This document shows, piece after piece, positions 1 through 64,000 of a stretch of DNA of 64,000 nucleotides. Where the stretch lies: contig OZ281494.1 in assembly GCA_965637545.1 (NCBI GenBank), positions 11,718,001 through 11,782,000 on the forward strand, written 5' to 3'. Under the pieces are notes generated by a model. It was given only the letters and a program-made list of their open reading frames with translations, searched no databases and was not told where the DNA came from. A program made the position numbers and the translations under genes. How positions within the stretch are numbered: position 1 is the first letter of the stretch; each line of letters opens with the position of its first letter. The DNA is from Phallusia mammillata. Its lineage: Eukaryota.

Positions 1-2
1 GT

Positions 3-3000
3 CACTATTTTGCCACTCAAGAAAACAAAATACCCTTAACTGAAAATAACCTGATTCCTGGAACAATAATGGCTGCGGTATATTCTCAGGATCAAGGAAT
101 TTATCGAGCACAGATTCTTGATGTTGATGGAGAGTCCTCCACAGTAAGATATATTGATTATGGAGACAGTGAACAACAAGAACGAGTGAACATGTTTGTG
201 CTACCAAAGCAGTTTTGCGTGTTAGAGTATCAAGCTATAGCTTGCTCACTCCAAGAAGTAGCTATTTCTCCAGATCTGTGTTCACCCAAGCTGAAAAAAG
301 TGCTTACCAAATGCACTGCTAATGGTATCCTGGATATCACTGTAATAGATCACAAGTTTGACTCCACTGTTCAGTTTGAAGTCAAAGCACTTTGCGATGA
401 CACCAACATCTGTATTTTCCTTTGTAATGAGGACTTGGCTGTTGCAAAGCCTGAAACCATTAAAAATGCGGTTGAAGATAGTGTGAAACTTTGTGATCCA
501 GAAATATGTTTGGGTAAACCTTACAAAATGGTCATTACCCATGTTGATGATGATGGAAAAGTTTATCTGATGGATGTGGATAGCACTGCATCACTTGACT
601 TACTGATGAATGAAATTGCAGCTTATTGTAGCAGTTCAGATGCAGAAGATGTGGTGTATATTACTGCAGGGATGCCTTGCTGCGCTCTATATGATGTAGA
701 CATGATGTGGTATCGGGCTAAAGTTTCAAAAGTGGATGGGGACAATATCACTGTCAAATATGTGGATTATGGAAACACTGCAGTAACAACAGCTTCATCA
801 TTGAAGAAGTTGCAGAGGGAACATGCAAAGTTGCCATGTCAAGCAGTTCAAGGCAGTTTGTCGACTTGTATGACTAAAGATCGAATTGAGACACTGAAGG
901 AGCTTACTGATGAAGAAGTTGAGGTCGAATTTACAAAAGAGCAACCAGGCAATAAGTATGCAGTAAATATTGTTCATCATGAAAAACACTTGTTCTGTGA
1001 TGCTCTGACAGATAGTAATACACAACAAGATGTCTACAAAGATGAAATGATGAAATTTAAGAAATATGATTTACAAGTAGGAAGTCCGGAAGTGATCACG
1101 GTTTCACATGCTCTGCCATCAGTTGCAGGCACCGACCAAAGTTCCAGTCTAGAAAATCTATACTCACCATGCGTTTCTTTAGGAACATTTGTGAAGGTCA
1201 ATGTTTGTTTCATTGAGGACCCTGATTGCTTGTGGGTGCAGCAAGATTGCAATAAAAAGAAACTTTTTACCCTAATGTACAGCATGAATACCTACTATTC
1301 GCTGTTTGCTAAAGATCAAGGTTGCTTGGATGAGACTCGAACAGACAAGCTGTGTTGTATAAAGCTGTGTCATGTTGACAATGTGGAAGACTGGTATCGA
1401 GGCAGGATCCTTTGTAGTTATGGCAACACTGTTGAAATCAAGTTGATCGATTTCGGGAATGATATATCTGTCAATCGCGATGAGGTCAAGGTATTGGCTC
1501 CACAGTTTTTCGAACCCAAAGCACAAGCACTGAGATGTCAAATTAACAACATTCAGCCGCTGAAACAAAGGTGGGCAAAAGCAACTTTGCGCAAATTGAA
1601 AGATCTTGTACTCAGACATGGAGTCACAACCATGGGTCGCTTTATCAAGAGGCAAAATTTGACATATCACATTGACCTAGTGGTTGAAAAAGATGATCAA
1701 AAATTGGATGTTGCACAGATGTTATGTGATGGTGGCCATGCTTCAAGACTGCAACCTGTGACTGATGTTCAACTGCAAAACAGCCCAGCATCACCTGTTC
1801 AAAAGCAGCTGGATGAAAATGGCACGAAACAGGTGCCAAAATTGTTTTATCAAAGTCCAGGTATGGCAATGGTGGGTGCAGAACTTCAAGTTAATGCATG
1901 CACAAGTAAATCTCCAGATGAGTTTTTTCTTCAGATTGTTGATCAAGCATACCGGCAAAGATACATTAGGCTTTTTCGTAAACTGTACAACTTTTATTCT
2001 AACAAAGAGTCAGTTGCTGGACTAAGTGGTGAGATTTACGTTGGCAAACCCTGTGCTGTATTTGATAAGAAAACTGGTGATTGGTGTAGGGCTGCAATTC
2101 TGACCTTCAATGAACTAGACAATGTTACACTGTGCCTTGTTGACATTGGAAGAATAACTTTTGCGGCGGTTGCTGATCTTTATGAAATTAGTGTCGAACT
2201 GGTCAGTGCTGAACCACCAGCTGCACTTAGATGCACCTTGCAAGGCACTGTGTATCCAACTGGGGGTGAATGGAGTGATGATGCTGTTGAATTGTTTCAG
2301 GGATTTTTCCGACAAAATACGCAGGAACTGGTGTGCACCATCCACGGCTGCTTAGGAGACACTATTGGTGTAGCATTTATGTGCAGTCTCAAGACACCCA
2401 GCACAAATATAGCTGTAGAATTGATTAAAAGGGGATTTTGTCAACAGATTCCAGTGATTGGTACGCTTGCTCCTCCCCTCTGGCTCAAGTCTTACATTTA
2501 CACCAATTTAGATGTCACCCGAGGAAAAGAAGATGTCTTTCACATCACACATGTTGAAAACAGCAAGTTGTTCTATTGTCAACTAGAAAGAAACTTTGCT
2601 GTGTTCGACCAGATGATGGACAAACTTCAGGATCACTGCTTACACGACAATTCCCCTCTGATGTCTGTGGAGGAAATTACACAGGAAAGCATGTGTTTTG
2701 CAAAGTTCCAGAGTGAACAGTGGTGCCGAGCACATTTTGTCTCAACATTGCCTGATGGAAATGTGCAAGTTCTGTTTGTGGATTACGGAAATGTAGGAAG
2801 TGTCTGCTGGGGAGAGATTAAACGGCACTCTGGTAACTTGTTTTACCAAGTTCCGATTATGGCTCTCCCCTGCTGCTTATCAGATACAGTACATGTTCAA
2901 ACAAATAGTGAGCATTCCCAGCAAATTTGCAGTAGTATGAAGGAAAAAATTCTAGAGAAACTGTTCACTGGCATTGTCACAGGCTGCACCAACGGAAAAC

Positions 3001-6000
3001 TGCACCTCGATTTGTTTGAAAAGGGAAAACGCATCAATGATGAGATTGTGGGCAATCTTTTACAACTGCAAGCACATCCAGTAAAGACCTCTTCAAGCTC
3101 AAGTTTGGATACTGATGAAGACATTATTGGTTCTCGACTCCATGCTGAGCTATCTGATGCTTTTTTTCTTCGCGTTGGCAGCAAAGAACCTGTTTTAGTT
3201 ACAAATTGCCTGAATCCTCGTCATTTCTATCTTCAACTCTGTCGTTTAAAGATGGACTTGCATCAATGTAAAGAAGCAGTTGATGGATTCTACACAGCTG
3301 TACGAAATTCTGACTACCCTGTTTTTGAATTAAATCCTGGTAACACAGTTTGTGCCTGGCACGAAAAAACTACAACATGGTGCAGGGCTACTGTGTTAAG
3401 TGTTGCTCACCCGACAGATGAGTTTGTGGATGTATTGTATGTTGATACAGGAGACTATAGCAAAGTTGACAAAAACATGCATGTAAAGCAACTGGTTGAA
3501 GAAATGTTGAAATGGCCTAAAATGTCTGTTTCATCTTCTCTTGCTGGAATTCAACCAAAACCTTTGACCAAGTGGTCACCAGATGCAATAGCCCTTTTCA
3601 ATAGTGCCACTGAAAATGGTTCTTTATGTGCAAAGTTTTTACACAAAGATGACTCTGGGACTTGGATGATCAAACTTTATTCAGATGATGTCGACATTGC
3701 TCATAAATTGGTTGAAAATGGCTTTGCCTCCTGGAATGAGGAAGAGTGCAGAGCATTTGACATTCATCCAGTATCCCTTGCACTGAAGTCAACATATCTT
3801 ATGCCAGGGAAGACTGATGAGGTCTACATCAGTCATGTTGATTCTCATGAGATTATCTTCGTTCAGAAGGCCGAGACTTACAAAAATCTTGAAAAAATGA
3901 TGGCTGACATCAACAAAGGTAATGAAAAGTTCGAAAAATTATACAAAATCCCAAATGCTGGGAGTATATGTCTTGCCAAGTATGAAGTGGATGGGCTACT
4001 GTATCGAGCCAGAGTTGCTGAAAGGATTTTATCCAATTACATAGAAGAAGCTATTTTGTTTGTTCAGTTTGTTGATTATGGAAATGCAGCCAGCCTATCA
4101 GTTGACAAAGTGTACCAATGCCCAGCCAAATATTTAAAGGAACCAGAGTTTGCTGTTCGATGTAAAGTTTTAAATGTACCGTCTGGGTTGGAACAAAATG
4201 AGGTTATATGCAAACTTGGAGACCTGTCTACATCTGAAGATATCACCATACTCTGTTCAACCAACTGCCTTGATTCTACAGAAAACTGTCATAAGGTTAA
4301 CTTGAAAGTTAAAAGGATGGATGAAACACCACTGTCATTGCCTGGTTTTTGGATGGGTAATGCAAAATCTGATGCAAAGCCGTCAGTAAACAATGATCTG
4401 CCTTGCTATAAGGAAATGGAAAACCTGGAAGGGCTGTCAAGCAAGCAAGTTTACATTTCCCATGTAGTAAATCCTGGAGATGTGTACTGCCAGTTGTCAG
4501 AGCACTGTGACCAACTAGAAGTTCTTTCTAACAACATTTCAGCATACTTCGCAGAACATGCTGATGATGCAAATGACAAAATATCCTTACTTGAAGCTAT
4601 TTCAGCCGGCAGCTCATGTGTTGCAAAATTCAGCTCTGACGAAAGCTGGTACAGAGCAGTTGTAATCAGGATTCTAGATGACATGGTGTTAGTTCGTTTT
4701 GTTGACTTTGGCAATGAAGAAACTGTTGCATTGTCTGATATTCGGCACTCCAAAGTCAGTTTCTGCTTGTATCCCATTCAAGCAATTCACTGCAACCTGA
4801 TATCTGTGCCCAGCAGTGAGGGTAAATGGAGCAAGGAACAGATCAATGCATTTGATAGGAGGGTTGCTGCATTGGAGCTTACTGCTACTTTTCACAGCTT
4901 TAATGAAGAGGAAAAGATATATCAAGTAATGTTGCGACTGCCTGACGGCACATTGCTCAATAATGAGTATGCAGATCAGTCAGAACAGGACAACAAAACA
5001 TCTCCAAACGAAAGTCATTTGAACAAGAATACTAAGCTACAAACCGAACCCGAGGCTAATGGAATAGCTTCAGAGGAAAAGGTTATGACAAACTGCCTCA
5101 ATAGTGAAAACGATTTAATCAACAGACTTGAAATTGAACCTGGCTGTGTAGAGTCTGCATACATATGCTTCGCTGAGGACCCAGGAAATTTCTATACACA
5201 ACTTGCAAACTGTGAGGAAACATTGGAGAGCATTCAGCGATGTGTAAATGCGGATGCTTCAGAAGATGTAGTCAGTGATGTAGTTCTTGACTCCTATTGT
5301 GTGGCACAAAGTCCAGAAGATGGGCAGTTCTACCGCGGAAAGATTATTGATGTTTACCAACCTGAAGCAACTGTGTTTTTCATTGATTATGGCAATAGGG
5401 CTTCTGTCAAATGGAGTAATGTGAAACCAATTTCCGCAAAGACTCTGGAATTTTCTGCCCAAGCTATTCCCTGCTACTTGGCTAATCTCCCTGTTTATTC
5501 AAGTGAGGCAGCCATCAAGAGGGCTATTGATCTTTTTCTCAGCACAACACTTGACAATAAAATCACAGTCACATTTCTGGAGCTGAAACCGAATGGTCGT
5601 TGGAGAGTTAACATACAAATTGATGACCATGGTTTATCTCAGCAGTTACAGTTCGTTGAAGAAGCCAACATTAATGAGGTTACCACAAAACCTGGTGTGA
5701 TTCAAGTTGCAACGGAATCAAATGAAGTTGATGCGCCTGGTTGCCAATCCTCTGACACTTCAAGCAATCTCGAAGATAATGCCAGCTCGGTATTGGAGAG
5801 TGGCCTTGACAGTGAAGCTGACAAACCATCTTCTCCACATCTTTCCCCAATTTCATCTTCAACAACTGTTAGTCGAAAAAGCAGATTTGATGTATGCAAT
5901 GAACATGATAAACAACTACCAAAGAGGGAATTCTGTGATGGTGAAATTCACAAAGGAATCATAATCTTAGCCAGCAGCACCGCTCATTTCTATATACGTC

Positions 6001-7722
6001 TTGATAGTGATCCCAGCATCAAAACACTGATGGAGGATATACAGTATCCTGCAGAAGGTGACAACATTAAGGGTTTGTGCATTGCTAAGTTAAAACCAGA
6101 GGAAAACTGGCAGCGTGCGGAGGTCGAGAACAAAAGTGATGGCACCAAAACTTTATTTTTTGTTGATACAGGCAAAGTAATGAACAGCAAAAGGTTCTTG
6201 GTTGCAACAATACCTGATAATCTTGTGAATATTCCTGCTTCTGCAATTTGCTGTAGTTTACTGGACACTGACATTTTGAATGGTGATGAACATTTTGCAG
6301 GTGATGTTGTTGGCCAAAATGTGTTGATAACATTCCGAGCAGTTGAAACATATTATGTTTCAAACTTTACAATTCCCAAATGGCGTGTGGAGCTTTTGCT
6401 TCTTACACAGGTGCCAAGACATAATCCTAACCTCAAAACAGAAAAATCTGACACTGAACCTGGTGGGTTTGACCCCTGTGCAGTTTCTACTCCCCTGCTT
6501 CCAGATATACTGATTACAGGTGTTGACGGAGTGAAAAAGCCTCAAAACCAGACAAATGACTTTCAAGCTGTTGAAGGAAATCACAGTTCTGTACATGCAT
6601 TATTGCTGCAGCTGAAGAACATGATAGTTCAAGAAGCACCAAATTCAAAACTGCTTGAACAAACAGAGCATATCCTTACCAAAACTGCCAATTCTTCTGA
6701 ACAACCCATTCACCCATCAACAATTGGTGCAGATGGCGATAAGAGTTTTGCAACCACTGAAGCTCAAGAAGATCATAAGCGCCCTAGCTCGCCCCTCAAG
6801 GATGCAATTGAAAGTCCATGTAAAAAGCCAAGATTGGATCAGAATGTATTGGTTTCCCCAAACACCAGAGATCAGCTGTTTTCCAATGAATGGTTGACTG
6901 TTTCTCAACTCTTGCCAAAAGCCCCTATTTGTGAAGGTGATGTCCATGAAGGCTTTGTGTCTCATGTGAATACGATTCAGAGCTTCTACGTCCAACCATA
7001 CTTTCTCATTGCTGACAGAGAGCCCTGCTCTATCATCAAACCTGCAGAATCTGCCGAGGTATCTATGCTGTGCTTGTTTAAAAAAGATAATCAAGATGAA
7101 TATGACCGATGTGTAGTTCTCCATATTGGATGTGATTGGTTTACAGTGGGCATGATTGATTCAGGGGAAATAATTGAAGTTGAAAATCAGCAGCTTTTCA
7201 CAATGCCAGATGAGTACAAATCTTACCCACCGTTGGCTATACATTGCTCTCTTTCTCTGGAAAATCATTTAGATGAAAGCTCAGATGATTCTTTGAAGCT
7301 GTTTAAAAGTTTGACTGAAGGTGAAAAAAACCTACGAGTTGAGTTCATAAACCCCCCCTCTGATAATTCAACAAAGTGGACAGTCAAACTGACCATTGAT
7401 TCTTCAGATGTCTCTGAACTTTTGGTAAACACCCTATCTACCAAACCTAACCAACCCACAGATGAAAATGTTTGCCCAGCAAAGGTTGTGAAGCCAGCAA
7501 GAATTTCTGGTGGACCTTTATTGGATATTGGCCCCACCTTCCGTAGTTTGGCTTCAGTATCACTGCCATCCATCTCAGAGGAGGATGTTGAATCAGTAAA
7601 GGGCAACACTTACATTATTAATCCCCTTCCAGTCCCAATGTCATCTGAGTCTTCACTTTCTGTTATATCAGACAGTGTCTTTGTGTCAGAAAATGAAGCA
7701 AGTGAAATGGATCCTTCACCAG
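3..7722 (+). CDS. Giant Tudor-array exon (>7.7 kb)
   Basis: ORF 69..7748 reads through a CCAG|GTAAGA donor at 7722/7723. The last residues of the ORF (KSNILKS*) are intronic. Confidence 0.9.
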
Positions 7723-10684
7723 GTAAGAGTAACATTTTAAAATCTTGATTTGTTTGCAATCATTTTCATTACTTTGTGCCTAATTTTTTGTTTTGTGATC
7801 CAGAAACCAAGCTTAGAATAATCTTTTAATTTTTTTTTGTAAGGAGATTACAATTAAATCTTGAACACAAAATAAATATTTTATTGTTTGTTTTTGTAGA
7901 AATACCGAAACAAATATCATGGAACATATACCACAGTTCTTCTGAGAAAACTCCAAATGAAATTGATCCTCTGAGGTATATCCTATAAGTACTATTTTAT
8001 TCATTTCAACTTAATGCTACAAAATACCTTTAGTCACAGCCAAGATGCCAAGTTTCCTTCTACTGAAGATAAAGAAGCAGGTAAAGATGAAGGTATGTTT
8101 ATCATGAAGCTGTTTCAAATAGATTTGTTAAAGTTTAAGCAATCATTTTTAGAACAACCTGTTCTGTGTTTGGAAACTGAGATTGACCAACTAGTCAGAG
8201 AACTTGTTAATTCCTCTCTGACACCAAATGAGGTATTGGCTATTTGTTTGATGACTATGAACCTGTTTTCTATGCGATTTTATTTTATAGAAGTTTTCTG
8301 TTTTTGAGGAACCAGAAAAGCAGAGTCCTATATTAACAGCGCCTGTACCTCTTGGGAATAGGTATTTGTGATTTTTTCTTTAAGAAAAAGTTTGCTATGC
8401 TATCATAACGTTTTTTAGGTTAAATACAAATAAATTCAAACAATGGCAAATCTGTTAATCACTTAATGAACTCTTGATTATGGCAAAAAAGTTTTTGTGT
8501 GTAGAAGTAGAATCAAATTGTATGTAGAATACCAGATCAGTCTTTTAAATGCATTTTTCTGTGGTTTTGAAAATGGCACAAATAAATATCGAATTAAATT
8601 TAACAACCACTTATATAAAGCTTGGTGGCCTCCAATTCTGAGGATGATGAAGACGAGGATAAAAATGTGCAAGCAGATAATTCACAAATGATTGAAGATG
8701 TTGACTTTATGAAGATTGCTGAGAATATTGTTCAACAAGTTTGCAACAAAGCTGTGGCAATTGTGGGAGAGACGTGCAGCTGTGCTTCTATTGACATTTT
8801 AAAATCTACTACTCAGTCAGAGAATACAACAAATCCTAATTGGAAAACACTAGAGAATGACAGCAACGAAAATGATGTTTCAAACCAAACAGCTGAATCA
8901 GCAAACAAGGAAGCAGATAGTTCTGAAGAAAAATGTGATATTGATGTTGAATTTAATACATCAGAAAAGATGACAAGTGAAAAATTAAAAGAAGATAGTG
9001 AAGAAGTTTTTCTCAATCAAGAACAAATTACAAGTAGTGAAAACTTGAAAGCAGAACTAAAACCAGAAAACAGTGTTGTGGATTCTAATATTGCCCAAGA
9101 AGTTGCAAAAAAAGAGGATACTGAAGAAACAAATGATGAGACAGGACTAGTTGTGGAGATTGCATTGAATTTGTCAGAGCTTACTGATTCAAAATGTGAA
9201 TCCAATGACAGCCATCTGTATGAAGAAAACAAAAGTTCCTGCATAACAGTTTTGGTTGAGGAGGGCCCTGACCTGACTCCCAATCCTGTTTCACAAATTT
9301 CTCTTGACTTGGATTTGGAAACTAGATTGCCATCGTTTGTAACAGCTTTTCAAGGTGAAGATGTAAATACTGAAGCACCAAAGGTGGAGGTGGAGGTTAA
9401 TGAGGGAGATGTTGAATTTCCTGAGATTGTTGTGAGTGAATGCAAAGGTAAAATGACTTTTGCTGCAAATTTATGTTTTGATTTATCATCCCTTTGTTAG
9501 CTTAAAATATTATTTGTGTTATCATGCAAAAATTTAAATATACATAAAAAACAGTTTTGTTAAAACTTTTGATGAAACAAATGTGTTTTTTTTGGTTTGA
9601 AAGCATATCAATGTTTAGATGACATCAGTACCAAAACAACTGACATTGAAGCTAATGAAGAAAATGCTGTTCAAGAAGCTATTTCAGGTTTTGTTACACC
9701 ATCCTTTGCATTCTTTTGGTAACTAAATGTCATTCTTTTGGTGTTTATTTTAGTTGCAGGTAAAATAACCGAGGACGTTATTAAGGATGCCATACAAGAA
9801 AGTTTTAGTCCTGATGCAATAAAAGGTTTGTAACTGGATTTTAATACATGTGTCTTATCCCTATACAGCAGTGGTTCCCAACCTGGGGTTCGCGGACCCC
9901 CAATGGGTCCGTGAGATGGTTTTAGGAGGTCTGTGGAGGCAAACTTTCTTAGTACCATTAACCAGCAGTACAATATTGTTAAGTTCCCAAACCGTTTTTA
10001 CAATCCTGCATACAAATGCAAACTGTTATTTAACCTTTGGTTTAGAAAACTTTTTCTGTGACTGTTACTTCCATTGTGACATCACAACACACATGAACAA
10101 TATAACTTATAGTGCTTTGTTTCAAGTATTGTACACCAGAAAATTTATCTCTTCGTTGCATTGACTGCTACAGTACAGAACTTTATTAAGATTCAAGGAC
10201 TCTGAAGGTTGATTAAAATTCTGCCCCCCAAAAGCCGAAAGTATAACAACGTATAATGCAGGAAAAGAAAAACATAACAGTACTAAATTACGTTGGGGGT
10301 AAAAAATTTATAAAAGGGGTCTGTGACTACAAAAAGGTTGGAAACCACTGCTATACAATCTTATAACTTCAGATCAGTTTCTGTCTACTCCTAAACACTC
10401 TGGAGCAAGCCAAGAACCCGAGGAAACATCAATTTACAGCACACCCCTCTCAGAGTACAATGACGGTGAATGACAAAAATTTTATCAGGGACTTAGATAT
10501 TTTTTTCAACTGCAAACGTTTGTAACTTGACTTTCATACTTTTCAAGGTGATAGAGATCGTGATACTCATGATGTCACATTGACTCATGGCTGTGATGAT
10601 AATTCTGACACAAGGAGTCCGCAAGATGACTTGTTGTTTGTCAGTGCCAGAGAAGATTCTGATAAGTCCCAGATTTTTGTGTGA
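3..10684 (+). CDS. Multi-Tudor domain protein (Drosophila Tudor / TDRD6 / TDRD15-like germ-granule scaffold), 5' truncated, multi-exon
   Basis: The frame is open from base 3 (HYFATQENKIPLTENNLIPGTIMAAVY...), so the ATG at 69 is probably internal. I count 11 extended-Tudor motifs of type C-x-A-x(4-7)-W/Y-Y/C-R-A...[FY]-[VI]-D-[YF]-G. Exons with consistent phase: <3-7722, 7900-7975, 8034-8092, 8153-8232, 8291-8361, 8621-9447, 9619-9687, 9754-9825, 10373-10465, 10548-10684 (TGA). This gives at least 3067 aa. The 8361-to-8621 junction (AAG acceptor) is the least certain. Confidence 0.9.
8621..9447 (+). CDS. Large acidic (E/D/S/N-rich) exon of the Tudor gene tail
   Basis: Matches ORF 8622..9500. 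Phase-2 acceptor ATAAAG|C and phase-1 donor AAAG|GTAAAA. It joins in frame to the downstream 69/72/93/137 nt exons. Confidence 0.75.
9869..10350. mobile_element. hAT-type MITE (482 bp)
   Basis: TIRs CAGTGGTTCCCAACCT / AGGTTGGAAACCACTG. 8-bp TSD CTATACAG / CTATACAA (7/8). Removing the element plus one TSD leaves a 57-nt intron, like its neighbours. Confidence 0.9.
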
Positions 10685-11234
10685 AGCCCTAAATTCAAGT
10701 GCCTTAACAGTAACAGACTATACTTTGCATAAATATGTTTTTCAATGCTACTGCCCTATGTTACTTAGTCTTTTGATGCAGGGTTTTTATCCAGTTGTTT
10801 TTGTCACTAGTAACTAAAAAGTCAACAATTGTTTTTTCTTTGACACATCCGGTCCTGAAATTTTCTTTGTTGTTTGAGCTTTTCAATGTGAGTTCCAAAT
10901 TGTCCAAAATTTTACATTGCCCAAACGATTCCCCAACCCTTTTGTTGCCTTATTTTCAGTTCCTTTGTTTTCTGTCCTGGTTGGTTGGTCGGGTTCTGGT
11001 GTCTTCGGTTAGCAAGTTCGTTTACTTCATGATATAATTTGTGTCAGATCGTGTGTACCACTGTAAATGCACGAAATAAATTCATTTCTACATATATTCA
11101 AGCTCCATGCATAGATACATATTTTTACAAAAACTTTTCAACAACCGATTCGCGGAGGTCAAAATCTTTAAAAAAAAAATTACATGATCAGCTCAATTTA
11201 AAACGTCGTATCCACTGGTGGTACCCAAAGATGG

Positions 11235-11377
11235 CAGTACGGTACGGTACGCAGCAAATTTCATGAAAACGTACGGTACGTAGGTATGGTACGCAAAGAA
11301 AGCTGAGGTACGGTATGTGGCACGGTCTTTCACTAGAGCGTACCACCGTACCAAAAGCGTACCGTACCACCGTACTG
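11235..11377. repeat. GTAC-rich foldback (inverted-repeat) element
   Basis: CAGTACGGTACGGTACGC at 11235 is inverted by GCGTACCGTACCACCGTACTG ending 11377. Internal GTACG/CGTAC motifs are also mirrored. Confidence 0.6.
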
Positions 11378-12689
11378 GTACGCATATTAAATGTTGATTA
11401 AACGGTCATTTTTGAATTGTTACCATTTGCAGATAATATCAAAATTGTCTGAAACTTGAATATAAGTTGTTTAAAACATGATTTCATCACAGTGTCCCTG
11501 TACCAAAATAGTGCTCAAAAAAGTTTATGACGTCACTGCTTAATAATGCGTGCTTACTGCTTACCATGCAAAAGGAGGGTTACGCGTGTAACGGCATAGG
11601 CGCCGAGTGGGCGGTGGCGGGGTGGGTTTGTAAAGCACGGTGGCGGCCACCGTGGATATTTTAATTTGTTTGTAGCGGTATAGTACGAAACATCGTAAAA
11701 TCTGAAAAAAATTGGGAACAATTTTGCTCTTAAACAAGCATGCTGGCATAAAAGCAACAAAACGCGTGGAAACTGCAACGTGTTTTGGTTAGAGCTTTGT
11801 TTATGACGTCAAACAAATTGTTGGCAGTCAATGTATGGCCATTATTATGTACAATGTGATTGCTACCATTTGTTATCGAAGAGGCATGTATTTCAGTGGA
11901 TATACAACATTTTGCATTTGAAGGAAAAATCTTTTGTAACGATCGATTGCGCGAGCTTGAACGCCCAGCCGAGTGCAACTGGTGTTCCTTTATGTCATAA
12001 AGTTTATGACGTACAGAGCCCAAATCTTGATCCTAAGTGTCTTGAATAGATGGCCTTTTCTATGCTACACCTGAAAACACGCCTAGGCTTATATGTGTGA
12101 AACATAGCATTATTTTCAATTCCAGTCGTTTGTTTACCAATATTTTGCAACAAATTCAATTGAGTTGAGTTTATTTTGCTTGAAAAAAGAAAACAAAGCA
12201 ACACAATTGAACTAAAATAATCACCAAGTCGGTAGCCTTTAGCTGCGCAGTGTTGAATAGCGCAAAGGTCGGTATGTTAGATGTCCGACAAGCATCCTCT
12301 TAATTTCTGCGTTTCAGAGCAACCAGCCTACTTTGCATAAATCGATTTTGTACACTTCAAACTTGTGATAATTACAACATAGACAGTTTGGCTACTCGGG
12401 TTCAGACGGAGGCCATTGGTATAGGCACGGGTAGCCTACATAGGCTAAGCTTTTTGTAACTGACGGCCACACAAAGACTACACGGGTTCTTTATTTTTAA
12501 GGGCCACCAGGTGTATTTTGTTTAAAAAAAGCATGGAAAAGAAATGGAATTTATGCGTCGCTTTCAATTTTCCAAGGGCGTCGCAGAATATTTCCGTTTT
12601 GTGGCTTTTGTTGTTGTATCAATAAACCTAACTTTAATAATAATTTTCCCCATTAGCTTTTATTTGCTGGTGCGTCGCAAGTCCAGAAA

Positions 12690-12732
12690 ACTTTTCCAGG
12701 GGCGTCGCAACAAAAAAAGTTTGAGAACCACT
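12690..12732. mobile_element. Truncated hAT-MITE end
   Basis: GGGCGTCGCAACAAAAAAAGTTTGAGAACCACTG resembles the right ends of the other CAGTGGTT-type MITEs. No matching left TIR found. Confidence 0.5.
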
Positions 12733-13904
12733 GCTCTGCGCACATATTGTTGCATGTGTTGGCTGTATTTAATTTGTTCTGCCACTTGATGTCAACAAAG
12801 AGCTTTAAATGACCTAAATACAAATAAGGTTCGAACATGCATAAAACATGTGTGGTCAATTTGTGAAGCTTTTTGCAACAGTATTTGTAGTTGAGACACC
12901 ATTATTTTGTGACATATTTTAAAATGTTTTTGTTGTGACTCACTTTCATTGTTTGTTTCAGTCAGCGGGCACAAAAGCCTAGTGATGGACCAGTTCTATT
13001 GTTTGCTACAGCCTACGACTTTCGTTTCGTACAGCAGCATACTTCAATGGATTGAGAACTATTATTATTTTTTTAACTTGGTGATGGCGCAGTAAAGCCT
13101 ACAGAGACACCAATCGGGTTGTTTTTTTATTATGTTTTTATTATTTCTTTAGACACGAGAGCGATGGTTTTGCAAAAATCGCTTTTGCAAAAGCACACTA
13201 AATTGACTTCGTGTCGTCCTGATAGGGCGTGATCCATATGAAACTAGGTGTAAATCGTTGAGCAAAAGAGATCTAAGTAGATAAAGCGATGACAAGTTAA
13301 ACTTCTTGTAACACCTCTGCATGTCAGTTAAAAACGTGAGTTAGTTGCATTGAGGCTTGTGCTAGTGAGACCAACATATGCGTAAAGACAGCAGGGTTGA
13401 GCACTCACCTACGTGCCTTGAATGGGCAAAGTCCAATCGTCGAAAAAACGCCGAAACGAAAAAGGCGCTTGCTGATAGTCTCTGTTGTCACTCGACAGCC
13501 GGCAAGGAAGGCACTGTAGTGTAGTAAACTTGGTTGATGGCTGTGGGCCTACCGGCTGTGCTGCTGTCGTTCGTAGTAATCTTTGCACGTGCTTTCATCG
13601 CACGACATATTGTAGAGCATTTGGGCGACAGTTTCCGCTAATTTATTGGTCTTTGACAGCATACTGTTTACAGTATAAAACACTGCAGAGAAGGGGTTTA
13701 TGTTAAAGTCAACATAACTTGTTTATATAACACATATTTTATGCCGTGGTGTTGTTATACATGCGAACGTACAAGTTAATGTGTTATTTGTCTATTGGTG
13801 TAGAACAAAGAGGATCTATATTCTAAGCTGTGATAGTCTTTGTTGAATTATGCACATGTGATACTTCACTTTTTGATCACCAAGATAAAAGGTTTAATTT
13901 TAAA

Positions 13905-16900
13905 ATGGAAGAAACAAATCTGAATACAGATGACAGGCTTATTCCTTCAGAAGAATCAAGTGTTGAGATAAAACCCAATGGAAAAGATGTTGAGGTTGTT
14001 GTTATCCATAAATCAGAATACCGAAAAGAGAGCGATGCTGATTTTGTGGACACTCAGCAACTAAAGACCAAGTTGTACACGCGTCGGTTTCTGATAATGG
14101 GAATTTTTTGCCTCTATTCAATGTCAAGTGCATTTCAGTGGATTGAATATGCCATTATCACACACATTGTCATCAAATACTATACACACAGCAATGAACT
14201 GTTTGTTGCATGGACTTCTATGATTTACATGCTGTCATACATTCCACTAATGTTTGTTGCAACTTGGATGCTTGATAACTGGGGTCTTCGGAGAATTTTG
14301 CTATTCGGAGCCACTTTAAATGCAGTGGGCTCCCTTATAAAAATAGCCAGTGTAAACCAGTACTATTTTATCATATCTTTTGTTGGTAAGTTCCATTTTT
14401 GTTGTTTTTCAATTTAAAATAATATTGTTTTCTGTTTTAGTAGGGGATTTTTATATCTTTACCCAGTTAATGAATGAATTGGTGCATTCTGTATTTCTGT
14501 TTGGGTGAATAAAAACAAAAATTATAACTTCATTTCAAATCTTCAAGGTCAAACTGTTGCTGCATGCGCCCAATCTTTCATTTTGGAAATCCCTCCCAAG
14601 ATAGCTTCATTATGGTTTGGTCCATCAGAAGTGTCAACGGCAACATCTGTTGGAGTATTTGGCAACCAGGTATTTTTGGCTTGGTGTATTGTCTAACATA
14701 CACTGTTATTTCAGTCTTTGTCAACTAAGCCATTAATTTCTGCTGGGTTAGTGTGTTCTGTTTGACCTGCTGTGGAGTTAATTTGGTAGTTGCCAATCGG
14801 TATTAATAGGTACTGGCAACCTGCAGGGCTAAATTAATACTTAGACATTAATTAATTAAAGTTTGCACTGTTAGTGTGTACTCTACACCTGCAGTGTCAT
14901 TCACTAGGCTCTGTGCTTAAATGTACATTTGTGTGTTAAATACCTGATCCCTGCAGTATGTATTTGCTTGACCAGTTCATGTTGACTAATTTCCGGCGTT
15001 AGAAATGCAAACATGTGTCTAATTGATAAATGACAAGTGTTAATATGTCATTATTTGACTGTAGTAAAACATACTATTAAATCAAATTAATTCGTGCCCA
15101 TCTCATAACTGTCAATTGTATTACCAAACTTTCTTGATTTATGACATACTTAAATCGTTTTTGCAAATCCCAGATGGTTCAAAGCTGTCACATTCACATC
15201 AGGTTTTCCAACATAGTTTTATAATTTTTAGCACAAACAAAACATTTTTATGTAATCAAAGTTTGTCAAAAATACATTGTTTGTAAAAACTATGACCTTA
15301 CCAGTAAAAAAATGCCCTGTTGCAAAAATGCGAGGTATTGAAACAGTATATGTTTCTAGATCAAATCACTAATATCACAATATGGAAAATATTACGTGAC
15401 CGGCATTCGTGACCATCGGTTCCTGTTAGCATCTGTTTTTAGCAGTTAACTGTTACTGCACCGCCGGTTCACTTCCGGCAAATAAACCAAGGCGTTTTGT
15501 ATTAAACATCGATAAGCATCGTTGTGGTCAACAGTGGGCCTACGATATGATGCAAAAACACGTAGAGTGCGACCACAAAAATGCATTGCAGTCATATTTA
15601 ATTAAGCTTTATTGAATTTTACATGGTGTTGTGGTTTCTCGGTGTTTCAACGTAGTCGGTATACGTTATGATTTGAGCCTTATGTGTATTTTGACATTCC
15701 TTAGTCTGTGTAGTAACAGCGGCTAGCATTTGCGTTTTTCACCGCAGCACAAAAACTTCCAAACTCAAGATTAACTGAAGCAAACGATTTGGTCGTATAT
15801 AGTAATAGGAATCGGTAATTTTCTGAGATATGGTTAAGTGAACGGACCACGTAGATAAATAAACCGAATTCTTTGTGCTACAACGTTGCAAAGAATTTTT
15901 TTAGAACAGGATGTTAGCAAATGTCAAAACTTCCGTTTTTACATCCTTCATTTTTTAAACCTTAAATTTACGTGACTTATATTTGCAGCTTGGTGTGGCG
16001 CTCGGATTTCTTATTCCTCCCTTAATTGTGCCGGATTCCGATAACATGGAGGCGATAGCAGCGGGATTTCGGGTTCTTTTCATCTCATCAGCCGCCGTTT
16101 GCACGATAGTGGTTTTCCTTATATTTTTCTGTGAGTTTTGAGAGCACCCATAAACGCCATTAATGGTTACTACTCATTGTCGTGTGGCTAAGCAGTAGTT
16201 AATGTTTATGATCGTTTATCGTCTTGACGAGACAATTTATGACCAATTTCGGTTAAACGCACAACTGGATCTATTGTAGTTTGCAGCCAGTTTTTGGCCT
16301 TGCTGTCTTTGTTATTGTGTATAATTCTACAAAAGAAACATAAATTGTCTTAGGTATTTATTGAAAATGTTTTAAGTTTTAGGTACACCTAACTAAGCTT
16401 TTCATCCGTTGATCGGCCAAATATTGTGTTACAAACTGGCCATTTAAACAAAAGCAAAAAATTTACACAAAATTGTGTTTGGTCGGCGATGAATCATCCT
16501 TGTTTTTTCCCCAGTCATTCGAGACAAACCACCTCTACCTCCAAGCAAGGCGAGCGCAGTTGCTTTGCAAGCTGAATCCGACAACAAGGAGGAACATACG
16601 TCATCGTTTAGTAACTACAAGCGTTCGATCGGAGCCCTTATGAAAAATGTCCCCTTTCTTTTACTGCTTGTTAGCTATGGTGAGTAAATCTTGCCCAACG
16701 ACGGAGACCAAACTAACAGCTGTAAAATGTGTTTTTCTCGACAATTCAGCAAATCGGCACCTGCAAAACAACTAACTTCGCGGCGTTGTTGCTTGCTAAC
16801 GTATCCAGCCTTTAGATCGAAAGGAATTGTGTAATTTGACTACTTGACACTATTTGCCAAACTTTGTTCAATGATCGACTTATTTCGACTTTGGTTCCAA

Positions 16901-19900
16901 TTCAAATACTAAATCTGGTAAACACTATTTGACCTTCGGACATCAGTCAGCAGGCGAGGTGTTGTGTTGTCGTGGAACTTTCCGCGTCACCTGAGTTGCT
17001 GCTGATCGATAACCTAACTACGTCATTAGATTTTCGGAGGGAATCAAAGTCGATCTGTCAGAACTTGTTGTTACACGTTTGGTTTTATGTTATATTTTGG
17101 TTTGAGTACAAAGTACAGCCTTTGAACAATGGTGTAATTATATTTACCTTCATACGGAAGTTTGCACTAAGCTTTATTGTTTGGCCAATACAGTTTTTCC
17201 ATATATGGTTCGTTAAGTGGTTTCGACTTTGTGTCAAAGGTATTTTTTATGGTGGTTTTAGCCTTACTTAAATGGTTTCTGAGCAAAGCTAAAAAAGCCT
17301 ATAGCAGTTCATAACTATTTTTACATGGACAATTATTAAGTTTTTTTGTATTTGTAGGAATCAACACTGGAACTTATTACGCGATCGGAACCCTCCTAAA
17401 TCCGATCATGCTGCCATTTCACCCGGTAAATGAAATAATTTTTGGTGAAACGCCGAAACTTGTCGTTGTTTTCTTGTATGTTATACATTGTGATATATAT
17501 TGTTGCACTGTTTCTTAATCTTAACAGGCTTTTAACTGTTTTATCCTCAACTTTTAGGACGCTGTCAGGGAAATTGGTCAAATCGGTTTAACAATGGTGG
17601 TTGCTGGCCTCGGTGGTTCGGTCATCTGCGGTTTCTTTCTCGACAAAACAAAATACTATAAGTAAGGTTGTCTTGAAAAACGTTCACCTTCGTTTGTTTT
17701 AAGCTTGAAAAAAAATCATTGCTTGTCAGTTTGAACGTTTCTCTCGATGGTTTTTAACCCATTTCAGGATTTTTTTCTTGTTTTCAACCAGTGGCTCTTT
17801 GACACTTTTTGTAGTAATAGGGCCTATATATAAAGGAAGCAAGTCTGTGTACCCGACGTCCAATTACCCTCGTTTTATAAAACTTCTAAATCCACTGCAT
17901 GTTTTGCATTTATGTATTCGTTTTCACTAGACCCCTTCAGGGACCTCGAAACCTAGTGTGGGAATCCCTGTTGCAAATGAATGGCTATCGACTGTCGGTT
18001 AGTTCCAAACACCTCTCGTTAAGTAGAATCTTTGACCTATTTGTTTACCAACGAGTTTGGGTGGCAAAATGTAACAGCGCCGTGTTGTCTGGTCAAAATC
18101 TTAAATCTGCTTCACTGTCCTATTTTGTGTTGGCTATTTTAGTCCTTGAAGTCGTTGGGCACCGAAATGTGTTCGTTAGACGCGGGCTGTTGTTAGGCCA
18201 TCAGTTGTGACGTGGGTCGATTGATTTCAATTATAACTGACGGCTGAATTTTCCGAACTGACTCCCGTAATTTTAATTAATGACGAATCAACACATAGCA
18301 ATATTGAATAGGCATTTTTTCTTTGTAATTGGTCGAAACATACGCAATATTTTGCATGCTTGCTCAAATTAAAGGAAATAATGCTGACATTGAAATATGA
18401 GTTATTTGTAGCCTACATGTTTAAACTGTACTAAACCCCGTCGAACCCGTTTATCTTTTTTCAAAAAAAGCGGGTATGAATCACTCATCATTCTCTTGCC
18501 GTTTTGCAGCAACAAAAGTTGGATGACAATTCAAATCTTTCTTCCTCATTTAGTTGGGCGTAGTTTCTGGATATCCTTCACGTTTATGTAGTTTAGTAAA
18601 AAGTAACAACAATACAACGTTTTGGCGTGTTATCGCTCCATTTTGTTGTCATTATGTTCAATTTTTTTTTTCCTTATTGTAATGATTTTTTAAGACTTCG
18701 ACTTTTAATATTACAGGGGCACGACGGTTGGAATATATGTGCTTTCCATGGTGTTCATGTTTGTTTTCACTTTTACATTACAATTAAAACTTCTTTGGTT
18801 GGACTTCATAACGATTTTCATGCTCGGGTGAGTAACACTGCTTGGTGACGTTTACAGCCTAGCTACTTTATATGTTGACGTTTAAATCCGATTAATAAAC
18901 CTGTTTTGTGTAGCCATCCTTTAAATAGTTTTAGTCTTATTGATTTTGTGACCTTTTTTGACACAACGCTTTATATACAGCTTTTTGTGCGATTTGCTAT
19001 TTTTGGTCGCATTTTCATATACTGTACTACGAATTGACCTGCAAACAAAGTACTTATCTAGTGTTAGCAGAAGCCAAATTCGGAAGTGCGATAGCAAGAG
19101 TGGCGCCATAAGATTGTTTGTTGTCTGCAGATTTTTTATGACCGGCTACCTGCCCATAGGATTCGAGTTTGGAGCCGAACTCACTTACCCAGAATCGGAG
19201 GCAACGTCAGCAGGACTACTTAACGTTTCTGCGCAGGTAAATTGATTTATTTGTTTAAGTTCTATGCCGACTGTAATTGCCCGATAATAAAAAAATAGTT
19301 TTATGGTTTGCTAATTTTTTGTGGTGGGCTTTATATTTTAACCCAGCAGTTGCCATACTCAAATTCTCATAAGGGCCAACCTAAGATGCCGCATCGTGGG
19401 CTCATTTCAATTGCTGTAGTTGATTTTGGCGTTTTACTCAATTTAAAAGATAAATTCTTAATTAGGGCATTGCGGTGAAGCGCCTTTGTGCTGGTTCATT
19501 GTTTGTGCCATATCAAAAACTTCCAACACTATCAGCAGTCTTGTTGGTGCTCTATTAATAGCACCGCTGTTGTGGAGTCGGTGAAACCTGAAAGCCAACA
19601 CCTCGATATCATGTGTACACACAGTGTGTTTTCGTTTCAACAAAGTGCTTTCGACCTTTATACTATTTGGAGACAGTGTAAAAAGGCCTTCTGAACTCAG
19701 ACTTTGCCCGACTTTTGCTTTTGAAAGAAAACATTTTGTTACCAAGAAACCAAAGCAAGGTGTGATATTAAAGATATACTACAAATAAAAACAAAATGGT
19801 GTAAATTGAATCCCGGTTGGCAAACGTGCAAGCGGCAAAGTTACGCATAGCGTCCGTCGCTACAATCGTTTGTACACTGTACAGTACATCCATAGAACTA

Positions 19901-21489
19901 GGTTGCCTTTAAACATGTTGTCATATGTATGCTTCAATCGTTACTGGATGCTACACATCTTAGCTTGCATTGTGTTATCGGTATTTGTTCAATTTTGTGC
20001 ATCCAAACACGTAAACAAAATCATGTGCATCCCAAGAAGTAATGATTTCTCTCTCACAGTTCTTCGGTATTCTGTTCATTCTGGTTGCCGGGGAGCTTCA
20101 AAAATCTTACGGTATTCTGGCTGGTGACATCTTTATGTCAGTGGCGCTCTTAGTTGGAACTGTGATGACAGGTAAGCCGATTCTCACTCCGCAGCTGTTA
20201 TAGCCGCCAACAAGGCCAATATAGCATCGCGAAATCCACCTTACTGGCTACAAAACATGTCGAATCCAAGGATTTTCGAGCTGTTTTTGTGTTACGAAAT
20301 CATTCCGTGTGACGCCATGTGGGTAATACGTCACAATGGTCAAATCATCCCGCTCTTGAGAAAATCAATATTGTATCCGCAACCCTTCCCTTACAACCGT
20401 TTGTATTTAGCTGCTACCGCAGATGCTTGGGGGCGTCGCCCAATGCTACCGATTAAGAGATATGAATCTTACATGAAATCGATGCTAACCGGGTTTCCCG
20501 TTCCAAAAAAGACGTAGACAATTAAATTAGGGAGCCCACTCGAGGTTTGGCGTAATTGATTTCCATTGTTTGGTGTCAGCGATCAATGAAAGACGTTTCT
20601 TGCCGTGATTGCTCGATGTGTGGAGAAAGTTCCTTCCTGCTTGTCGATACTGAATTAACGTAAATCTGTGCATGGCGAGAAAATTAAAAAAAAAACATTG
20701 TTAAAAAAATGTTTCCGTTTTACCACAAACGCTTTAGAACGGTGGTTCTCAACTGGTGGTCCATGTTGACTTTTTGGGTGCTCGACAGGAAGTTAATTAT
20801 ATTCAATGATAAACTAGAAATAGTTGCATATTTGATTATTGATTTTTCAAAAGAAGCAAGTTTATCCAAGTTATTGTTTGTTTATTGTTAGCTGTAAACA
20901 GTTCTTGATATCACCCATCGAGATTATGTATTAAAGGAATATATTTTAAGCTAATATGCTTGTATAGGGTTCTCTCTTTATCCTTAACAATTGACTAGTC
21001 CACGATATTCATGAAATTGAACTGGTTGTCCATGGCCTGAAACGAGTTGAGAACTACTGCTTTAGAAGGACGTGCTGTTTTGTTCCGTTTTCGTTAAATC
21101 TACAAACGCATTTGTGACAAATCACTGCACACAAAGCTATGTGGTTAAGCTTTTAATGCGTGATCAAAACGCCTTTGTTTACATTTTAGTTGCAATCAAA
21201 GCGGACCTACGAAGACAGGCTGCCAACAAATCGTCGGCACTTGTAAGTATAAACATAAACACCGATTAATTTCACAAATTCAGCTTTAAACCTTTTCGTT
21301 CGTTCACAGAGTGATTGTGACGAAACAAAAGCAACTGAACTTATGCAATGTTCCAGCTTGAACCACAACGCTAATAACAATAGCAACCGCAATTATACGT
21401 CATCACCAAATCATGACGTAGACAATGATGACGCAAAGTTGATACGTCTCACATCAGCGTCGTCATGTTACAGTGCCGATACGCGGTAA
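13905..21489 (+). CDS. FLVCR: FLVCR-family MFS transporter (SLC49A; choline/ethanolamine, historically heme), 11 coding exons, about 547 aa
   Basis: Family motifs [89 protein letters not shown] and [10 protein letters not shown]. Exons: 13905-14385, 14548-14669, 15989-16130, 16515-16679, 17358-17425, 17558-17661, 18717-18827, 19131-19236, 20060-20171, 21190-21242, 21310-21489 (TAA). All are GT-AG and total 1644 nt in frame. Confidence 0.95.
20740..21059. mobile_element. hAT-type MITE (320 bp) in FLVCR intron 9
   Basis: TIRs CGGTGGTTCTCAACT / AGTTGAGAACTACTG. Perfect 8-bp TSD CTTTAGAA on both sides. Confidence 0.9.
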
Positions 21490-23556
21490 TGACGATACGA
21501 TTGTGGTTTTCTTTTTCAGAAAATTTCTTTTTTCTTTTTCTTTTTTTTTCTTATCCAATGGTTGTGAATGTGGCGTTGGTGGTTCAATAGTCAGATTACT
21601 GTCAAAAACCGATTGGATTTTTGTTACTTCTACATGAATGATCCAAAATGTTTCAGTTTCTGTTGCTTGCATGATCCGCCATGATCAACGTCTTTTTCAG
21701 GTTCCCACTTTTTTGAAATATTATCGTTTTGTGCTTCAACATAGTCAACAGTTTGCCGCCAATGATCAACATATCACACCTGAAACTGTCATCACCTTTT
21801 CCGCAAAAATTTCAGCTGTGATGGCCGATTGGTGCAAAGTTTGATATCGGTCATATTGAAATGTGTGCAATCACATGGGTGCGTTTGAAAAATAGTGGAA
21901 AGAAGCTCCATAGCGTCGCGTTGTGGCCGATTTTTTTTTTCTATTTCGTGCTATTATTTGAGCGTTGACTGTTTATATTACATTTGCGTGCTTTTAACTG
22001 TACTTAACGCTTATACTCATCATTACGGCTGTTCGCATAACCAACAGTGTTCCTCTAAATCCAGGTAAATTGGTTTCTTTCAGTCTCCCTATCAATTGAG
22101 GCTTTTACATTTGTTTGACATTTGTTGTTTTTGATTTTTTAAATAATGTTGAATACTTTTTCGTGGTAACAATACTTTGGTTACATGCTAAACACCTCTC
22201 CGTTGATGAATACCGTTCTAAGAGATAGATATTCGAAGATAACGACCGTTGTACAACCGGATACTAGGCGCATTATCGTCAAAGAAATTTAGTATGATTT
22301 ATATGCAATGCTATCGTCCCTTGTGGTGCAACTAGCTTGCTTATGATGCAGGTTTTTAACTATCTAAGCTATAAAGGCGAACTTCTTTTTGCTTTTTCTC
22401 GGCCATATGTAGTTAATAGTTTTGCAAACAGTAATCAGATGGAGTTATAATGTCCAATGCATTGTCCTTCGGCAAACTGAGCAAAGATTTATTTTTGCTT
22501 TTGTCTTTAATGTTCATATATCCCCCAACAAGAGCCATTGAACGATAATTTTAAGGATCTGTGAAACCTAACAGTATGTTCTCAATTTGTTACTTTGCTT
22601 TTTGGATCAGCACATTTCAAAAGCACTTGTCTAACTTCTAAGCATAGTTGTTTGTGGAAATATTTTTATGAGTTTTGATCATCGTTTATACTGCTGTACT
22701 AAATTTAGAGCCGTATTTTTGTGATTATCTTGTACTAATTGAGTGTTATGCAACATGTATCTGGGTATTTTTCTTTCATTATCTCGTTAAATCAAATTAA
22801 AGTCACGGCAGCGTTTACCTTAGCATTGAAACACAAGATGTTGAATCTGAAATGTTATTGCAGTTGTAGCTTGCAAAGTGCAAAAAGTACGAAGTTGACT
22901 AATCCTTTACACAACATCTCCAGCAAGAAGTTTATGTGACATTGCTCTAACCTCAAGGACTCTGATTGGTTGAGGCAAATTTAAGTCATTAACTTCGTCA
23001 AAAAAGAAGTGCCAATAGACACGCAAAACAGGCCGGTTACTTTACTCTGGACTTGATGCAAGGCAAAAAATAAACATAGGCTAATTGGTGAAAAAGTTAA
23101 TACTACTGTAACCTTTAGCTCTGCCACAACTTCCACCAGTTAGTTATCGGTAGAACGATTAGAAACGAACAAACATTTGCTGAAAAGCGTGTTGCGAATC
23201 GACGACCAATCAACTACACGAAGTAAGAAACGTGGACGAAATCTCATTTAAAGTAGCAAACACAGCACCATTGGAAAGCGATATTATCACAAACAGCAGC
23301 TGACAGTGTGAAGATTGCGATGAGCGAAACTTGATTTTAATTTGAAGCGAAGTGCGATGTTCAGTGTATTCAGTCACCAAGGTAACCGTTTTGATCATAA
23401 ATATATGCACAAGGGTATAGAAAATCGCAAATCGGAAAAACCGTTACAAGGCAAACACGTGGATATTCGCATCCAAGCGACTCCGGATTTCCACCTAGCG
23501 GATCGCGCAAGTGCATGGGAGTTGCCACCAAGGGGGGCTGGAGGCGAATGTATTGG

Positions 23557-25091
23557 TCATACGTAATACTCTTTGTCCTTGTCGTGCTTTTGTGATTTGG
23601 CGTCCCTCTTCATTGAACCGTTTTTAATTGGTGTAACCGGTTTGCCTTTCTTCGGCATCGCGCCATATTGTCTTTCTCGCTCGTCAACGTTATACGTCAC
23701 GGAGTCCCGTTTTTTAAACCGGTACATGACGTAAAACAGCAAGAGCACGCAGCAAGCCGCCGCAGCTGCAATTCCCGCTATCATGGCTGTAGTAACGGTC
23801 GTAGCTTGGCCGATGTACACCGAATTCGTGACGTTTGACCCCACATCAACGGTGACGTCAAGCGGCGAAGATGACGTGTTACTGGTGTTGATGATGTTGT
23901 CTCCCATCGGCGAGATCGGAATCTTGATCCTCTTGGTCTTGTCTGGAGTCTGCGCACCGCCGCCGCTCCTCGTCTCTGTGACGTCATTGGTAACAAAAAC
24001 ACTCGGTAAAGGGGCTGACGTGGCACTGCTGTTGCTTTCGTAGGTGACAGAAAAGGCGGCAGGGGGTTGGGTCGACGACCGCCGGGGCGTCATTGGAGGA
24101 TTAGGCGGCGGTGGCGAGGAGGTGACTTTCGCCTGATCAAACCGGATTGAACCGGTTGAAACAGGCACCGAAGTGAGCGTCCTGTCGCTTCCCGCTGAGC
24201 CTGTCCAATCTGCCGCAGCGGTCGTGGGAATGGGGTAGGAGGGTTGTTGGTCTGTGTGTTCACCTGACGTTGCAATGGTGTTGGTAGTGGGTGGGGAAAA
24301 GAGCAAAATACGTGGATTACTTTTATGCGTGGAACTGTTCGGTTTGCTAACCGTGCTAGTGGTGTGTGTGTTGTAGTTTTGTGTTGTTTGAGTTGTGATA
24401 ACTGGTTTGGCATTGGGCTGGACGACCGGAGGATGCAATAAAGCTTCTTGGGTTGACTGAGGACTTGATGTTGGCTGTTCAGGCGTAGAGGATACAGATA
24501 CTGTGTTAGAAACCGAAGGCGTCGTGCTTGGTGGTTGTAATGTCGTTGGAAGTTTACTTGTTGAACCAATATGGACTTCTTGCGACGGAACAGGGTCTTG
24601 TGAAACTTCCTTTCGCGTAAAAAGATTAAGGATATCGCTGAGGCTTGCTTGAGAGGGAGGTGATTCAGATTCGGATTCGACATCAGTTTCGTCAAGATTC
24701 GATTCCTCGTAGGATTCAGGGCTGGTAAAAATGTCGACTATTTCATCAAAACCTTCCATTTGAACTTCCTCGACCTCTACATCTTCATCTGCGTCCTCAT
24801 ACACGCCCTCTTCCTCCTCATAATATTTTACGTCATCATGGGTGACGTCATCGACTTGGTCCTCGTCACCGTCCAGTGAATTGGTGGACGGAGTTTCATT
24901 TGTAAAGAAGCCGGATTCAATAAAGAATCGTTGAAGATCAGGTGCCAGCCCGTTGCCACCAGTTATGCCGTACTGCGCATGCGTGGTTGCCGGTGACGTA
25001 GCAGTGGTTGTTGTAGTTTTAGTGGTAGTTGATGTGATGACGTCATGTTGCTTTGCGAGGTTTGTGTCAATAAAAATCCCGGAGCCAGAAC
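23557..25091 (-). CDS. NRXN: Neurexin terminal exon (transmembrane isoform): SG repeats, acidic and Ser/Thr/Pro-rich stalk, TM, cytoplasmic tail
   Basis: Acceptor TTTTCAG|GT at 25092/25091 is in frame with ORF 23557..24804. TM segment MIAGIAAAAACCVLLLFYVMY; tail RFKKRDSVTYNVDE...KEYYV*. Confidence 0.93.
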
Positions 25092-28000
25092 CTGAAAATA
25101 TAAAATAACGGTAAGTTCGGCTGGTATAATATGATTGGGTTTTAAACGGTCTTGGTTTCGGTATAATTTTATGACAGTGGAACTTTCAACACATTTGTAT
25201 CTTGACAACTTAAGTACAGTATTATGCAGTACTAGCATTTTGTGTCCAAAACATATTTGCTTAAAGGTCAACGTAGAGTACGAAAACTGCCAATAGTTTT
25301 GCCAAGAGGATGTTTATTTAAAAGAAAGAAAATGTTTCAAGGGTTTTTTTAACAAAACACAACGACACACAACAAAGAATACTTACATTGTGCAATGCTC
25401 CAGATGTTATGTGTTAGCGTGTAAGCAAGCAAAAAAGAGTGAGGTTAAATCTAATTCATGGTATACACGAAATCAAGTTCTGTTTAACTGCGATGATATG
25501 TGCATAATATGTTTAATGTGTATAATATTTGCGTATGACCTGTCTTGTGAAGTGTAGCAAAAACTCTTAGTTTTGTGAACATGGCATACAATTTTTGGCG
25601 GCAGATGTAGTTTATTGCATATTTTTAGACTGGAAGAAACGAAAAATAAAAGCGGGTCTTGCGATCTTTTAAGACACGATAAATGTTAACGCTGAAATAA
25701 GTACTCCGTGTATCGCGAGAAGATGCCACTGCCGCATGGCGAGTGTGGCGCCATTGCAGCCTTGTTGTGAGAATGAGTAGACTGAAGTTGTTGTGGTGGA
25801 ATGTGGTTGGTTGTGGTGGTGATGGTGGTGGAATGGGAACAGAAAGAGAGTTGAGCGCACAGTTAGCCAAGTCGTAGTTTTATAGGTAGAAAGATTTAAG
25901 GGTATTGTATTCTAAATGTAACCACACACTGTGTATCCTAGAGTTCACTACAGACAGAACACAAACTGATACCTTTCTCCGAAAGCGTGTTGATGTTTGT
26001 TTCAAAATTTTTAAAAAAACTGTAGGAACCTTTAAAATTTTGTCAATTAGGTAGTTTTTTGTGGTATCTAGACATTATGTATGCGTTATCTTTTTCTGCT
26101 TCATCTGAATTTATAAACGAAAATTGACAGTTTCCACTTGACCTAATGATCATCCGGTAAATGGTAGCAGTTTGTGTTCTGGAAACTAGAACTAAGCGTT
26201 ATTGGTAATTATAACGCCAAATCACATTCTCCCTGGAGCAGATCTACTTTAAATTTATATTAAAGTTGCTATTTGATCTCACCTGATGAGTTTGGACACA
26301 TATCCTCGTCATCACAGTCGTCTGGATCTGATCCCTGTGGACAAAACAAAGATTTTTTATTCAAAACAGTCGACCCTTAAACTGTGTAATCTGCAATGTA
26401 ATAGGCGGATATCTTACAAACATGTGCTACTTGATCAAACTTATAAAGTACATTTAACATTTTAAGCAAAAAGATAACACGAATTCAGAGTTGCATTGGG
26501 CTTTTTTCCTGTATGTAGCACTATTGGATTTGGCCAGAAAAGATCAATATAAGCTAAATTTAGATGACCATTGGCAATTTCATTAAAAAACACAAAAAAG
26601 TGCTGCTGGAGTACATGTATGTGTTTGACATAGCAGCAAACTTACATTTGGAACGAACGGCGTTGACTTGGTTGTTGAAAAAATGGTTAATGTGGCCATG
26701 GTGGTGGTTGGTTGCGAGATGGTTGGATTGGTTGGTGAAATGTCAGGACCACCTATTTTCGTGACGTCACCATAGAACTGAACACGGTCGTCATCTGAAT
26801 AAAGCAAGGTGACAGAATCAGAATAACACATGACAAATGGTATAACTTCTGTAGAATCACATTTAAATCTTGTTCAAGTGGTCCAAAATAGTGTGTTTGG
26901 ATAAGATCGTTTCCATTATTAAGCCAACCGTTTAGAAACGTAGAGAATGTTAACCCTTCCTTCTTCATCGTACAAGTTTTGTACAACCATGGTATTTCTA
27001 GTTTATATTAGTAATTTGAAAACCTGTATGAAACCAAACTTCTCTGTTTCACATATTTTTTTATAAATAACGATGTGTGGGAATCTTCACTTCGACTTAT
27101 TAGCTATTTAAGTGAATTGCCCATATCGGAGATAACAATAAACTTACTTCTTGCTGCGAGATCGAACACACGAACATCGTTGAAGAAAAGTCCCATCATT
27201 TGACCGACGAAAGGTTGCGTGATATCTGGGGATCGTCTGTTGCGTGTTGGTTGTTGCAACGTGGACATGGCGCTCTCACTGAGCAATCCACCGATTTGAA
27301 TAGTAGATTGCGAGTTAAATACCGAAGCCACTCGCTCTGTTAGAACATACAAAGGTTTTGCCGTGCAAAGAATTGTTTTGCTTGGTTTTGGATAAATTAA
27401 CAACATTAAGTTTGAATGGTAGTTAATTGTTTAGAATTTTGCAACAGGACAAGGTTTTTACAAAGTGATTTAATTGAAAGTCAAATAAAAAGTTATACTA
27501 ATCAAAAAATAGACTAGTGCTATGGAAGATTTAGGTTAACTAACAAAATCGTAGAAAAAGTTCTTATTGTGGTTATACCTTGTGTTATTACTTCCATGCA
27601 TTATGTTAGTTGTTGGATATTAGAAACAAGTAACATGGATGAATTGTCAGTTGTGAAAGTACTGGTTAGTAGCTGAAAACACACACACGCTCTCACACAA
27701 ACAAACAGTACACACAATCATACACACATAATCGCGAGTTAGCCAAAACCAAAAGAAAAAATGTTAGTACCTTTGCCTTGCAACCACGAATCAACCGCGG
27801 GTCGGGCAGAGGGTGCAATGGACGGGCTTGCAAGGGCAAAGCGGGAACGTGCATCCCCTACGACAAATAATAGGCAGAGTGAGTTTCACACCAATGGCAA
27901 GACACGAGCAGATGTACACAAGTTGTTGTTAGTACACCGGTGCATTGCTGCGGCTCTTCATACTGATGTGTACCAAACTAGAAGCAGGTTGTCCATACTT

Positions 28001-31000
28001 TGTAGTAAAATACGTTCTAACCGATTAATGCTTTTGGGAAATAGTACAACTCATAGTTAATTGGTGTGGGTTTTTTAAAAGGTTCATGGGAGATCATGAC
28101 GTAAATGTTATAAATTTAACCCGATGGTTCCCAACCGCGGAGGAATTTTTAAAACTGTATGGAAGGAATTTACTTTATTTTGACATGTGGTTTGTAAATA
28201 GACACTTTAGCTCAGGTAATATAATCTGTGAGGTTGATTAAAGACCCAATTTTAAATGATATTTGTATGGTTCATCCACTATGTAGTCTATCAGGGAGAG
28301 ATGACAATATTTTGAATTGTTAAGGAAGGAATTCGTCGAAAAAGTTTGGGAACTACTAGTTTAACCTATTCATCTATGCAATTTCATTCGAATGGTGAAC
28401 GATAAATTACGTTCATTTTCTGTTACTAGTTGCTAAAACTCGTCATCATTGTATAAAACCAGCATCATGTGTGGTACGGGGTATTCCTGATGAACCCCGG
28501 CGGTCATGTTAGTAAAATGAATTCGTGCAAAGACACCAGTTAGAAATGTAATCACGGGTTATTTACCAAGTTGGATTCGGATAGTAAATGCACATGCAGT
28601 TTAATGTGACTTTGAATGCCAACCTATATCTCTGTACATTTTGCGAGTTTAAAGACATGCAAGACTGCTGTTGCATCGACCTGCCAATGTTAATGCGCTT
28701 ACTGACCAAAAATTGTTTTAAAAAAGATGTTTTAGTTTTAAAAAAGATGTATTCTCAGTAGGCTGAATCATAGCACGCCAGGCCTATTAAAGGCTATACC
28801 GAAAATCCCGGAAAGGCTCCTGTAGTAAGTTCGAATTTTTCTAGCTTACGCCTTGTCATATGGGAATGCTTGGAGACCGGCTGATTCCGAATAACACCCT
28901 CAATAGGCCTGGCGTACTTTGATTTATATATGATTGTGCCGTGATAGCTGGTCTGCGTTAATGTTTCAGGGCTGATCCCAGTTGTGAATTTATGTCCATC
29001 TTAACTTAGCAGGCAGATTTCCCATAATGCGCTCAATCGATTGGCAAGTTGATCAACAGCATGCATGAAAGTCACATATATTAGCAAACGATATTGCCCA
29101 AACCTATAAGTGCGATTTGTCGCGGACTGACATAGCGAACTACTTATTCAGCTAAAATACCTTGTTCTATGCTATATCGTATACCCCTGTAAGGTTACGA
29201 GTGTAAAGAAAACACATCACACAACAGCGCGTGTACTCACCACTAGGCGTAATACTTCTCACTGGCCAGTTGTTCACCCTCATCGTGGCATTGAGCCAAC
29301 GCCTGCGAACTTGTACAGTGTGGTAACTACCGTCCGACACCGACCTTTCTTCACGGAGTTCCACAGTTCGTCCGCCACCCACGTTAAAACGAAGCGTCAG
29401 TTTGCCATTCTCCTGCAGTTGCACCAGAAACAGTGTTACTGTGTTTATTGGTATGGTTGGATAGCGTGTTATTTATTATACAGTTATGGACAAATTGTGA
29501 AAACCATGCACCGATTTCACTCAAAACACATGCGCTCCTCGGTACCTCAGACCAGCTGTCCTAAGTTTCTGCGCAAAACCAGTGTCAAAAATGCATCCAA
29601 CTAACCCATTAGCCAGGGTGAAATGGCAACCGCAGGGGGTTGAATGTGTCAGAATTGACAATCTTGAGGCATTAACGCCGAAATGCAAATTCGCTCGCGT
29701 ACTTGGAATAGTTTATCGAACCAGATCTGGCATTCAACAGTGGGAAATGTTATTGATCTTTTTTTTAAACATATGCAAAAAGGTTAACACAGCGGTCCAT
29801 CGAAATACTGGCTTAAACTGAAGCAGAGAGTGGCAATCTTCTAGGATGTGCATGCAAGAATATGTGACTCGAGATTAAGTTCGAACCCATAGAATACTTT
29901 ACGATGCACCAACCAACGTATGAGCCGTATCAAAATTTTCATGTTTCGGGGGCATGTGGGTGAACCGCTGGGTCATTCGGGGTTAAACTTTGGGCGGATT
30001 AACTTCGGATAACTAACTAACATGTGTGAAATTTTAAATAATTTAAACCACTCTCTCTTGACCAAACGTTTGGAACAAATCAGCGCTGCACAGAAAAAAG
30101 TAATATTCTATAACTGTTCGTAACTAGGTTTGTTGATAATGTGCGCATCGACTTCTGGGCCGAGGACAGCGAGAACAGCACTTGAAAAAAACGCTTACCA
30201 AACGAAATGAAGGTTAGGCGACTCTTTTGCACACGATGAAATGTATGTACGACTTTGCGAGCCTTTGACAAACTTGTTAGCTTTCACACGCACACCCATA
30301 CACGCCCACACACACACACACAGACACACGCACACTCACACACAGAAACGTGGCATTCTCAATGCAAAATCTTCTGTTAGCGGCGCCAGCAAAAATAGGC
30401 ACTTGACGTGATCCAAAAAGAAAACGTTAAGTACGCTGTAGTTCTTAACCTGTGGGTAATTTGAAATTTTGCAGGAGGTAATTACGTCATCATACGTCAT
30501 CGTCATACTTTTGTGATGTTATAGTTAAGAGATTTTTGAAAAGGGACAAATGTACCTGTGGTTGCTTTCAAGGGTAACAATATTAAAAGGTTAAGAACCA
30601 CTGAGTTAAAAAAACGCGGGCTAAAAAATTGACAACTGTTTTCACACTGCGCCACCAAGCGACAAAATTTCTAATTTACTCTGTACGGCGTAAAGCCTGT
30701 TTTCTCCTAAAACAGGGAATATGACATAAGATCACGTCAAAAGCGCCTACCGCCGCAACTTATGCAAACCATGCATTAAAAACCGACAGGCATTAATACG
30801 ACGGCCAGCAACGCCGTGCAGCATGGAAACCTCCTTACAATGCTAAGCCGAAGGTAGTCTCGGGGATTGCGCATTGCCGAGTACACTGTAAGCAGGACGG
30901 CGTCGGGAGAGCGGCTCGCAAAGGCAATGTTCAGAACGTCATAACGTACGCTATGCCCAGAGAGCTCGCACGTAATGAGACCCTTGTTGAAGAGGTAGGC

Positions 31001-34000
31001 AGAAGAGCTTATGTGTTCTGATGGTGGGCACGGTGTTTGGCGTAAAAATAGAAACAATAGCACTTTAGATTAGGTAATATAACACTAAAACGGCTATTCT
31101 CAGTCCCCGGCAAGTGATTGTAATCTGTTCGCGACAGAAAGGCAAATTTTCAGTTCACCAAGGTTTCAAGTAAGGATGGCCTATTGTGTTGATCAAGAGT
31201 AAAAATTTGGAGCTCAGCAAATTGTTCGGATCTTTTACTTTTACAATATTGCCAAAAAAACTTTAAACGTCAAATTTTTTAGCGCAAATTTAAGAGAAGT
31301 TGTACCGGTAAAAACATGCACAAACCTTTGGTAAACTTTGGGCAATCTTGATCTTTTAAAACTTGAAATTCTGAGAACAAATGGCCGAGGGACTGAGAAC
31401 AATTTTCGCCGACATATAAACTCACGATAGAGAGTTGTAGATAGTCTTGAGTCGGCGGGTTTGTGTAACCGCTCACGCGCAAAAGCACACAATTGCGCAA
31501 CGAAGTCGAAAATCCGAGCCCCAGTTTATCAGTTCTGGTGCTCGGGTAGTCGTCACGCCATTTGTACAGTATTAAGCCTGTACCGGAGCCGATACGATAG
31601 CTATGGCCCTCTGTAAAATTCACATGTTATGTTACTTACAACGCCATTTAAGGTGTTGCCGATTTTGCGCCACATAGTCAAAGCTGTATAGCCCTTTTAC
31701 AACATGCCAAAAACTGAATTGATCGAGTTAGTACTCGTTTTGGATATTTTATGCCATCTTTTTAGAAAGTTTCAAATGGTTAGCCAATTAAATAGTTTTA
31801 GGCGTACCAACTTTAAAAATCATTATTGGCATTGTCAAGGCTATGCACAATCTGAAAACGTAAATAAACAGGGCAAATGTAAAATGTTTTATAAGTTCCT
31901 GGTGATGCTGAATAAAGAAATCATGCACGCCATGCATAAGTCCACCACACCATGCTTCAAATATGGAAACTGTTCATGGTGATAGGCAGTAACACTCTCG
32001 GGAGTTGAGCTTTGTATTATTGTTATTAAAATATATAGTATATTATGTTTTTATTTCCTGGTCTTGTAGCATTCGGAAAAGGGTCCTTGATCAAACAAAG
32101 CAAAAAAGCGCCTTTTCGGACGCACTGGTCACACAAATCAGAGCAAAAAATATGTGCGAAAACAAATGTTCGCTGTAGCGTGCGTTCGTTATCACGTGAT
32201 CAACGTTCGTATCGCACACCGCAAGCGGGGTGGGTGAAAAAAGAGGGGTCATGCTTTGAGGGGTGCACACGAGCGCTGCGCCCCGAAGCTGAAAAATCAC
32301 GGCACTCGTAAAAAGCAAAATGAAATGTGTTTGGTGACGAAAGGGGAAGGCAACACACTCGCTCTCCTTCGTTTGTTTTGCTTACCGGGTAGAGTACTGA
32401 CGTCTAAATCGGCCAGCAAATAAAAAGAGTTTCTTTTGTCGCTGAGAGTTATCACTATGTGCCGTTTATTTATATTTAATGCTGGACCAAAATATGCATA
32501 CACTGTATAGTAAGTATAGCGTGGGCTTCGTTTGAAGTCGGAAACATGACGTCACAATCAAGCTACGTCATCAAAAAAGTCTGACGTCATATCTCATCTT
32601 GTTTTACAAAAGAGTTTTATGGGAAGTACAGGCAAAATTGGGAGTTTAAGTATCCATTTACGTTTAAAGTATTTTTACGAAGGACGTCCCTAGTTCAAAG
32701 TTTTTGTTTAGCACTCTTTGCACTATTGTGTACGCGTTTAACTGTTTTCAGAATAATTTTGTAATCACGCATAAATAAAAGCGAACCAAAAACTTACGTT
32801 GCTGGCAGAGTCGGCCTACGTACGACGTGAGGCTACAATCACATTTAAACCCGTCCCAGTGTTGTATGCATACTCCACCATTACTACAAGTGGTGGGAGT
32901 ACAAGCAGGTGATGGTTCTGTGCAAAAATAAAGTACACGTTCAAATTGACACCATCTAACCTTTTTGGTCCTAGGAAAAAAGATTATAAATAATGAAAAC
33001 TACCCCTCCACCCCAAAAAATCGTTTTCACAACACCCAAAATGTAGGTTTATTGCTTGTATGAGCAATCCTGGTTAGTCGGTCTTACTGAGCAAAATAAA
33101 CAGCAGTTTTATTACTTACTTAAGCACCCAGGGTTAACCTTTCCAACTGTTTGTTTTCCTCTTGGATCTCTCATATCCTGACTGACCCCGTTGACCTCGA
33201 GTGACCCCATGCAGCCTTCATATCCGGTCCTGGATGCCACTCTGTCTGGCAATTCGTATTGGTACATATTACCGGGGACGCCACCAATGTAAAATTTTCC
33301 TGCAACAAGGATACGAGTTTTTGTTTGGAATATAAACGAGTAATAAAACTGTTTGAGGTAAAAAAAAAGTCTTGTTTGTTAATAAGACTGTGTTAAACAT
33401 TCTGTGGACATTTATGAGCAAGTTTTTCGGAACGTTTTGGAAGCCACAAAGTTGCTACGATATTCCTATTGATTTACCGAACCACTTAGTTTTTTCAGCA
33501 TTACTCATAAGTGTTTTACAACCTTACAAAAGAATTTCTTCGATAACATCACTGTTTTAGTCTCAAAATGAAGGCAAACTGTGTTTTATTTGTGCTGTTC
33601 TGTTCTAGCATGAGAACATTATAATCGATTTCATCGTGGCAGTTTTGTTTGAAGGTTTAAATAAAACCTCTTAATAAAATCCACATTTGCCTACATATTA
33701 CTGTTATAAAGATATTAACCTTTCTTACCGCCTAAATCGAGGTTCTTATTGCCAACCCGTCCACCTTGAATGACTTGCTGTTTGTCGACTGTGAGGGTGT
33801 GGATGTTATCTTCCGAACGTTCAATGCGAATGTCGTGCCACGAATTGTCGTTCACCAACAAATCACCGTTTACTGTCAGAACCTTTACAAGAAAAACGAA
33901 TATAAGTTATATGGTTTAAAACAGAGGTTGTCAACTTATGGTAAAACTACTCCCAAGTAATTAATCTGGCATGCTTTGTGGTGAGTATAAGTAACAAAGA

Positions 34001-37000
34001 TTTAGGTACATGGGTTAGTATGTTAAAGAAACTTTTAGGGTAATTTCCAAAGGGTAACCCCCCAAAAAATATTGGAAAGCCACTGCCATAAAATACAAGG
34101 GATTAAAATTTCCGACTGAAATAAGAACAAGCATAAACTTTCAAGGCTATACCTGTGGACCGTTTCCAAGGTTAAAAATATACATCAGCTTTCCTCCGTA
34201 GATTTCCACAGCCATAAAATCTCCCGAATTTCCGCCGTTGTAGAGAATCAAGCCGTCCGTGACAGTTGTTTTTATGCTCAGAAATATTGACATGGTCCTA
34301 TAAAAGACAAGTAAAATCAGTTACGTGTAGGAAGTTGTTCCTTGACTATTTCAGTATACAACGTTAGATTTCAGTCGATTTGCAGATTTTTACAAGAGGG
34401 TTTTTGAAACCAAATTTCGATATTTTTATACCTTGTGATTGCAACATATCCATAGTTTAAGTAAAGAAGTTAGATAATGCTTTACGAATCGGCTAACCTG
34501 TATGCTGATAGCGTGTTCATGGCGATGTAACTGTCGGAACCTCTGAATGTTACAGGTTTCGCAACAGCATAACGTTCACCCCACGTAACGTTGTGATTGC
34601 ATGGAATCCCTTGGTTGAAACAACTGAAAAAAACGATTTTTTACGAAACTGCCTCAAACTGGAACTTGAAACCAATCGAGTGGGATTTTGCATTAATGAG
34701 ATTTTGGCACACAATTCGAATTGGAGTTATATTATTTTATCTCGCTAAGATTACACCTTTTGTTTCCGACTCCTGTCAAAATCATTGATTTTGTGTCCCT
34801 GCGAAGGAATGCGCGGTCACGTGACTATTGCAAATGTCATATGTCACCTGTCGATAAGAAAATTCGAGTTGAACACAACGTTCTGCAGAGTTCCAGCAAA
34901 TGCTTGAGTTGTGTTGGAGTCGACGATGCGTCCGAGGTATATTGCGTCGAACTCGAGTTTCGTGTAACGTCCTCCGAGAGTTTCTGCAAAAAATAATTTC
35001 CCTATGTTCATGTTCACGCCAAAAAATAAGTGTTGCCAATAAAAACTAAACATTTTCGGACGAATATATAGAGATTTTAACTGGCTCCACGAGTATTATA
35101 GATAAAAGTGGATAATGTTTGGCTCTTTGTTTCAAGCAGATTGACCATTTAGTTAAAAAAAGTATTTACGTGGTCCAGTTTACCGAAATATAGTTATTGG
35201 ACGGACAAAAGGTGTACAAGGCTTGTGTTATAAAATGATTCTAACTGTGGGTTTCAATGGTTAAATCCTACGAACACGTGGCATTCCAAAAACGCATGCT
35301 TCCGCGATAGTGCAGCGCAGAGCGTTATCTTTCAAATCCGTACTAGTTGTTTAAGTTTAACAAACATCATTTTACGAATTTTTTTTGTTCAACGAGTCTA
35401 ATTTTCATTTTACAGTTAATCCTTAAATTCTTGATTGTTACATAAATAACCTTTCGTAAAACAAATTGTTTCTGACGACTTTATCACAATGTCATTGTTG
35501 AGCGGTTACGTAAAACAGGTTACCACGTTATATAAGGTTTTTAGCAAAGAGCAGCTAGTATTATTTCTATACAAAGAGATCCATTAGGAGGCATATAAAC
35601 ATCACCTTACCGACGCAGTGGCATTATAAAGCTATAAAAGTGCCCAATAACATGTCACGTCGCTCACTGCATTTTTAAATAATTCACGGCCCCTAATCCT
35701 GTCCGAACCCCTTATCTCGCTGTTCGTGAACCCTTTTCCGCGTCAAACCCCAGTTTGGGGTCACCAAGCTCTTTAATCGTAAGTGTTCTGCAGATTAAAT
35801 ATTGATAGGGCAAGTTTTTGAGGTGTTTCGAGCAGGCCTTGATAGAGTCAAGTTACAAGTAAGAGTCCTCATTGCCGAAGTTCGTTTGGACGAGCCCGGA
35901 AAAAGCCGAACCTGTTTATTTACTTTGCAGCTCTCGGCGCCCGAGCCCGTAAATAATACATATGAGGGCCGCGGAAATAAATCAGCACGAAAGATTGCGA
36001 GAAGGTGAAATATTCATACGGAGATGGGAGTCTTGAACTCCGGCGTGTATGAATTAGCGGTACCGCGCGTTTCCCTTAGGGAGAAACACATCGATTTTGT
36101 AGTCGGGAATCATTCACACAACTTCGCGCCGAAGCTTAAATTATTTAACAACCCGAAATTTACATCCAAGCTATTAAACCGCGACACAAAGGCGACAATA
36201 CTAAAAGTCTATGTCATAGACTGTTTGTTGTTGTGTTTTTGGTTCCCCTGATGGTTCCCAATAATATACATGTTGTTTTTAGTTGCAGGAAATATTTTCG
36301 GAAAATAACGCATGCCGAAAAGCTTAAGATTTCGTGCATTTAGTTTAAATGTGTTAATAAACTAAGGATGCTAACTAAAAACATTTTTGAATCAATTCTT
36401 GTCTTGAATGTGGTACAAAACAAATAGATCAAAAACGTGAAACGTAAACCATTTTTGGATTCAATTTTACGCTGGGAACGGAGTTCTAACCATGTGACAT
36501 TTCGATAGCCGGTATTTGATGCAATCTTTGCGTTGAACCCCTTCTCTTTTTACATGCAAATTGCGCATATCTCTTGCCCTCCTTACAGAAAGTTGATTAG
36601 TCTCCAGATCAAAAAGGAAAAAAATGAGCCACGTTTGAGAGTATAGGCAAAGAAAGTTTGGTCATTGTAACTTGAAACCGGATAAGGTCAAAAATCGATT
36701 AGGTTTCGGCAAATTATCCACGGGCATTTGACTTCCTAGAAATCCGGACAAGTTAGCATGCAGTAAATGTTTTGGAATATCGAGCACTCGCAATTTTACC
36801 ACGAAAATGAAGTTATTCGAACGAATACATTAGTCAGTTATGCCGACATCAATTTTGGAAAATTATAAAAATTAAAACGAAGTAATATTTATCAAAAAAA
36901 TAATAACTTTTAACTGACTATTTTTTTGCGAAAGGCTAATTTTGACATTTTGTTTGACTGCAAAACTTATTTGGAGGTCTAAAAATATTTACCAAAATAG

Positions 37001-40000
37001 CTTAAAAACTTGTTTTCAAATTCTCTGCGAATTGTGCTGCAAGAATTGCAACATTTAAAAAAACACAAATCCACATAATTCTGCTAAAAGAATCCAAATT
37101 GCTACCACCCGAAGTGCACGTGATATAAACAGAGCAATATGTGCGGTCATGCAAAGATAACGATTAGCTGCATCCAAAGCGTAATAGAAAAGGATTTGAA
37201 AGCTCTGAAAGGTACATCCACATATGTATAATATGTTTCCATCATATATATATGTGTGCAGCTAAGCGACATTCCGTCAGGCAGAGCATCACGCTACACG
37301 CGACAACTAAAGCCCACCCTGTCGCGAGTCCTTGCTTGATGACTCGCTCACCGGTCTTCGTCCGTAGCACTTTGCCTCAAGCGCCGCGTGTGCGCACCTT
37401 TCCGCTATAGACGACAGCATATCACGTGATCAGGTCATATGACAACTGTAAGGCCTCTGATTGGCCGAATTGGGGTACTAACTTACAGTGTAATCTATGT
37501 GGGAAGCTTAAAGCTGGAAGGCAGATTTTTGTCAGTTTTTGTTAAATGCTACTGGAATGTACAAAAACTTGTTTCCACCCAGTTTACAAATTAAATAAAA
37601 ATAATCACAACAAATATGAATGTTATGTTTTTTTGCGCTGCGCTATGCGTTCGTTAAATTAATATGTAAAAAATTTAATGTATATTCAGAAATGTCTATT
37701 GACGTCAAAGCCACTGTCAGTAAACTTGTTTCAACCAGCTGGAATCGATCCTGCGGGCTCACCCGGCGACAAGCATCAACCGAAAGCAAGCATTATAGTC
37801 TGTCCCTAAAACAAATCAGCGCCCAAGTTTGCAGCGCATTGTACATGAACCTAGGTCAAATTAAATGCAAAAGGCAAGCAGCGGAATTGTTTGCAAGAAA
37901 TACCGAGATACACCAGCGGCGTAACAGTGGATTTATAATTAGCCTAATGGATCAAGTCCTTTCGTGTCTATCGGAACGCTTCGGCGAGGAGCTGACGGGA
38001 CAACGACATTCGCTAACCGCTCGATGGTCATGTATAATGCATTAGCCCGCTTCATCAGCCCAGCGTTGCTCCCCCAAAAAACGCTTGTCGCATAATCCGC
38101 GCTATGATAGCAATATTAAGTTTGTTCTATGTCTGATGGAAATTACTGTCGTCACAACGTACTCTGTGCGTCACTATTGCATGGTGTATTACATGTTTAT
38201 GTATATACGTTAAAAATGCTACGCAAAAGGTCAAGATCAAAACAAGATTGCCGACGTCAACGAAACCGTGTCCTAAAAAGTAGCAGCTGCAGCAAAACCA
38301 TGTAACATATTACAAACGTCTGTTAGCTTTCGCCTTTAATGTTCGTTAGAATAGGTCTTCAAAAAGGGCAAAATGTACTAAATAGGGAGTAAGTTGTACG
38401 GCCTTCGCACATAAACTGCAAGATGCAAAAACAAATGAAATTCCGTTTTTATATCTATTCAGTGTTTGAAACATAATATTCCATCATTATTTTGCCTTGT
38501 GGTACGTGTGGCTATTTCATGGATCCTTTTGCTGCGACCGGCTCCACAGCTAGCGAGTGACGAAGAAAAATCGCTCCTAATTTAATCTCGGAACCAAATT
38601 AGGGCAAATATTGAATAAACTGGATTTCACCCTGCAGGAGTTATTGAGTCAACTTGGCAAAGCCATCATGAAAAGATGATGAAAAGTTCCACAAAACACA
38701 ACATATCACTATTAACAAATAAATAAAAATAAAAATGCGCTCTTTACCATAAAAACATAATTAAACAATTTTGCCTCGAATTTGTTTGGGAACAGTATTA
38801 AAACTGAAAACAGTTTATAAGCCCAATATGTCATGGCTAATTATTGGGTAGAATTTGTACCGGAGGGATAATGCATTTGCATATTTGCAACATGTTTAGA
38901 TTTTTACTTCGCATTTGCATTGGTTTAGCTCCACACGACTCTACTTCTCTCCTTATAACACGCTTACATGCATAATTAATGGCAAGGTGTGCGCCAACTC
39001 CATGATCCTGACGATCACATTTACGTCGTACCTATGTTTCGTGGTTGCGTTACTTGGATAATGAGGATTCGGTAAATTTACAAAAGCTTACTGCTAAGGT
39101 GTCGCTGAAGGAATTTTTTGAAAACGAGTGGTGGAATTCTCTTGACTTTATTAAGGCCTCTAAATTTTTTCACCAGAGAAATTATACTGACACGCCAGAA
39201 AACTATTATTGTTTAAATTAAAAACTAGTTTTTCTTTACTCTAGTCCAGGGGTGCACAACCTTTTCGCTAAGACGGCCACATCGCAGAATCTTATTTCAC
39301 CAACGGCCGCCAATACCTGTTTGTTTTGTTTTAAAATTGGTTATGTGAAAATAGAGCTTGTCCCACATGCATAAACCATCTAATGGCGTCCAAAAAGCCC
39401 AGATAATTTGAAACTTGATTCACAGATTGAGCTAAACAGTCGTGGCGACCAGTGTGAGCTATTTATGGCGTCATAATCTATATTGTGACACAAGAGGTGA
39501 CTGTTTATTTACATTATTTGCACACAATAGGCGTATATAAAGTGTGATGCACAGGGTCACTAGGCTGGTAACATTCTTTACAGTCTTACAAAATCTATTT
39601 AAAGCAGTTTGAAAGTCAAAATATTTGGCAAAAGAGTTTTATTTACGTCACGGCCGCCAGTGCATATATTTTAATAAACATGTTCACGGCCGCACAAAAT
39701 CGTCTATTCGGCCGCAGGTTGTCCACCCCTGCTCTAGTCGAAGCGAAAATGAAGGTATGGCTATTTCGCTGTGCCAAAAACATGTTTCACGTTCAAACTA
39801 CAGAATTGCATACGCAGCGACTGGGTTGGTGTTTTCATCTGAAAATGTCCAGCAGTCATGAATTAACACCCCGAATCGATGCAGTCCTTTACTTTACTTG
39901 CAAGGAGATTCCATTAATATGGAAAGATTTACTAGAATCGCAAAATGCATACACTTTTTAAACCACAGAATTGCATATGCGTATAGCATGTTTTTCATAA

Positions 40001-43000
40001 ACGCCACAAGGTACCCAATTCAACCGCACAAACCGTGCTCATCAACCCGCTTTGAAGATACAACAAACGCTCAGTAGCGATTTGCATTTATTCATGCGAG
40101 AGACAGAATCGCCCCCGATTACCCCTTGAAATCAATAGGGGTCGTTCACCCATTCAGCTACGGCCCTCAATTTGTCGAAAATTTTGGCAGCGGCGGTTCG
40201 ATTCACCAACAGACCACGTGACATTCGATTCGTTACGCTTCACTGCAAATTGTGTACGCACAAATGCGTCTGCAACTATAAGGAATAAGCAGCGTATTGA
40301 ACAGATGATTTAATCCCATTGGAAGATATGTTGGTATTAGTAAGGCTTTTATGTTCACTGATTTGCGCAATTTAAACGTATTGATTTGGCTGTCAGTATA
40401 AATATCAGTTTCTCACTAATGGAAGATGATAGTGCTGTCGTCATGTCAAAAATGTGTAAGCTTTGGGGGAAGAATTAGGCGCTGTGAATTAATTACAATG
40501 AAAAGCAAAGATTCGCTGAATAAATTCGTTGAAAAATGGATTCTTACATTCCCAAGGAAACAAACAATTTGGGATTTTAAACCTTATTGTTTTCGAAAGT
40601 TTTCTATCAATAAAACAAAAAGGCCACCCTTATACCTTTTTGACAATACACTAAACTTTAAATTTAAGAATTAACGTAAAAAGTTGGAATCAACCACATC
40701 TAAAAAGCAATGGAAAATCACACTTACTTCCTTTGTGCCTTCCGTCAACTCCAAAAGTGATCCTGTGTCCTCTCCTGGTCAGTTTCACACTGTGCCACTT
40801 CCGGTCATTCAACATAGTTTCACTGTACATGGTATCCGGTCCACTACCTGTTTTGCACGCACAAAAAACGTCACACTGGTTCACTTCCAGCCCAAAGCCA
40901 TTTACGTGCTATCGATATGTGCGTAATCATCAATTAGAACCATGATACAAGCTTGTTACGGGTTATTAATTTTCAATGAAACATAGAGCAAGTCAAAAAA
41001 AATTTTTTTTTAAGTTGTTCATAAAATGTTGTGTTGTAGTCTATGCGTTCCTTTACAGTTAGTCGGTCACTATATAAATGATTTTACTTATGCGTGTTCG
41101 TGTGCTTGTGACTTTATGTTCTTTTTTAAACCATGGATAAGCATGTAATTATGCAACTGCGCATTCTATGATACTACTGCAGTTGTTAACACGATTACAA
41201 CATGCCGAGCGCGGAGGTTCCTCTGTATATGTAACTAATTCTTAACTTATGTAAGTACATGGTTAACACTTAAAATATGCAAAAGGTGATGACCAAAAAA
41301 CTCGAATTTGGGTTAAGGGTGAACCCATTTCATAAACTTGATGGAAAAGGTTATGTTTTCAAAGAATGGTTAAAACATAAGGAATCCTTTTTGATCTTCG
41401 GAGCGTGGTAGCCATCCATACTCTACTTACCGTCTTGCTAACGTGCAACCAGGTTAAAACAGTACATTTCTAATCATGGCCATTCAATGGGGCCGGTGCC
41501 TGCGTCGCGGCCAAGTTTGTCACGTGACCAAAGGGACAACACAACAATGGTAATGACGTGAAACACAAAACACAGTAAGTGGTGACGATGATGTGCAAAG
41601 GCGACTTACGAGGTGCGGTGCAGTTGGGTTGAGAACAGTCTGCGCAACAAAAAGATAACCAAGTCAAAATTGCCGAACCAGCAAGTGTCGCTGATCAACC
41701 CTTAAAAATTTTCATACGACCGTCATTTAAACGACGAATTTTGACAGAGAAGTTTAGGAAAGATCTAGAGAGTTAGAAAATTGACTGCTAAAAACACATT
41801 GCAGGTGTTAATTTATAGTTGCTGGTCTGCCTTGAGCTTCTATTGTTCAGGTAAAAGCGTATGGAATTTAAGCATAAATGTTACTGAAATGAAGGTTTTG
41901 AAAAAAAAAATCTTTCTGACGTACACATAACTTGGCATACTTTCCACTAACGGTAAATTCAACACTCATATACAAAAACAAATATAATCAATTGACATTT
42001 TCTTCACGTAAAAAATAACAATTAGTGATACGGGATGGCTAACTCGGTGCTGTAAAATAGTACAAAGCCGAATAGAGTGGTTTTGATTGACATGTGGCCT
42101 ACCGAGATCGATGGTGAGTTTTAGCCTTCCTCCTTCCATTTCTATTCTCATCATATCTCTAGTGCTCCTGGATACAGTGGCAAACAAAACACCTGCAAGA
42201 AAGAAACGGTGATGACCTGATGTAATCCCAGCCCTACTTCCAATGCCTTTCTCATTAGATGCTTTTCAAAAGTCCAGTAAAATTTTAAAACAAAGAAATT
42301 TGTTTGATGGAAGTAGAAAAACAACTTAAGTAAACGTTGAAAGGGTTTGTCAAAAAAATAATGTGCTTGGTGGGCGGAAATGCAGATGAATGCTTGTTAT
42401 GAATCACTGCGACCGGTAGGAAGAACCGGTCGGGCATCTTGTGCAAAACTTATGACTCACGCCTATGCTTCATTCAACACTTGCGATATTCTAAAGATAG
42501 CAAAACTGAGTTACATAACCTTTGCAAAATGGTTACGGCACAAGCTTTGCGAAATCAATCACAAATTGGTTACAAAAGCATGCAAACATTGTTGAACCTT
42601 CCCGAAAAGGCATTCACAGGCATCTTGCTGATGCGAAACTCATTTTAAAAACTTTTTATTTTCACCAAATGGTAATTGTTGGCCTAACAAAACAATCATC
42701 GAAATCGTATTGGGTCCAAAACAGCCATATCTTTTTACTTTTGGGCATCTAACAAACGGATCAAGAGGCATCGGGACCTATTAACTGTACACTACAAATA
42801 ATAATGATTGACCTGCGGCTTACCTGACTTAAGAGGAGTTTTAAATCTCATCGAAATATCTTCTCCGTCAGTTTGTATGCTTTTCTCCATCTCAAAACCC
42901 ATGTACTGCGTTCCGTCAAAGGTTGCTGACATCACAGCTGTCAATCAAACGAGAAATTTGATTTTTCAGCGAAATAATTTATCGATTGCGAAGGTGCAAA

Positions 43001-46000
43001 TAGTAACACCTGGCACCTGACAGCTGTTTGAGCCAAGGTGTATAGGACCACATAAAGCATTGTGCCCGACTTTTGCTTTTTAATTCCAAAGCAATTTTTT
43101 CACGAACTAAAAATTCTTATTGAGCCTTAATCTGGTACATATATCGTTTTACGTAGGTACCACAAATAATATGTAAATGAATATGATTCATAAACGTTCC
43201 TAGAAAATCGATTACTTAGAAAAGAGCGATTGTAGAAAGTTTGCCTCCTGATTGTTCGTAAATTTGCTCTTTTCTTTCAGGAATTTGCTCTTCTCTTTTC
43301 GATAAGCTTGCCGTAATCACTAAGTTTACCATTTGTTTATTTGTTACGCACAGTAAAACTACGGAGACTGTCTGTTCAGGTGGTACATTGTATTATTACA
43401 ATGAAAGAAAAAAAAATGTATCCCCCAAAAAATAAAAGCCAAGCACTTCACCAACCATTTTCACACGTTTTTCCTCTGTAAGAAGTATTGCTGCAGTCGC
43501 ATATGAACCGGTTCATTCCTTCTGTGCATCTGGCTCCGTTCATACATGGATTCGAGGCACATTTACTGCCGTCAAGTCCTCCACAAAAAGCTGTGATGTC
43601 ACCAGAGCCGAGCGACGATGGTCCCATGTTTTGTCCAGACGATTGGGCCAAAGACTAAACAAAAAAGTTCTTTAGTAAAAGGGACGATGTTTTGATTTGT
43701 AATCTCCCTGGCAACAAGCAACATCCACATTGCACAATTATGGAAATTGGAGTTGTTGTTTGTTTTGTTTTTCAATATAAAGGATGCGGTTTGGGAACCA
43801 TTTGTTAAAAATATATAGGGTCGTTTGGGATGCTTGACAAAAAAGCATTAGAGCCAGGGGTGAACGTCCAGGTTTTTATCATAAACACATTGGATTTGGA
43901 TTTAATGGAATTAATCGGAGTTATCAAGTTATCCAAACTATTTCTAATCTTCGTTGTGAGGAAAACCTTCGAAACAAGTTTGTCTTGAGCCAACCAAGTC
44001 TTGTCTGTGCTAATAGTGATATCTTCTCAGCAATCAACGAACAATGAAAGTATTTAAGCTTTATCAAGTGCGTGTCTCAAAGCAAATTTGCCCAAACGGA
44101 TAACGCTTGAGAAAAGAACCAATCTACACGGTTGGTGTACCAACACAAACCCCCAAGTTTATCACCGGTTTCTGAATTCGCATTCGTTACCACGTTAAAC
44201 CTGTCAGTATGTGTCGTGTTTCACCAAAAAATATTGAGGTTGTATCCGTACAAGGTATGCGATGTTTTTATTTTAATCTTGGTTGGTATCTTAACATCTG
44301 AATCGCATTCATTATAACCTTCCCTTAGAGTCACCTGCTGAATTTTAGCAATCTTTTTACGTTGCAATTATTCACTTTAGTCAGTCCAAGTAATTTGGGA
44401 CACTATGGACTAAAAACACAAAGAAGTGATATCACTCAAATTTCCTTGTCGAAAATAAGAGGCATCAATGGAATTTAACGAAACCATGTTACTAATCTAT
44501 CATCTTTGTCGGCATGGAAATTGGGACTTAAGAGTATACCTTGAAATATGATGTACACATGTTGAGTGGAGGGCCATGAAGATGCATGCACTGCAAACAT
44601 AGCAGTGTGGCCATCTTAACTGTAGACGCTGTGACGAGGCCGGTGGCCAGCGGTGGGGATAAATCCATTGTAATCAAATTGCCCTTACAAAAGTACTGCC
44701 TACAGCTGTATATTAAACTGAACCAACCACAACCTGCAGATAATGTCAAGAGGTTTCAGAGGTGGACAGCTAATGAAGTTTTTGACTGAAATGTCGTTGT
44801 TGTTTTTTCATTTCTCCACTCGAAAAGGCCGAAACAGTGTTGAAAATAAATCGATACTAAGAATCCGGTTTGACATAATTCAGAATGCTTGTCGGGATTT
44901 TCTTATTTTTAGCATGACAAAAAGGCGTAGCCCTACCCGTATGATAAGATAATTGCTGGTTTGCAAATCGTATTTATTGTTGCAAGAGTTAAGTTTTTAA
45001 CAGACAAATTACCCCCAAAAAGGCAAATCTTCAAATGCTTCTGAGTAAAGTAAAACATTTTTTGCATATTCTATTTTCTGCTACAATTGGGCGTACACTT
45101 AAAATGTAACTTTAACTGCATATTGAAACTCGTTTTTGACAAATAATACAGAAAACTTTAAGTCGAAGAAAGGAATTAATCACCCAAAATAAGGCTTAGT
45201 TATCTATACATGCACTTTAAATGTGTTGCCTGTGTCATGTTATTATTGGCCAAATTATTTCTTATCTAATAGCGATAAGCGTCACCGTCGCTTTGGCAAA
45301 GGATTATGTCATTAATAGTGATGTGATCGGCTTAACCTCACCTGATACGCACTGAAATACTACGGAATCTCTACTCTGTAAACTGAAGCATTTTCGAGCG
45401 CTAAGTTGACAGAAAAATCCAACAGGGATTTTTTACAACTTAACTTACGACTTGCAATATTATCGCTTTCTACTCCTTATGCAAGCAAACATCATTGAAG
45501 TTTTAACGCTAATTTTTACAGCAAACCGAAAGTTTTCCCTGTTCAATGATACCAAATCTTACTTAAGCGAACCTCCAAGACTCAAGTAGCTGCTGAAAAT
45601 TCGCATTCACTTAATACAACACTTGCAATTTGCGAAGATCTGGTTTTGGTTCTACCTGATCGATACCAATTAGCGAGCATTTAGAATAACCGCAAGAACC
45701 GACATTCACGCTGATCGTTTGTGTTTAAAACCAAATAAAATAGATTTGATTCGGTGCTGCAAAGTTGCAGACTCTAAATTCTGCGCTAAGCTGACAATGG
45801 TCAATCAAATAGAATCTATATGTCAACTTAGGACTTCACAAAAACGAAATCATTTTCATTTAAAAAATGCAGCATATTTTGTCATATCAATCAACCCTTA
45901 AAGACTTCCGTTACGTTGGTTCTTTATTGTTTAAAAAAACGTCGCCAACCTAGTGCTGTCTTGTAACCGACTTGTTATATTCGAAATCAAATATAAGTAC

Positions 46001-49000
46001 AAACTTCAAACAAACCAAGGACTTTCCAGAAATGATTTTCGACTGGTGCACTGCCGAACTTATAAGCTGAAATTAACGCATTAACGTCACTTAACATCAG
46101 ATTAACTTCCCTCTCAAAAGTCCATTGTAAAATTGGATATTCCCAAACCTTACTCCAAACGCTTAAGCAACTCCCAATGAGACCAATTACCGAACACCGC
46201 TGTTTCAATCTAACACACAAGAGCCTTTCGATCCCTCTTTTCTAATTGAATTCACTCCACCCGGAATCTAATCCCTTCCCTGTCCGCTAAACTTGCTTTT
46301 GCAAAGCGCATGTGGACTTCTAATCAGCCTCTCTCGAATGCGGGAAGAAAAAGGCTCTCTCGTTTTTGCAAGCACGTCTGATTTCCTCCCAACAGAGCAA
46401 GCGTAATGGAGGCAGCGTCGCCCGCTGGGACCTAATTGTGACAGAATTAATTTCGCGACCACGTTCTGATTCGGATTGCCCGACAGCCCGTAACGATCCC
46501 ATGTATTAAAAATTGATCATCAGTGAGAGATCTGGGAGTTGTAACGATGTTCATCGTTTTGTTCCGGGACTTTTTGACTGAAGTCTTTTGTGCCTAGGCG
46601 AGGTTTTACAAGCTCCAGGGGGCTTGACACGACAACGACACCACATATCTCAATTAGAACATCCAGTGGCGTAATCAGATGCACTATTTCATGCATTTGC
46701 GGCCTAGTCATCGTTCGGGAAAATACGGGAATTCCGAAAGTAGAATCTCACAGATGTAAAGAATTGATTGGACATAAGATTTTTTTTTGCTTTGACTCCG
46801 ATTCCGGCTTATCGCTTGTTTTGCAAGAGCGCAAGTCCTAAAACATTATGTTGATTCGACGAATTTGTAATATAAAACATTTTTATCCATTTTATTTGCG
46901 TGTGTTTTTCGTTCGATGAAACATTCGTAATGATGCATGGGATAATAATCTTTTGTGATGCATTTGTTTACACCAGACTGCAAGAGTAACTTCCATGCAG
47001 TTGATGTTTTGCTATCACTGAGTCATAAGTCATCTGCAGGGAATTCGGCAAACTATAAAATTAATGCCTGATTACAGAAAACCTATGCGTACACTTAAAA
47101 AACAACCGTGCTCTCTTCTAGTTCGAAGAATTCCAGGAAAAACATGTTTTTTAAATTTACACTTTTTGTGATTCGTAAAGTCCCGCGAAAACAAGCTTCT
47201 GCTGTCATTCGGCCTTTCAAACTGTTAGTTGTTACTAAGTTAAACATTTTGATTCCCCATTATAACAGATTTACTAATAATTATAGAAACAAAAAAATCC
47301 GTCGATATAAAATTTGAAACATAAATTATGCCTAATAGTGGCATGGCACAGTCAGTAATCAGTTCAGTACATGTTAAGACACAAAGTTATTCGTCGATGA
47401 GTAGGCTATGTAGTCAGTTTTAGGGATAAAAACTGTTAATTCTCAGTGTAACAGGTTTGATTCTATTTGAATAAGGAACTGTCAGGATGTAAATTCATTG
47501 TCTAATTCTGTGACAATGACAATTACTTGGAAATTAAGTTATGCATAAAATTGTTGTGATTGGTCCTTATAATCACGTGTTTGTGCTCACGTAACAGAAC
47601 AAACAGGCAGAGGCTCAAAAACAATAGTGAGATAATCGTCCTTTGCTTATCGTGGCACCTTATCTGCACTCAGCAAATCATACGATGAAATATTAACAAC
47701 AAACACGTTTTGGTGGCCAATGTTGCTGTCATGTTATGGCACTGATTGATGAACTTGGAGCGTGACTACTTGATTTTAGTTGTGATAATGTTCTATTTTG
47801 CATGTTTTGAATCTTTCAGGTTTGACTATTGAAGGAATCCTGTGATTTTATCATTTAGCCATTTGCAAAATTATGCAACAGCTGAATTCGTGGTTCAAAG
47901 CCATAAACGCTGGAACAGAGACTTTATTAAAAGTGTTTTACGTCCTATTTTTGTTTTCCGCAAACTGTTCTTAAGTTCAGATAATTATCGTAATTAATGT
48001 CATGCATCAGACTGATCAATTGAACGCTGACAAACGATGGTCTCTTGTTTTGATACTGTTTGTCTCGTAGCTTATTCCAGAATCCGTGCCTTCATTTCGC
48101 TCTTATGTTTAAATTATGCTCTTATTTAAATTAGTTCTTATTCGAAATGTTTTCTTTAAAATCATTAGACTTACCCTTAGATCCACAATGTCCTTATCTA
48201 TGATCATATTCTGAATACACCCGACAAAACCCTGTCGTTTCGGTGAAGTAAAGAGACCACGAAGTTGTTGGAAGCCTGATCCAAAGTCTGAACCACCCAC
48301 AGTCATGCTGCTGCTCAGATCCAGATCGGTGCTTGTTCCCTGCAATAATATAAAACATTCATGATCACATGTAAATGTTGATGTTGGATAACAGTCGACT
48401 TCCGAAATACGTTTTCTGTGAAATGAGATTAGTACTAAAGGGTCATATTTGTGTGCTACACAATAAGCCTTAGTTGGAAAGGCGTGGGTAGCTGACACTG
48501 TGGTCCTCTGGCGCACCTAGCGGATAAAAGCAACTCGCCAAACATCTGTACAAGCATACAAGGCGACTTTCTGCATTCATTACATGCGTTTTAACTCTAT
48601 TTCCACATATATCATCTTCTACCATTTTAACATGTTATTCTGCAACGGGTTTCCAAGTTCTTGACATTTTTTAGATATTTACAACCATAAATCAGAAGAC
48701 AAAAATATAGAAAACAATAAGTGTTCACTAATGAGGGGTGGTTTTTTCGTCAATGCTTTCCACAGAAAGTGGCAATGTTGCTTTCATTTCAAAGTTGATA
48801 GGCAAACTAGGTAAAAACGCATGAGATCTATATATGCGTATGTGCACATGACATGGATTTGAAAAGTAACTTAACCAAGAACAAAATCCCCGGAGAAGTT
48901 GCATAAACCGTTTTTGTCAAATCGTCTAAATAAAAAAATAAGTACGTTTCAAAACATGAATATGCATTTTCTATGGGAGTTTTTTAATTGGTTTATCTAC

Positions 49001-52000
49001 AGAGTACAGATATCACTTAAGAGAGAATTTCTTGTTTGCTTCAGATTTAACTAAACACAAACCAGTATCATGTGTTGCTTCTTCACTCCGTCCACGTTGA
49101 AAACAATCTTTCTTCCCATGCGTATGATGCGCACATGATGCCACTTGCCGTCATACATACGATTTGTGCTGTAACTAAGAAACTGGAAAAAAACAGTTCT
49201 ATTAAATTCGGCATGGTAATGTCACACGCCAATCAAACTCGTTTACTATTGCAAATATCGATAGGATCAAATCAGTTGAATTGTTTAAGCATTCATGGCC
49301 CCAAAGTGCTGCTGTTGCCAATGCTACTATGTTTTGTAAATATCGTACTGAAGAAATATTTTAATTGTAAGAAAATCCGGTACTAACCCGCGCAGTTTGT
49401 GAGCCGAGGTCAATGACGAGTGCAAGTTGTCCTCTGTACATTTCCACAGCAAACAAATCGCTTGCGTTGCCTTGTCCGAAGATCAATAGACCGTTCTGTC
49501 AAATTGTAAAGAGTTTGTAAGAGATAGCGTGCATTTGTGGCTCTTAAAGCCATGGCTATTGGCTACCTAAAGTATAATCACAAAAACGTTTCATCTAAAC
49601 GGCAATTTGCTATATCAAGCGTTTGTAATAACAAAGAACAACAAACAAACCTGTTCCTTTGTCCTGAAGTTGAACTCAATTGACCCCTTGGTTTTGCTGC
49701 TCCAAGAAGGAATAGTGATGTAGGATTCGGGGCGGGCGAAAGACACTGGGAGGCTAAGATTGGTTGGAGTGCACGTGAAGTCTACGTCACCGTGGATTGT
49801 TACGTCGGGATGACGTGACTCGGCCATACGCGAAATTGCCAGGGGAATGCCCCGGTCGCTGACGTAGGTAACCTGAGAAACGAAAGGAACTTCATGAAGA
49901 AAAAAATGGCCATAAGGTGGCGTGGTTGAGCTATTGCACTCAATGACGCGTTTTAATTATTCTAAGAAAAGGTTACGTGATGATTAAGTTAAAATTAAAC
50001 TTGGCATTGTGCTTTCGAGGTTTAATTTATGCCGTTACTTTGCAACGAGTTCAAGCGTCATTGAGGAGCCAAACTTAATATGTGACTCTCAATAATGACT
50101 TTGAACTACAAAGGTGACCTAGGTCGCAAAAAGGTCACAATGTCAAGGTGTTAAACTGTGACATTTCATTTAAGAACAGTTGTTTCATGTTAACTTGCCC
50201 CGCACGCGATAAGTGGAATAAAATATTAAACAGATACTATGTATTTAATGGGAAAGCTCTTACCGTGTGGACTTTTTAAGATGTACCGTGTGGACTTTTT
50301 AAGATGTAGCGTAAAAAAAGTAATAGCTATAACATTCCAAGTGTTATGTAATTCGGGTTAGGCTCAGTTTTCATCGATTTTCGTGCCATAGTTTTTATGA
50401 AAGTTTGCGTAAATTTAAAAACTAACAATTATTATGCTAAAGAACAGTCAATTTATGATCCACCTAGTTAAGTTGCAGTCGCCCTGACAGTTTAAACGAC
50501 AACATTAATTACAAACAGACACCGTTTACAGCACAAAAAACTGACTCGATACGATTTTGGAGTTATCTGAGAATGTATGGTGAGGGTAACGCAAAGTGGT
50601 CAACGTATCTTGCGTCGCCTTTATTTCGTTTTCAATTGCTTAGCGTATTCAACGTGCATAATTAAGTACCTCCCGTACACCACAGACGTCGCAAATTGCC
50701 AAGGTGTATATGCAGCGGTTGCGCAATTTCAAAACGCCGTGCATAAAAGTGTAAATAATTAAAAAGGGCCCGGGAGAGCCCGTAAAAAAGATGACGGAGT
50801 AGTTGGGAAACGCAGTGAAATTTGATCTTGATTGTCGCGTGGTGGTTAAAGTCGTTTGCACAAAATTAGAATAAGTTTGTTTTAAGACACAAGCGCAATG
50901 ACGATAAAAAATATTGTTTAAAGAAGTTTTCAGTGTTATATAACTTCTCTTTGCATTTTTTTATCATGCGAACGATAAGTCCAAACTCACTGAACGTGTG
51001 TTTCAACCACTGTTGTGAGTGATTTCTAAGTGTGCCTTAAATTTCCGTTTTTGGGGTGTGCAACTTTTATCTTAGTGTTCAAGGAGTACAGATGGAAAAA
51101 ATATAGGATAGTGAACTGGAATTTCATTTCAAACTTATGTGTCCTCACAATCAACCCCTCCTTTTATATTAATGTTGCAAATTAAATTATTTCTATTTTT
51201 TCTGTTTTAACCTACAAGGAACCACTGGGGCAAAAACTAAATGCCTAAAATCTACGACCAGAATTTCGTATGTAAAAGTTGTTCGCTTACCTCCTTGAGG
51301 CAGCCCACAAAGTTGGTGTTGGAGAACTGAGTGCCAGGCAGGTTCGCGGTATCGGGGCTTCCTCCCACGTAGATAGCGTTGTCGAGAGTAAGTTCGCGGA
51401 AATCTTCCTGTTCCATATTGTTCAGCAGATCGATGTCGTCCACGATCACACGAACCTTGCGTAAATCAAGCAACATTATTTGGAATATACTTATTTTTGA
51501 TAGTGGTGACGCGAATTAATGTTTAACAGGATATTTCAAGTTTGACTTAAAGTGGGTTTAAGGCCACAATTATGTGTTGTAAGTGTATTGAAATTGAAAT
51601 TTAAAAATCTTATCTCGAAGTTTTATAGTTAAATAAAGGATTGCGTTAAACAGGTTAAATGGTCATTGAAAGTGATTACCTCAACTAAAAAGTGGAATAA
51701 ACCCACTAGTAAAATTCTTTACCATGTGATAATATAAATAAACCTCAACAAAATAAATACTATATGGCAGTAACTGTGTATTTAGAAGCCACGCACACCA
51801 CTTTGCTCTGCATATCAAAGTTAACATATGTAAGACACATGTGTGCACATCCGCACGTATAGATTACTGTACTGGATGCAACGTCTAACCCCGGTTGCAG
51901 GGGCAAAGTTTAAACGCGTCATCTCGACTTACAGGAGTCAAAGTGCGCCATCCGGCGGTGGCATTTCGGCCACCACCAAACGCTTTGCGGTAAGATGCAG

Positions 52001-55000
52001 CCAATGCAATTCAAATAGGTTTCCTGTTGCGGCAGGATGACGTTGTATAAAAGATAAGATTTTGGTTTTGTAGACGAAACAGCTGCAACATGTTTTAATT
52101 CGCTTACGCATGTCAGGTACTGCGATTACTCGAAGGGTTCACGCAAATCCGCTTGGGTCAGTCATTTGATATTTAATCTGTATCGCTACATTACATAAAG
52201 AGACGATCGAACCGTTGCCCGACAATAGACAAGCATTTTCGAAAAGTAATTGTGGCGCCTTTCAAGTGAACGTTAATCCCTATGTAACATATGTTCAATA
52301 TTTGTGTTCGCTTTTACGACATTGTAATCGTATTGTGAAATTCATTAGGTAAGTAGGAGCGCTACCTTGTCTGTTGTGCACATAGGATTTTTAGTCATCC
52401 TTTATGTTCACTGTCTATAAATATCAATGTGTCTTTGTTGTAAACGATCTTTTGCGTGTTATCTATGTGCAGTGTTTAATAATTACAAAAAAAATAAAAA
52501 ATAAAAAAACGCTACCACAGAAAATTGTTTTATCAAACTGCAAAAATACGTCATACACAAAGTAGGACGTGACGTCAGATTAATTTACCCAAGTGACGTT
52601 ACGTTGTCATATCGTCATTACTTTTTGCCAAGATATTTTCCGATTACGGTGGTCGCATTTTAATTATACATGCCTCGCAAGCCAAGTCGTGTGACATCAT
52701 AGTATTGCTGACGTCACTGGCATGGGAGTACCAACAGCCCGTGAGAGACAAATACATTATCTCAGCTTGCGGCCAGGAGTGTCTGGAATAAGTGATAAGG
52801 AGATTCTGATTAAAGCCTGGAATACTAGGAAGAAAACTTCGTGGCAATGCGTTGCGAAATCTCTGCCCTGGACCTTGGAATTAACACCTTACCTCGTTTT
52901 AGGTATTGACAATAACTCATATGCCATAAAAGTGTCGTTCTGTGGCGGGGCAATTTGACAACGAGGCGTTATACAAAGCTTTGCGCAAACACGGCATATT
53001 ACACAGCACAATTTAATGCCGTCGGGCTCATGAAAATTATCACTATCGGTTATGTTGATAGATTGTGTAAATCGGTAACTAACATTATAAAAATCCCGAG
53101 GTTTACCTTCAAGGACTTCAAACACCAAAAATATGAACATCATGTTAAAACAAACGTTAAAACCGGTGTTTTTAAATGTGCTTTGCAGCTGTATTTGAGT
53201 CAAGTTGTCAAGAAACATCACATTCGTATACATATGCATTTGTTTTCATAGTTTAACTAAGACATTCCCTTAAGTTTTCTAATTGCGCCTCAAGACTAAT
53301 GTGTGCAATGACAACTTTCATCTTAGGCTCTAAACGCTTGGTTATGATCGAACCATTACTTAACAGTATTTCAGTTGTTGTGTGGTCCGCAACAACAAGT
53401 GTATACAAATGCCCGGTTCATGTTTCAGAAGGCACAGGCAACAATATAAAGCCACCAATGGGTTTCAGTCGCCCCAAATGATGCTTCAGGATTAACAGCA
53501 AAGAATGATTTTACTACACAAGAGATGAACAACATTGCAGCACGACAATGCGAGACATTGTTGTTAGGCAATGCTGAGACAAGACTGCGAGTACAAGAGA
53601 CGACTAAATGGGTTGATGAGATACCGATAGGGACAACGTGAATGGACGAATGGCAGGCGACGAAATTTGCTTTACCGTGGATGAGGGACCAACGGCGTCT
53701 CCCTTCTGTATTTGTGATGGAATATAGTTGATTAAATAAGCCTTGATAGGCGCAAGATCGACAATACAAACACACTGACGCCAGTAATTGAGATGGAAAA
53801 AATCTTTATAGGTTTGACTTTTGCGAAAACAGGTGTTTTACCCCGGTAAATAAGTTTCAATTGTTGGTAATTTACCCAAAGCAAAAGTCCAATAAACAGT
53901 TTTAACAAGTATCAAAACCATTACCTCAAATTTTCTGCCAATTTGTAGCATACAAACACTATACAACAGTACAACTGAAGAATTTAGGTCAAATAGACTT
54001 CTTTTTTATTTAAAATGGGTTAAATTTAGTTTTAAAAAGTTTCAAAGAAAGGAATAGGTTGGGAACTTGGTTTTACTTGGATTGGTACCATCAATATACT
54101 AGCGGGCCATTAGTAAATCGTTTGGACTGCGGGGAAGTGTGTAAATTTACACTGTAAATGACTGTTTTTTCAATCTTGTAGCACGAGCGTATTTCAATTT
54201 TACGACACAACATTCGGTTTAACTTAAACATATGGATGTTTTGCACAAACAGGCCAAATGTATTGATTTTTTAACACGTGTGCCATCTATTGGAATCTTA
54301 AATCGCCTTTAGAAGCACTTAAACGATCCGTTTTAACGATTCGTGTGAATTGTGTTTTTGCCAAGCCAATAAAACCTGCTCATAGGCGCCAAACTGACAA
54401 TCAATCGGATGATAGAACGGTTTATAGCAGGAAGATCGGCTTGTTGCGACATACAACCAACACTGATTGCCCTGTTTTCAGAAAATATCAAACATAACGA
54501 ACGACGCTATCAAAGACCAAAATAACCTCAACGACTGAGTACATACACTATTGCGCGATTTATAGGTCATATGAAAACGTTGAAAAGCGAAACTTCATTG
54601 CTGACATACAAATATGAACACATGATTAATGTTGGAAACTTTAGTAAAAGGTTTTCGAAATTAATGGTGAAGGTACAAGAATTTATGTAAAACTTGAATC
54701 ATATCCAAAATATACATAGCAGCAAATTTCTACAAAAGGCATTGCATTGCATTGCTACCAGTACGTTCAGGTCAACTTATTTTCTGAATGCAGTAACATC
54801 ACATTTGCAATGCGGTTTTGTACGATGTAAAGTACATATTTTTTCTGTGACGAGTTTGGACAGTTCGAAACGTTTACAGTTTTTAAGTGCATAAGCTGAT
54901 GACTTGGCAGTTGCGAGAGTTAGAAACTATAGTAGCCAAATAAATCTGTTATTAAAAGCATAATTACTGCATGTTCATGCAAAATTACAAACCCTCTTAC

Positions 55001-58000
55001 CTCGCTGAGTGAACGATTGACTTGCACTCTGTGCCATTTGTCATCGTTGAAAACGCTATTCGGTTTTTCTACGTCGATTGTGTATGCCCCAGCACCAAGG
55101 TTCAACGCAACCTGAACGATCCCGTTCGCAAGGGACAAGCTTACGAAGTCAGCTGACTTGCCTGAAAAGATCGAAATACGTAAAATCGCTACCCTGCTGG
55201 ATTGCTGAAGCGCGTTGCAGGTTTAACGCGGTGCACGGCGAATCCAGGAGTGCACCACAACAGTCACAGGGGAACATGTGTATCAAGGCGCTGGGTGCAT
55301 AAGAGTTCACCAAAATTTGCAGTATGCGAATGAACAGTTTTTTTGTAGCTTTTGTCTGAAAACTGACCGAAAAATCCCCTTATTTGTACATCAAACACAA
55401 GGGTGCATGGAATCAAAGGTCACTGGGTTTGTGTTTTGAAGATTTTACAAATTACTTTGCTTGGTATCGTTTGTACTGAAGGGAGAAAGAAGTATACGAT
55501 ATTACTTAAATATAATAATGTGATATACATAACAAGTGAATTTAGTTTTAGGTATTAGGTATTTAGGTATATTCAGGTCACCATCAGAACTGTACGAAGT
55601 ACATTCGTCTGTACTCTCACTTTATTGATTTATGTATGTTGTGACCCGAAAATGCATCGTACGTAAACAAAAATGCAAGAAAATCGTCCCAATTGACAGT
55701 TGACTTCATTACAAAGCCCACAAACCACCTATCGTTTCAGCAAGGCCTAAAAATAACGTAAATGAATTTCACGCAATAATTGAATTCCACCATCTGTTCG
55801 TATTTCCGTTTCTCAAAAGTCACCGATTGTTTAATTAAAAACCCGAAGTGTAACAGTTTTAAGATTGGGGCATATAAGAGCGGTTTGTGGCCGGAACAGA
55901 GGGCAGCCATCACCATTGCTGATAATGAGACGCCAAAGATGACTAATGGGTGGGGCGCAGTGCGAAACTGTTTATTGAAAATTTCAGCCGCTGTGAAAGT
56001 GGATGCTCATGAATATTTTAACGTCCACAGGGTTTCCAGTGAGTTATCGAGGAAAGCCCAGGTGGGCGGCACACACACTAGAGTGTTTGAAGGTGCACGT
56101 CTCGTTTTTACTCAAAGTGCCCGCGCCTGTCCGCCTCTGAGCTGTAAATAATTCATCAGCAAGTCTTCGATGGCGACACTGAATGCCTCCGCATGGGGCA
56201 TCGGCGCACGATAAGTTTTGGAATTTTGTTTCAATGACCACTTCCACCTTCGGTCAACCACAAGACCGTCACATGCCGCAAGTCTTACCCATAAACGTAA
56301 ACGATAACCTTTCGGAGTTAAATGTTGTTTTTCCTTAATTGCTTTTTGTGATACCATTTTTCTATGAATACAGTGTACTTGAAATAGCAAACTTTTTTAA
56401 CAGGCTTTTTAAACACAATTTTTGCGTTAAAAAGGGATTTTGCCAAATACATATTTGCCGTTTTGCAATGAACAAAAACGTGTGATTAATTTTTAAACAC
56501 TGGAAATTAAACGGCTTTCGCTGGTAAAACCTCCACAAAACACATACTTTTTAAACAAAAAGTTAAAAAGTTAAATATTAAATTGCCAACTACATTTGTT
56601 TACATTTAGGTCAGACCAGGACGCAAATGAAGGAACAACGCTCTTTTTTCCAGTTTATAGAGATCATCTGGTAATTGTATTTTTATATCCCGACGTTTCG
56701 ACGTCCTATACTGCTCGATAACGAATGATTGGGCCTCTAATCTTTGAGCAGGTGCCTGTATCCTTTTTTCCGTTGATGCATAATGCGATATTTCAAACCA
56801 AAGCACACTACGCATCCTTCTACTTTTATCATTTTCTCGCTTAGGGAATTATGTAATGGGGAGCGATAAAAACATCACGCGATAGGAGTGACTAGTTCAT
56901 AGACTAATGTTAGCACGTCAGAAGCATTAATAAAACATGTCGCTCCGATGTCGCAGTTCGCATGTCGTGTTTCGCCGATTACTTGAGTAACCTAAGACGC
57001 AATGGGATCGGCTACAACGAAAATTAAGTTCGCAAATTTAAACGTGGATTCAGTTTCTTTCGATGCCCGGAATTTGCTAGTGCTGTTTATGGGGCATTTG
57101 GCACTTATGCGACAAGCCTAACGTTGTTGCGTGTTCCTATATGGAATTTGGCAACAAGGCATTATGCAATGTATCAATACAAAATTGAATAAATGCAAAA
57201 CAAATACAGTTTGTGAATGTCTGTGTACTATTTCAATGTGAAACGAATATTACTATTGATGGCATGAGCATTTACCAAAACAGTTAAGTAATAAAGCATC
57301 GCCGCTTTTTGCGTCTATTTGGGCCGTCATATTCGTCATGATTCGAATTATTTTGACACTTTTTTGGTTTAACATCACCAGGTTCTTACCAGTGTGAAAA
57401 AGAAGTCCATTGGGTTGTGTGGTTCGAAAAAAGAGGGAGATTTTGTCTTGGAAGGTCGAAACAGCCCGATTCGAAAGTTCGTACTTAAACCATTCCTCGC
57501 CAGTAAAAGTAGCAACGGCTTGATTATACGCTGCGAGACAAATACAGTGATTAATTTCAATAATTTCAATAGTAAGACACAACAAGTACAGCGTTGGTTC
57601 AAAAATTGGAAACATATTCGTTATTCATAAGTTTATGCGTTTGGTTAAAGCAGTGCGTGGATCTCAATCTGAGTGTAACTAAAATTTCAAAATTGGTTGG
57701 ACAAACCTGTACAAAGTTCCATTTCAATTTTACAAAAATTCACGGAATGTGGGGTTGCGATATAAACATATGGGTTTGGGTGAAAGGTTAGAGAGTAAAG
57801 AGCCACGGCGTGTAGATGAGGACAATGAAACATTAAATTTAGACACTTGTTGTTGTAGAAAATATACATTGTTAAATGACGACTCCTGTTGAACACCTGT
57901 TGCGGAGTGTAATTTATGAAATGAATCACTTTTGAACTCTCTACAACATTTCGACACAAGTGAAAGATGAACAACAACTAACTACTTGGCATCACACGAA

Positions 58001-61000
58001 TCTAAGAACGGTAGACACCAAACGAGACTGAATAAAAAATAATATGCTTATAAATCTGTTTGTTAAGCATTAAAGCTTGCAATAGGCCTAGCATATTGGT
58101 TTCATTTTCCATGAAGCTTTTGGGAAAATCTATAATAAACAATCTTCAAACGCACTCCAAATAGTGATATTCTCATGACTTCAAAATAACTTGCAACAAA
58201 GATTTACACATTATGTAATGTATAAGTTATTACCCGGTTTCTTCCGATGAGTCAACTTTTCGGAAAACGAGTTTACCGTGACATGAATAGCTATACCTTC
58301 AGTTTTGCTAATTGTACTATTAACGATTAGCAAAACTATACCCGTAGTCATTAACTATAAACCAAGTCTCAGGAGACAATGCATGGTAAGCAGTTACACT
58401 TATACGCCACGGGAATCGATCCCACGCCCGTGCCAACTTGCGTTCCTAAAATTATCCGTATCTCCCCCAGAGAGCCGTGTTTTCTAAATGTAAGCGCGAT
58501 GTCTTCATACCGCTGCCTCGTTGATTGAAGTTACGAAGTTGTTGCCAGCTGAATTAACATACAGTCGCTTTTCAGAAAGGTCCGAAAGGTTTATGCCCTT
58601 GACTTGTGAGTCAGCAACCTACATAGGTTAACGATTGCGGTCTTTGTGGATTTGTTTGATCCTTTGCCTTGACAGTTTTAAACACTCCTATGCGCTACTT
58701 GAATCCAGTCAACAGTAAAACACATTTAACAAGGCATATAAATCTTTCGCTGTCGCCGATTTAACAGGATTTAAATGTATTCATTGTGAATTGTGATTTT
58801 GTGAGGTTTAAAAATCAACTTTAAATGTGATTGACTTACCAACGGAACAGTTTTACACATGTCTAACTATTTGATTCCACTCAAGCAAAAAAACATGTAA
58901 CCATAACCATTTGATTTGCCTCTGTCATGGAACACGATCTAATGTTTTCGTTGTAATTCAGTAATGGAGGATTCGGAAAAAGGAGGTTTAAATTTGACTT
59001 TAAACGTCATGGGCTCGCCACAGGAACGCAGTAAGCAAATTCCGATGTGAGTCAAAGCCATGTGATCCTGCCAAGTTCGCTTACAATGCTCAACTCTCTA
59101 TTAGCCTTGGGAAAACTTAAACTTTGCATTTTGAATTGGAGCTTTTAAAAAAGCGAAAGAATCGATCAATGACGTCCCGTGACAATCGCTTACGTCATAG
59201 CCCCCGCGGGATGATGGCAAAATAATGGAAAAGCTGAAATTGCCAATCAATGACTGCAACCTTTGTCGTAGTACACAAGCTAGAGATTTACACTCGACAG
59301 ATCATTGGCCCATAAACTCTACATACACGATTTCTTCACTATTGATTGAGAAAAATGCAATGTGCGCATGCGCAAAGCACACAAACATAAAGTTACCTGC
59401 CAGTCAAAAGAGTAAATTTTAATCGTACTGCACCAAATGAGTCTAGAACTCTAGATACACGTAAAAAAAGTAATTTGCCGTTCTTTAACTTTTTTAACTT
59501 GATTTGTTTTTCGTATTTGATGTATATGTTTCAAAGAGACAACAAACACATTAAAAACCTAAGAATAGCTCGTTAAATGATGAAAATGTCTATGTCAGTA
59601 AAATACTACTTTTCCAGACCGCTGGTGACCAGAACACCGGAAGAGCAATTACAGACCAGTCCATATATAAAAGATGTTCTTACAAGTCGGCTCGCTTTTA
59701 TCCTTGGAGAAATACATTAAAGCTATCAGTTTCGAGAATGTAAAGGGACAGACAGTCGAGCACAAAATCGCATTCTTAATATCTCTGAAAGCGACCTTAC
59801 GACCCGGGTTGTCGAAATCCCAGATGATCGACATTCGATACAGCAGTGACGTAGCAATCCAAACAGCGCGATTGTTTTGCCGCTTAACCCTATAATAAAC
59901 GAACAGTAATATATATTATGGCATATTGTAAGCAGTTTCAAAAGCATATAGATCCAACCGAAATTTGTTTTGTTTGGTTATAATAAAACATTTTAATCAC
60001 GTTTAATGTTTTTTATTAATCGCCTCGCAGTATTTTGGCAGTTGATTACACTTCATTGTGTTGTATCAAGTATAATAGAAACGTCACCCTACCCAATCGT
60101 ATGATTTAACATAGCAAATACACCACCGTGGTTTGCATCAATTAAAATGACCCCGTAACCACCTCAAAGAGTAATGTTCGCCTTTAGCAAATATAGTTCT
60201 TGTTACTTTACTTCAGCGGTTTAGCGTTTCACAAATATAGTCGACGACGTTACTACAAAGCATTGAGCAAGGTCACGTATGTTACACAAGAAAATTTTAC
60301 CAGAACACACACTTAACCTATTCCAGTATTGCACCAACGAAAACACACATACATATGCTTCTATTATACGTTCAAGCGTTCTACTTTACATGTCCTTCGT
60401 TATCGCTGTCCTTTTTAAACAAATATATTACATCATAGCATTAGCTTTTTAAGGCATTACAATGTAACGTAGCTCAACGTAGCTCTAAAGTCTAAACAAA
60501 ACAGTTACAAAAAACTTTGTACAATTATAAACGTTTTATATGCAGGTAAACGCCTTATTAAATCCTCACATTTTTAGCTTTAATTACCATATTTAGATGC
60601 ACAAGATGTTTAATATATGTAATAAGTTGAAATCCTTGCATATGCTTCAAAAGAACATGACGTTTAATTACTTTTAAAAGTAGGCCCAAAGTGATTTGCG
60701 CAGAAGAATGTATTTTGTTTTCCAAACAGAGAAATCTTGATTTTAAAATACAGTACAAATATCAACAGTATTAAGTCACATTTACTAAATGAGAAGATGT
60801 CTTTGAACGGATGTACGCTATATGATATGAGATGTACAGCACAGCAATACACGTTCGGGTGTTAGTGACCAATATACGATGTCAAATGGATGAGATACAC
60901 ACAAGTGATTATTGTGGGACAAATAACAGTGACCTTACCTGCGGGTGCGTCCGCCATCATTAGCTGGCCTAAAGCTTTTAGCCAATATCAAGCAATGTTA

Positions 61001-62726
61001 TTATTGAGCAATCATAAGCAACATAAATGCACAAATGCCAGGCACATGAAAAAAATTGTTGGTTATAGTTAGACGATTTTACCTAATCCTGTTTCGTTAA
61101 AAAACTAGAGTTTGCTTTAATCAGTGAGAGAATAACATTATTGGTGATATTTTCATTACGACACGAAATCGTTGCAATCGGCCATACTTTACATAACTAA
61201 TTATAACGTAATAGTCAAAGTTAGGCAGTTTCATGAACTATTGTGAGGCGTGTTTCTTTGAACGTTCTGTTATTATCATTCAGGTGCATGTCATGCCAGT
61301 GAAGAAACTTCGTTCCAGGCCAGCATAGCAGTGTAGGCAAGATGCAATTATATGCTAATCGAAGCATCCATAATAATCATTCTCTTATATGCATCACAGG
61401 CTGTGCATTGATATAATCGCATCTAAACACACTGTTGATGTGACAAACTACTCACGTTCTTCGCAATATTGTCCGGCGAATGATGTCCCGGAACAATCGC
61501 AAGAGGTGTCCTGGTCGCTGACGTAACACACACCGTTGTTCTGACACGGGTTTCTAAGGTGGCAAAACAAGCAAGTTACCTATATACTAGGTTTCAACTA
61601 CAAATAAACATCACAAAAAACATTGCTAAATGCTCATAGCGACATACTACATATCTCTCTCAACGAATCCGGTTAATCGAAATCTGTCTGATAGCAGATT
61701 TCGTTTTATGCATACAGATCCCAAATTGAGGAGCATTATTAGCCGAAAAACGTTTCGATTAATTGCATAGCATTTTTCGCGTAAACGTAAGAAAACTCTA
61801 CATACAGGTGTTACCCTGATGAAGGTGTTTCGTATGGGACATCGAAACGTTGGCATATTAGAACAAAAAAAAGGCCGGAAGAGCTAAAAATTTTGTTGAT
61901 ACAGGTGTTGTTATTGACCAGGATGGGGCCTAAAGCCAGTGTATCCACCACCAGGCCTTTTATATTGGTACAAATATTACCTGAATTCGGTACAAGCATC
62001 GTCCAATGTCTGTTCCAGCACATCATACTTGCGCACGGCTGATACGTATTTTCCGTTGATAGAAATTTGCCGGACATAGCCACTGAATCGGTTTTCAAAA
62101 AACACAGAAGGCAGGGCAAGCTGACTAATCTCGTAACCTCCAGTCAAGCCACCAAAAAATGTTGGAGTAGTTGATATTAGGTCCTGCCCCTCGCCTCGAA
62201 CAGACTGGGATGTTACGTTCCCGTCAACTGTAAACCGTACAGAGGGAAAAGACTTCTCGACTTGCACTGTGTGCCATCTATTGTCGTTCATGTTGTTGCC
62301 TAAAGTTAGAACCACAGTTCTTGGTAGGCCAAACTTAAATCGAAGTCGCAGGGAACGCTGGTACAAAGTAATTGCGATAAAGCTTGAATCACCGTCGTCC
62401 AAGTACATCAGAAATGCATCGCCCAGTTTAGTGCGAAATTGAAAAGACAAAGCCATGTTTCCGTCTATCGGCGTTTTCCAAGTTGGAAATTCAGCGTATT
62501 GTCCAGTGTTGCCGGAAAAATGGAACGTGGTCATTCGGACCAAGTCGCCGGCTATCAAAGAAGAGTTACCCGAAGGCGTAAAGGTTTGACGCTGGGGTCC
62601 AGTGACGGATAAGGAGAGTTCGGAGTCCAGGTCCCACGCACCGAATGATGACGTCACTATGGTCGAGAGCAGCACCAAAATCAGGCAGTCGAATCGATAC
62701 CATATAGTTAAACTTCTTGGTGTCAT
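23557..62726 (-). CDS. NRXN: Alpha-neurexin (signal peptide, 6 LNS, 3 EGF, Cys-loop, mucin stalk, TM, PDZ motif KEYYV); 25 core exons, about 1863 aa
   Basis: Core exons, 5'->3' on minus: 62726-61981, 61553-61456, 57530-57390, 55161-55001, 51455-51291, 49872-49651, 49495-49388, 49182-49063, 48339-48175, 43654-43456, 42937-42824, 42192-42103, 40847-40728, 34983-34848, 34623-34498, 34297-34153, 33882-33729, 33299-33120, 32917-32798, 31610-31426, 29412-29241, 27336-27148, 26794-26646, 26334-26283, 25091-23557. All are GT-AG, phases are consistent, total 5592 nt. Hallmarks include GKSADFVSL, NFVGCLKE, PSTRTDKL, DYLQLSI, VFNSQ, CDDEDMC and C-terminal KDKEYYV. Confidence 0.95.
25669..25781 (-). CDS. 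NRXN: Candidate alternative terminal exon (SS5 position) encoding a GPI-anchor-like signal
   Basis: Phase-1 acceptor CTTCAG|TC gives ...CPNSS-VYSFSQQGCNGATLAMRQWHLLAIHGVLISALTFIVS*. Branch point CTAAC at 25866-25862; AATAAA on minus at 25616-25611. Confidence 0.7.
27771..27857 (-). CDS. NRXN: SS4-equivalent cassette exon (87 nt)
   Basis: TTTGTCGTAG|...|GTACTAAC, phase 1-1, encodes GDARSRFALASPSIAPSARPAVDSWLQGK. Similar to the vertebrate SS4 insert and in the same intron. Confidence 0.85.
28122..28358. mobile_element. hAT-type MITE (about 237 bp)
   Basis: Degenerate TIRs CGATGGTTCCCAACC / GTTTGGGAACTACTA. TSD ATTTAACC / GTTTAACC (7/8). Confidence 0.75.
28764..28926. repeat. Inverted repeat / small MITE-like foldback
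   Basis: Perfect 14-bp arms ACGCCAGGCCTATT (28775-28788) and AATAGGCCTGGCGT (28902-28915), extending outward with few mismatches. Confidence 0.65.
30285..30345. repeat. Imperfect (CA)n tract, (UG)n on the neurexin transcript
   Basis: CACACGCACACCCATACACGCCCACACACACACACAGACACACGCACACTCACACACAG. Confidence 0.85.
30436..30603. mobile_element. Short hAT-type MITE (about 168 bp)
   Basis: TIRs CTGTAGTTCTTAACCT / AGGTTAAGAACCACTG. No clear TSD. Confidence 0.65.
30839..31017 (-). CDS. NRXN: Duplicated LNS6 N-half exon B (mutually exclusive with 31610-31426)
   Basis: CCATCAG|...|GTAAGG, 179 nt, phase 1->0. Encodes HISSSAYLFNKGLITCELSGHSVRYDVLNIAFASRSPDAVLLTVYSAMRNPRDYLRLSI, collinear with exon A. 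Confidence 0.85.
31808..31937 (-). CDS. Candidate beta-neurexin-like alternative first coding exon
   Basis: ATG at 31937 opens MHGVHDFFIQHHQELIKHFTFALFIYVFRLCIALTMPIMIFKV. A phase-1 donor G|GTACGC follows, compatible with either LNS6 exon. Confidence 0.4.
32386..32502 (-). other. Candidate exon between EGF3 and LNS6 (117-nt in-frame cassette, or 5' exon of an internal transcript)
   Basis: TATACAG|...CCCG|GTAAGC. Phase 1-1 and stop-free: LYAYFGPALNINKRHIVITLSDKRNSFYLLADLDVSTLP. Confidence 0.4.
32545..32592. promoter_or_regulatory. Cluster of CRE/ATF-like sites (possible internal promoter)
   Basis: Two full TGACGTCA sites and one TACGTCA half site within about 45 bp, directly upstream (minus strand) of the candidate internal exons. 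Confidence 0.35.
33922..34085. mobile_element. Degenerate short hAT-type MITE
   Basis: CAGAGGTTGTCAACTT ... ATTGGAAAGCCACTG. Shares GGGTAATTT with the 30436 element; TSD only partial. Confidence 0.45.
39247..39731. mobile_element. hAT-type MITE (485 bp)
   Basis: TIRs CAGGGGTGCACAACCT / AGGTTGTCCACCCCTG. Perfect 8-bp TSD CTCTAGTC. Confidence 0.92.
41610..41639 (-). CDS. NRXN: SS3-equivalent cassette microexon (30 nt)
   Basis: TTTTTGTTGCGCAG|...|GTAAGT, phase 1-1, encodes DCSQPNCTAP; compare vertebrate SS3 DCIRINCNSSK. Confidence 0.88.
50261..50306. repeat. 23-bp tandem duplication
   Basis: TACCGTGTGGACTTTTTAAGATG x2. Confidence 0.85.
53676..53705 (-). CDS. NRXN: SS2-position cassette microexon (30 nt)
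   Basis: TCCATCACAAATACAG|...|GTAAAG, phase 0-0, encodes KGDAVGPSST. It lies in the LNS2 intron equivalent to vertebrate SS2, but there is no sequence similarity. Confidence 0.6.
60939..60968 (-). CDS. NRXN: SS1-equivalent cassette microexon (30 nt)
   Basis: GCTTTAG|...|GTAAGG, phase 1-1, encodes RQLMMADAPA; compare the vertebrate SS1 segment LAHLMMGDQG. Confidence 0.85.
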
Positions 62727-64000
62727 TGTGTTGTGCTGGTCTATGATCCGAATAATTTCGTAATATCAGCAAACTAGTTGTAGCTGTGTCCAGAAATGCC
62801 TTACAAAATTTCAGTCTACAAAATCATGGCTAACTGCGCTGTGAAAAAAAATCAAAGGCAATAGATTTTAGGAAAAACCTAACACACTGTAAACGAGCAA
62901 CATAAATCGTTATAACTTCGTTACGAATGCCTTTTACCACTACCTACACTTGTGCAAATTAGGAGAAAACACCAAATGTGCATCGGTTTGTGTTCGGCCG
63001 GTTAAAAGTTTACTGCCAAAGCGCTAATAGTTTTCTTTATGTACGTTCGGGAATTCGCAGACCTCCTTAGCATGCATTATTTATTACACATAGCCGCTTC
63101 CGCACCACCTCCAAGAATTACCAAAGAGAAGAGGAGAGATGCCCCAAAACTGATGAGGCGCACGTTAAATAAACAATAGAGGTAAGTACGATTTCAGAAA
63201 GCTATCGCTGCCGAGTTCGGCCTATTTGACTTTTAGGATCGACAGTTAAACTGTTATCACGATGACCTATTTCCCTTTACATTTCCATTCCACTGCACAT
63301 CTAAAGGTTATTGCTAAGAAATTCAAAACGCATTTCAAAACCAGCGGCTGATAAGCTGATTTACAATAAACTCGTATGACCTACTCGGGTTTAGGTTCAG
63401 AATAGCATGGTTGTGGCACAAAACAAACAGGCAAAAACGACTATTGCTTTTCTAAAATTGTAACTAAAGGGCTCATAAGTTTTGTTTATTTTGGATAAAC
63501 AAATTACTTTATTATTCAAAAAAAGTATTACTTTTCTGAGTTTCTAACCAAATTTACCAGCTTCAAACAGGACACACCATCGACTCCTTTGAATGACTCG
63601 ATACACAACCATAACAATATGTTTTTAGTTTCTCCTAGATAGAACAAATGATTTAACTTAATATTTCAGCTTCAATGTTTTTAACCAGCAGCTCTAGCAC
63701 AACTAAAAACCATTTCGGCGCCGAAAGGTTTAAGAATTAACAATCAATCACTGACATTACCCTCCCCTGTACCGCTTTTTTGTGCGTTTGCACCGGCTTT
63801 GAGGTCGGTAAAGCGACGCATAATCGATTCCAGATGCTGTCGCCGCCCATTCGGTTCCGTTCGCGTTTTAATTAACTTTAATTACCCGAAGAAAATGGAG
63901 CAATCCAGTTTTCACCCACACCTACACCAACGAAAATCGATTCCGAAAATTTCTAAAAAGAACAAGGCTTTAGAATTTAGATGGGCGAAGGGCAACACAA

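Follow-up and report, generated by a model that had tools for sequence, protein, structure and literature searches.

Neurexin splice variants are among the leading candidates for a molecular code of synapse identity, usually seen as a vertebrate one, and a 2022 review states that extensive splicing has not been reported for fly or worm neurexins. The locus examined here raises the question of how much of this splice repertoire is carried by the neurexin gene of an ascidian, and how old the shared part may be. The window is a stretch of 64,000 nucleotides from Phallusia mammillata (contig OZ281494.1, positions 11,718,001 to 11,782,000) with no N anywhere.

One alpha-neurexin gene in Phallusia

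The whole locus was rebuilt from the window as one alpha-neurexin gene on the minus strand (62726-23557), with 30 exons and GT-AG borders throughout, running from an ATG at 62726 to the stop that follows ...KDKEYYV at 23557. The rebuilt model of 1654 aa shows two differences (1652/1654 residues identical) from CAB3264446.1, "neurexin-3-like [Phallusia mammillata]", which a profile-free search returned at E 4e-187. This entry is the only transcript model deposited for Phallusia and includes all four cassettes, SS1-SS4, together with the exon termed A below. The single neurexin gene named by the first-pass annotation is borne out, as is the presence of every element it had listed: SS1, SS2, SS3, the LNS6 exons A and B, SS4 and a GPI-signal ORF from 25781. 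The two ends of the gene are as follows.

61981..62726, minus strand: exon 1, with start codon, signal peptide and LNS1; 100% identity to CAB3264446.1 residues 1-249, Laminin_G_2 match at 4.7e-22, GT donor
23557..25091, minus strand: last exon, with transmembrane helix, cytoplasmic tail and EYYV; three nested acceptors, Syndecan-type TM/tail domain

Pfam domains Laminin_G, EGF and Syndecan were recognized in the open frames, neurexin-1-alpha was the best PDB match (2.4e-42) with six stretches matching 3qcw, and NRXN1-3 aligned full-length over 79-97% of the query. The Laminin_G and EGF matches, 3qcw and the NRXN1-3 alignment give the (LNS-EGF-LNS)x3 ectodomain of an alpha-neurexin, and the Syndecan-type domain supplies the single transmembrane helix, the short cytoplasmic tail and the C-terminal PDZ-binding motif. 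The tail ...KDKEYYV is the vertebrate ending, with EWYV standing in non-chordate sequences and in an amphioxus model. In the predicted protein, six LNS domains and three EGF domains are followed by a glycosylated stalk and a transmembrane helix, and the chain ends in the EYYV tail. Vertebrates have three neurexin genes versus one in Phallusia, no second Phallusia mammillata neurexin having turned up in the searches made, and the gene may be regarded as the pre-duplication counterpart of NRXN1-3.

Gene model and splice-site homology are established, and we consider it quite probable that alternative splicing, at sites corresponding to those of vertebrates, diversifies the transcripts of this alpha-neurexin gene. 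Phallusia RNA was available as assembled contigs from four runs (X1, X2, X3 and X17), compared over a 6-kb stretch at the 3' part of the gene, in which each constitutive intron has spliced joints. Long unbroken contigs (4324 nt in run X2 and 3805 nt in run X3) suggest that one form predominates upstream of exon 25. Contigs lose rare variants, so absence from them is weak evidence.

Cassettes at the positions of vertebrate SS1 to SS4

Four cassettes, each of a length divisible by 3 and frame-preserving, correspond to the vertebrate sites. On the domain map, SS1 lies between EGF1 and LNS2, and SS2, SS3 and SS4 lie in loops of LNS2, LNS4 and LNS6, respectively.

60939..60974, minus strand: SS1 cassette, 36 nt, PLGQLMMADAPA; in CAB3264446.1, aligned to vertebrate SS1
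53676..53705, minus strand: SS2 cassette, 30 nt, KGDAVGPSST, within LNS2; in CAB3264446.1
41610..41639, minus strand: SS3 cassette, 30 nt, DCSQPNCTAP, within LNS4; in CAB3264446.1, junctions checked
27771..27857, minus strand: SS4 cassette, 87 nt, GDARSRFALASPSIAPSARPAVDSWLQGK, donor G/GTACTAAC; RNA joints and vertebrate SS4 alignment

Alignment with vertebrate isoforms with and without the inserts places all four at homologous protein positions of NRXN1-3, in keeping with the vertebrate-like splice code proposed by the first-pass annotation, and SS1, SS3 and SS4 are also alike in sequence. SS1 aligns with the vertebrate motif G(L/F)AHMMM(G/A)D (LGQLMMAD vs GLAHMMMGD), and a second AG 6 nt downstream would give a 30-nt version (60968-60939). 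SS3 aligns to vertebrate DCIRINCN, and SS4 is of 29 residues as against 30 in vertebrates. The SS2 insert takes the position of vertebrate HSGIGHAM and is unrelated to it in sequence.

For SS1-SS3, Phallusia itself provides inclusion only, from CAB3264446.1; skipping is drawn from the RefSeq isoforms of two other ascidians, all of them computed models (the Ciona set including XP_026689388-99). Exon order is common to the Phallusia, Ciona and Clavelina loci. Ciona intestinalis isoforms X1-X13 vary at SS1, SS2, SS3, an 18-nt microexon, A/B, SS4 and the C-terminus; in Clavelina lepadiformis (X1-X9 and CAK8680222) the variation concerns SS3, SS4 and the LNS6 exon as well as the length of the stalk and a GPI-like tail. 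Specifically, Ciona X4/X7/X9/X10 vary at the SS1 position, Ciona X5 skips SS2, and SS3 is left out of Ciona X8 as well as Clavelina X4/X7. The relatives are not exact copies: the Ciona SS1 exons differ from that of Phallusia in sequence and number, and Clavelina has an additional 19-aa LNS4 cassette. From the annotation of these two species we infer alternative use in Phallusia, too, for SS1-SS3, exon B and the GPI splice, and the splice choices would alter ligand binding, through LNS2, LNS4 and LNS6, and membrane anchorage.

At SS4 the Phallusia contigs themselves speak to alternative use. Inclusion joints were found in runs X1, X2 and X3, with the exon-25 side in X17, and a skipping joint (27336->29241) in run X3 at depth 7.8 vs 27.6, the latter joint being carried by one short contig with 29 letters on its shorter side and a stretch between the joined ends that is not known. 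Skipping was absent from the other three of the four runs. In run X3 the contigs end exactly at the SS4 borders, accompanied by the separate skipping contig, and these breaks are the bubble pattern of alternative splicing. Ciona X11 and Clavelina X6 skip the same exon, and its donor in Ciona is identical to that of Phallusia. The Ciona SS4 exon was published in 2014 as not skipped, and alternative use was dated to early vertebrates (PMC3933685); this was the only paper found on tunicate neurexin splicing, and SS4 is the only Ciona choice published. KHDRBS proteins (Sam68/SLM), the vertebrate SS4 regulators, are reported missing from Ciona (PMC3636136), so SS4 regulation must differ from that of vertebrates.

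A duplicated LNS6 exon and a microexon

The first half of LNS6 is encoded twice, by exons A and B, and a microexon precedes them.

31426..31610, minus strand: exon A, 185 nt, vertebrate-like first half of LNS6, PSTR retained; in CAB3264446.1
30839..31017, minus strand: exon B, 179 nt, duplicated alternative first half of LNS6; intact ORF, AG/GT
32386..32403, minus strand: 18-nt microexon, HVSTLP, between EGF3 and LNS6; in CAB3264446.1

Exons A and B are homologous, share one phase and are both 2 mod 3 in length, so that each on its own fits the frame in the same way; their sum of 364 nt is 1 mod 3, and only one of them is usable because including both, or neither, breaks the reading frame. Within Phallusia the two are 41% identical; B has 57% identity to exon B of Ciona, where it is used in most isoforms and in the newer XP_078483417. 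The loci of Ciona and Clavelina both have a second LNS6 exon at the corresponding place, that of Clavelina, at 27-32% identity, being no clear orthologue of B by sequence. The duplicate claimed by the first-pass annotation was found intact. Exon A is joined to exon 25 in all four RNA runs (loose ends at 29412), and exon B has zero contig coverage in them.

The pair resembles the mutually exclusive tandem exons of arthropod Dscam1 in being equal-phase duplicates that code for one and the same portion of a binding domain. Unlike Dscam1, there are two copies only, and exclusivity in Phallusia would come from the frame, the A-B intron of 408 nt (140 nt in Ciona) being too long for steric exclusion. 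The microexon is also found in Ciona and Clavelina, and Ciona X6 skips it; in Phallusia, a run X1 contig terminates at the 5' border of exon A, which would be the expected sign of a branch point.

Exon 29, exon X and the nested acceptors of the last exon

Downstream of LNS6 the transcripts diverge after a Cys-loop exon.

26283..26334, minus strand: exon 29, Cys-loop exon, GSDPDDCDDEDMCPNSSG, its donor an SS5-type branch point; aligned to vertebrate ECPSDDEDIDPCEPSSG
25387..25781, minus strand: exon X, ORF VYSFSQQGCNGATLAMRQWHLLAIHGVLISALTFIVS then stop, predicted acceptor 25781; ORF and acceptor read from sequence

RNA contigs branch from exon 29 into four continuations. The last exon offers three nested acceptors, all in frame: 25091 (long stalk, +276 aa), 24263 (that of CAB3264446.1) and 23975 (short stalk, -96 aa). 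The joint of exon 29 to 25091 was found in run X2, and loose ends at 26279/26283 match acceptors 24263 and 23975 in three and four runs, respectively; all three acceptors are used in the Phallusia contigs.

Exon X has an in-frame stop at 25671-25669, AATAAA at 25616-25611 and a GTAAGT donor after 25387. Its ORF presents the small residues C-N-G-A followed by a hydrophobic terminus (mean hydropathy of the last 18 residues, 1.9), the layout of an optional GPI-signal exon directly after the Cys-loop exon, intact at the vertebrate SS5 position as first proposed. In Ciona X13 and Clavelina CAK8680222, counterparts from the same place in the locus are spliced into the coding sequence. The donor 25387 is joined to acceptor 25091 in runs X1 and X3, and no joint 26283->25781 into exon X occurs in the four Phallusia runs. 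The module following the Cys-loop exon would then be of SS5 type, comprising a predicted GPI-signal exon with a stop and its own donor, and three acceptors that set stalk length.

AS5 of mouse Nrxn3 (Ushkaryov and Sudhof 1993; Hauser et al. 2022) shares with Phallusia the optional stop/GPI-type exon directly after the Cys-loop exon, the splicing of its donor to the first of three acceptors, and, when the exon is skipped, transmembrane forms of varied stalk length. In the mouse, the donor of the GPI exon 24 is joined to 25a, the first of the acceptors 25a/b/c (Hauser et al. 2022, PMC9275415), and its GPI anchor has been demonstrated, whereas the Phallusia layout comes from sequence and from RNA contigs that lack the upstream joint.

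A competing account of this region, which we judge unlikely though worth serious weight, is that it gives no GPI-anchored protein at all. Contigs run unbroken from 26308 to 25387, past the exon 29 donor, at ~25-30% of exon depth, with neighbouring introns at depth 0; translation of this read-through stops after 3 codons (...NSSGEIK, then stop), and the Ciona Ensembl model F6WKV2 likewise continues past NSSG. The outcome would be either a secreted ectodomain or an mRNA that is unproductive and prone to decay, with the intron 25386-25092 in its 3' UTR. Such an account fits the unseen 25781 joint, but it leaves the GPI-like character of the exon X ORF and its coding counterparts in Ciona and Clavelina to be explained. 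Mouse exon 24 was at first also believed to yield secreted or decayed products and later proved to be GPI-anchored (PMC9275415), and read-through and GPI-type forms could coexist.

The same data bear on whether the cassettes are simply constitutive in Phallusia, with exon B and the GPI-type exon as unused relics and effectively one alpha isoform, the splice "code" then being automated annotation of other species only. That CAB3264446.1 includes SS1-SS4 and exon A is in keeping with this, as are the uncovered exon B, the unseen 26283->25781 joint and the confinement of SS4 skipping to one short contig in one run. We nevertheless hold it improbable: the open frames, splice sites and positions of exon B and the GPI-type ORF are retained in both Phallusia and Ciona (in Clavelina, the positions) despite ~48% overall protein identity, and the contig breaks at the SS4 borders fit alternative splicing in contigs that are prone to losing rare variants. 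Alternative use as envisaged by the first-pass annotation finds support in Phallusia RNA at SS4 in one run, in the Ciona models for all choices and in those of Clavelina for several, with exon B and the GPI splice unseen in the four runs. Its figure of 64 alpha isoforms is arithmetic upon six choices whose elements all exist, is itself unobserved, and leaves the microexon and the three last-exon acceptors uncounted.

Candidate internal first exons

An ATG exon upstream of EGF2 would be a further source of variation.

44540..44668, minus strand: candidate alternative first exon, MDLSPP...TLLCLQCMHLHGPPLNMCTSYFK, phase-0 GT donor; within the intron that precedes the EGF2 exon

Comparison with the Ciona locus singles it out as the one intronic block that is conserved (70% over 90 nt, E 3e-9). 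ATG, frame and donor are preserved across the three ascidians, and the differences by codon position fall mostly on the third (4/1/17, 1/2/14 and 5/3/12). The encoded N-terminus is weakly hydrophobic. On this pattern of conservation, ascidians probably have an internal first exon before EGF2, from whose position it follows that the product would keep LNS4-6. Like the starts of beta- and gamma-neurexins it would begin a shorter neurexin inside the gene; it adjoins EGF2, whereas the beta start adjoins LNS6 and the gamma start the stalk.

Beta forms had also been proposed from 31937-31808, and a vertebrate-type beta-neurexin from an internal promoter and first exon directly upstream of LNS6 (31808-32592) can be envisaged there, the ATG ORF of 43 aa containing a hydrophobic stretch, with a phase-1 GT donor compatible with exon A. 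We give this very little credence. Neither Ciona nor Clavelina has an equivalent of the ORF at the matching position, the 18-nt microexon is the sole conserved element of the intron that holds it, and a search with LNS6 to the C-terminus among proteins of 285-906 aa returned vertebrate beta-neurexins only and no ascidian one.

Origin of the splice repertoire

Phallusia is a tunicate, and tunicates are the sister group of vertebrates, so shared features date to the tunicate-vertebrate ancestor and not to all chordates. The proposal that much of the code is ancestral to chordates overreaches, the SS2, SS3 and SS4 inserts being absent from one amphioxus model and from hemichordate and echinoderm protein models. 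Taken with the Ciona and Clavelina loci, that of Phallusia suggests an origin before the split of tunicates and vertebrates for SS1, SS3, SS4 and the GPI/stalk module. Lineage-specific additions of ascidians, not described in vertebrates, would be the A/B exon pair, the 18-nt microexon and probably the internal first exon before EGF2.

A fuller reconstruction, which we advance tentatively and rate a little below an even chance, is that most of the vertebrate kit (SS1, SS3, SS4 and the whole AS5 module) was present in the single-copy gene of the tunicate-vertebrate ancestor before genome duplication, and that ascidians added the A/B pair and the pre-EGF2 promoter exon. In such a gene A/B would swap the ligand-facing first half of LNS6, and the promoter exon would give an LNS4-6 "short alpha".

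Little of this is new in practice, since RefSeq already lists the isoforms for two other ascidians: all six choices appear in Ciona and most in Clavelina, and the SS4 exon of Ciona alone has been published (PMC3933685).

Significance

If the origin before the split holds, SS1, SS3, SS4 and the GPI/stalk module would be testable in an animal with a single neurexin gene and a couple of hundred neurons in its larval nervous system. LRRTMs and neurexophilins, vertebrate ligands tied to the splice sites, are reported missing outside vertebrates; with these and, in Ciona, KHDRBS reported absent, the finding raises the question of which partners the inserts may bind and what may control them.

Gene identity and exon structure

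The window, which is free of N runs, was found to carry minus-strand open frames from 62726 to 23557 bearing Laminin_G, EGF and Syndecan-type domains (Pfam), and in a PDB search the first frame matched bovine neurexin-1-alpha (3qcw, 2.4e-42) in each of its six LNS domains. Since contiguous open frames were too short for a word search reaching full-length neurexins, exon 1 was chosen as query for the representative search, and the best match was the 1654-aa P0001 (CAB3264446.1 / A0A6F9DN92; E 4e-187), deposited as 'neurexin-3-like [Phallusia mammillata]'. Splicing of this protein along the window gave 30 exons with AG...GT throughout. One ambiguous junction, at SS3, was corrected, and the resulting model of 1654 aa differs from the deposited one at two residues (T484I, G1109D); this identifies the locus as the neurexin gene of Phallusia mammillata and supplies the species identification sought by the first-pass annotation. 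No other neurexin of this species came up in these searches. Across the gene region neither ARAGORN (tRNA) nor Rfam gave a match.

The gene is real and its splice architecture is vertebrate-like. The first-pass annotation had proposed six candidate binary splice choices in one gene, possible beta forms and a code that may in large part be ancestral to chordates; its observation is confirmed and its interpretation partly supported. As a separate observation, the C-terminus EYYV (23557-23571) is common to tunicate and vertebrate neurexins, and EWYV ends the fetched amphioxus, hemichordate, echinoderm, mollusc and arthropod neurexins.

The 3′ module

RNA contigs of four runs from three studies were placed on 25020-31019. 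Runs containing 40-48% of the words of 21611-31610 behaved as RNA. On 25020-31019 the four runs show CT..AC joints at each constitutive intron and depth 0 inside those introns. In these contigs the donor of exon 29, at 26283, has four continuations, three of them to acceptors nested in the last exon, each in frame. The elements of the region are as follows.

25781-25387, minus strand: exon X, GPI-signal-type open frame with a phase-compatible AG at 25781 as its predicted acceptor, reading VYSFSQQGCNGATLAMRQWHLLAIHGVLISALTFIVS and then a stop
25091, minus strand: first nested acceptor, joint from exon 29 in run X2; stalk +276 residues relative to the deposited model
24263, minus strand: second nested acceptor, loose ends in runs X1-X3 matching GEHTDQQP; stalk change 0
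23975, minus strand: third nested acceptor, loose ends in all four runs matching ETRSGGGAQ; stalk -96 residues

Which acceptor is chosen would affect both the length of the stalk and the sequence following NSSG, which becomes NSSE in the shortest form (23975). The optional frame of 276 residues (24264-25091) begins SGSG and includes an acidic, Tyr-rich stretch, YYEEEEGVYEDADED. This choice of stalk length was absent from the first-pass list.

In the fourth continuation, exon 29 contigs read straight into the intron. They cover 26308 to 25387, their depth being roughly a quarter of that over exons, and those of X1 and X3 splice from a consensus donor after 25387 (AAT|GTAAGT) to 25091. As assembled, the read-through would yield a protein ending in NSSGEIK followed by a stop. 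In the tail of exon X, small residues precede a hydrophobic stretch at the very end, and AATAAA lies 50 nt beyond. A gamma-like frame running from exon X into the last exon was ruled out, the open stretch having no ATG.

In mouse Nrxn3, AS5 exon 24 brings in a stop codon together with a GPI signal; mRNAs containing it continue to the first acceptor, 25a, while those skipping it take 25b or 25c (PMC9275415), and its product is GPI-anchored, though long believed to be secreted or degraded (Hauser et al. 2022, PMC9275415). Phallusia has the mouse AS5 layout at the corresponding place, following the Cys-loop exon (aligned to ECPSDDEDIDPCEPSSG): an optional exon with a stop and a GPI-type signal, whose own donor leads to the first among three nested acceptors. 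Of the results obtained here, we consider this AS5-like layout the strongest new one. It supports the proposed choice between transmembrane and GPI forms at the level of architecture, although the entry splice, 26283 to 25781, was in no contig of the four runs. By comparison with vertebrate neurexins, exon X would swap the transmembrane segment and PDZ-binding tail for a lipid anchor, or for secretion.

Cassette exons and their vertebrate counterparts

Five short exons, all included in the deposited model, have lengths that are multiples of three.

60974-60939, minus strand: SS1 cassette, 36 nt, between EGF1 and LNS2
53705-53676, minus strand: SS2 cassette, 30 nt, within LNS2
41639-41610, minus strand: SS3 cassette, 30 nt, within LNS4
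32403-32386, minus strand: microexon, 18 nt, between EGF3 and LNS6
27857-27771, minus strand: SS4 cassette, 87 nt, within LNS6

Alignment of the deposited protein to vertebrate isoforms with and without inserts maps four of these to vertebrate SS1, SS2, SS3 and SS4, and in three of the four there is likeness to the vertebrate insert sequence: LGQLMMAD against G(L/F)AHMMM(G/A)D at SS1, DCSQPNCTAP against DCIRINCN at SS3, and GDARSRFALASPSIAPSARPAVDSWLQGK against the vertebrate 30-residue insert at SS4. A second AG at SS1 yields the 30-nt form of the first-pass annotation, which had placed SS1, SS3, SS4, the two LNS6 exons and the GPI frame correctly. As in vertebrate neurexins, inserts in the LNS2, LNS4 and LNS6 loops would be expected to alter ligand binding.

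Joints including SS4 were found in X1, X2 and X3, and in X17 at the junction with exon 25. The X3 contigs are interrupted precisely at both edges of SS4, and 27336 is linked to 29241 by another contig at depth 7.8, against 27.6, a pattern typical of an alternative-splicing bubble. For this sample, the case for SS4 skipping in roughly one transcript in five is moderate, because it comes from one short contig with 29 letters on one side and the part between recorded as not known. Direct RNA support in Phallusia is limited to SS4 skipping and the 3′ module.

Downstream of SS4 there is enrichment of GU repeats and of ACUAAY (3 occurrences within 300 nt), and the stretch before exon X is enriched in YCAY (10 within 150 nt), with empirical tails of 0.002-0.009. 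The corresponding sites in Ciona show none of these enrichments; the motif clusters of the first-pass annotation are real in Phallusia but lack conservation in Ciona. The SS4 donor, AAAG|GTACTAAC, is common to Phallusia (27763-27771) and Ciona (fetched locus L001, 23204-23213), with no other flanking intronic sequence shared at SS4. This donor, G|GTACTAAC, is non-consensus and contains within it ACUAAC, a motif recognised by STAR-family and branch-point-binding proteins. Ciona has been reported to be without KHDRBS proteins (PMC3636136).

Several further observations concern neighbouring sites. Arthropod neurexin-1 models (P0002, P0007, P0016, P0412) have a 9-10-residue insert, for example ISSGTSFCR, exactly at the SS2 position and unrelated in sequence to chordate inserts; the SS2 loop of LNS2 may be a recurrent insertion point. 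Optional inserts of 7-19 residues occur in LNS4 after VDG in Clavelina isoforms X5/X7, Ptychodera X8 and Asterias X3, and the Phallusia and Ciona models are without one at that site (exon 16/17 boundary, 40728/34983; Phallusia intron 5.7 kb). Summed contig depth reached up to 368 at intronic spots 28020-28219, 28820-29019 and 29820-30019, where contigs continue into unlike sequence and one loose end has a tRNA-like GGTTCGAATCC motif; these are probably dispersed repeats transcribed elsewhere.

Putative alternative first halves of LNS6

31610-31426, minus strand: LNS6 exon A, in the deposited model
31017-30839, minus strand: LNS6 exon B, intact, 179 nt, in the phase of A and 408 nt downstream of it

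Together A and B amount to 364 nt and would shift the frame, so the frame itself enforces the choice between them. Identity between Phallusia and Ciona is 57% for exon B and 51% for exon A; the second LNS6 exon of Clavelina is equivalent to B in position, its sequence orthology to B being unclear. Depth over exon B was 0 in all four Phallusia runs, where all contigs at the exon 25 acceptor run into exon A, which does not show B to be unused because contigs drop rare variants.

In neurexin-1-beta/neuroligin structures the first half of LNS6 contributes to the contact with neuroligin and supplies an Asp as one of the calcium ligands. Exon A retains the vertebrate PSTR motif, exon B has (H/R)SVRY, and alignment of the B-type segment to 3qcw sets a Tyr opposite the Asp of RVDSS. 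Exon B would probably change LNS6 specificity.

Possible internal first exons

The interval in which beta forms had been suggested (31808-32592) contains the 18-nt microexon and a 43-aa ATG frame with a fitting donor, 31937-31808. This sole fitting frame has no counterpart in Ciona or Clavelina, and a query from LNS6 to the C-terminus returned vertebrate beta-neurexins only, with no ascidian protein of beta length; the suggestion was accordingly not borne out.

When the gene was compared with the Ciona locus by blastn, a single conserved block fell outside previously recognised exons. It spans 44624-44535, with 70% identity across 90 nt (E 3e-9), and belongs to the following element.

44540-44668, minus strand: conserved ATG exon in the intron before the EGF2 exon; about 14206-14332 in the Ciona locus (L001) and about 17130-17257 in the Clavelina locus (L002)

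Its frame reads MDLSPPLATGLVTASTVKMATLLCLQCMHLHGPPLNMCTSYFK in Phallusia, MDITVQSATSASSVTVQITTLLCLQCMHLHGPPLNICTNYFK in Ciona and MDNVGQDGIQGKSRVTLKMATLLCLQCLHLHGPPLNMCSSYYK in Clavelina, with the shared pattern TLLCLQCMHLHGPPLN.C..YFK, and in each ascidian ends at a phase-0 donor, AAG|GT, the phase of the EGF2 exon. Nucleotide differences fall mostly at third codon positions (4/1/17, 1/2/14 and 5/3/12). In Clavelina an internal cassette is excluded by an in-frame stop shortly upstream that no in-phase AG follows. The exon is in none of the protein models examined, and its hydrophobic stretch is weak as a signal peptide. Probably 44540-44668 serves as an alternative first exon inside the gene, from which an EGF2-LNS4-LNS5-EGF3-LNS6 neurexin would start.

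Ascidian annotation and age of the splice code

The novelty left open by the first-pass annotation is reduced, as RefSeq already lists these choices in Ciona and most of them in Clavelina, and the architecture is largely in public annotation for the ascidian clade. Alignment of the Ciona intestinalis isoforms (X2-X11 and X13) shows variation at SS1 (X4, X7, X9, X10), skipping of SS2 (X5), SS3 (X8), the microexon (X6) and SS4 (X11), exon A in X3 and X6 and B in the remainder, and a short hydrophobic C-terminus after NSS in X13. Clavelina lepadiformis X1-X9 include SS3 and SS4 skipping, the second LNS6 exon, a short-stalk form and an extra LNS4 cassette, and a separate model (CAK8680222) ends in NSGRKYAPRGGNSSFCCKYSSGPLLISWLALCYFLF. 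Exon order is identical in the three loci: microexon, A, B, exon 25, SS4, and further on the Cys-loop exon, the GPI-type exon and the last exon.

Uvarov et al. (2014) reported that Ciona and lamprey possess an AS4 exon which fly, worm and sea urchin lack; seeing no skipping of it in Ciona ESTs, they dated its alternative use to early vertebrates (PMC3933685). According to a 2022 review, neither extensive splicing nor beta forms have been reported for invertebrate neurexins (PMC10084454). Our literature search found nothing on tunicate SS1-SS3, LNS6 A/B or GPI forms, and no paper mentioning neurexin and Phallusia together.

Origin of the code at the base of chordates is not shown, because SS2, SS3 and SS4 inserts are missing from amphioxus, as represented by one protein model (B. 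lanceolatum NRXN2), and from the Ptychodera, Glandiceps, Asterias, Holothuria and Haliotis models; arthropod models are without SS3 and SS4 and have the unrelated insert at the SS2 position. The SS1 position is a variable site among Ptychodera, Asterias and Holothuria isoforms too, though the SS1 sequence is not shared. Phallusia being a tunicate, features shared with vertebrates date to the tunicate-vertebrate common ancestor, and the reading supported by these comparisons is that SS1 (as sequence), SS3, SS4 and the AS5 module would be ancestral to tunicates plus vertebrates.

Follow-up and report, generated by a model that had tools for sequence, protein, structure and literature searches.

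The AS5 region is commonly regarded as a peculiarity of Nrxn3. In the mouse, exon 24 of this gene (AS5) encodes an omega site and a hydrophobic stretch and ends the reading frame with a stop codon, after which exon 25a/b/c acts as a long 3' UTR (Hauser et al. 2022, Neuron, PMC9275415). AS5-containing mRNAs were formerly read as soluble Nrxn3 forms (Ushkaryov and Sudhof 1993, as cited in PMC9275415), and it was in 2022 that a GPI-anchored neurexin was first recognised, in mouse Nrxn3, where GPI attachment was demonstrated by 3H-ethanolamine labelling and where this form is needed at dendrite-targeting inhibitory synapses (PMC9275415).

The window analysed here, a stretch of 64 kb, carries on its minus strand the single-copy neurexin gene of Phallusia mammillata. 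An original prediction for this gene, which rightly cited the mouse Nrxn3 GPI form made through SS5 (PMC9275415), held that an alternative terminal exon gives a GPI-anchored neurexin, chosen against the TM/PDZ form by a NOVA-type switch. Taken as a whole, that interpretation is partly supported by our results. We consider it likely that the segment 25781-25387 is the Phallusia copy of an alternative neurexin exon conserved among ascidians, and that it corresponds to mouse Nrxn3 exon 24 in both position and function.

Results

The 3' part of the gene is organised around the following features, all supported by joints in RNA contigs.

26283..26334, minus strand: Cys-loop exon, GSDPDDCDDEDMCPNSS, phase 1 at its end (sequence; RNA joints 26646->26334 and 26283->23975/24263/25091)
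23557..25091, minus strand: last coding exon, with stalk, TM and the cytoplasmic tail ending KEYYV
25091, 24263 and 23975, minus strand: nested acceptors a (GSGSGIF), b (GEHTDQQ) and c (ETRSGGG) of the last exon, all in frame

The sequence of the Cys-loop exon matches CAB3264446.1, and its donor at 26283 (CAG/GTGAG) is used in about 70-75% of transcripts, the remainder being read through according to the RNA contigs. The canonical junction encodes CPNSS/GSGSGIF, which bears out the earlier statement that a GPI form would lose the SGSGSG site. Our RNA evidence consists of contigs from four runs (X1, X2, X4 and X12), and such contigs lose rare variants. Acceptor c is dominant, with joint depths in X1/X2/X4/X12 of 62.8/18.7/26/5, compared to 14.9/4.9/5.0/3.9 for acceptor b; the direct joint 26283->25091 was seen in X4 only, at a depth of 17.5. 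The present Phallusia annotation holds just one TM isoform.

Between the Cys-loop exon and the last exon lies the candidate segment, with these parts.

25387..25781, minus strand: alternative exon, 395 nt; acceptor 25781 placed from the orthologous exons at L004:27327 and L003:34588, donor 25387 seen in RNA
25669..25781, minus strand: coding part of the alternative exon, V-YSFSQQGCNGATLAMRQWHLLAIHGVLISALTFIVS plus TAA
25862..25866, minus strand: CTAAC, a branch-point-like motif by consensus match only, at the head of an AG-free zone
25786..25838, minus strand: CA-rich, YCAY-dense tract, a degenerate CAC/CCA trinucleotide run just 5' of the candidate acceptor
25611..25616, minus strand: AATAAA, a sequence match 52 nt past the stop, at which the transcripts seen do not end
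25782..26282, minus strand: 501-nt intron ahead of the alternative exon, retained in RNA contigs (X1 record 3, X2 record 16)
25092..25386, minus strand: 295-nt intron that separates the alternative exon from the last one, with a GT..AG joint in X1 and X2 and depth 0 inside

Splicing 26283 to 25781 in silico yields V-YSFSQQGCNGATLAMRQWHLLAIHGVLISALTFIVS followed by a TAA at 25671-25669, which reproduces exactly the peptide first quoted for this junction. In this tail the omega residue is proposed to be the N of C-N-G-A, after which come a spacer of 8 residues and a hydrophobic end of 17. To describe such layouts we used a crude rule of thumb of our own making, whose criteria were set post hoc with the candidate already seen. 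By this rule the tail has the layout of a GPI signal, with small residues at omega, +1 and +2, followed by a polar spacer and then a hydrophobic end beyond which there is no cytoplasmic tail; it satisfies the strict version and is the sole match within its 1.19-kb intron, and GPI-like phase-1 ORFs occur by the same rule at 0.16 per kb in its loose form and 0.016 per kb in its strict form. The elements expected around the tail are likewise present: the CTAAC falls at 25866-25862 as foreseen, the first AG after the AG-free zone at 25783-25782, and the AATAAA close to the forecast distance of about 50 nt past the stop. The AG-free stretch itself exists, but the length of about 80 nt given to it, counted from the branch point, was too short, as the zone spans 128 nt (25911-25784) and ranks seventh among 3154 AG-free gaps on the minus strand. 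Protein homologue searches were uninformative, as the one with the 63-aa ORF returned no candidate sharing words and the one with the 510-aa last exon, swamped by low-complexity candidates, gave no result.

Counterparts of this tail are found in other ascidians. Ciona intestinalis XP_026689399.1, a predicted RefSeq entry named "neurexin-3 isoform X13", ends in CLNSS-AYKYWAMTPCNSAKQKTLYSNIPLMLWTCMLILVNNTV and a stop, and the predicted Clavelina lepadiformis protein CAK8680222.1 ends in CSENS-GRKYAPRGGNSSFCCKYSSGPLLISWLALCYFLF and a stop; in a literature search we found no published characterisation of either. Each tail maps to a separate exon preceded by AG, in the intron after the Cys-loop exon of the same gene and in the same phase, so that the hydrophobic-tail ORF proposed as a check in sister species is indeed there. 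The Ciona exon starts at L004:27327, 193 nt past the donor, and the Clavelina exon at L003:34588, 496 nt past the donor. As in Phallusia, a GTAAGT donor follows the stop of the Clavelina exon, there after about 120 nt. The junction into the orthologous exon is modelled in both database predictions, as L004 27133->27327 in Ciona and L003 34091->34588 in Clavelina. Clavelina also resembles Phallusia in having a short-stalk isoform (X9) similar to the product of acceptor c. All three tails (34-38 residues) have in common a Tyr close to their beginning, the patch [CG]-N-[GS]-[AS] within residues 8-12, a spacer of 8-10 residues and a hydrophobic end of 11-17 residues (11-13 in Ciona and Clavelina), none of them charged. 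In a MAFFT alignment, residue identity among them is just 19-23%, and because the tails are too short and divergent for alignment significance, we counted motif plus layout against a 320-kb background instead: the motif with a hydrophobic end occurs in 3 of 1786 ORFs of 30-45 aa, and all three are the orthologous tails. Within the C/G-N-G/S-A/S patch the species differ by synonymous codons, and a fourth relative (L001) shows, at the corresponding position, an in-phase ORF whose end is hydrophobic. In the Ciona HT assembly (L004) the tail has Y for C and narrowly misses the hydrophobicity cut-off of our crude rule. The tails of the two Ciona assemblies differ at 5/40 positions, compared to 1.4% in the neighbouring exon, which indicates weak sequence constraint.

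The junction 26283->25781, which had been named as the check for this exon, was absent from the contigs of all four runs, where the 501-nt intron is retained. Because contigs drop rare variants this does not prove its absence; the X1 and X2 contigs cross 25781 unbroken, however, so that the joint is at best a minor species in those samples, and as a sensitivity comparison, contigs with the acceptor b junction survived down to about 15% of the neighbouring depth. X1 record 3 runs unbroken from 26308 to 25385, at a depth of 25.8 compared to 92.7 over the upstream exons, then joins 25387 to 25091 and continues to 24238. The new donor at 25387 (AAT/GTAAGT) is joined to 25091 at depths of 25.8 in X1 and 12.8 in X2, from two studies. 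Transcripts cover the segment at about 25-30% of the depth of the gene; between 65 and 98% of the words of 25400-26270 are present in runs X1-X5 and 20-42% in runs X13, X14, X15 and X21, and this region is represented in several runs, from two or three studies. Other introns, including the adjacent ones, have depth 0, so that the signal is explained neither by genomic DNA nor by pre-mRNA in general. When the Cys-loop donor is read through, the sequence becomes CPNSS-GEIK-stop, and since this stop, four codons past the donor, precedes the tail, the tail would go untranslated in the transcripts seen.

In those transcripts the segment is also internal rather than terminal, as its donor is spliced to 25091. 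The contigs of X1/X2/X4 extend beyond the AATAAA at 25611, to 25387/25406/25449, and no transcript ends soon after it were reported in them, with minor use possible; the idea of an alternative terminal exon therefore did not hold for the RNA seen. Two other forms were considered and rejected. A gamma-neurexin-like short isoform from an intronic promoter would enter donor 25387 through a frame open for 20 codons with no Met, its first in-frame Met lies deep in the stalk and lacks a signal peptide, and the contigs are continuous with the Cys-loop exon. A coding cassette made by read-through fails on length, as 395 nt would shift the frame even without the stop.

The packing of YCAY motifs ahead of the acceptor was borne out. 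The 85 nt before it contain 10 of them (7 CCAC, 2 CCAT and 1 TCAC), compared to a window mean of 1.3, all falling in 53 nt (25786..25838) and well within about 200 nt of the splice site. The local maximum, 12 per 85 nt, exceeds all others on both strands of the 64 kb, the second-densest stretch (8) being a Thr-rich coding exon (26794-26646), and composition-preserving shuffles attained 10 in 0.2% of trials. TRF calls the core of the tract (25803-25831) a degenerate trinucleotide repeat of 9.3 copies with 77% match. The cluster is not conserved, with 1 YCAY in Ciona and 4 in Clavelina per 100 nt upstream of the orthologous acceptor.

Discussion

Our comparison supports the view that this ORF, placed directly after the Cys-loop exon, is genuine and conserved, an alternative coding segment that resembles a GPI signal. 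One could argue for a chance intronic ORF next to a decayed microsatellite, given that the CA-rich tract is called a period-3 repeat by TRF, that its YCAY density is not shared by the relatives, and that loose GPI-like ORFs occur at 0.16 per kb by our rule. Such a reading was already disfavoured and is extremely improbable in our opinion, because motif, phase and position are the same in three species with no other fit in 320 kb, and because the segment owns a spliced donor. The ORF is not a chance one. A different possibility is that the exon is used and its hydrophobic end, which is free of charged residues, is kept as a tail-less membrane anchor or as a retention signal with no GPI exchange. 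We regard this as quite improbable, since ends of 11-13 residues, as in Ciona and Clavelina, are short for a transmembrane helix, the conserved Asn with small +1 and +2 residues and 8-10 residues before the hydrophobic run has standard omega-site geometry, and the mouse exon at the same position is GPI-anchored (PMC9275415).

A more serious competitor holds that what functions in Phallusia is reading through the Cys-loop donor (intron retention, 25387 serving as an alternative 5' splice site). The outcome would be either a soluble neurexin that ends CPNSSGEIK or a non-productive RNA, nuclear-detained or targeted by NMD, through which neurexin dosage is tuned, and the GPI-like ORF would be an ancestral leftover whose splicing has ceased in this species. 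Read-through is the sole form that the X1 and X2 contigs contain across 26308..25385 before the joint to 25091, its abundance and its recurrence among runs and studies speak in its favour, the Ciona Ensembl model F6WKV2 likewise reads through the donor and ends in CLNSSGKHIFILPHFMI and a stop, and AS5+ mRNAs were themselves once interpreted as soluble Nrxn3 (PMC9275415). However, the read-through peptides are short and unrelated across species (GEIK; GKHIFILPHFMI; GKTFYF; 54 aa in L001), while it is the layout of the downstream ORF that three species have kept, and in Phallusia this ORF is intact and follows a long AG-free zone and a usable acceptor, at a junction that contigs are unable to prove absent. 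On balance we find this explanation unlikely, and we favour an alternative exon that is the counterpart of exon 24.

According to the preferred reading, acceptor 25781 would be used in Phallusia as its orthologs are modelled to be, and splicing of the Cys-loop exon to the alternative exon would add about 36 residues before the stop, in which small residues surround an Asn and a short spacer leads to a hydrophobic end. The product would be a neurexin ectodomain that lacks the stalk, the transmembrane helix and the PDZ tail, and that is most likely cut at the Asn and moved onto a GPI anchor. As donor 25387 joins acceptor 25091, the long stalk/TM exon becomes a 3' UTR. The competitors of the alternative exon are the three nested last-exon acceptors, which set stalk length, so that the simple TM/PDZ versus GPI switch envisaged at first does not describe the locus.

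The arrangement found in ascidians, in which a GPI-signal exon follows the Cys-loop, its internal stop leaves the last exon as UTR, and three acceptors are nested in that last exon, suggests an origin before the tunicate-vertebrate split rather than a late vertebrate addition, and the relation to the vertebrate exon 24 would be one of homology, not convergence. A broader proposal, possible though doubtful in its entirety, is that the one neurexin gene of the last common ancestor of tunicates and vertebrates had the complete AS5 module, made up of the GPI-signal exon, the three nested acceptors and a long-stalk segment found mostly as 3' UTR behind the stop, and that mammals later kept this module only in Nrxn3. 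In Phallusia, on the same proposal, a CA/YCAY-rich mask to which a Nova or hnRNP-L-type protein binds would control inclusion at the 3' splice site, and the upstream intron would be held back until particular neurons splice it. The neurexin gene is single in ascidians, whose larval nervous system numbers a few hundred cells, and minigenes, CRISPR and a complete connectome are among the tools in the Ciona and Phallusia embryo systems. In such embryos one could study how lipid-anchored, soluble or PDZ-linked neurexin is chosen.

With regard to regulation, Phallusia resembles Nova-regulated exons in having a dense YCAY cluster beside an alternative splice site of a neuronal synaptic gene. It differs from them in that the cluster sits between the branch point and the 3' splice site, a position that in the vertebrate Nova RNA map predicts repression, not inclusion, and in that it is not conserved in the orthologous introns; Nova control here is putative. 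In Ciona, Nova acts via YCAY clusters on the Agrin Z exons, where two consecutive sites are enough (PMC12445529).

The closest parallel is with mouse Nrxn3 AS5. The two systems differ in that the Phallusia gene is the single-copy neurexin of an invertebrate chordate and not one of three vertebrate paralogs, in that its upstream junction is unseen in RNA and its upstream intron retained, and in that GPI attachment is biochemically shown in the mouse, whereas the Phallusia likeness is one of layout. As in the mouse, the alternative exon follows the exon in which the ectodomain ends and precedes the last exon, provides a small-residue omega-type site, a hydrophobic stretch and a stop, and its mRNA runs into the last exon as a long 3' UTR. 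The acceptors 25a, 25b and 25c of the mouse correspond to 25091, 24263 and 23975 in Phallusia, and in both systems splicing to the outermost acceptor comes mainly from the alternative exon, and the innermost acceptor is close to the TM segment. Mouse exon 25a lowers translation when it forms part of a 3' UTR. The GPI-neurexin layout already known from mouse Nrxn3 would thus gain another case in the ascidian exon.

Splicing at the 3' end of the neurexin gene

The C-terminal 138 residues of the neurexin encoded on the minus strand are 100% identical to CAB3264446.1 ("Neurexin-3-like", Phallusia mammillata, 1654 aa). Its transcripts were followed in Logan contigs from four runs belonging to three studies, mapped on 23350-29300; every intron has minus-strand GT..AG ends and the introns nearby show no depth at all, so these contigs represent RNA.

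Exons and spacing at the 3' end of the gene
29241, minus strand: end of an exon, confirmed by RNA contigs
27857-27771, minus strand: exon, confirmed by RNA contigs, also skipped in run X2
27336-27148, minus strand: exon, confirmed by RNA contigs
26794-26646, minus strand: exon, confirmed by RNA contigs
26334-26283, minus strand: Cys-loop exon, GSDPDDCDDEDMCPNSS, phase 1 at its end, confirmed by RNA contigs
25781-25387, minus strand: candidate alternative exon (501-nt intron, 395-nt exon, 295-nt intron)
25091 to stop 23559-23557, minus strand: last coding exon, with GSGSGIF..., a long Thr/Ser/Pro stalk, a transmembrane segment and a tail ending KEYYV

Acceptors within the last exon joined by donor 26283, each in frame (depth in runs X1/X2/X4/X12)
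23975, minus strand: CPNSS then ETRSGGG; 62.8/18.7/26/5
24263, minus strand: CPNSS then GEHTDQQ, the deposited isoform; 14.9/4.9/5.0/3.9
25091, minus strand: CPNSS then GSGSGIF; from 26283 in X4 only, 17.5

The deposited Phallusia protein is thus the middle form, while the innermost acceptor, 23975, was dominant in all four runs, and the main isoform therefore has neither the Thr/Pro stalk nor the SGSGSG run. The loss of both had been predicted for a GPI-anchored form, but the dominant transmembrane isoform already lacks them. The short-stalk form is matched by Clavelina isoform X9.

The original prediction of a GPI-type exon spliced from 26283 to 25781 picked out a feature that is real and conserved and read its general meaning correctly, even though the details need correction. 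The 26283->25781 junction was absent from the contigs of all four runs, and the upstream intron is retained in these datasets. Contigs lose rare variants; those for the 24263 junction nonetheless survived at about 15% of neighbouring depth, and the predicted junction can therefore be no more than a minor species in the samples. In X1, a contig of 1776 nt (record 3, depth 25.8 vs 92.7 for upstream exons) reads through the Cys-loop donor, covers 26308 to 25385 without a break, and continues at 25089, which, given a 2-nt ambiguity, corresponds to donor 25387 (AAT|GTAAGT) spliced to acceptor 25091. The same read-through and splice is found in X2 (record 16, depth 9.9 vs 32.9, joint depth 12.8), the region downstream of the Cys-loop donor stands at about 7 vs 28.6 in X4, and in a second run search runs X1-X5 contained 65-98% of sampled words from 25400-26270. 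The region is therefore specifically transcribed, with its own spliced donor, and is non-terminal in these transcripts. A "terminal exon" is not borne out, as the transcripts seen continue from 25387 to 25091; in them the segment is a mouse exon-24-type alternative exon in an internal position, and competes with the three nested last-exon acceptors. Donor 25387 is the only way into the long-stalk segment 25091-24264 in X1 and X2, so that this segment lies behind the stop, in the 3' UTR; 26283->25091, the coding junction, was seen in X4 only.

Other observations were made at this locus. The 87-nt SS4-like cassette (27771-27857, minus strand) is included in all runs and skipped in X2 (joint 29241->27336, depth 7.8 vs 27.6). 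Two similar LNS6 half-exons (about 30776-31063 and 31279-31623, minus strand) encode ...DYLRLSIV and ...DYLQLSI; the corresponding segment comes in two alternative versions in the Clavelina RefSeq isoforms X3 and X9, so the mutually exclusive pair seems to be conserved within the ascidians. RNA contig depth was very high in every run over the intronic stretches 28126-28324 and 28723-29120, where loose ends bear GGTTCGAATCCC-type tRNA T-arm sequence; these are probably SINE copies of tRNA origin that are expressed from other sites in the genome. On the plus strand, downstream of neurexin, a major-facilitator-type gene is suggested by ORFs at 15983-20203 whose hydrophobic segments are transporter-like.

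Sequence features of the candidate exon

The predicted signals are in place: CTAAC at 25866-25862 (minus strand), an AG-free zone whose full extent is 128 nt (7th longest of 3154 on that strand), the first AG at 25783-25782, a tail of 37 residues with TAA at 25671-25669, and AATAAA 52 nt after it. Under a crude rule for GPI layout (small residues at omega, +1 and +2, then a spacer of 3-10 residues and an uncharged hydrophobic end), with thresholds chosen after the candidate was seen, AG-reachable phase-1 ORFs pass at 0.16 (loose) or 0.016 (strict) per kb. The candidate passes the strict version as the sole match within its 1.19-kb intron; at least one match arose in 6% (loose) or 0.3% (strict) of shuffled-intron trials.

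The YCAY-packed stretch is likewise present: its 10 YCAY in 85 nt compare with a mean of 1.3 over the window and make it the densest spot in the 64 kb, and shuffles that preserve composition reached 10 in only 0.2% of trials. A NOVA switch acting through it would be reasonable for an ascidian, since Ciona Nova works on Agrin via intronic YCAY clusters, two consecutive sites being enough (PMC12445529). The Phallusia cluster lies between branch point and 3' splice site. In the vertebrate Nova RNA map YCAY at this position predicts repression, not inclusion, which counts against the idea, as does non-conservation of the cluster (over the 100 nt before the acceptor, 1 YCAY in Ciona and 4 in Clavelina, vs 10 in Phallusia). 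TRF reads the tract as a decayed run of CAC/CCA trinucleotides, and the putative NOVA element could just as well be a decayed microsatellite or a CA-rich site for some other factor.

Matching exons in other ascidians

An exhaustive search with the neurexin C-terminus found the neurexins of Clavelina lepadiformis and Ciona intestinalis, for which two deposited models terminate just past the Cys-loop: Clavelina CAK8680222.1, ending ...CSENS-GRKYAPRGGNSSFCCKYSSGPLLISWLALCYFLF*, and Ciona XP_026689399.1 ("neurexin-3 isoform X13"), ending ...CLNSS-AYKYWAMTPCNSAKQKTLYSNIPLMLWTCMLILVNNTV*.

Tail exons in the Clavelina (L003) and Ciona (L004) loci
L003, from 34588: Clavelina tail exon, separate, behind ...cccccataag, 496 nt past the Cys-loop donor
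L003, about 120 nt past the tail stop: Clavelina donor AAAG|GTAAGT
L003, about 35050: Clavelina last-exon acceptor
L004, from 27327: Ciona tail exon, 193 nt past the Cys-loop donor

The three tails share their entry phase, a length of 34-38 residues and a Tyr near the start. Within residues 8-12 each carries a [CG]-N-[GS]-[AS] patch, which a spacer of 8-10 residues separates from a hydrophobic end, 11-17 residues long and without charge. Patch codons differ synonymously (tgc aat ggc gcc / tgt aac tcc gcc / ggg aac agc tca), and overall identity is only 19-23%, as one would expect of a layout-defined signal.

The candidate exon in Phallusia is probably a functional GPI-signal exon. It is rather unlikely that the working product is instead the read-through form, soluble or non-productive: this is the form found in the contigs, its frame ending after CPNSSGEIK, but donor read-through peptides are short and dissimilar across species. 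A tail-less anchor and mere chance are, even taken together, less likely still. A hydrophobic end alone occurs in 8% of the 1,786 ORFs of 30-45 aa reached from 15,625 AG starts on both strands of four loci (320 kb), and the motif alone has one further occurrence; the two combined, in a pattern set after the sequences were seen but with a large margin, pick out exactly the three tail exons. In a fourth, ascidian-like genome (metagenome contig L001) an AG-preceded in-phase ORF at the corresponding place ends ...ISLGRVFKTLACVLSQFTVVFIGALFPWAA*, with the layout present and the motif absent.

Contigs L001 and L002 (ERZ27241785, JGI 3300001463), 43-68 kb long and deposited as metagenome, contain the 3' end of an ascidian-type neurexin, its Cys-loop exon at about 7137-7197 and its last exon at 10001-11722; they are host animal DNA within a microbiome assembly. 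The Ciona Ensembl model F6WKV2 (L004 27134-27170) ends by Cys-loop donor read-through, CLNSSGKHIFILPHFMI*, and read-through of the Phallusia type has therefore been captured in Ciona too.

Comparison with mouse Nrxn3

A literature search found no paper on a tunicate neurexin in a GPI or AS5-type form. In mouse Nrxn3, AS5 comprises exons 23-24-25 (Hauser et al. 2022, PMC9275415); exon 24 supplies an omega site, a hydrophobic stretch and a stop, its protein incorporates 3H-ethanolamine and is membrane-bound, and its mRNA, observed spliced to 25a, has a long 3' UTR supplied by exon 25a/b/c. Exons 25a, 25b and 25c are nested acceptors, and mRNAs with 25a are translationally silenced (PMC9275415). 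The Phallusia locus matches this architecture point for point: like exon 24, its alternative segment has a stop and joins the outermost acceptor, 25091; like 25a/b/c, two further acceptors are nested within, the innermost nearest the transmembrane segment; and the long-stalk segment 24264-25091 behind the stop recalls the silenced exon 25a. The AS5 module thus appears older than the tunicate-vertebrate split.

What the first reader, a model, noticed from the sequence alone, without database searches (positions are those of the whole stretch)
27595..27857. SS4 cassette conserved in an invertebrate chordate-like genome, with STAR/RBFOX-type motifs
Seen: an 87-nt phase-symmetric exon in the LNS6 intron after ...PVRSITPS, encoding GDARSRFALASPSIAPSARPAVDSWLQGK. 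Known (recalled): vertebrate NRXN1 SS4 is [30 protein letters not shown]; shared R-[FL]-A-[LI]-A, I, and V-D-x-W-L-x-x-K. SS4 gates cerebellin, LRRTM and neuroligin binding and is regulated by STAR proteins (SAM68/SLM). Seen: the donor itself, GTACTAAC, contains ACUAAC (a STAR/Quaking-type element). UG-rich tracts follow (27680-27730) and UGCAUG lies at 27600-27595. Inference: the SS4 switch and its regulation predate vertebrates.
Basis: partly seen in the sequence, partly recalled or inferred. Interest (0 to 1): 0.82.

Follow-up and report, generated by a model that had tools for sequence, protein, structure and literature searches.

The report
Sea-squirt neurexin SS4 cassette exon
This is the sea-squirt (Phallusia mammillata) counterpart of the small optional exon "SS4" that switches partner binding of the synapse protein neurexin in vertebrates; it is real, expressed and sometimes skipped, but a 2014 paper already reported such an exon in another sea squirt.

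Summary
On the minus strand, 27771-27857 is an 87-nt, frame-preserving exon in the LNS6 domain of the single neurexin gene of the ascidian Phallusia mammillata.

- Expression: spliced RNA contigs from four runs (three studies) include the exon. One run also carries the exact skip junction.
- Second species: RefSeq models of Clavelina lepadiformis include or skip an orthologous 29-codon insert.
- Homology to vertebrate SS4: same insertion point, 29 versus 30 codons, and a collinear motif. A profile of 36 vertebrate SS4 peptides scores the exon above all 10,000 shuffles. Alignments to SS4-containing crystal structures run straight through the insert. The peptide alone is not significant in blind searches.

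Prior work: Uvarov et al. 2014 (PMC3933685) described an AS4-like exon in Ciona and concluded it was probably not skipped. New here are the skipping evidence and the flanking signals.

The regulation claim is only partly supported:
- UWAA elements, the vertebrate SAM68/SLM type, are not enriched.
- ACUAAC is clustered here: four copies in 330 nt, the densest cluster in the window.
- The weak donor GUACUAACAU and an ACUAAC-AUAW-UGCAUG element recur in a second ascidian but not in a third tunicate.
- KHDRBS-like and Quaking-like genes exist in this genome. Which factor acts is inference.

The parts
29241..29412 (-). Constitutive LNS6 exon upstream of the cassette, ending ...NNWPVRSITPS plus one base of the split codon; strong donor GTGAGT
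   Evidence: RNA joints 29411>31425 and 27856>29240; Laminin_G_2 positions 27-80, E 1e-09; splice sites read
27928..27933 (-). ACTAAC inside GTGTACTAACAAC, 76 nt upstream of the cassette's acceptor; candidate branch point or upstream STAR-type site; not conserved in the second ascidian
   Evidence: L005 upstream sequence
27771..27857 (-). SS4/AS4-homologous cassette exon, 87 nt, phase 1 at both ends, 29 codons
   Evidence: translation; inclusion joints in 4 runs and skip joint 27336>29241 in run X4; profile test P<=1e-4; collinear alignment with vertebrate SS4; present in public protein CAB3264446.1
27763..27770 (-). Donor GTACTAAC: weak 5' splice site (no match to consensus at +4 to +6) that contains ACUAAC; the 10-mer GTACTAACAT is identical in the second ascidian
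27684..27732 (-). GU-rich tract (GTGTG six times)
   Evidence: no GTGTG in the second ascidian, so conservation is not shown
27665..27670 (-). Second intronic ACTAAC (+101 from the donor)
27595..27610 (-). Composite element ACTAAC-ATAA-TGCATG (+161 to +176); matches 15 of 16 bases of an element at +36 in the second ascidian's intron
   Evidence: best 16-mer shared by the two introns, shuffle P = 0.011
27148..27336 (-). Constitutive LNS6 exon downstream of the cassette, starting (E)RVASVFNSQSTIQIGG
   Evidence: RNA joints 26794>27148 and 27336>27771; Laminin_G_2 positions 88-125

Best explanation
The 87-nt exon at 27771-27857 (minus strand) is the ascidian orthologue of the vertebrate neurexin SS4/AS4 cassette. 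It lies in the single neurexin gene of Phallusia mammillata.

Shown:
- It inserts 29 residues into a loop of the sixth LNS (laminin-G) domain, at exactly the place where vertebrates insert 30.
- It is spliced into most mRNA and skipped in some, and both forms stay in frame.

Inferred:
- As in vertebrates, the insert changes the ligand-binding rim of LNS6, so the two forms differ in partner binding.
- Optional use rests on a weak donor (GUACUA instead of GURAGU) embedded in an ACUAAC motif, plus downstream ACUAAC and UGCAUG elements.
- Those elements could recruit a STAR-family protein (Quaking-like or KHDRBS-like, both encoded in this genome) and an RBFOX-type protein.
- I put roughly 0.9 on homology, 0.8 on genuine alternative use, and 0.3-0.4 on the named regulators.
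For: Gene identity and species:
- Laminin_G and Syndecan/neurexin tail domains, with C-terminus ...KDKEYYV.
- The LNS6 region examined matches Phallusia mammillata 'neurexin-3-like' CAB3264446.1 residue for residue.
- The upstream LNS6 exon has a single match in the genome.

Use in RNA:
- GT..AG joints on both sides of the exon in 4 runs from 3 studies.
- Exact skip joint 27336>29241 in run X4, where the contigs break at the exon borders as expected for a two-path graph.
- Clavelina lepadiformis RefSeq isoforms carry a 29-residue insert at the same point (P0006:1252-1280). Isoform X6 lacks exactly those 29 residues.

Homology:
- MAFFT aligns the tunicate inserts column for column with vertebrate SS4.
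- An HMM of 36 distinct vertebrate SS4 30-mers gives 8.7 bits, and none of 10,000 shuffles reaches this. A second ascidian gives P = 4e-4, Clavelina 2e-4, a further tunicate 2.5e-3.
- The best-scoring 29-residue stretch of the spliced LNS6 region (260 aa) is the cassette itself.
- phmmer aligns the Phallusia domain through the insert of SS4-containing structures. 2r1b scores 135.8 bits against about 109 bits for the same protein without the insert.
- Foldseek ranks 2r1b, 'neurexin 1beta with a splice insert at SS#4', first.

Signals:
- At intron positions +4 to +6 the cassette donor matches the consensus at 0 of 3. Its five RNA-confirmed neighbours match at 2-3 of 3.
- ACTAAC occurs four times in 330 nt, the densest cluster in 64 kb.
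- The donor 10-mer and the 16-nt ACUAAC-UGCAUG element are shared with a second ascidian whose introns are otherwise unalignable.
- A KHDRBS-like gene is present (best solved relative KHDRBS3, E 6e-23), as are two Quaking-type STAR_dimer hits.
Against: - Skipping was seen in only one of four runs, from a single short contig with 29 bases on the shorter side. Contigs cannot give levels or tissues, so regulated use is not shown.
- The runs are recorded only as 'RNA? (a guess)'. Their spliced joints are what show they are RNA.
- The peptide alone is not significant in blind searches. No neurexin chain appears at E<=10 against all solved structures. It ranks second, at E 0.56, in a six-frame scan of the window.
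- A divergent pelagic-tunicate insert (P0004:77-104) does not score (P = 0.33).
- UWAA elements are not enriched.
- The third tunicate (L017:898-984) has a strong GTGAGT donor. It has no ACTAAC or TGCATG in the ~190 nt of downstream intron available. The proposed signals are therefore lineage-restricted at best.
- ACUAAC is also the branch-point consensus.
- No RBFOX gene was demonstrated; the Fox-1_C search found nothing, which is uninformative.
Confidence: 0.8

Rival explanations
1. The exon is in effect constitutive in ascidians. The one skip junction in Phallusia and the one skipped model in Clavelina are splicing noise without function. This is what Uvarov et al. 2014 concluded for Ciona.
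For: Three of four runs show only the included form, and the skip contig in X4 is short and at lower depth. Eight of nine Clavelina RefSeq isoforms, and one further deposited protein, include the insert. In Ciona 0 of 2 ESTs were skipped.
Against: Skipping is seen in two distant tunicates. The exon is a frame-preserving 87 nt in four tunicate species. Its donor is the weakest of six neighbours and is conserved as weak in a second species. Logan contigs drop rare variants, so absence of the skip form in three runs says little.
Confidence: 0.15
2. The ACUAAC copies are ordinary branch-point-like sequences, and the single UGCAUG and the GU tract are neutral intron content. The cassette's optional use comes from the weak donor alone, not from STAR or RBFOX binding.
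For: UACUAAC is the branch-point consensus. Overall ACTAAC frequency in the window is not raised (18 observed, 21.9 in shuffles). TGCATG is common here at 0.5 per kb. A third tunicate lacks all these motifs. The GU tract is not shared by the second ascidian.
Against: A copy at intron position +3 is too close to the 5' splice site to be this intron's branch point. The cluster is the densest in 64 kb (P 0.002-0.01). The best-conserved 16-mer between two otherwise unalignable introns is exactly ACUAAC-AUAW-UGCAUG (P 0.011).
Confidence: 0.4
3. The tunicate insert arose independently of vertebrate SS4, and the resemblance is convergent or due to chance.
For: The peptide alone is not significant in blind searches. 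Identity to mouse SS4 is only about one third. One tunicate insert does not score at all.
Against: The insertion point is the same, the length is 29 versus 30 codons, and the junction glycine fits a split codon as in vertebrates (not verified on vertebrate DNA). The motif R-[FL]-x-x-A ... I-P ... V-[DE]-x-W-[LF]-x-x-K is collinear. Profile P-values are 1e-4 to 2.5e-3 in four species. The insert adds about 26 bits when aligned in context. Starfish and sea cucumber proteins here lack any insert, and Uvarov et al. report the same for sea urchin and fly.
Confidence: 0.05

Closest known systems
Vertebrate neurexin SS4 / AS4 cassette (NRXN1-3, 30-residue insert in LNS6)
   Same: Same domain and same loop. 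Both are frame-preserving cassettes of 29-30 codons with a collinear conserved motif, and both are optionally included. The predicted fold's best match is the SS4-containing neurexin-1beta structure 2r1b.
   Different: One codon shorter, and only about one third identical. The downstream UWAA-rich SAM68/SLM response element is missing, with ACUAAC and UGCAUG in its place. LRRTMs, which bind the form without the insert, are reported absent from tunicates (PMC3933685). A true cerebellin is unproven: one C1q-domain gene has Cbln1 as its nearest solved relative, but only marginally.
AS4-like exon of Ciona intestinalis neurexin (Uvarov et al. 2014, PMC3933685)
   Same: Orthologous exon in another ascidian with a very similar peptide (R-F-A-L-A ... 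S-I-P ... V-E-x-W-L). The downstream intron is similar in length (430 bp in Ciona, 434 bp here). Few UWAA motifs in both.
   Different: That paper found no skipped EST (0 of 2) and proposed that the exon is not skipped in sea squirts. Here a skip junction is seen in Phallusia, and a skipped isoform is annotated in Clavelina. The paper did not describe the ACUAAC or UGCAUG elements.
Quaking-type (ACUAAY) and RBFOX-type (UGCAUG) intronic splicing elements
   Same: Exact core motifs lie within 180 nt downstream of a cassette exon, partly conserved between two species. A Quaking-like gene pair is present in the genome.
   Different: No binding or functional data. The UAAY half-site next to the core is present in Phallusia but not in the second ascidian. 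One copy overlaps the donor itself. The motifs are absent in a third tunicate.

Membership tests
Neurexin SS4/AS4 cassette | Insert lies in the sixth LNS domain, between the ...W-P-x-x-x-x-P-x and x-x-x-x-[IV]-F-N-[ST]-Q segments | tested here: met
   MAFFT alignment A2. The phmmer alignment to 2r1b runs through the insert. Pfam Laminin_G_2 positions 80/88 flank it.
Neurexin SS4/AS4 cassette | Single frame-preserving exon of about 30 codons | tested here: met
   87 nt, phase 1 at both ends, both forms open. The exon is 87 nt in the second and third tunicate loci too. The Clavelina insert is 29 residues.
Neurexin SS4/AS4 cassette | Sequence similarity of the insert itself to vertebrate SS4 | tested here: met
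   Vertebrate-only HMM: 8.7 bits, 0 of 10,000 shuffles reach it. The best stretch of the LNS6 region is the cassette. Caveat: not significant in blind searches.
Neurexin SS4/AS4 cassette | Both included and skipped mRNAs exist | tested here: met
   Inclusion joints in 4 runs, skip joint in 1. Clavelina isoform X6 skips the insert and the others include it. Levels and tissues are not known.
Neurexin SS4/AS4 cassette | Skipping driven by KHDRBS (SAM68/SLM1/SLM2) proteins through UWAA-rich elements just downstream of the exon | tested here: not met
   UWAA 9 observed versus 10.6 expected, none in the first 230 nt. The trans-factor does exist: a KHDRBS-like gene at G000:C5 about 3.93 Mb.
Neurexin SS4/AS4 cassette | Insert gates ligand binding (cerebellin to the plus form; LRRTM and latrophilin to the minus form) | not testable with these tools
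   Only a marginal Cbln-like C1q candidate was found. LRRTM is reported absent in tunicates.
Quaking response element | ACUAAY core with a UAAY half-site within about 20 nt | tested here: inconclusive
   Cores at 27768, 27670, 27610 and 27933. The core at 27610 is followed by A-UAAU. In the second ascidian the core is kept but the half-site is not.
RBFOX response element | UGCAUG within a few hundred nt downstream of the regulated exon, conserved between species | tested here: inconclusive
   Present at +171 here and +46 in the second ascidian, each time 4 nt after an ACUAAC. Absent in the third tunicate's available 190 nt. No RBFOX gene was shown.

The most novel reading that the evidence does not exclude
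The SS4 on/off switch itself, not just the exon, was already in place in the common ancestor of tunicates and vertebrates. In ascidians it is run by a different cis-code: a deliberately weak ACUAAC-bearing donor plus an ACUAAC-UGCAUG enhancer read by Quaking-like or KHDRBS-like and RBFOX-like proteins. Vertebrates later replaced this code with UWAA/SAM68-SLM control.
Probability: 0.25. Interest if true: 0.6.

Novelty: new member of a known kind. Interest (0 to 1): 0.4.

Why it matters
SS4 is the best-studied molecular switch of synapse specification in vertebrates. Knowing that the cassette is optionally used in ascidians moves the origin of the switch, not only of the exon, to before the tunicate-vertebrate split. 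It also corrects the published inference that sea squirts do not skip it.

Ascidian embryos take minigenes by electroporation, have few neurons, and lack LRRTMs. The conserved weak donor and the ACUAAC-UGCAUG element therefore give a directly testable handle on two questions: what the ancestral switch was for, and how its control changed.

The gain is incremental. The exon itself was reported in 2014 and is already contained in a public Phallusia protein record.

Tried and rejected
- Peptide-only search of all solved structures: no neurexin hit at E<=10.
- Blind six-frame scan of the window with the vertebrate SS4 profile: the exon ranks second, E 0.56. Exon-only similarity therefore cannot stand without the positional prior.
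- UWAA enrichment: none.
- Fox-1_C domain search of the genome: nothing, which is uninformative for a split, low-complexity domain.
- Amphioxus: neither the representative search nor a word search seeded with a starfish neurexin returned a cephalochordate sequence. Whether the exon predates the tunicate-vertebrate ancestor stays open.
- Metagenome scan for more tunicate loci: only the species already held.
- Clavelina genomic DNA: not on record, so its introns could not be compared.
- Pelagic-tunicate contigs L007 and L008: upstream exon found, but no recognisable cassette anywhere in the downstream contig sequence; the ~1.1 kb read by eye is very AT-rich.
- GU-rich tract: real, but GTGTG is not shared with the second ascidian.
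- A first word search with the C-terminal exon gave one relative only.

Full report
**What is there**

The minus strand of the window carries a neurexin gene.
- Open frames show EGF and laminin-G (LNS) pieces. The last exon ends in a transmembrane segment and the tail ...KDKEYYV.
- Pfam assigns the exons flanking the finding to Laminin_G_2 positions 27-80 and 88-125, and the tail to the Syndecan/neurexin domain.
- The exon in question is 27771-27857. It is 87 nt, preceded by a pyrimidine-rich tract and tag|, and followed by |gtactaac.
- Read with the split first codon, it encodes GDARSRFALASPSIAPSARPAVDSWLQGK.
- It is phase 1 at both ends, so the LNS6 frame stays open with or without it.

**Whose gene**

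- A search of 1.84 billion representative proteins with the upstream exon returned a 1654-residue protein whose LNS6 region reads the same residue for residue and includes the insert.
- The collection names it 'neurexin-3-like [Phallusia mammillata]', CAB3264446.1.
- The assembly is 240 Mb, and the upstream LNS6 exon has a single match in it.
- The 'invertebrate chordate-like genome' is therefore an ascidian, and the exon is already part of a public protein record.

**Is it used, and is it optional**

Contigs of four public runs from three studies were laid on 26400-31800.
- The runs are recorded only as probable RNA. Every joint has GT..AG ends on the minus strand, so they are spliced RNA.
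- All four runs join 27336 to 27771 and 27856 to 29240, which is inclusion.
- Run X4 also has a contig that joins 27336 directly to 29241, which is exact skipping.
- In X4 the contigs break at the exon borders, as an assembly graph does at a two-path bubble.
- The skip contig is short (29 bases on the shorter side) and at lower word depth (7.8 against 27.6). Contigs cannot give levels, so I conclude only that both forms exist and the included one predominates in these samples.
- Independent support comes from RefSeq models of the aplousobranch Clavelina lepadiformis. They carry a 29-residue insert at the same point (P0006:1252-1280). Isoform X6 (P0047) lacks exactly those residues, with the junction codon changing as a phase-1 cassette predicts.

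**Homology to vertebrate SS4**

I collected 92 vertebrate beta-neurexin sequences with the insert and extracted 36 distinct 30-mers.

A profile built from those alone gave these results:

| Insert | Result |
|---|---|
| Phallusia exon | 8.7 bits; none of 10,000 composition-preserving shuffles reached it |
| Second ascidian (L005:3745-3831) | P = 4e-4 |
| Clavelina | P = 2e-4 |
| Further tunicate (L017:898-984) | P = 2.5e-3 |
| Divergent pelagic-tunicate insert (P0004:77-104) | P = 0.33, not significant |

- Sliding the profile along the spliced LNS6 region (260 aa), the best 29-residue stretch is the cassette itself.
- MAFFT, unguided, puts the tunicate and vertebrate inserts in the same columns. 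The shared pattern is R-[FLY]-x-x-[AV] ... [IV]-P ... V-[DET]-x-W-[LF]-x-x-[KR].
- phmmer aligns the Phallusia domain in one piece through the insert of the SS4-containing structures. These score 135.8 bits (2r1b), 133.7 (3mw2) and 128.7 (3mw3), against 107-110 bits for chains without the insert.
- An AlphaFold model (mean pLDDT 83) predicts two helices in the insert at modest confidence (pLDDT about 60-73). Its best Foldseek match is 2r1b, 'neurexin 1beta with a splice insert at SS#4'.

Against this, the peptide alone is not detectable blind.
- No neurexin chain appeared at E<=10 in the structure-sequence search.
- It ranked second, with E 0.56, in a six-frame scan of the window.

The case therefore rests on position plus profile, not on the peptide alone.

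Starfish (nine isoforms) and sea-cucumber proteins have no insert at this site.

**What was already known**

Uvarov et al. 2014 (PMC3933685) searched for the AS4 exon outside jawed vertebrates.
- They found a homologous exon in Ciona intestinalis and lamprey, and none in fly or sea urchin.
- They concluded that the exon arose early in chordates.
- They found no skipped Ciona EST (0 of 2) and few UWAA motifs, and suggested that the exon is not skipped in sea squirts.

Ehrmann et al. 2013 (PMC3636136) reported no KHDRBS gene in Ciona.

No later paper on tunicate SS4 turned up in four further full-text searches.

- evidence of skipping in two tunicates;
- the flanking signals described below;
- a KHDRBS-like gene in Phallusia. 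Its Qua1 domain scores 44.9 bits, above the family cut-off, and its best solved relative is KHDRBS3 at E 6e-23, ahead of SF1 and Quaking;
- two tandem Quaking-type STAR_dimer hits in the same genome.

**The regulatory motifs**

- Vertebrate control by SAM68/SLM proteins works through UWAA-rich sequence just downstream of the exon (PMC3636136, PMC5397175). Here UWAA is at the expected frequency (9 against 10.6), and none lies in the first 230 nt. That feature is not met.
- ACTAAC occurs at 27933, 27768 (inside the donor), 27670 and 27610. Four in 330 nt is the densest cluster in the 64-kb window. P = 0.002 by random placement, and 3 of 300 block shuffles reach it. The overall count is ordinary.
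- The donor AAG|GUACUA matches the consensus at none of positions +4 to +6. The five neighbouring donors confirmed by RNA are GTGAGT, GTAAGT or GTAAGG.
- One TGCATG in a 434-nt intron is unremarkable alone.

The telling comparison is with an unidentified ascidian found on a metagenome contig (L005).
- Its flanking LNS6 exons are only about 50% identical in protein to Phallusia.
- Its introns share no words beyond chance.
- Yet its 87-nt cassette is 75% identical in DNA.
- Its donor 10-mer GTACTAACAT is identical.
- It has ACTAAC at +3, +36 and +122.
- ACTAACATATTGCATG at +36 matches Phallusia's ACTAACATAATGCATG at +161 in 15 of 16 bases. This is the best 16-mer shared by the two introns (shuffle P = 0.011).

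A third tunicate (L017) has a strong GTGAGT donor and neither motif in the 190 nt available. The code is therefore shared by some ascidians, not by all tunicates.

**Mechanism, with steps marked**

Shown:
- a frame-preserving cassette in the LNS6 loop, with both forms made;
- a weak donor, conserved as weak in a second species;
- a partly conserved ACUAAC/UGCAUG architecture.

From established knowledge of the families:
- RBFOX sites downstream of an exon favour inclusion.
- Quaking sites act by position.
- A protein bound over the donor would compete with U1.
- STAR KH domains read a UAA core, which ACUAAC contains.

Inferred:
- The donor's weakness makes the exon dependent on these elements.
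- The two protein forms differ in partner binding, as in vertebrates.

The ligands are open. LRRTMs are reported absent in tunicates. A C1q-domain gene whose nearest solved relative is cerebellin-1 exists, but the margin over adiponectin is negligible.

**Verdict**

- The homology and cassette readings are supported.
- The 'regulation predates vertebrates' reading is not shown. As far as the vertebrate-type element goes, it is contradicted.
- The finding is a new member of a known kind, with a modest new point (skipping in tunicates) and a testable lead (the ACUAAC-UGCAUG element).

Noticed in passing
window 30838-31017 and 31425-31610 (minus strand): Two similar exons encode the first part of LNS6 and are used one at a time. 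Both join the same downstream exon (joints 29411>30838 and 29411>31425) and carry the same upstream loose end. Clavelina isoform X6 also differs from the other isoforms in this segment, so the alternative pair seems conserved.
   Followed up: partly
window, just upstream of 31610/31611 (minus strand): In run X1 the contig has about 18 extra bases between exon 31425-31611 and the next upstream exon, compared with run X4. This suggests a 6-codon microexon or an alternative splice site at the EGF3/LNS6 boundary.
   Followed up: no
window about 27190-27260 (minus strand), within exon 27148-27336: The loop after ...IQIGG holds a long insertion with a dibasic R-N-R-R-S motif. Similar R/K-rich motifs sit at the same place in the second ascidian, starfish and sea-cucumber neurexins, but not in vertebrates. 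It may be a furin-type cleavage site.
   Followed up: no
G000:C5 about 3,933,000-3,934,500 (locus L002): A KHDRBS (Sam68/T-STAR)-like gene with a Qua1 motif YLPELMAEKDSIDPSF, a KH domain and a tyrosine-rich tail. Such a gene was reported missing from Ciona intestinalis (PMC3636136).
   Followed up: partly
G000:C6 8,602,959-8,606,001 (loci L003, L004): Two Quaking-type STAR_dimer matches lie 3 kb apart, suggesting a tandem pair of Quaking/How-like genes.
   Followed up: no
window 28183-28213 and 29944-29990: Short intronic stretches are covered by many high-depth short contigs in all runs, with loose ends on both sides. They are probably repeats transcribed elsewhere in the genome.
   Followed up: no
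protein P0005 (metagenome-derived, 265 aa): A tunicate-like short neurexin form with its own signal peptide and one LNS6 domain, no SS4 insert and no membrane anchor. It may be a beta-like or secreted isoform of an unidentified tunicate.
   Followed up: no

What the first reader, a model, noticed from the sequence alone, without database searches (positions are those of the whole stretch)
30839..31610. Tandem-duplicated, mutually exclusive exons swap half of the neurexin LNS6 ligand-binding domain
Seen: two exons follow EGF3, each with phase 1->0 and good splice sites. Exon A (31610-31426) reads QGHSYRIGSGTGLILYKWRDDYPSTRTDKLGLGFSTSLRNCVLLRVSGYTNPPTQDYLQLSI. Exon B (31017-30839) reads HISSSAYLFNKGLITCELSGHSVRYDVLNIAFASRSPDAVLLTVYSAMRNPRDYLRLSI. 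They align end to end (Y..GLI..S.R.D.L...F.....VLL.V......DYL.LSI). Including both, or skipping both, shifts the frame, so only one-of-two gives protein. Known: this segment carries the PSTR loop and the DYL Asp that coordinate Ca2+ and contact neuroligin/LRRTM in vertebrate LNS6; vertebrate neurexins vary at SS1-SS6 by insertion cassettes. Inference: B keeps DYL but changes PSTRTD to HSVRYD, so this could be a Dscam-style binary ligand-specificity switch. I do not know of such a switch in neurexins.
Basis: partly seen in the sequence, partly recalled or inferred. Interest (0 to 1): 0.92.

Follow-up and report, generated by a model that had tools for sequence, protein, structure and literature searches.

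The report
Ascidian neurexin swaps LNS6 half-domain exons
A sea-squirt neurexin gene carries two tandem copies of the exon for the first third of its main ligand-binding domain; transcripts use exactly one, and the pair is conserved in other ascidians, so the receptor-facing surface comes in two versions.

Summary
Exon A (31610-31426, 185 nt) and exon B (31017-30839, 179 nt) lie on the minus strand, have AG/GT borders, and are each 2 mod 3. They are each other's only look-alike in the window.

Public RNA contigs of the same species show all four predicted junctions. They show no A-to-B junction and no skip-both junction. Use varies by sample: about half B in two runs, and no B in the two runs with the most neurexin.

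The gene is the single alpha-neurexin of Phallusia mammillata. Its one deposited protein holds exon A only.

Ciona intestinalis has the same tandem pair, and RefSeq isoforms exist for both forms. Ciona B is the orthologue of Phallusia B (58% identity, 99% bootstrap). Clavelina lepadiformis also has a tandem pair at this position. Styela clava has one exon.

Both forms keep the interface Ser, the Arg and the Ca2+-binding Asp, and differ around them. A B-form LNS6 model superposes on neurexin-1beta crystal structures.

A ligand-specificity switch is therefore plausible but untested. I found no paper describing the pair. The isoforms sit unremarked in automatic annotation.

The parts
32798..32918 (-). 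Constitutive EGF3 exon. It ends in phase 1 (..CAG CAA C|gtaagt).
   Evidence: Contigs of all four runs cover 32798-32917.
32386..32403 (-). Alternative 18-nt microexon (encodes HVSTLP plus a split codon) at the EGF3-LNS6 linker. It is flanked by AG and GTAAGC.
   Evidence: 17 extra letters lie between 32798 and 31611 in an X1 contig (table 5c). They map uniquely to 32387-32403 (sequence context). The microexon is present in the deposited protein P0001. It is conserved in Ciona, Clavelina and Styela isoforms.
31426..31610 (-). Exon A, 185 nt: the canonical N-terminal segment of LNS6 (YPSTRTD ... QDYLQLSI).
   Evidence: PDB sequence hits to the neurexin 1/2/3 beta LNS domain at E=2e-9. Junctions 32798-31610 and 31426-29412 appear in X16, X17, X1 and X5.
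31018..31425 (-). A-B intron, 408 nt. It contains one UGCAUG (G at 31319). No transcript joining A to B was seen.
30839..31017 (-). Exon B, 179 nt: the divergent alternative N-terminal segment of LNS6 (HSVRYDVLNI ... VYSAM ... RDYLRLSI).
   Evidence: A 238-nt X16 contig is 29 nt + exon B + 29 nt, with junctions 32798-31017 and 30839-29412. An 843-nt X17 contig joins B to three downstream exons. Four RNA runs hold all of its sampled words. The Ciona orthologue is at L001:20913-21100.
30765..30777 (-). Intronic block AAUGCAUGGUUUG, 62-74 nt downstream of exon B. It contains an Rbfox-type UGCAUG. A near-identical block lies at the same distance in Ciona.
   Evidence: This is a lead only.
29241..29412 (-). 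Constitutive next LNS6 exon (ENGKLTLRFNVGG...), joined to either A or B.

Best explanation
The window holds the single alpha-neurexin gene of the ascidian Phallusia mammillata (minus strand, about 62726 to 23557). An ancestral tandem duplication of the exon that encodes the first ~60 residues of LNS6 produced exons A and B.

Shown: the exons are spliced in a mutually exclusive way. EGF3, with or without an 18-nt microexon, joins either A or B, and either one joins the common downstream exon. Both exons are 2 mod 3, so double inclusion or double skipping gives premature stops.

Inferred: such transcripts would be non-productive and probably removed by nonsense-mediated decay. This enforces one-of-two at the protein level.

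Shown: the A/B ratio differs strongly between samples. Both versions have been kept since before the Phallusia-Ciona split, with equal amino-acid conservation. The B-type domain is predicted to fold as a normal LNS6.

Inferred: the segment supplies the Ser/Arg loop and the Ca2+-ligand Asp of the ligand-binding rim. Both versions keep those residues but differ in the surrounding rim and N-terminal strands. The swap therefore most likely retunes affinity or partner choice of a still Ca2+-dependent site. It acts alongside the SS4 cassette in the same domain.

Lead only: a UGCAUG about 65-90 nt downstream of exon B in all three species with a pair suggests Rbfox-type enhancement of B.
For: - Gene identity: P0001 (CAB3264446.1, neurexin-3-like, Phallusia mammillata) matches the window exon for exon. 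The last exon ends in KDKEYYV.
- Exon anatomy and frame logic.
- Paralogy.
- RNA junctions: X16 has two alternative contigs of equal depth, B at 9.16 and A at 8.29, each flanked by the same 29 nt. X17 has a B contig at 8.7. X1 (92.7) and X5 (23.1) have A only. No A-B or skip-both junction was seen. Exon B is fully held in four RNA runs.
- Ciona conservation: RefSeq isoforms come in an A form and a B form. The Ciona genome has the tandem order A (L001:20596-20771, 176 nt) then B (20913-21100, 188 nt), both 2 mod 3.
- Identities: PmB-CiB 58%, PmA-CiA 50%, A against B 31-34%.
- Clades: the B clade has 99% and the A clade 90% ultrafast bootstrap in the first tree. With Clavelina added, B stays at 99% and A drops to about 80%.
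- Substitution rates: dN is 0.43 (B) and 0.45 (A) between species, against about 0.9 between paralogues, with dS saturated.
- Clavelina: a tandem pair with two isoform forms.
- Fold: B-form LNS6 model has pLDDT 85 and pTM 0.81, with the exon-B part at 76-96. Its top PDB matches are neurexin-1beta LNS6, target-normalised TM about 0.9, E=1e-21.
- Structure literature: Asp1139 is a Ca2+ ligand and Ser1109 is at the interface core. D1139A and S1109R abolish neuroligin-1 binding (PMC3084293).
- UGCAUG elements.
Against: - The RNA evidence is from assembled contigs (Logan) of runs only guessed to be RNA, with unknown tissue or stage. Depths are assembler word depths, not read counts.
- In X17 the B contig runs 15 nt into the upstream intron instead of joining EGF3. 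Both junctions of B therefore sit in one contig only in X16.
- No binding data exist.
- The key Ser, Arg and Asp are kept in both forms, so the functional difference could be small.
- Exon B has no sequence match in the PDB even at E=10.
- Styela has only one exon, so the pair is not general to tunicates.
- The Clavelina second exon does not cluster with B, so one origin for all three pairs is not shown.
- GCAUG enrichment is significant only in Phallusia. Similar clusters exist upstream of Styela's single exon, so they may serve the microexon instead.
Confidence: 0.9

Rival explanations
1. Exon B is a decaying, unused duplicate (a pseudo-exon) that only resembles an exon.
For: B is much more divergent from vertebrate LNS6 than A, with no PDB sequence hit at E<=10. 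The only deposited Phallusia protein lacks it. X1 and X5 show no B.
Against: Spliced contigs join B to both neighbours. B has an open frame, a Ciona orthologue at 58% identity and RefSeq isoforms. Its dN equals that of exon A while dS is saturated. The model folds confidently.
Confidence: 0.02
2. The swap is real, but its main effect is not on trans-synaptic ligand choice. It could change the EGF3-LNS6 interface or hinge and so the overall alpha-neurexin shape. It could instead affect folding, secretion or a cis partner.
For: The exon also encodes the N-terminal strands next to the EGF3-LNS6 junction. That junction buries 832 A2 and is proposed as the pivot (Pro1085) that lets alpha-neurexin dock on neuroligin (PMC3084293). 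A conserved alternative microexon lies exactly at this linker. The canonical Ser, Arg and Asp are kept in both forms.
Against: The most B-specific conserved motifs (SVRYD, VYSAM, and a basic residue before DYL) flank the two rim loops that contact neuroligin in vertebrates. No structure of the ascidian EGF3-LNS6 pair was modelled here.
Confidence: 0.3
3. Exclusivity is imposed by competing intronic RNA pairings (a docking site with selector sequences, as in insect Dscam1 exon 6) rather than by reading frame alone.
For: A 20-nt, 90% complementary pair links the intron just after EGF3 (32657-32676) to the A-B intron (31254-31273). Ciona has a 12-nt pair with the same topology, 19851-19862 with 20896-20907.
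Against: The arms are AT-rich and not similar between species. Several such pairs occur in each region by chance. Duplex energies between the two introns are no better than those of shuffled sequence in either species. The frame rule alone explains the protein outcome.
Confidence: 0.1
4. B inclusion is low-level splicing noise in samples with little neurexin expression and has no regulated role.
For: B is seen only in the runs with lower neurexin depth, 9-18 against 23-93.
Against: B equals or exceeds A in those runs, which is a share of about 50% or more and not noise. In Ciona most RefSeq isoforms (nine or more) carry B. The exon is under purifying selection.
Confidence: 0.04

Closest known systems
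Vertebrate neurexin splice site 4 (SS4) in LNS6
   Same: Alternative splicing remodels the ligand-binding LNS6 domain and gates partner choice. The ascidian gene also has an SS4-position cassette (27856-27771) that is alternatively used.
   Different: SS4 and the other canonical sites SS1-SS6 are insert or no-insert cassettes. Here about 60 core residues (roughly the first five beta strands, including one Ca2+ ligand and the Ser/Arg loop) are replaced by a paralogous segment. The position differs too: it is the first LNS6 exon, upstream of SS4.
Drosophila Neurexin-IV (Caspr-type) mutually exclusive exons 3/4
   Same: A neurexin-superfamily adhesion protein with a pair of mutually exclusive extracellular exons. 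They are used differently in neurons and glia, and exon 4 raises affinity for the ligand Wrapper (PMC3245913).
   Different: Nrx-IV is a Caspr/contactin-associated protein, not a true neurexin. I recall that its exon pair lies in the discoidin domain rather than an LNS domain; that detail was not checked here.
Tandem-duplicated mutually exclusive exon pairs in other neuronal adhesion genes (Drosophila CadN exons 7, 13, 18; Dscam1 clusters)
   Same: Tandem exon duplication, one-of-N choice, and developmental or cell-type regulation (PMC3245913).
   Different: This is only a binary choice. No supported docking or selector RNA structure was found. Exclusivity at the protein level follows from exon lengths of 2 mod 3.
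RefSeq isoform sets of Ciona intestinalis and Clavelina lepadiformis neurexin
   Same: The same two-form LNS6 N-terminus is already present in automatically predicted isoforms. Examples are Ciona XP_026689389.1 (A) against XP_026689396.1 (B), and Clavelina XP_076815567.1 against XP_076815569.1.
   Different: These are unannotated predictions. No paper in the searched library describes the pair. For Phallusia only the A form is deposited.

Membership tests
True (alpha-type) neurexin | Six LNS and three EGF domains, one transmembrane segment, and a C-terminal PDZ-binding ...EYYV. | tested here: met
   P0001 (1654 aa) carries Laminin_G, EGF and PF01034 hits and ends in KDKEYYV. The window's last exon gives the same tail. 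Exon A hits the neurexin-beta LNS domain in the PDB at E=2e-9.
Tandem-duplicated mutually exclusive exons | Two adjacent exons that are homologous to each other. | tested here: met
   BLASTP E=9e-7, and reciprocal best non-self tblastn hits in the window.
Tandem-duplicated mutually exclusive exons | Same phase at both ends, and compatible splice sites to the same flanking exons. | tested here: met
   Both exons run from phase 1 to phase 0 with AG/GT borders. The same holds in Ciona and Clavelina.
Tandem-duplicated mutually exclusive exons | Transcripts contain exactly one of the two exons. | tested here: met
   EGF3-A-next and EGF3-B-next contigs were found. No A-B or skip-both junction appears in four runs. 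The limit is that these are assembled contigs, which drop rare forms.
Tandem-duplicated mutually exclusive exons | Both copies conserved under purifying selection. | tested here: met
   PmB-CiB 58% and PmA-CiA 50% identity. dN is about 0.43-0.45 with dS saturated. The B clade has 99% bootstrap support.
Frame-enforced (NMD-coupled) mutual exclusion | Exon lengths not divisible by 3, so that inclusion of both or neither gives a premature stop. | tested here: met
   Lengths are 185 and 179 nt. Stops are shown. Ciona has 176 and 188 nt, Clavelina 200 and 182 nt.
Frame-enforced (NMD-coupled) mutual exclusion | Aberrant double or skipped transcripts are made and then degraded by NMD. | not testable with these tools
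   This needs NMD inhibition or UPF1 knock-down followed by junction counts.
Dscam-type docking/selector RNA competition | Conserved complementary intronic elements whose pairing selects one exon. | tested here: inconclusive
   Candidate pairs exist. They are not conserved in sequence, and duplex energy is not better than that of shuffles.
Canonical neurexin splice sites SS1-SS6 | Insert or no-insert cassette at one of six conserved positions. | tested here: not met
   The event replaces the whole first LNS6 exon and lies upstream of the SS4-position cassette at 27856-27771.
Ca2+-dependent LNS6 ligand site | Asp (vertebrate D1139) and interface Ser (S1109) present, and an LNS fold. | tested here: met
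   Both A and B keep S-x-R-x-D and D-Y-L. The B-form model matches neurexin-1beta structures at TM about 0.9. Actual Ca2+ and ligand binding were not tested.

The most novel reading that the evidence does not exclude
Enterogone ascidians evolved a second, independent way of diversifying the neurexin LNS6 binding face: a regulated binary exon swap. It combines with the SS4-position cassette and a hinge microexon to give at least eight LNS6-region isoforms from a single-copy gene. The A and B forms would recognise different postsynaptic partners, or the same partner with very different affinity. The choice would be set by stage or cell type through Rbfox-type UGCAUG elements downstream of exon B.
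Probability: 0.35. Interest if true: 0.75.

Novelty: new variant of a known kind. Interest (0 to 1): 0.62.

Why it matters
Neurexin diversity is a central idea in synapse specification, but it has been described as cassette insertions at fixed sites. Here a chordate with one neurexin gene and a small, fully mapped larval nervous system (Ciona) replaces the core of the neuroligin-binding face by exon choice.

That gives a simple and genetically tractable test of whether an LNS6 isoform instructs partner choice. It also shows that the LNS6 surface was diversified independently in tunicates and vertebrates.

On the practical side, the Phallusia record lacks the B isoform. In addition, the Ciona and Clavelina isoform sets contain an undescribed feature.

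Tried and rejected
- **Exon B alone as a protein query.** The word-indexed search gave no candidates because of its length window. The PDB sequence search gave no hit at E<=10.
- **Profile search with four full-length ascidian neurexins.** It was meant to find more tunicate orthologues but returned almost only vertebrate neurexins.
- **Genomic loci for non-tunicate invertebrate neurexins (P0003, P0005).** They were not on record. Whether amphioxus or other invertebrates have a pair was therefore not tested. The vertebrate single-exon state is from general knowledge, not tested here.
- **Competing RNA structure.** Inverted repeats were found, but inter-intron duplex energies equal those of shuffles.
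- **dN/dS.** It could not be computed as a ratio because dS is saturated between Phallusia and Ciona. No closer relative was reachable.
- **Origin of the Clavelina and Styela exons.** A 60-residue tree cannot place the Clavelina second exon or the Styela exon. The age of the duplication, and loss in Styela against gain in Enterogona, remain open.
- **UGCAUG enrichment.** I first read it as an A/B switch signal. I then down-weighted it because Styela, which has a single exon, has a similar upstream cluster.
- **Phallusia B-form model.** I did not model it because the spliced protein has no reference. The orthologous Ciona B form was modelled instead.
Full report
**1. The observation**

On the minus strand, exon A (31610-31426) reads GHSYRIG...QDYLQLSI after a split codon. 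Exon B (31017-30839) reads HISSSAYLF...RDYLRLSI. Both follow an AG and precede GTGAGT or GTAAGG.

The upstream EGF3 exon ends at 32798 with one base of a codon. The downstream exon starts at 29412 in phase 0. The exons are 185 and 179 nt, both 2 mod 3.

A scripted splice shows four outcomes:
- A alone keeps the frame.
- B alone keeps the frame.
- A plus B stops three codons into B.
- Neither exon runs into stops.

A and B align at 45% identity over 40 residues (E=9e-7). They are each other's best non-self match in all six frames of the window, and there is no third copy.

**2. Which gene and organism**

The window's first coding exon found a 1654-aa protein, P0001. It is CAB3264446.1, "neurexin-3-like", from Phallusia mammillata. 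It matches the window's exons and ends in KDKEYYV, as does the window's last exon.

P0001 is the only member of its 90% cluster, and it carries exon A. No B isoform of this species is deposited. The gene spans about 39 kb, from 62726 to 23557.

**3. Is exon B used?**

Exon B's sampled words are fully held by four RNA runs of the species. I laid contigs of four runs on 27100-32960.

| Run | Exon A | Exon B |
|---|---|---|
| X16 | 244-nt contig, 29 nt + A + 29 nt, depth 8.29 | 238-nt contig, 29 nt + B + 29 nt, depth 9.16 |
| X17 | short contigs, depth about 5; EGF3-A junction at 9.47 | 843-nt contig, depth 8.7 |
| X1 | depth 92.7 | none |
| X5 | depth 23.1 | none |

- In X16 both contigs have the same flanks. 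This is the assembler's signature of two alternative paths between EGF3 and the next exon.
- In X17 the B contig joins B to the next exon, the SS4-position cassette and the exon after it. Its upstream end runs 15 nt into the intron.
- All skipped segments have GT..AG ends on the gene's strand.
- No junction joins A to B, and none joins 32798 to 29412.

There are caveats. These are assembled contigs of runs only guessed to be RNA. The tissues are unknown. Rare forms are dropped by assembly.

**4. Conservation**

- **Ciona intestinalis.** A search with the LNS6 region of P0001 found the Ciona and Styela clava neurexin clusters. Their members were compared. Ciona RefSeq isoforms fall into an A form (X3 and X6, DTTYRF...YPSTRVD...QDFVQLTI) and a B form (nine or more isoforms, PMHSVAFLF...RSVRYDVLNIYF...VYSAM...KDYLQLSI).
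- **Ciona genome.** Locus L001 has the same order: EGF3 ends at 19603, an 18-nt microexon lies at 19889-19906, A is at 20596-20771, B is at 20913-21100, and the next exon starts at 21513. Both exons are 2 mod 3, and the A-B intron is 141 nt.
- **Clavelina lepadiformis.** It also has two isoform forms and a tandem pair at L003:28595-28794 and 28945-29126.
- **Styela clava.** Its isoforms show one form only. Its locus has one exon and no second copy in the neighbouring introns.

Identities and substitution rates:

| Pair | Identity | dN |
|---|---|---|
| PmB-CiB | 58% | 0.43 |
| PmA-CiA | 50% | 0.45 |
| A against B, within a species | 31-34% | about 0.9 |

Synonymous sites are saturated in all these comparisons.

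In a maximum-likelihood tree the B exons form a clade at 99% support. The A exons form a clade at 90%, or 80% once Clavelina is included. The Clavelina second exon and the Styela exon are not placed reliably.

The duplication is therefore older than the Phallusia-Ciona split, and both copies have been under purifying selection. Whether the Clavelina pair shares that origin, and whether Styela lost a copy, is open.

**5. What changes in the protein**

Exon A aligns with vertebrate LNS6 at E=2e-9. Exon B has no PDB sequence hit.

In bovine/mouse neurexin-1alpha, the LNS6 Ca2+ is bound by Asp1139, Val1156, Ile1208 and Asn1210. D1139A abolishes neuroligin-1 binding, and so does S1109R at the interface core (PMC3084293). 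Ser1109 and Asp1139 are the Ser of PSTR and the Asp of DYL. The spacing of 30 residues fits the vertebrate sequence. Both therefore lie in this exon.

All A and B forms keep S-x-R-x-D and, except Clavelina's two forms, the D-(Y/F) motif. The form-specific residues are:
- **B:** SVRYD, VYSAM, a basic residue before DYL, Leu in place of the Trp of Y-x-W, and A/Y-F in place of G-F.
- **A:** YPSTR, W, GF and N/D-C.

An AlphaFold model of the Ciona B-form LNS6 has mean pLDDT 85 and pTM 0.81, with 76-96 over the exon-B part. Its best PDB matches are neurexin-1beta LNS6 structures, with target-normalised TM about 0.9 and E=1e-21.

B therefore gives a regular LNS6 with the Ca2+ Asp in place and an altered rim. 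That this changes ligand affinity or choice is inference. The same strands also adjoin the EGF3-LNS6 hinge, so an effect on domain geometry is a live rival. LRRTMs were not found in tunicates (PMC3933685).

**6. How exclusivity and choice may work**

The frame rule is shown. Decay of aberrant forms is inferred.

The A-B intron is 408 nt in Phallusia and 141-150 nt in Ciona and Clavelina. By general splicing knowledge, not tested here, that is too long for simple steric exclusion.

Candidate long-range pairings exist, but they are no better than chance by duplex energy.

GCAUG occurs 10 times in the 3.4-kb alternative region of Phallusia, against 2.6 expected (P about 0.0005). That is three times the gene average.

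One UGCAUG lies 64 nt downstream of exon B, inside a 13-nt block shared with Ciona at the same distance. Clavelina has a GCAUG 92 nt after its second exon. However, clusters upstream of exon A are also present upstream of Styela's single exon. They may serve the microexon instead. This remains a lead.

**7. Comparison with what is known, and novelty**

Four full-text searches found no description of mutually exclusive exons in a true neurexin or in ascidian neurexin.

The nearest precedent is Drosophila Neurexin-IV, a Caspr-type protein. Its mutually exclusive extracellular exons differ between neurons and glia and change affinity for Wrapper (PMC3245913).

The Ciona and Clavelina isoforms exist in automatic RefSeq predictions, so the raw fact is in databases but undescribed. 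I class the finding as a new variant of a known kind: neurexin LNS6 diversification by exon substitution instead of a cassette.

**8. Verdict**

The finding is real, expressed, conserved and regulated. The functional reading is plausible and directly testable in Ciona. My confidence in mutually exclusive splicing giving two LNS6 forms is 0.9. My confidence that it is a ligand-specificity switch is about 0.35-0.5. Interest is 0.62.

Noticed in passing
window 32386-32403 (-): An 18-nt alternative microexon (HVSTLP plus a split codon) lies between EGF3 and exon A, flanked by AG and GTAAGC. It is included in run X1 and in the deposited mRNA, and skipped in X16, X17 and X5. It is conserved in Ciona (L001:19889-19906), Clavelina (21 nt) and Styela isoforms. 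It inserts at the EGF3-LNS6 hinge, which PMC3084293 proposes as the pivot for neuroligin docking of alpha-neurexin.
   Followed up: partly
window 31582-32650: One X1 contig (depth 8.8) runs unspliced from the intron into exon A. This is either a retained intron or a transcript that starts inside the intron. It bears on the scan's separate note of a beta-neurexin-like internal promoter at 31808-32592.
   Followed up: no
window 27771-27856 (-): The SS4-position cassette (29 aa in P0001) is included in contigs of all four runs. A junction that skips it (27336 to 29241) appears only in X5, at depth 7.8. It is therefore alternative, and it combines with exon B in X17.
   Followed up: partly
window 31926-31955; L003:28244-28548; L002:49127-49447: Clusters of UGCAUG lie in the intron upstream of the first LNS6 exon in Phallusia, Clavelina and Styela. 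Styela has no exon B, so these may regulate the upstream microexon.
   Followed up: partly
window 32878: A C>T change on the + strand in run X17 turns Gly into Asp in EGF3 (CSNGGVC to CSNDGVC). The deposited protein P0001 has the Asp, so this is a coding polymorphism.
   Followed up: partly
window 28080-28275 and 29844-30039: Short intronic pieces carry very high contig depth (up to 559) in all runs. The contigs continue into unrelated sequence. These are probably repeats shared with abundant transcripts.
   Followed up: no
window 30285-30354: An imperfect CA-rich microsatellite lies in the intron downstream of exon B. The reads tool skipped it as a repeat.
   Followed up: no
window 69-7748 (+): A single 2559-aa open reading frame lies next to the neurexin 3' end, convergent with it. 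The scan's other note on this window calls it a multi-Tudor protein; I ran no domain search on it.
   Followed up: no
L003:24194-24609 and 27533-28119: The Clavelina intron between the microexon and exon 1 holds long inverted copies (up to 185 nt, 95% complementary) of a repeated element.
   Followed up: no

What the first reader, a model, noticed from the sequence alone, without database searches (positions are those of the whole stretch)
41610..41639. SS3 microexon with conserved two-cysteine spacing
Seen: 30 nt, phase 1-1, near-ideal splice sites, after ...KLTIDL in LNS4, encoding DCSQPNCTAP. Known (recalled): vertebrate SS3 is 30 nt and reads D-CIRINCNSSK. The D-C-x3-N-C pattern, length, phase and position all match. 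Inference: an ancient chordate microexon encoding a disulfide loop.
Basis: partly seen in the sequence, partly recalled or inferred. Interest (0 to 1): 0.72.

Follow-up and report, generated by a model that had tools for sequence, protein, structure and literature searches.

The report
Sea-squirt neurexin SS3 microexon
This 30-letter mini-exon in the sea squirt Phallusia mammillata is the counterpart of the optional "SS3" piece of the vertebrate synapse protein neurexin, so this splice module predates the split between sea squirts and vertebrates.

Summary
On the minus strand, 41639..41610 is a 30-nt, phase 1-1 exon with a pyrimidine tract plus CAG acceptor and a GTAAGT donor. It lies between two LNS4-coding exons of the single alpha-neurexin gene of Phallusia mammillata.

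- **Real exon:** The public protein CAB3264446.1 contains exactly the predicted splice product, ..KLTIDL-DCSQPNCTAPR-SGPDTMY...
- **Conserved in ascidians:** Ciona intestinalis has DCSMKNCTAPR and Styela clava has DCVKKNCTAPR, each as a 30-nt exon ending CTC|gtaagt.
- **Alternative use elsewhere:** RefSeq isoforms in Ciona and Styela replace exactly these 11 residues with Gly, which is the skipped form.
- **Homology to SS3:** The insert aligns residue by residue with the SS3 insert of solved Nrxn1-alpha chains 3R05 and 3POY, and falls as a gap against the SS3-minus chains 3QCW and 2R16.
- **Chance:** The in-phase motif appears in about 6 of 10,000 shuffled introns.

The disulfide is supported only by cysteine parity. 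Skipping in Phallusia itself was not shown.

This is a new member of a known kind. The isoforms are annotated in databases, but I found no paper describing SS3 in tunicates. Other agents of this scan have already examined other splice sites of this same gene.

The parts
41610..41639 (-). SS3-homologous cassette microexon, 30 nt, phase 1-1. It encodes (D)CSQPNCTAP(R).
   Evidence: Sequence read. The exact splice product is present in public protein P0001. It aligns to the SS3 insert of 3R05 and 3POY. It is conserved in Ciona and Styela.
41640..41660 (-). 3' splice site of the microexon: pyrimidine tract ttatctttttgttgcgcag.
41604..41609 (-). 5' splice site GTAAGT. The exon end plus donor, CACCTC|GTAAGT, is identical in Phallusia, Ciona and Styela.
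41540..41603 (-). First ~65 nt of the downstream intron, with patches conserved among the three ascidians. This may be a splicing-regulatory region, but that is inference.
   Evidence: Alignment A1 and motif scan.
42103..42192 (-). Upstream LNS4 exon, 90 nt, phase 1-1, encoding ..VLFATVSRSTRDMMRIEMEGGRLKLTIDL plus G.
   Evidence: It aligns to Nrxn1-alpha 696-724 of 3QCW and 3R05.
40728..40847 (-). Downstream LNS4 exon, 120 nt, phase 1-1, encoding SGPDTMYSETMLNDRKWH...
   Evidence: It aligns from residue 727 of 3QCW, 736 of 3R05 and 511 of 3POY. It is single-copy in the genome.

Best explanation
The feature is a genuine coding microexon of the single alpha-neurexin gene of Phallusia mammillata and is orthologous to the vertebrate SS3 cassette (exon 12 of NRXN1, exon 11 of NRXN2 and NRXN3).

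Including it replaces one Gly, in the turn between two neighbouring beta-strands of the fourth LNS (laminin-G) domain, with 11 residues: D-C-x3-N-C-T-A-P-R.

Inferred steps:
- The two cysteines close a small C-x4-C disulfide ring.
- The N-C-T sequon carries a glycan.
- The result is a rigid, glycosylated knob on the LNS4 surface that changes which partners can dock there.
- The exon is mostly included and sometimes skipped, as in vertebrates.

Shown here: the exon, its splice product, its position and phase, its conservation in three ascidians, and its alignment to the vertebrate insert. Shown only in Ciona and Styela, through annotated isoforms: the skipped form. Inferred: the disulfide, glycosylation, effect on ligands, and skipping in Phallusia.
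For: The exon anatomy is given.

Organism and splice product:
- Public protein P0001 (CAB3264446.1, 'neurexin-3-like [Phallusia mammillata]') matches the window's exons at 100% identity where the alignments lie wholly inside an exon, including the whole last exon.
- It contains KLTIDL-DCSQPNCTAPR-SGPDTMY.

Homology to SS3:
- The flanking exons map to LNS4 of Nrxn1-alpha.
- The LNS4 region of P0001 scores 133 bits against the SS3-plus chains 3R05 and 3POY, with the insert aligned (dcsqpnctaprsgp over dcirincnss-kgp).
- It scores 108 bits against the SS3-minus chain 3QCW, where the insert falls as a gap.

Conservation and skipping in other ascidians:
- Ciona has a 30-nt exon ACTGTTCAATGAAAAACTGCACAGCACCTC|gtaagt.
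- Styela has ATTGCGTCAAGAAAAACTGCACAGCACCTC|gtaagt.
- Styela isoforms X1 and X4 differ only by DCVKKNCTAPR versus G.
- Ciona isoform X8 carries G in place of DCSMKNCTAPR.

Other support:
- The insert adds exactly two Cys, at alignment columns 69 and 74, in tunicates and vertebrates. The rest of LNS4 keeps its own pair at columns 177 and 185.
- The AlphaFold model places the insert as a loop (residues 65-75) between strands 57-64 and 76-82.
- The motif arises by chance in 5.5e-4 of shuffles.
- SS3 is mostly spliced in in human brain cell types (PMC12642523).
Against: - No RNA read or skipped transcript from Phallusia itself was found. The only Phallusia protein on record is the included form, and a search for fragments was blank.
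- P0001 matches this assembly at 100% identity where alignments lie wholly inside an exon, so it may be a gene model rather than an independent cDNA.
- RefSeq isoforms of Ciona and Styela are computed models. They imply junction support but do not measure usage.
- The exon is 30 nt, not the 27 nt implied for vertebrates.
- The glycosylation sequon sits at a different position: N-C-T in tunicates versus N-[SLN]-S after the second Cys in vertebrates.
- The disulfide was not checked in coordinates, and the two structure papers are not held in the library.
Confidence: 0.87

Rival explanations
1. The exon is real and homologous to SS3, but in Phallusia it is constitutive. It would always be included and would give no isoform switch in this species.
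For: Only the included form is on record for Phallusia. The splice sites are strong. In Ciona and Styela nearly all listed isoforms include it. Phallusia lacks the UGCAUG found about 45 nt downstream in Ciona and Styela.
Against: Skipped isoforms are annotated both in Ciona, a phlebobranch like Phallusia, and in the distant stolidobranch Styela. Skipping is therefore probably ancestral to ascidians. Skipping keeps the reading frame and recreates the Gly seen in all SS3-minus forms.
Confidence: 0.2
2. Tunicates and vertebrates independently acquired a two-cysteine insert at the same loop. The resemblance would be convergent rather than homologous.
For: This loop accepts lineage-specific inserts in insects: a K/E-rich insert in beetles and a 9-residue insert in one butterfly isoform. 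Exon length differs between tunicates (30 nt) and vertebrates (27 nt). Only D, two C, usually N, and a basic residue are shared.
Against: Both lineages use the same intron position, the same phase and the same split Gly/Asp codon. Both have the same C-x4-C spacing starting at the second residue and a basic residue at position 11. The motif is expected by chance in about 6e-4 of introns. Hagfish also has the insert (P0031).
Confidence: 0.03
3. The feature is a chance open frame with splice-like sites that was picked up by a gene predictor. It would not be a real exon.
For: P0001 may be a computed model.
Against: The same 30-nt exon, with an identical 3' half and donor, exists in Ciona and Styela, whose introns are otherwise unalignable. 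Shuffle statistics also argue against chance.
Confidence: 0.01

Closest known systems
Vertebrate neurexin splice site 3 (SS3): exon 12 of NRXN1, exon 11 of NRXN2 and NRXN3
   Same: It lies in the same LNS4 loop, at the same intron position and phase, with the same Gly-to-Asp codon switch. It shares D-C-x3-x-C with identical cysteine spacing, a basic residue before the GP that starts the next strand, and an N-glycosylation sequon inside the insert. It is an in-frame cassette that appears mostly included.
   Different: It is 30 nt (net +10 residues) against the 27 nt (net +9) implied for vertebrates. The second half reads NCTAPR rather than NCNSS, DCNLS or KCNNS. The sequon is shifted by two residues. 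It sits in a single gene rather than three paralogues. Its regulation and ligands are unknown.
RefSeq isoform sets of Ciona intestinalis (XP_026689388-399) and Styela clava (XP_077966148-155) neurexin
   Same: They carry the orthologous 30-nt exon, DC(x3)NCTAPR. Both the included and the skipped form are annotated.
   Different: For Phallusia only one protein, the included form, is on record. The three interior residues differ: SQP in Phallusia, SMK in Ciona, VKK in Styela.
Neurexin SS4/AS4 exon in Ciona (Uvarov et al. 2014, PMC3933685)
   Same: It is another vertebrate neurexin cassette exon traced back to tunicates.
   Different: It is a different exon, 90 nt in LNS6. That paper does not treat SS3. 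It found no skipping of AS4 in Ciona ESTs.
Agrin Z microexons in Ciona (PMC12445529)
   Same: It is a precedent for a synaptic laminin-G-domain microexon shared by tunicates and vertebrates, with a possible amphioxus counterpart.
   Different: It is a different gene. Nova dependence was shown experimentally there, and nothing comparable has been shown here.

Membership tests
Neurexin SS3 cassette exon | Lies in LNS4 of an alpha-neurexin, between the strand ending ..KLT(V/I)(N/D)(L/I) and the strand starting GP(E/D)T | tested here: met
Neurexin SS3 cassette exon | Phase 1-1 cassette whose inclusion turns the split Gly codon into Asp | tested here: met
   Window DNA. Gly/Asp pairs are seen in Ciona, Styela, fish and PDB chains.
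Neurexin SS3 cassette exon | Insert begins D-C and has a second Cys five residues later | tested here: met
   Alignment columns 69 and 74 of A2 in all plus forms.
Neurexin SS3 cassette exon | Exon length as in vertebrates (net +9 residues, 27 nt) | tested here: not met
   The tunicate exon is 30 nt. The vertebrate plus/minus difference is 9 residues. There is a one-codon difference and the phase is kept.
Neurexin SS3 cassette exon | Alternatively included and skipped | tested here: inconclusive
   Skipped isoform models exist in Ciona (P0160) and Styela (P0171, which differs from P0179 only here). There are no RNA data for Phallusia.
Neurexin SS3 cassette exon | The two insert cysteines form a disulfide | not testable with these tools
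   Only parity supports this: the insert adds exactly two Cys to a domain with one conserved pair. Model coordinates are not returned, and the structure papers are not held.
Alpha-neurexin | LNS/EGF repeats, a transmembrane segment and a C-terminal ..EYYV PDZ-binding motif | tested here: met
   P0001 carries Pfam Laminin_G_1/2, EGF and PF01034. LNS4 and EGF2 were confirmed. The C-terminus ..KDKEYYV is encoded at 23560.

The most novel reading that the evidence does not exclude
SS3 may not be a vertebrate elaboration. It may be an ancestral chordate switch: a disulfide-closed, glycosylated mini-loop on LNS4 that was already alternatively spliced in the last common ancestor of tunicates and vertebrates. 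It may go back to the chordate ancestor, because an in-phase E-C-I-R-I candidate sits in the same amphioxus intron. Its ligand, which is unknown even in mammals, would then be equally ancient. That ligand could be sought in a single-gene, about 200-neuron system such as the Ciona or Phallusia larva.
Probability: 0.35. Interest if true: 0.6.

Novelty: new member of a known kind. Interest (0 to 1): 0.45.

Why it matters
A 2025 review still states that extensive neurexin alternative splicing appears exclusive to vertebrates (PMC12665717). The only evolutionary study I found treats SS4 alone (PMC3933685).

Showing that the SS3 cassette exists in three ascidians dates this splice module to before the tunicate-vertebrate split. 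The shared features are the split codon, the cysteine spacing, and skipped isoforms in two of the three species.

SS3 is the least understood of the classical neurexin sites. Binding is said to be affected only 'possibly at SS3' (PMC10084454). A single-copy gene in a tractable chordate with a tiny nervous system offers a clean place to test what the loop does.

Tried and rejected
- **Phallusia RNA fragments:** A word search with P0001:745-865 for short Phallusia protein fragments spanning the site gave one candidate and nothing scored. No independent RNA evidence was obtained.
- **LNS4-only word search:** A search limited to LNS4 found only P0001 itself. The whole-length search was needed to reach Ciona and Styela.
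- **Structure papers:** The two 2011 structure papers (PMC3134934, PMC3279696) are not held. The state of the insert cysteines in 3R05 and 3POY could not be read.
- **Literature on the disulfide or tunicate SS3:** Searches for an SS3 disulfide or for SS3 in tunicates or ascidians found nothing relevant.
- **Penguin Nrxn2 locus (L007):** I fetched it to see the vertebrate exon in DNA. It confirms the phase-1 split Gly codon, but no DC..C exon was found in a draft region with small gaps and a duplicated 2-kb block. This was uninformative. The 27-nt figure therefore rests on protein comparisons only.
- **Hemichordate and unnamed protein loci:** The Ptychodera locus and the locus of unnamed protein P0007 could not be fetched.
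- **Codon conservation:** In the microexon, 4 of 6 invariant degenerate codons are identical across the three species, against 4 of 17 in the flanking exons. The numbers are too small to count as evidence.
- **Shared regulatory motif:** UGCAUG lies at +42 in Ciona and +47 in Styela but is absent from the first 200 nt in Phallusia. I make no claim about regulation.
- **Joined exons:** They were never joined. The spliced sequence used later is the public protein P0001 that the search returned.
- **Human material:** A human NRXN1 construct sequence printed in a paper was read as text only and was put into no tool.

Full report
**What is in the sequence**

The feature lies on the minus strand. Reading 5'>3', the sequence is ..ttatctttttgttgcgcag|ACTGTTCTCAACCCAACTGCACCGCACCTC|gtaagtcgc.., so the exon is 41639..41610 and is 30 nt long.

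The exon before it, 42192..42103 (90 nt), ends ..ATC GAT CTC G|gtaggc. The exon after it, 40847..40728 (120 nt), starts ..aaaacag|GT AGT GGA CCG. All three exons begin and end in phase 1.

Inclusion gives ..KLTIDL-D-CSQPNCTAP-R-SGPDTMY... Skipping would give ..KLTIDL-G-SGPDTMY...

**Is it more than chance?**

In the 1255 nt between the two flanking exons there are 43 in-frame AG..GT candidates under lax rules. Only this one combines a pyrimidine tract plus CAG with a GTAAGT donor.

An in-phase D-C-x3-N-C right after an AG appears in 11 of 20,000 dinucleotide-preserving shuffles of that interval.

**Organism and gene**

I searched the exons one at a time by reference and did not join them.

- The upstream exon aligns to Nrxn1-alpha residues 696-724 of 3QCW and 3R05.
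- The downstream exon aligns from residue 727 of 3QCW, 736 of 3R05 and 511 of 3POY. This places both in the fourth LNS domain and shows that the SS3-plus chains carry 9 extra residues there.
- The downstream exon is single-copy in the 240-Mb assembly.
- An exhaustive search with that 39-residue exon returned P0001. This is CAB3264446.1 / A0A6F9DN92, 'neurexin-3-like [Phallusia mammillata]'.
- P0001 maps along the window from about 62.7 kb to 23.6 kb on the minus strand. Identity is 100% where an alignment lies wholly inside an exon, and the protein ends ..KDKEYYV.

The window is therefore the Phallusia alpha-neurexin gene, as earlier notes of this scan also said. P0001 contains exactly the predicted included product.

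**Conservation in other tunicates**

A whole-length word search reached Ciona intestinalis and Styela clava neurexins. All three ascidians carry D-C-x3-N-C-T-A-P-R at the same place:

| Species | Insert |
|---|---|
| Phallusia | DCSQPNCTAPR |
| Ciona | DCSMKNCTAPR |
| Styela | DCVKKNCTAPR |

I fetched the Ciona and Styela loci. In both, the insert is a separate 30-nt exon with the same phase, and its last 19 nt plus donor are almost identical to Phallusia's (AACTGCAC[A/C]GCACCTC|gtaagt).

About 65 nt of the downstream intron also align in patches, although the introns are otherwise unalignable.

A further unnamed, tunicate-like protein, P0007, has DCNQIKNCTAPRQ at this site.

**Evidence for skipping**

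- Styela isoforms X1 (P0179) and X4 (P0171) differ only by DCVKKNCTAPR versus G.
- Ciona isoform X8 (P0160) carries G in place of DCSMKNCTAPR.

These are computed RefSeq models, so they indicate junction support but not usage. For Phallusia only the included form is on record, and a search for short fragments spanning the site was blank. Skipping in Phallusia is therefore an inference.

**Homology to vertebrate SS3**

The LNS4 region of P0001 aligns to the SS3-plus chains 3R05 and 3POY through the insert: dcsqpnctaprsgp over dcirincnss-kgp, 133 bits. It aligns to the SS3-minus chains 3QCW and 2R16 with the insert as a gap (108 bits against 3QCW).

Vertebrate sequences found here:
- Fish neurexin-3a: NL-DCIRINCNSSK-GP
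- Fish and gar proteins (the fish one named neurexin-2): DCIGIDCNLSK and DCIRIDCNLSK
- Hagfish: DCIRIKCNNSK
- Skipped forms: NL-GK-GP

A paper's human NRXN1-alpha construct shows the same DCIRINCNSSK (PMC12707391). I read it as text only and put it into no tool.

Shared between tunicates and vertebrates:
- the intron position and phase
- the Gly/Asp split codon
- the two cysteines at alignment columns 69 and 74
- a basic residue before the G-P that opens the next strand
- an N-x-S/T sequon inside the insert

Not shared:
- Length.
- The Asn between the cysteines, which is D or K in some vertebrates.
- The place of the sequon: N-C-T in tunicates versus N-[S/L/N]-S after the second Cys in vertebrates.

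**How it probably works**

An AlphaFold2 model of P0001:735-933, built on a 12-row alignment, has mean pLDDT 75.6. It puts the insert (residues 65-75) in a loop between strands 57-64 and 76-82, with lower confidence than its neighbours.

The rest of LNS4 has one conserved cysteine pair (columns 177 and 185). The insert adds exactly two more in every plus form and none in the minus forms. In an extracellular domain this parity argues that the two insert cysteines bond to each other. The result would be a small C-x4-C ring carrying a glycan.

I could not check this in coordinates.

In vertebrates the function of SS3 is itself open:
- Binding is said to be influenced 'possibly at SS3' (PMC10084454).
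- Models place the insert near neuroligin splice insert A (PMC3622022).
- SS3 is mostly spliced in, with differences among interneuron classes (PMC12642523).

My reading is that the exon acts as a docking-surface switch on LNS4. The ligand effect is inferred.

**How old is it?**

The hemichordate (Ptychodera), annelid, mollusc and insect neurexins in the hit lists show no D-C..C insert at this site. These are single representatives, so absence is weak evidence.

In Branchiostoma belcheri the homologous intron has the same position and phase (KLTFNP-G|gt .. ag|GC CCT GGT). Inside that intron..gagagtcag|AATGCATTAGGATAGTATTTACAT|gtagat would read E-C-I-R-I-V-F-T-(C) in phase.

A [DE]-C start followed by at least three matches to IRINC occurs in 24 of 30,000 shuffles of that intron. 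However, the splice sites are weak, the second cysteine is displaced, and no protein model uses the candidate. I record it as a lead only.

**Novelty**

The isoforms are in public annotation, so the exon is not unknown to databases. In the library I could search, I found no paper that describes SS3 outside vertebrates.
- The 2014 study of Ciona neurexin covers AS4 only.
- A 2025 review repeats that extensive neurexin splicing appears vertebrate-specific.

Other agents of this scan have already examined SS4 and other sites of this same gene.

I class the finding as a new member of a known kind, of moderate interest.

Noticed in passing
L006 13028-13051 (Branchiostoma belcheri, JALCYT010000006.1): In the amphioxus intron homologous to the SS3 intron (same position and phase), a 24-nt candidate exon would read E-C-I-R-I-V-F-T-(C), which resembles vertebrate D-C-I-R-I. 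Shuffle frequency is 8e-4. The splice sites are weak and no gene model uses it.
   Followed up: partly
L004 about 13419 and L005 about 42294 (first base of the motif, 42 and 47 nt into the intron after the microexon): Ciona and Styela both have a UGCAUG (Rbfox-type) motif at nearly the same distance downstream of the microexon. Phallusia has none within 200 nt, but has nine YCAY between +19 and +131 (window about 41591-41479, minus strand).
   Followed up: partly
P0007 residues about 755-775: An unnamed 1935-residue tunicate-like neurexin carries ..VNVA-DCNQIKNCTAPRQ-RPLRL.. at the SS3 site. The ring is one residue longer (C-x5-C). Its source organism could not be looked up.
   Followed up: partly
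P0105-P0114 (beetles) and P0119 (Aricia agestis isoform X4), LNS4 loop: Insects have their own inserts in the same loop: a K/E-rich stretch in beetles (..RLDVKERKKEDREKDK..) and a 9-residue insert (RLPTLNDDC) in one butterfly isoform. The loop looks like a recurrent site for insertions.
   Followed up: no
P0184 versus P0005 (Ptychodera flava isoforms X8 and X11): The two hemichordate isoforms differ by two 7-residue inserts. AASVEDE starts at residue 245 of P0184. GPSMPTG starts at residue 777, about 40 residues after the SS3 position inside LNS4. Neither isoform has an SS3-type insert.
   Followed up: no
P0161 versus P0160 (Ciona), residues 851-869 and about 1150-1230: Ciona isoforms also vary at the junction after the exon downstream of SS3 (TLPVNPVFGNKEDQHALVG versus R). 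They also vary by an alternative block in LNS6, which fits the mutually exclusive LNS6 exons that another agent reported for this window.
   Followed up: no
L007 17929 and 19967 (penguin Nrxn2 draft contig): The exon starting GPETLFAG occurs twice, about 2 kb apart, with identical upstream sequence. This looks like an assembly duplication. No SS3 exon could be found in that draft region.
   Followed up: partly
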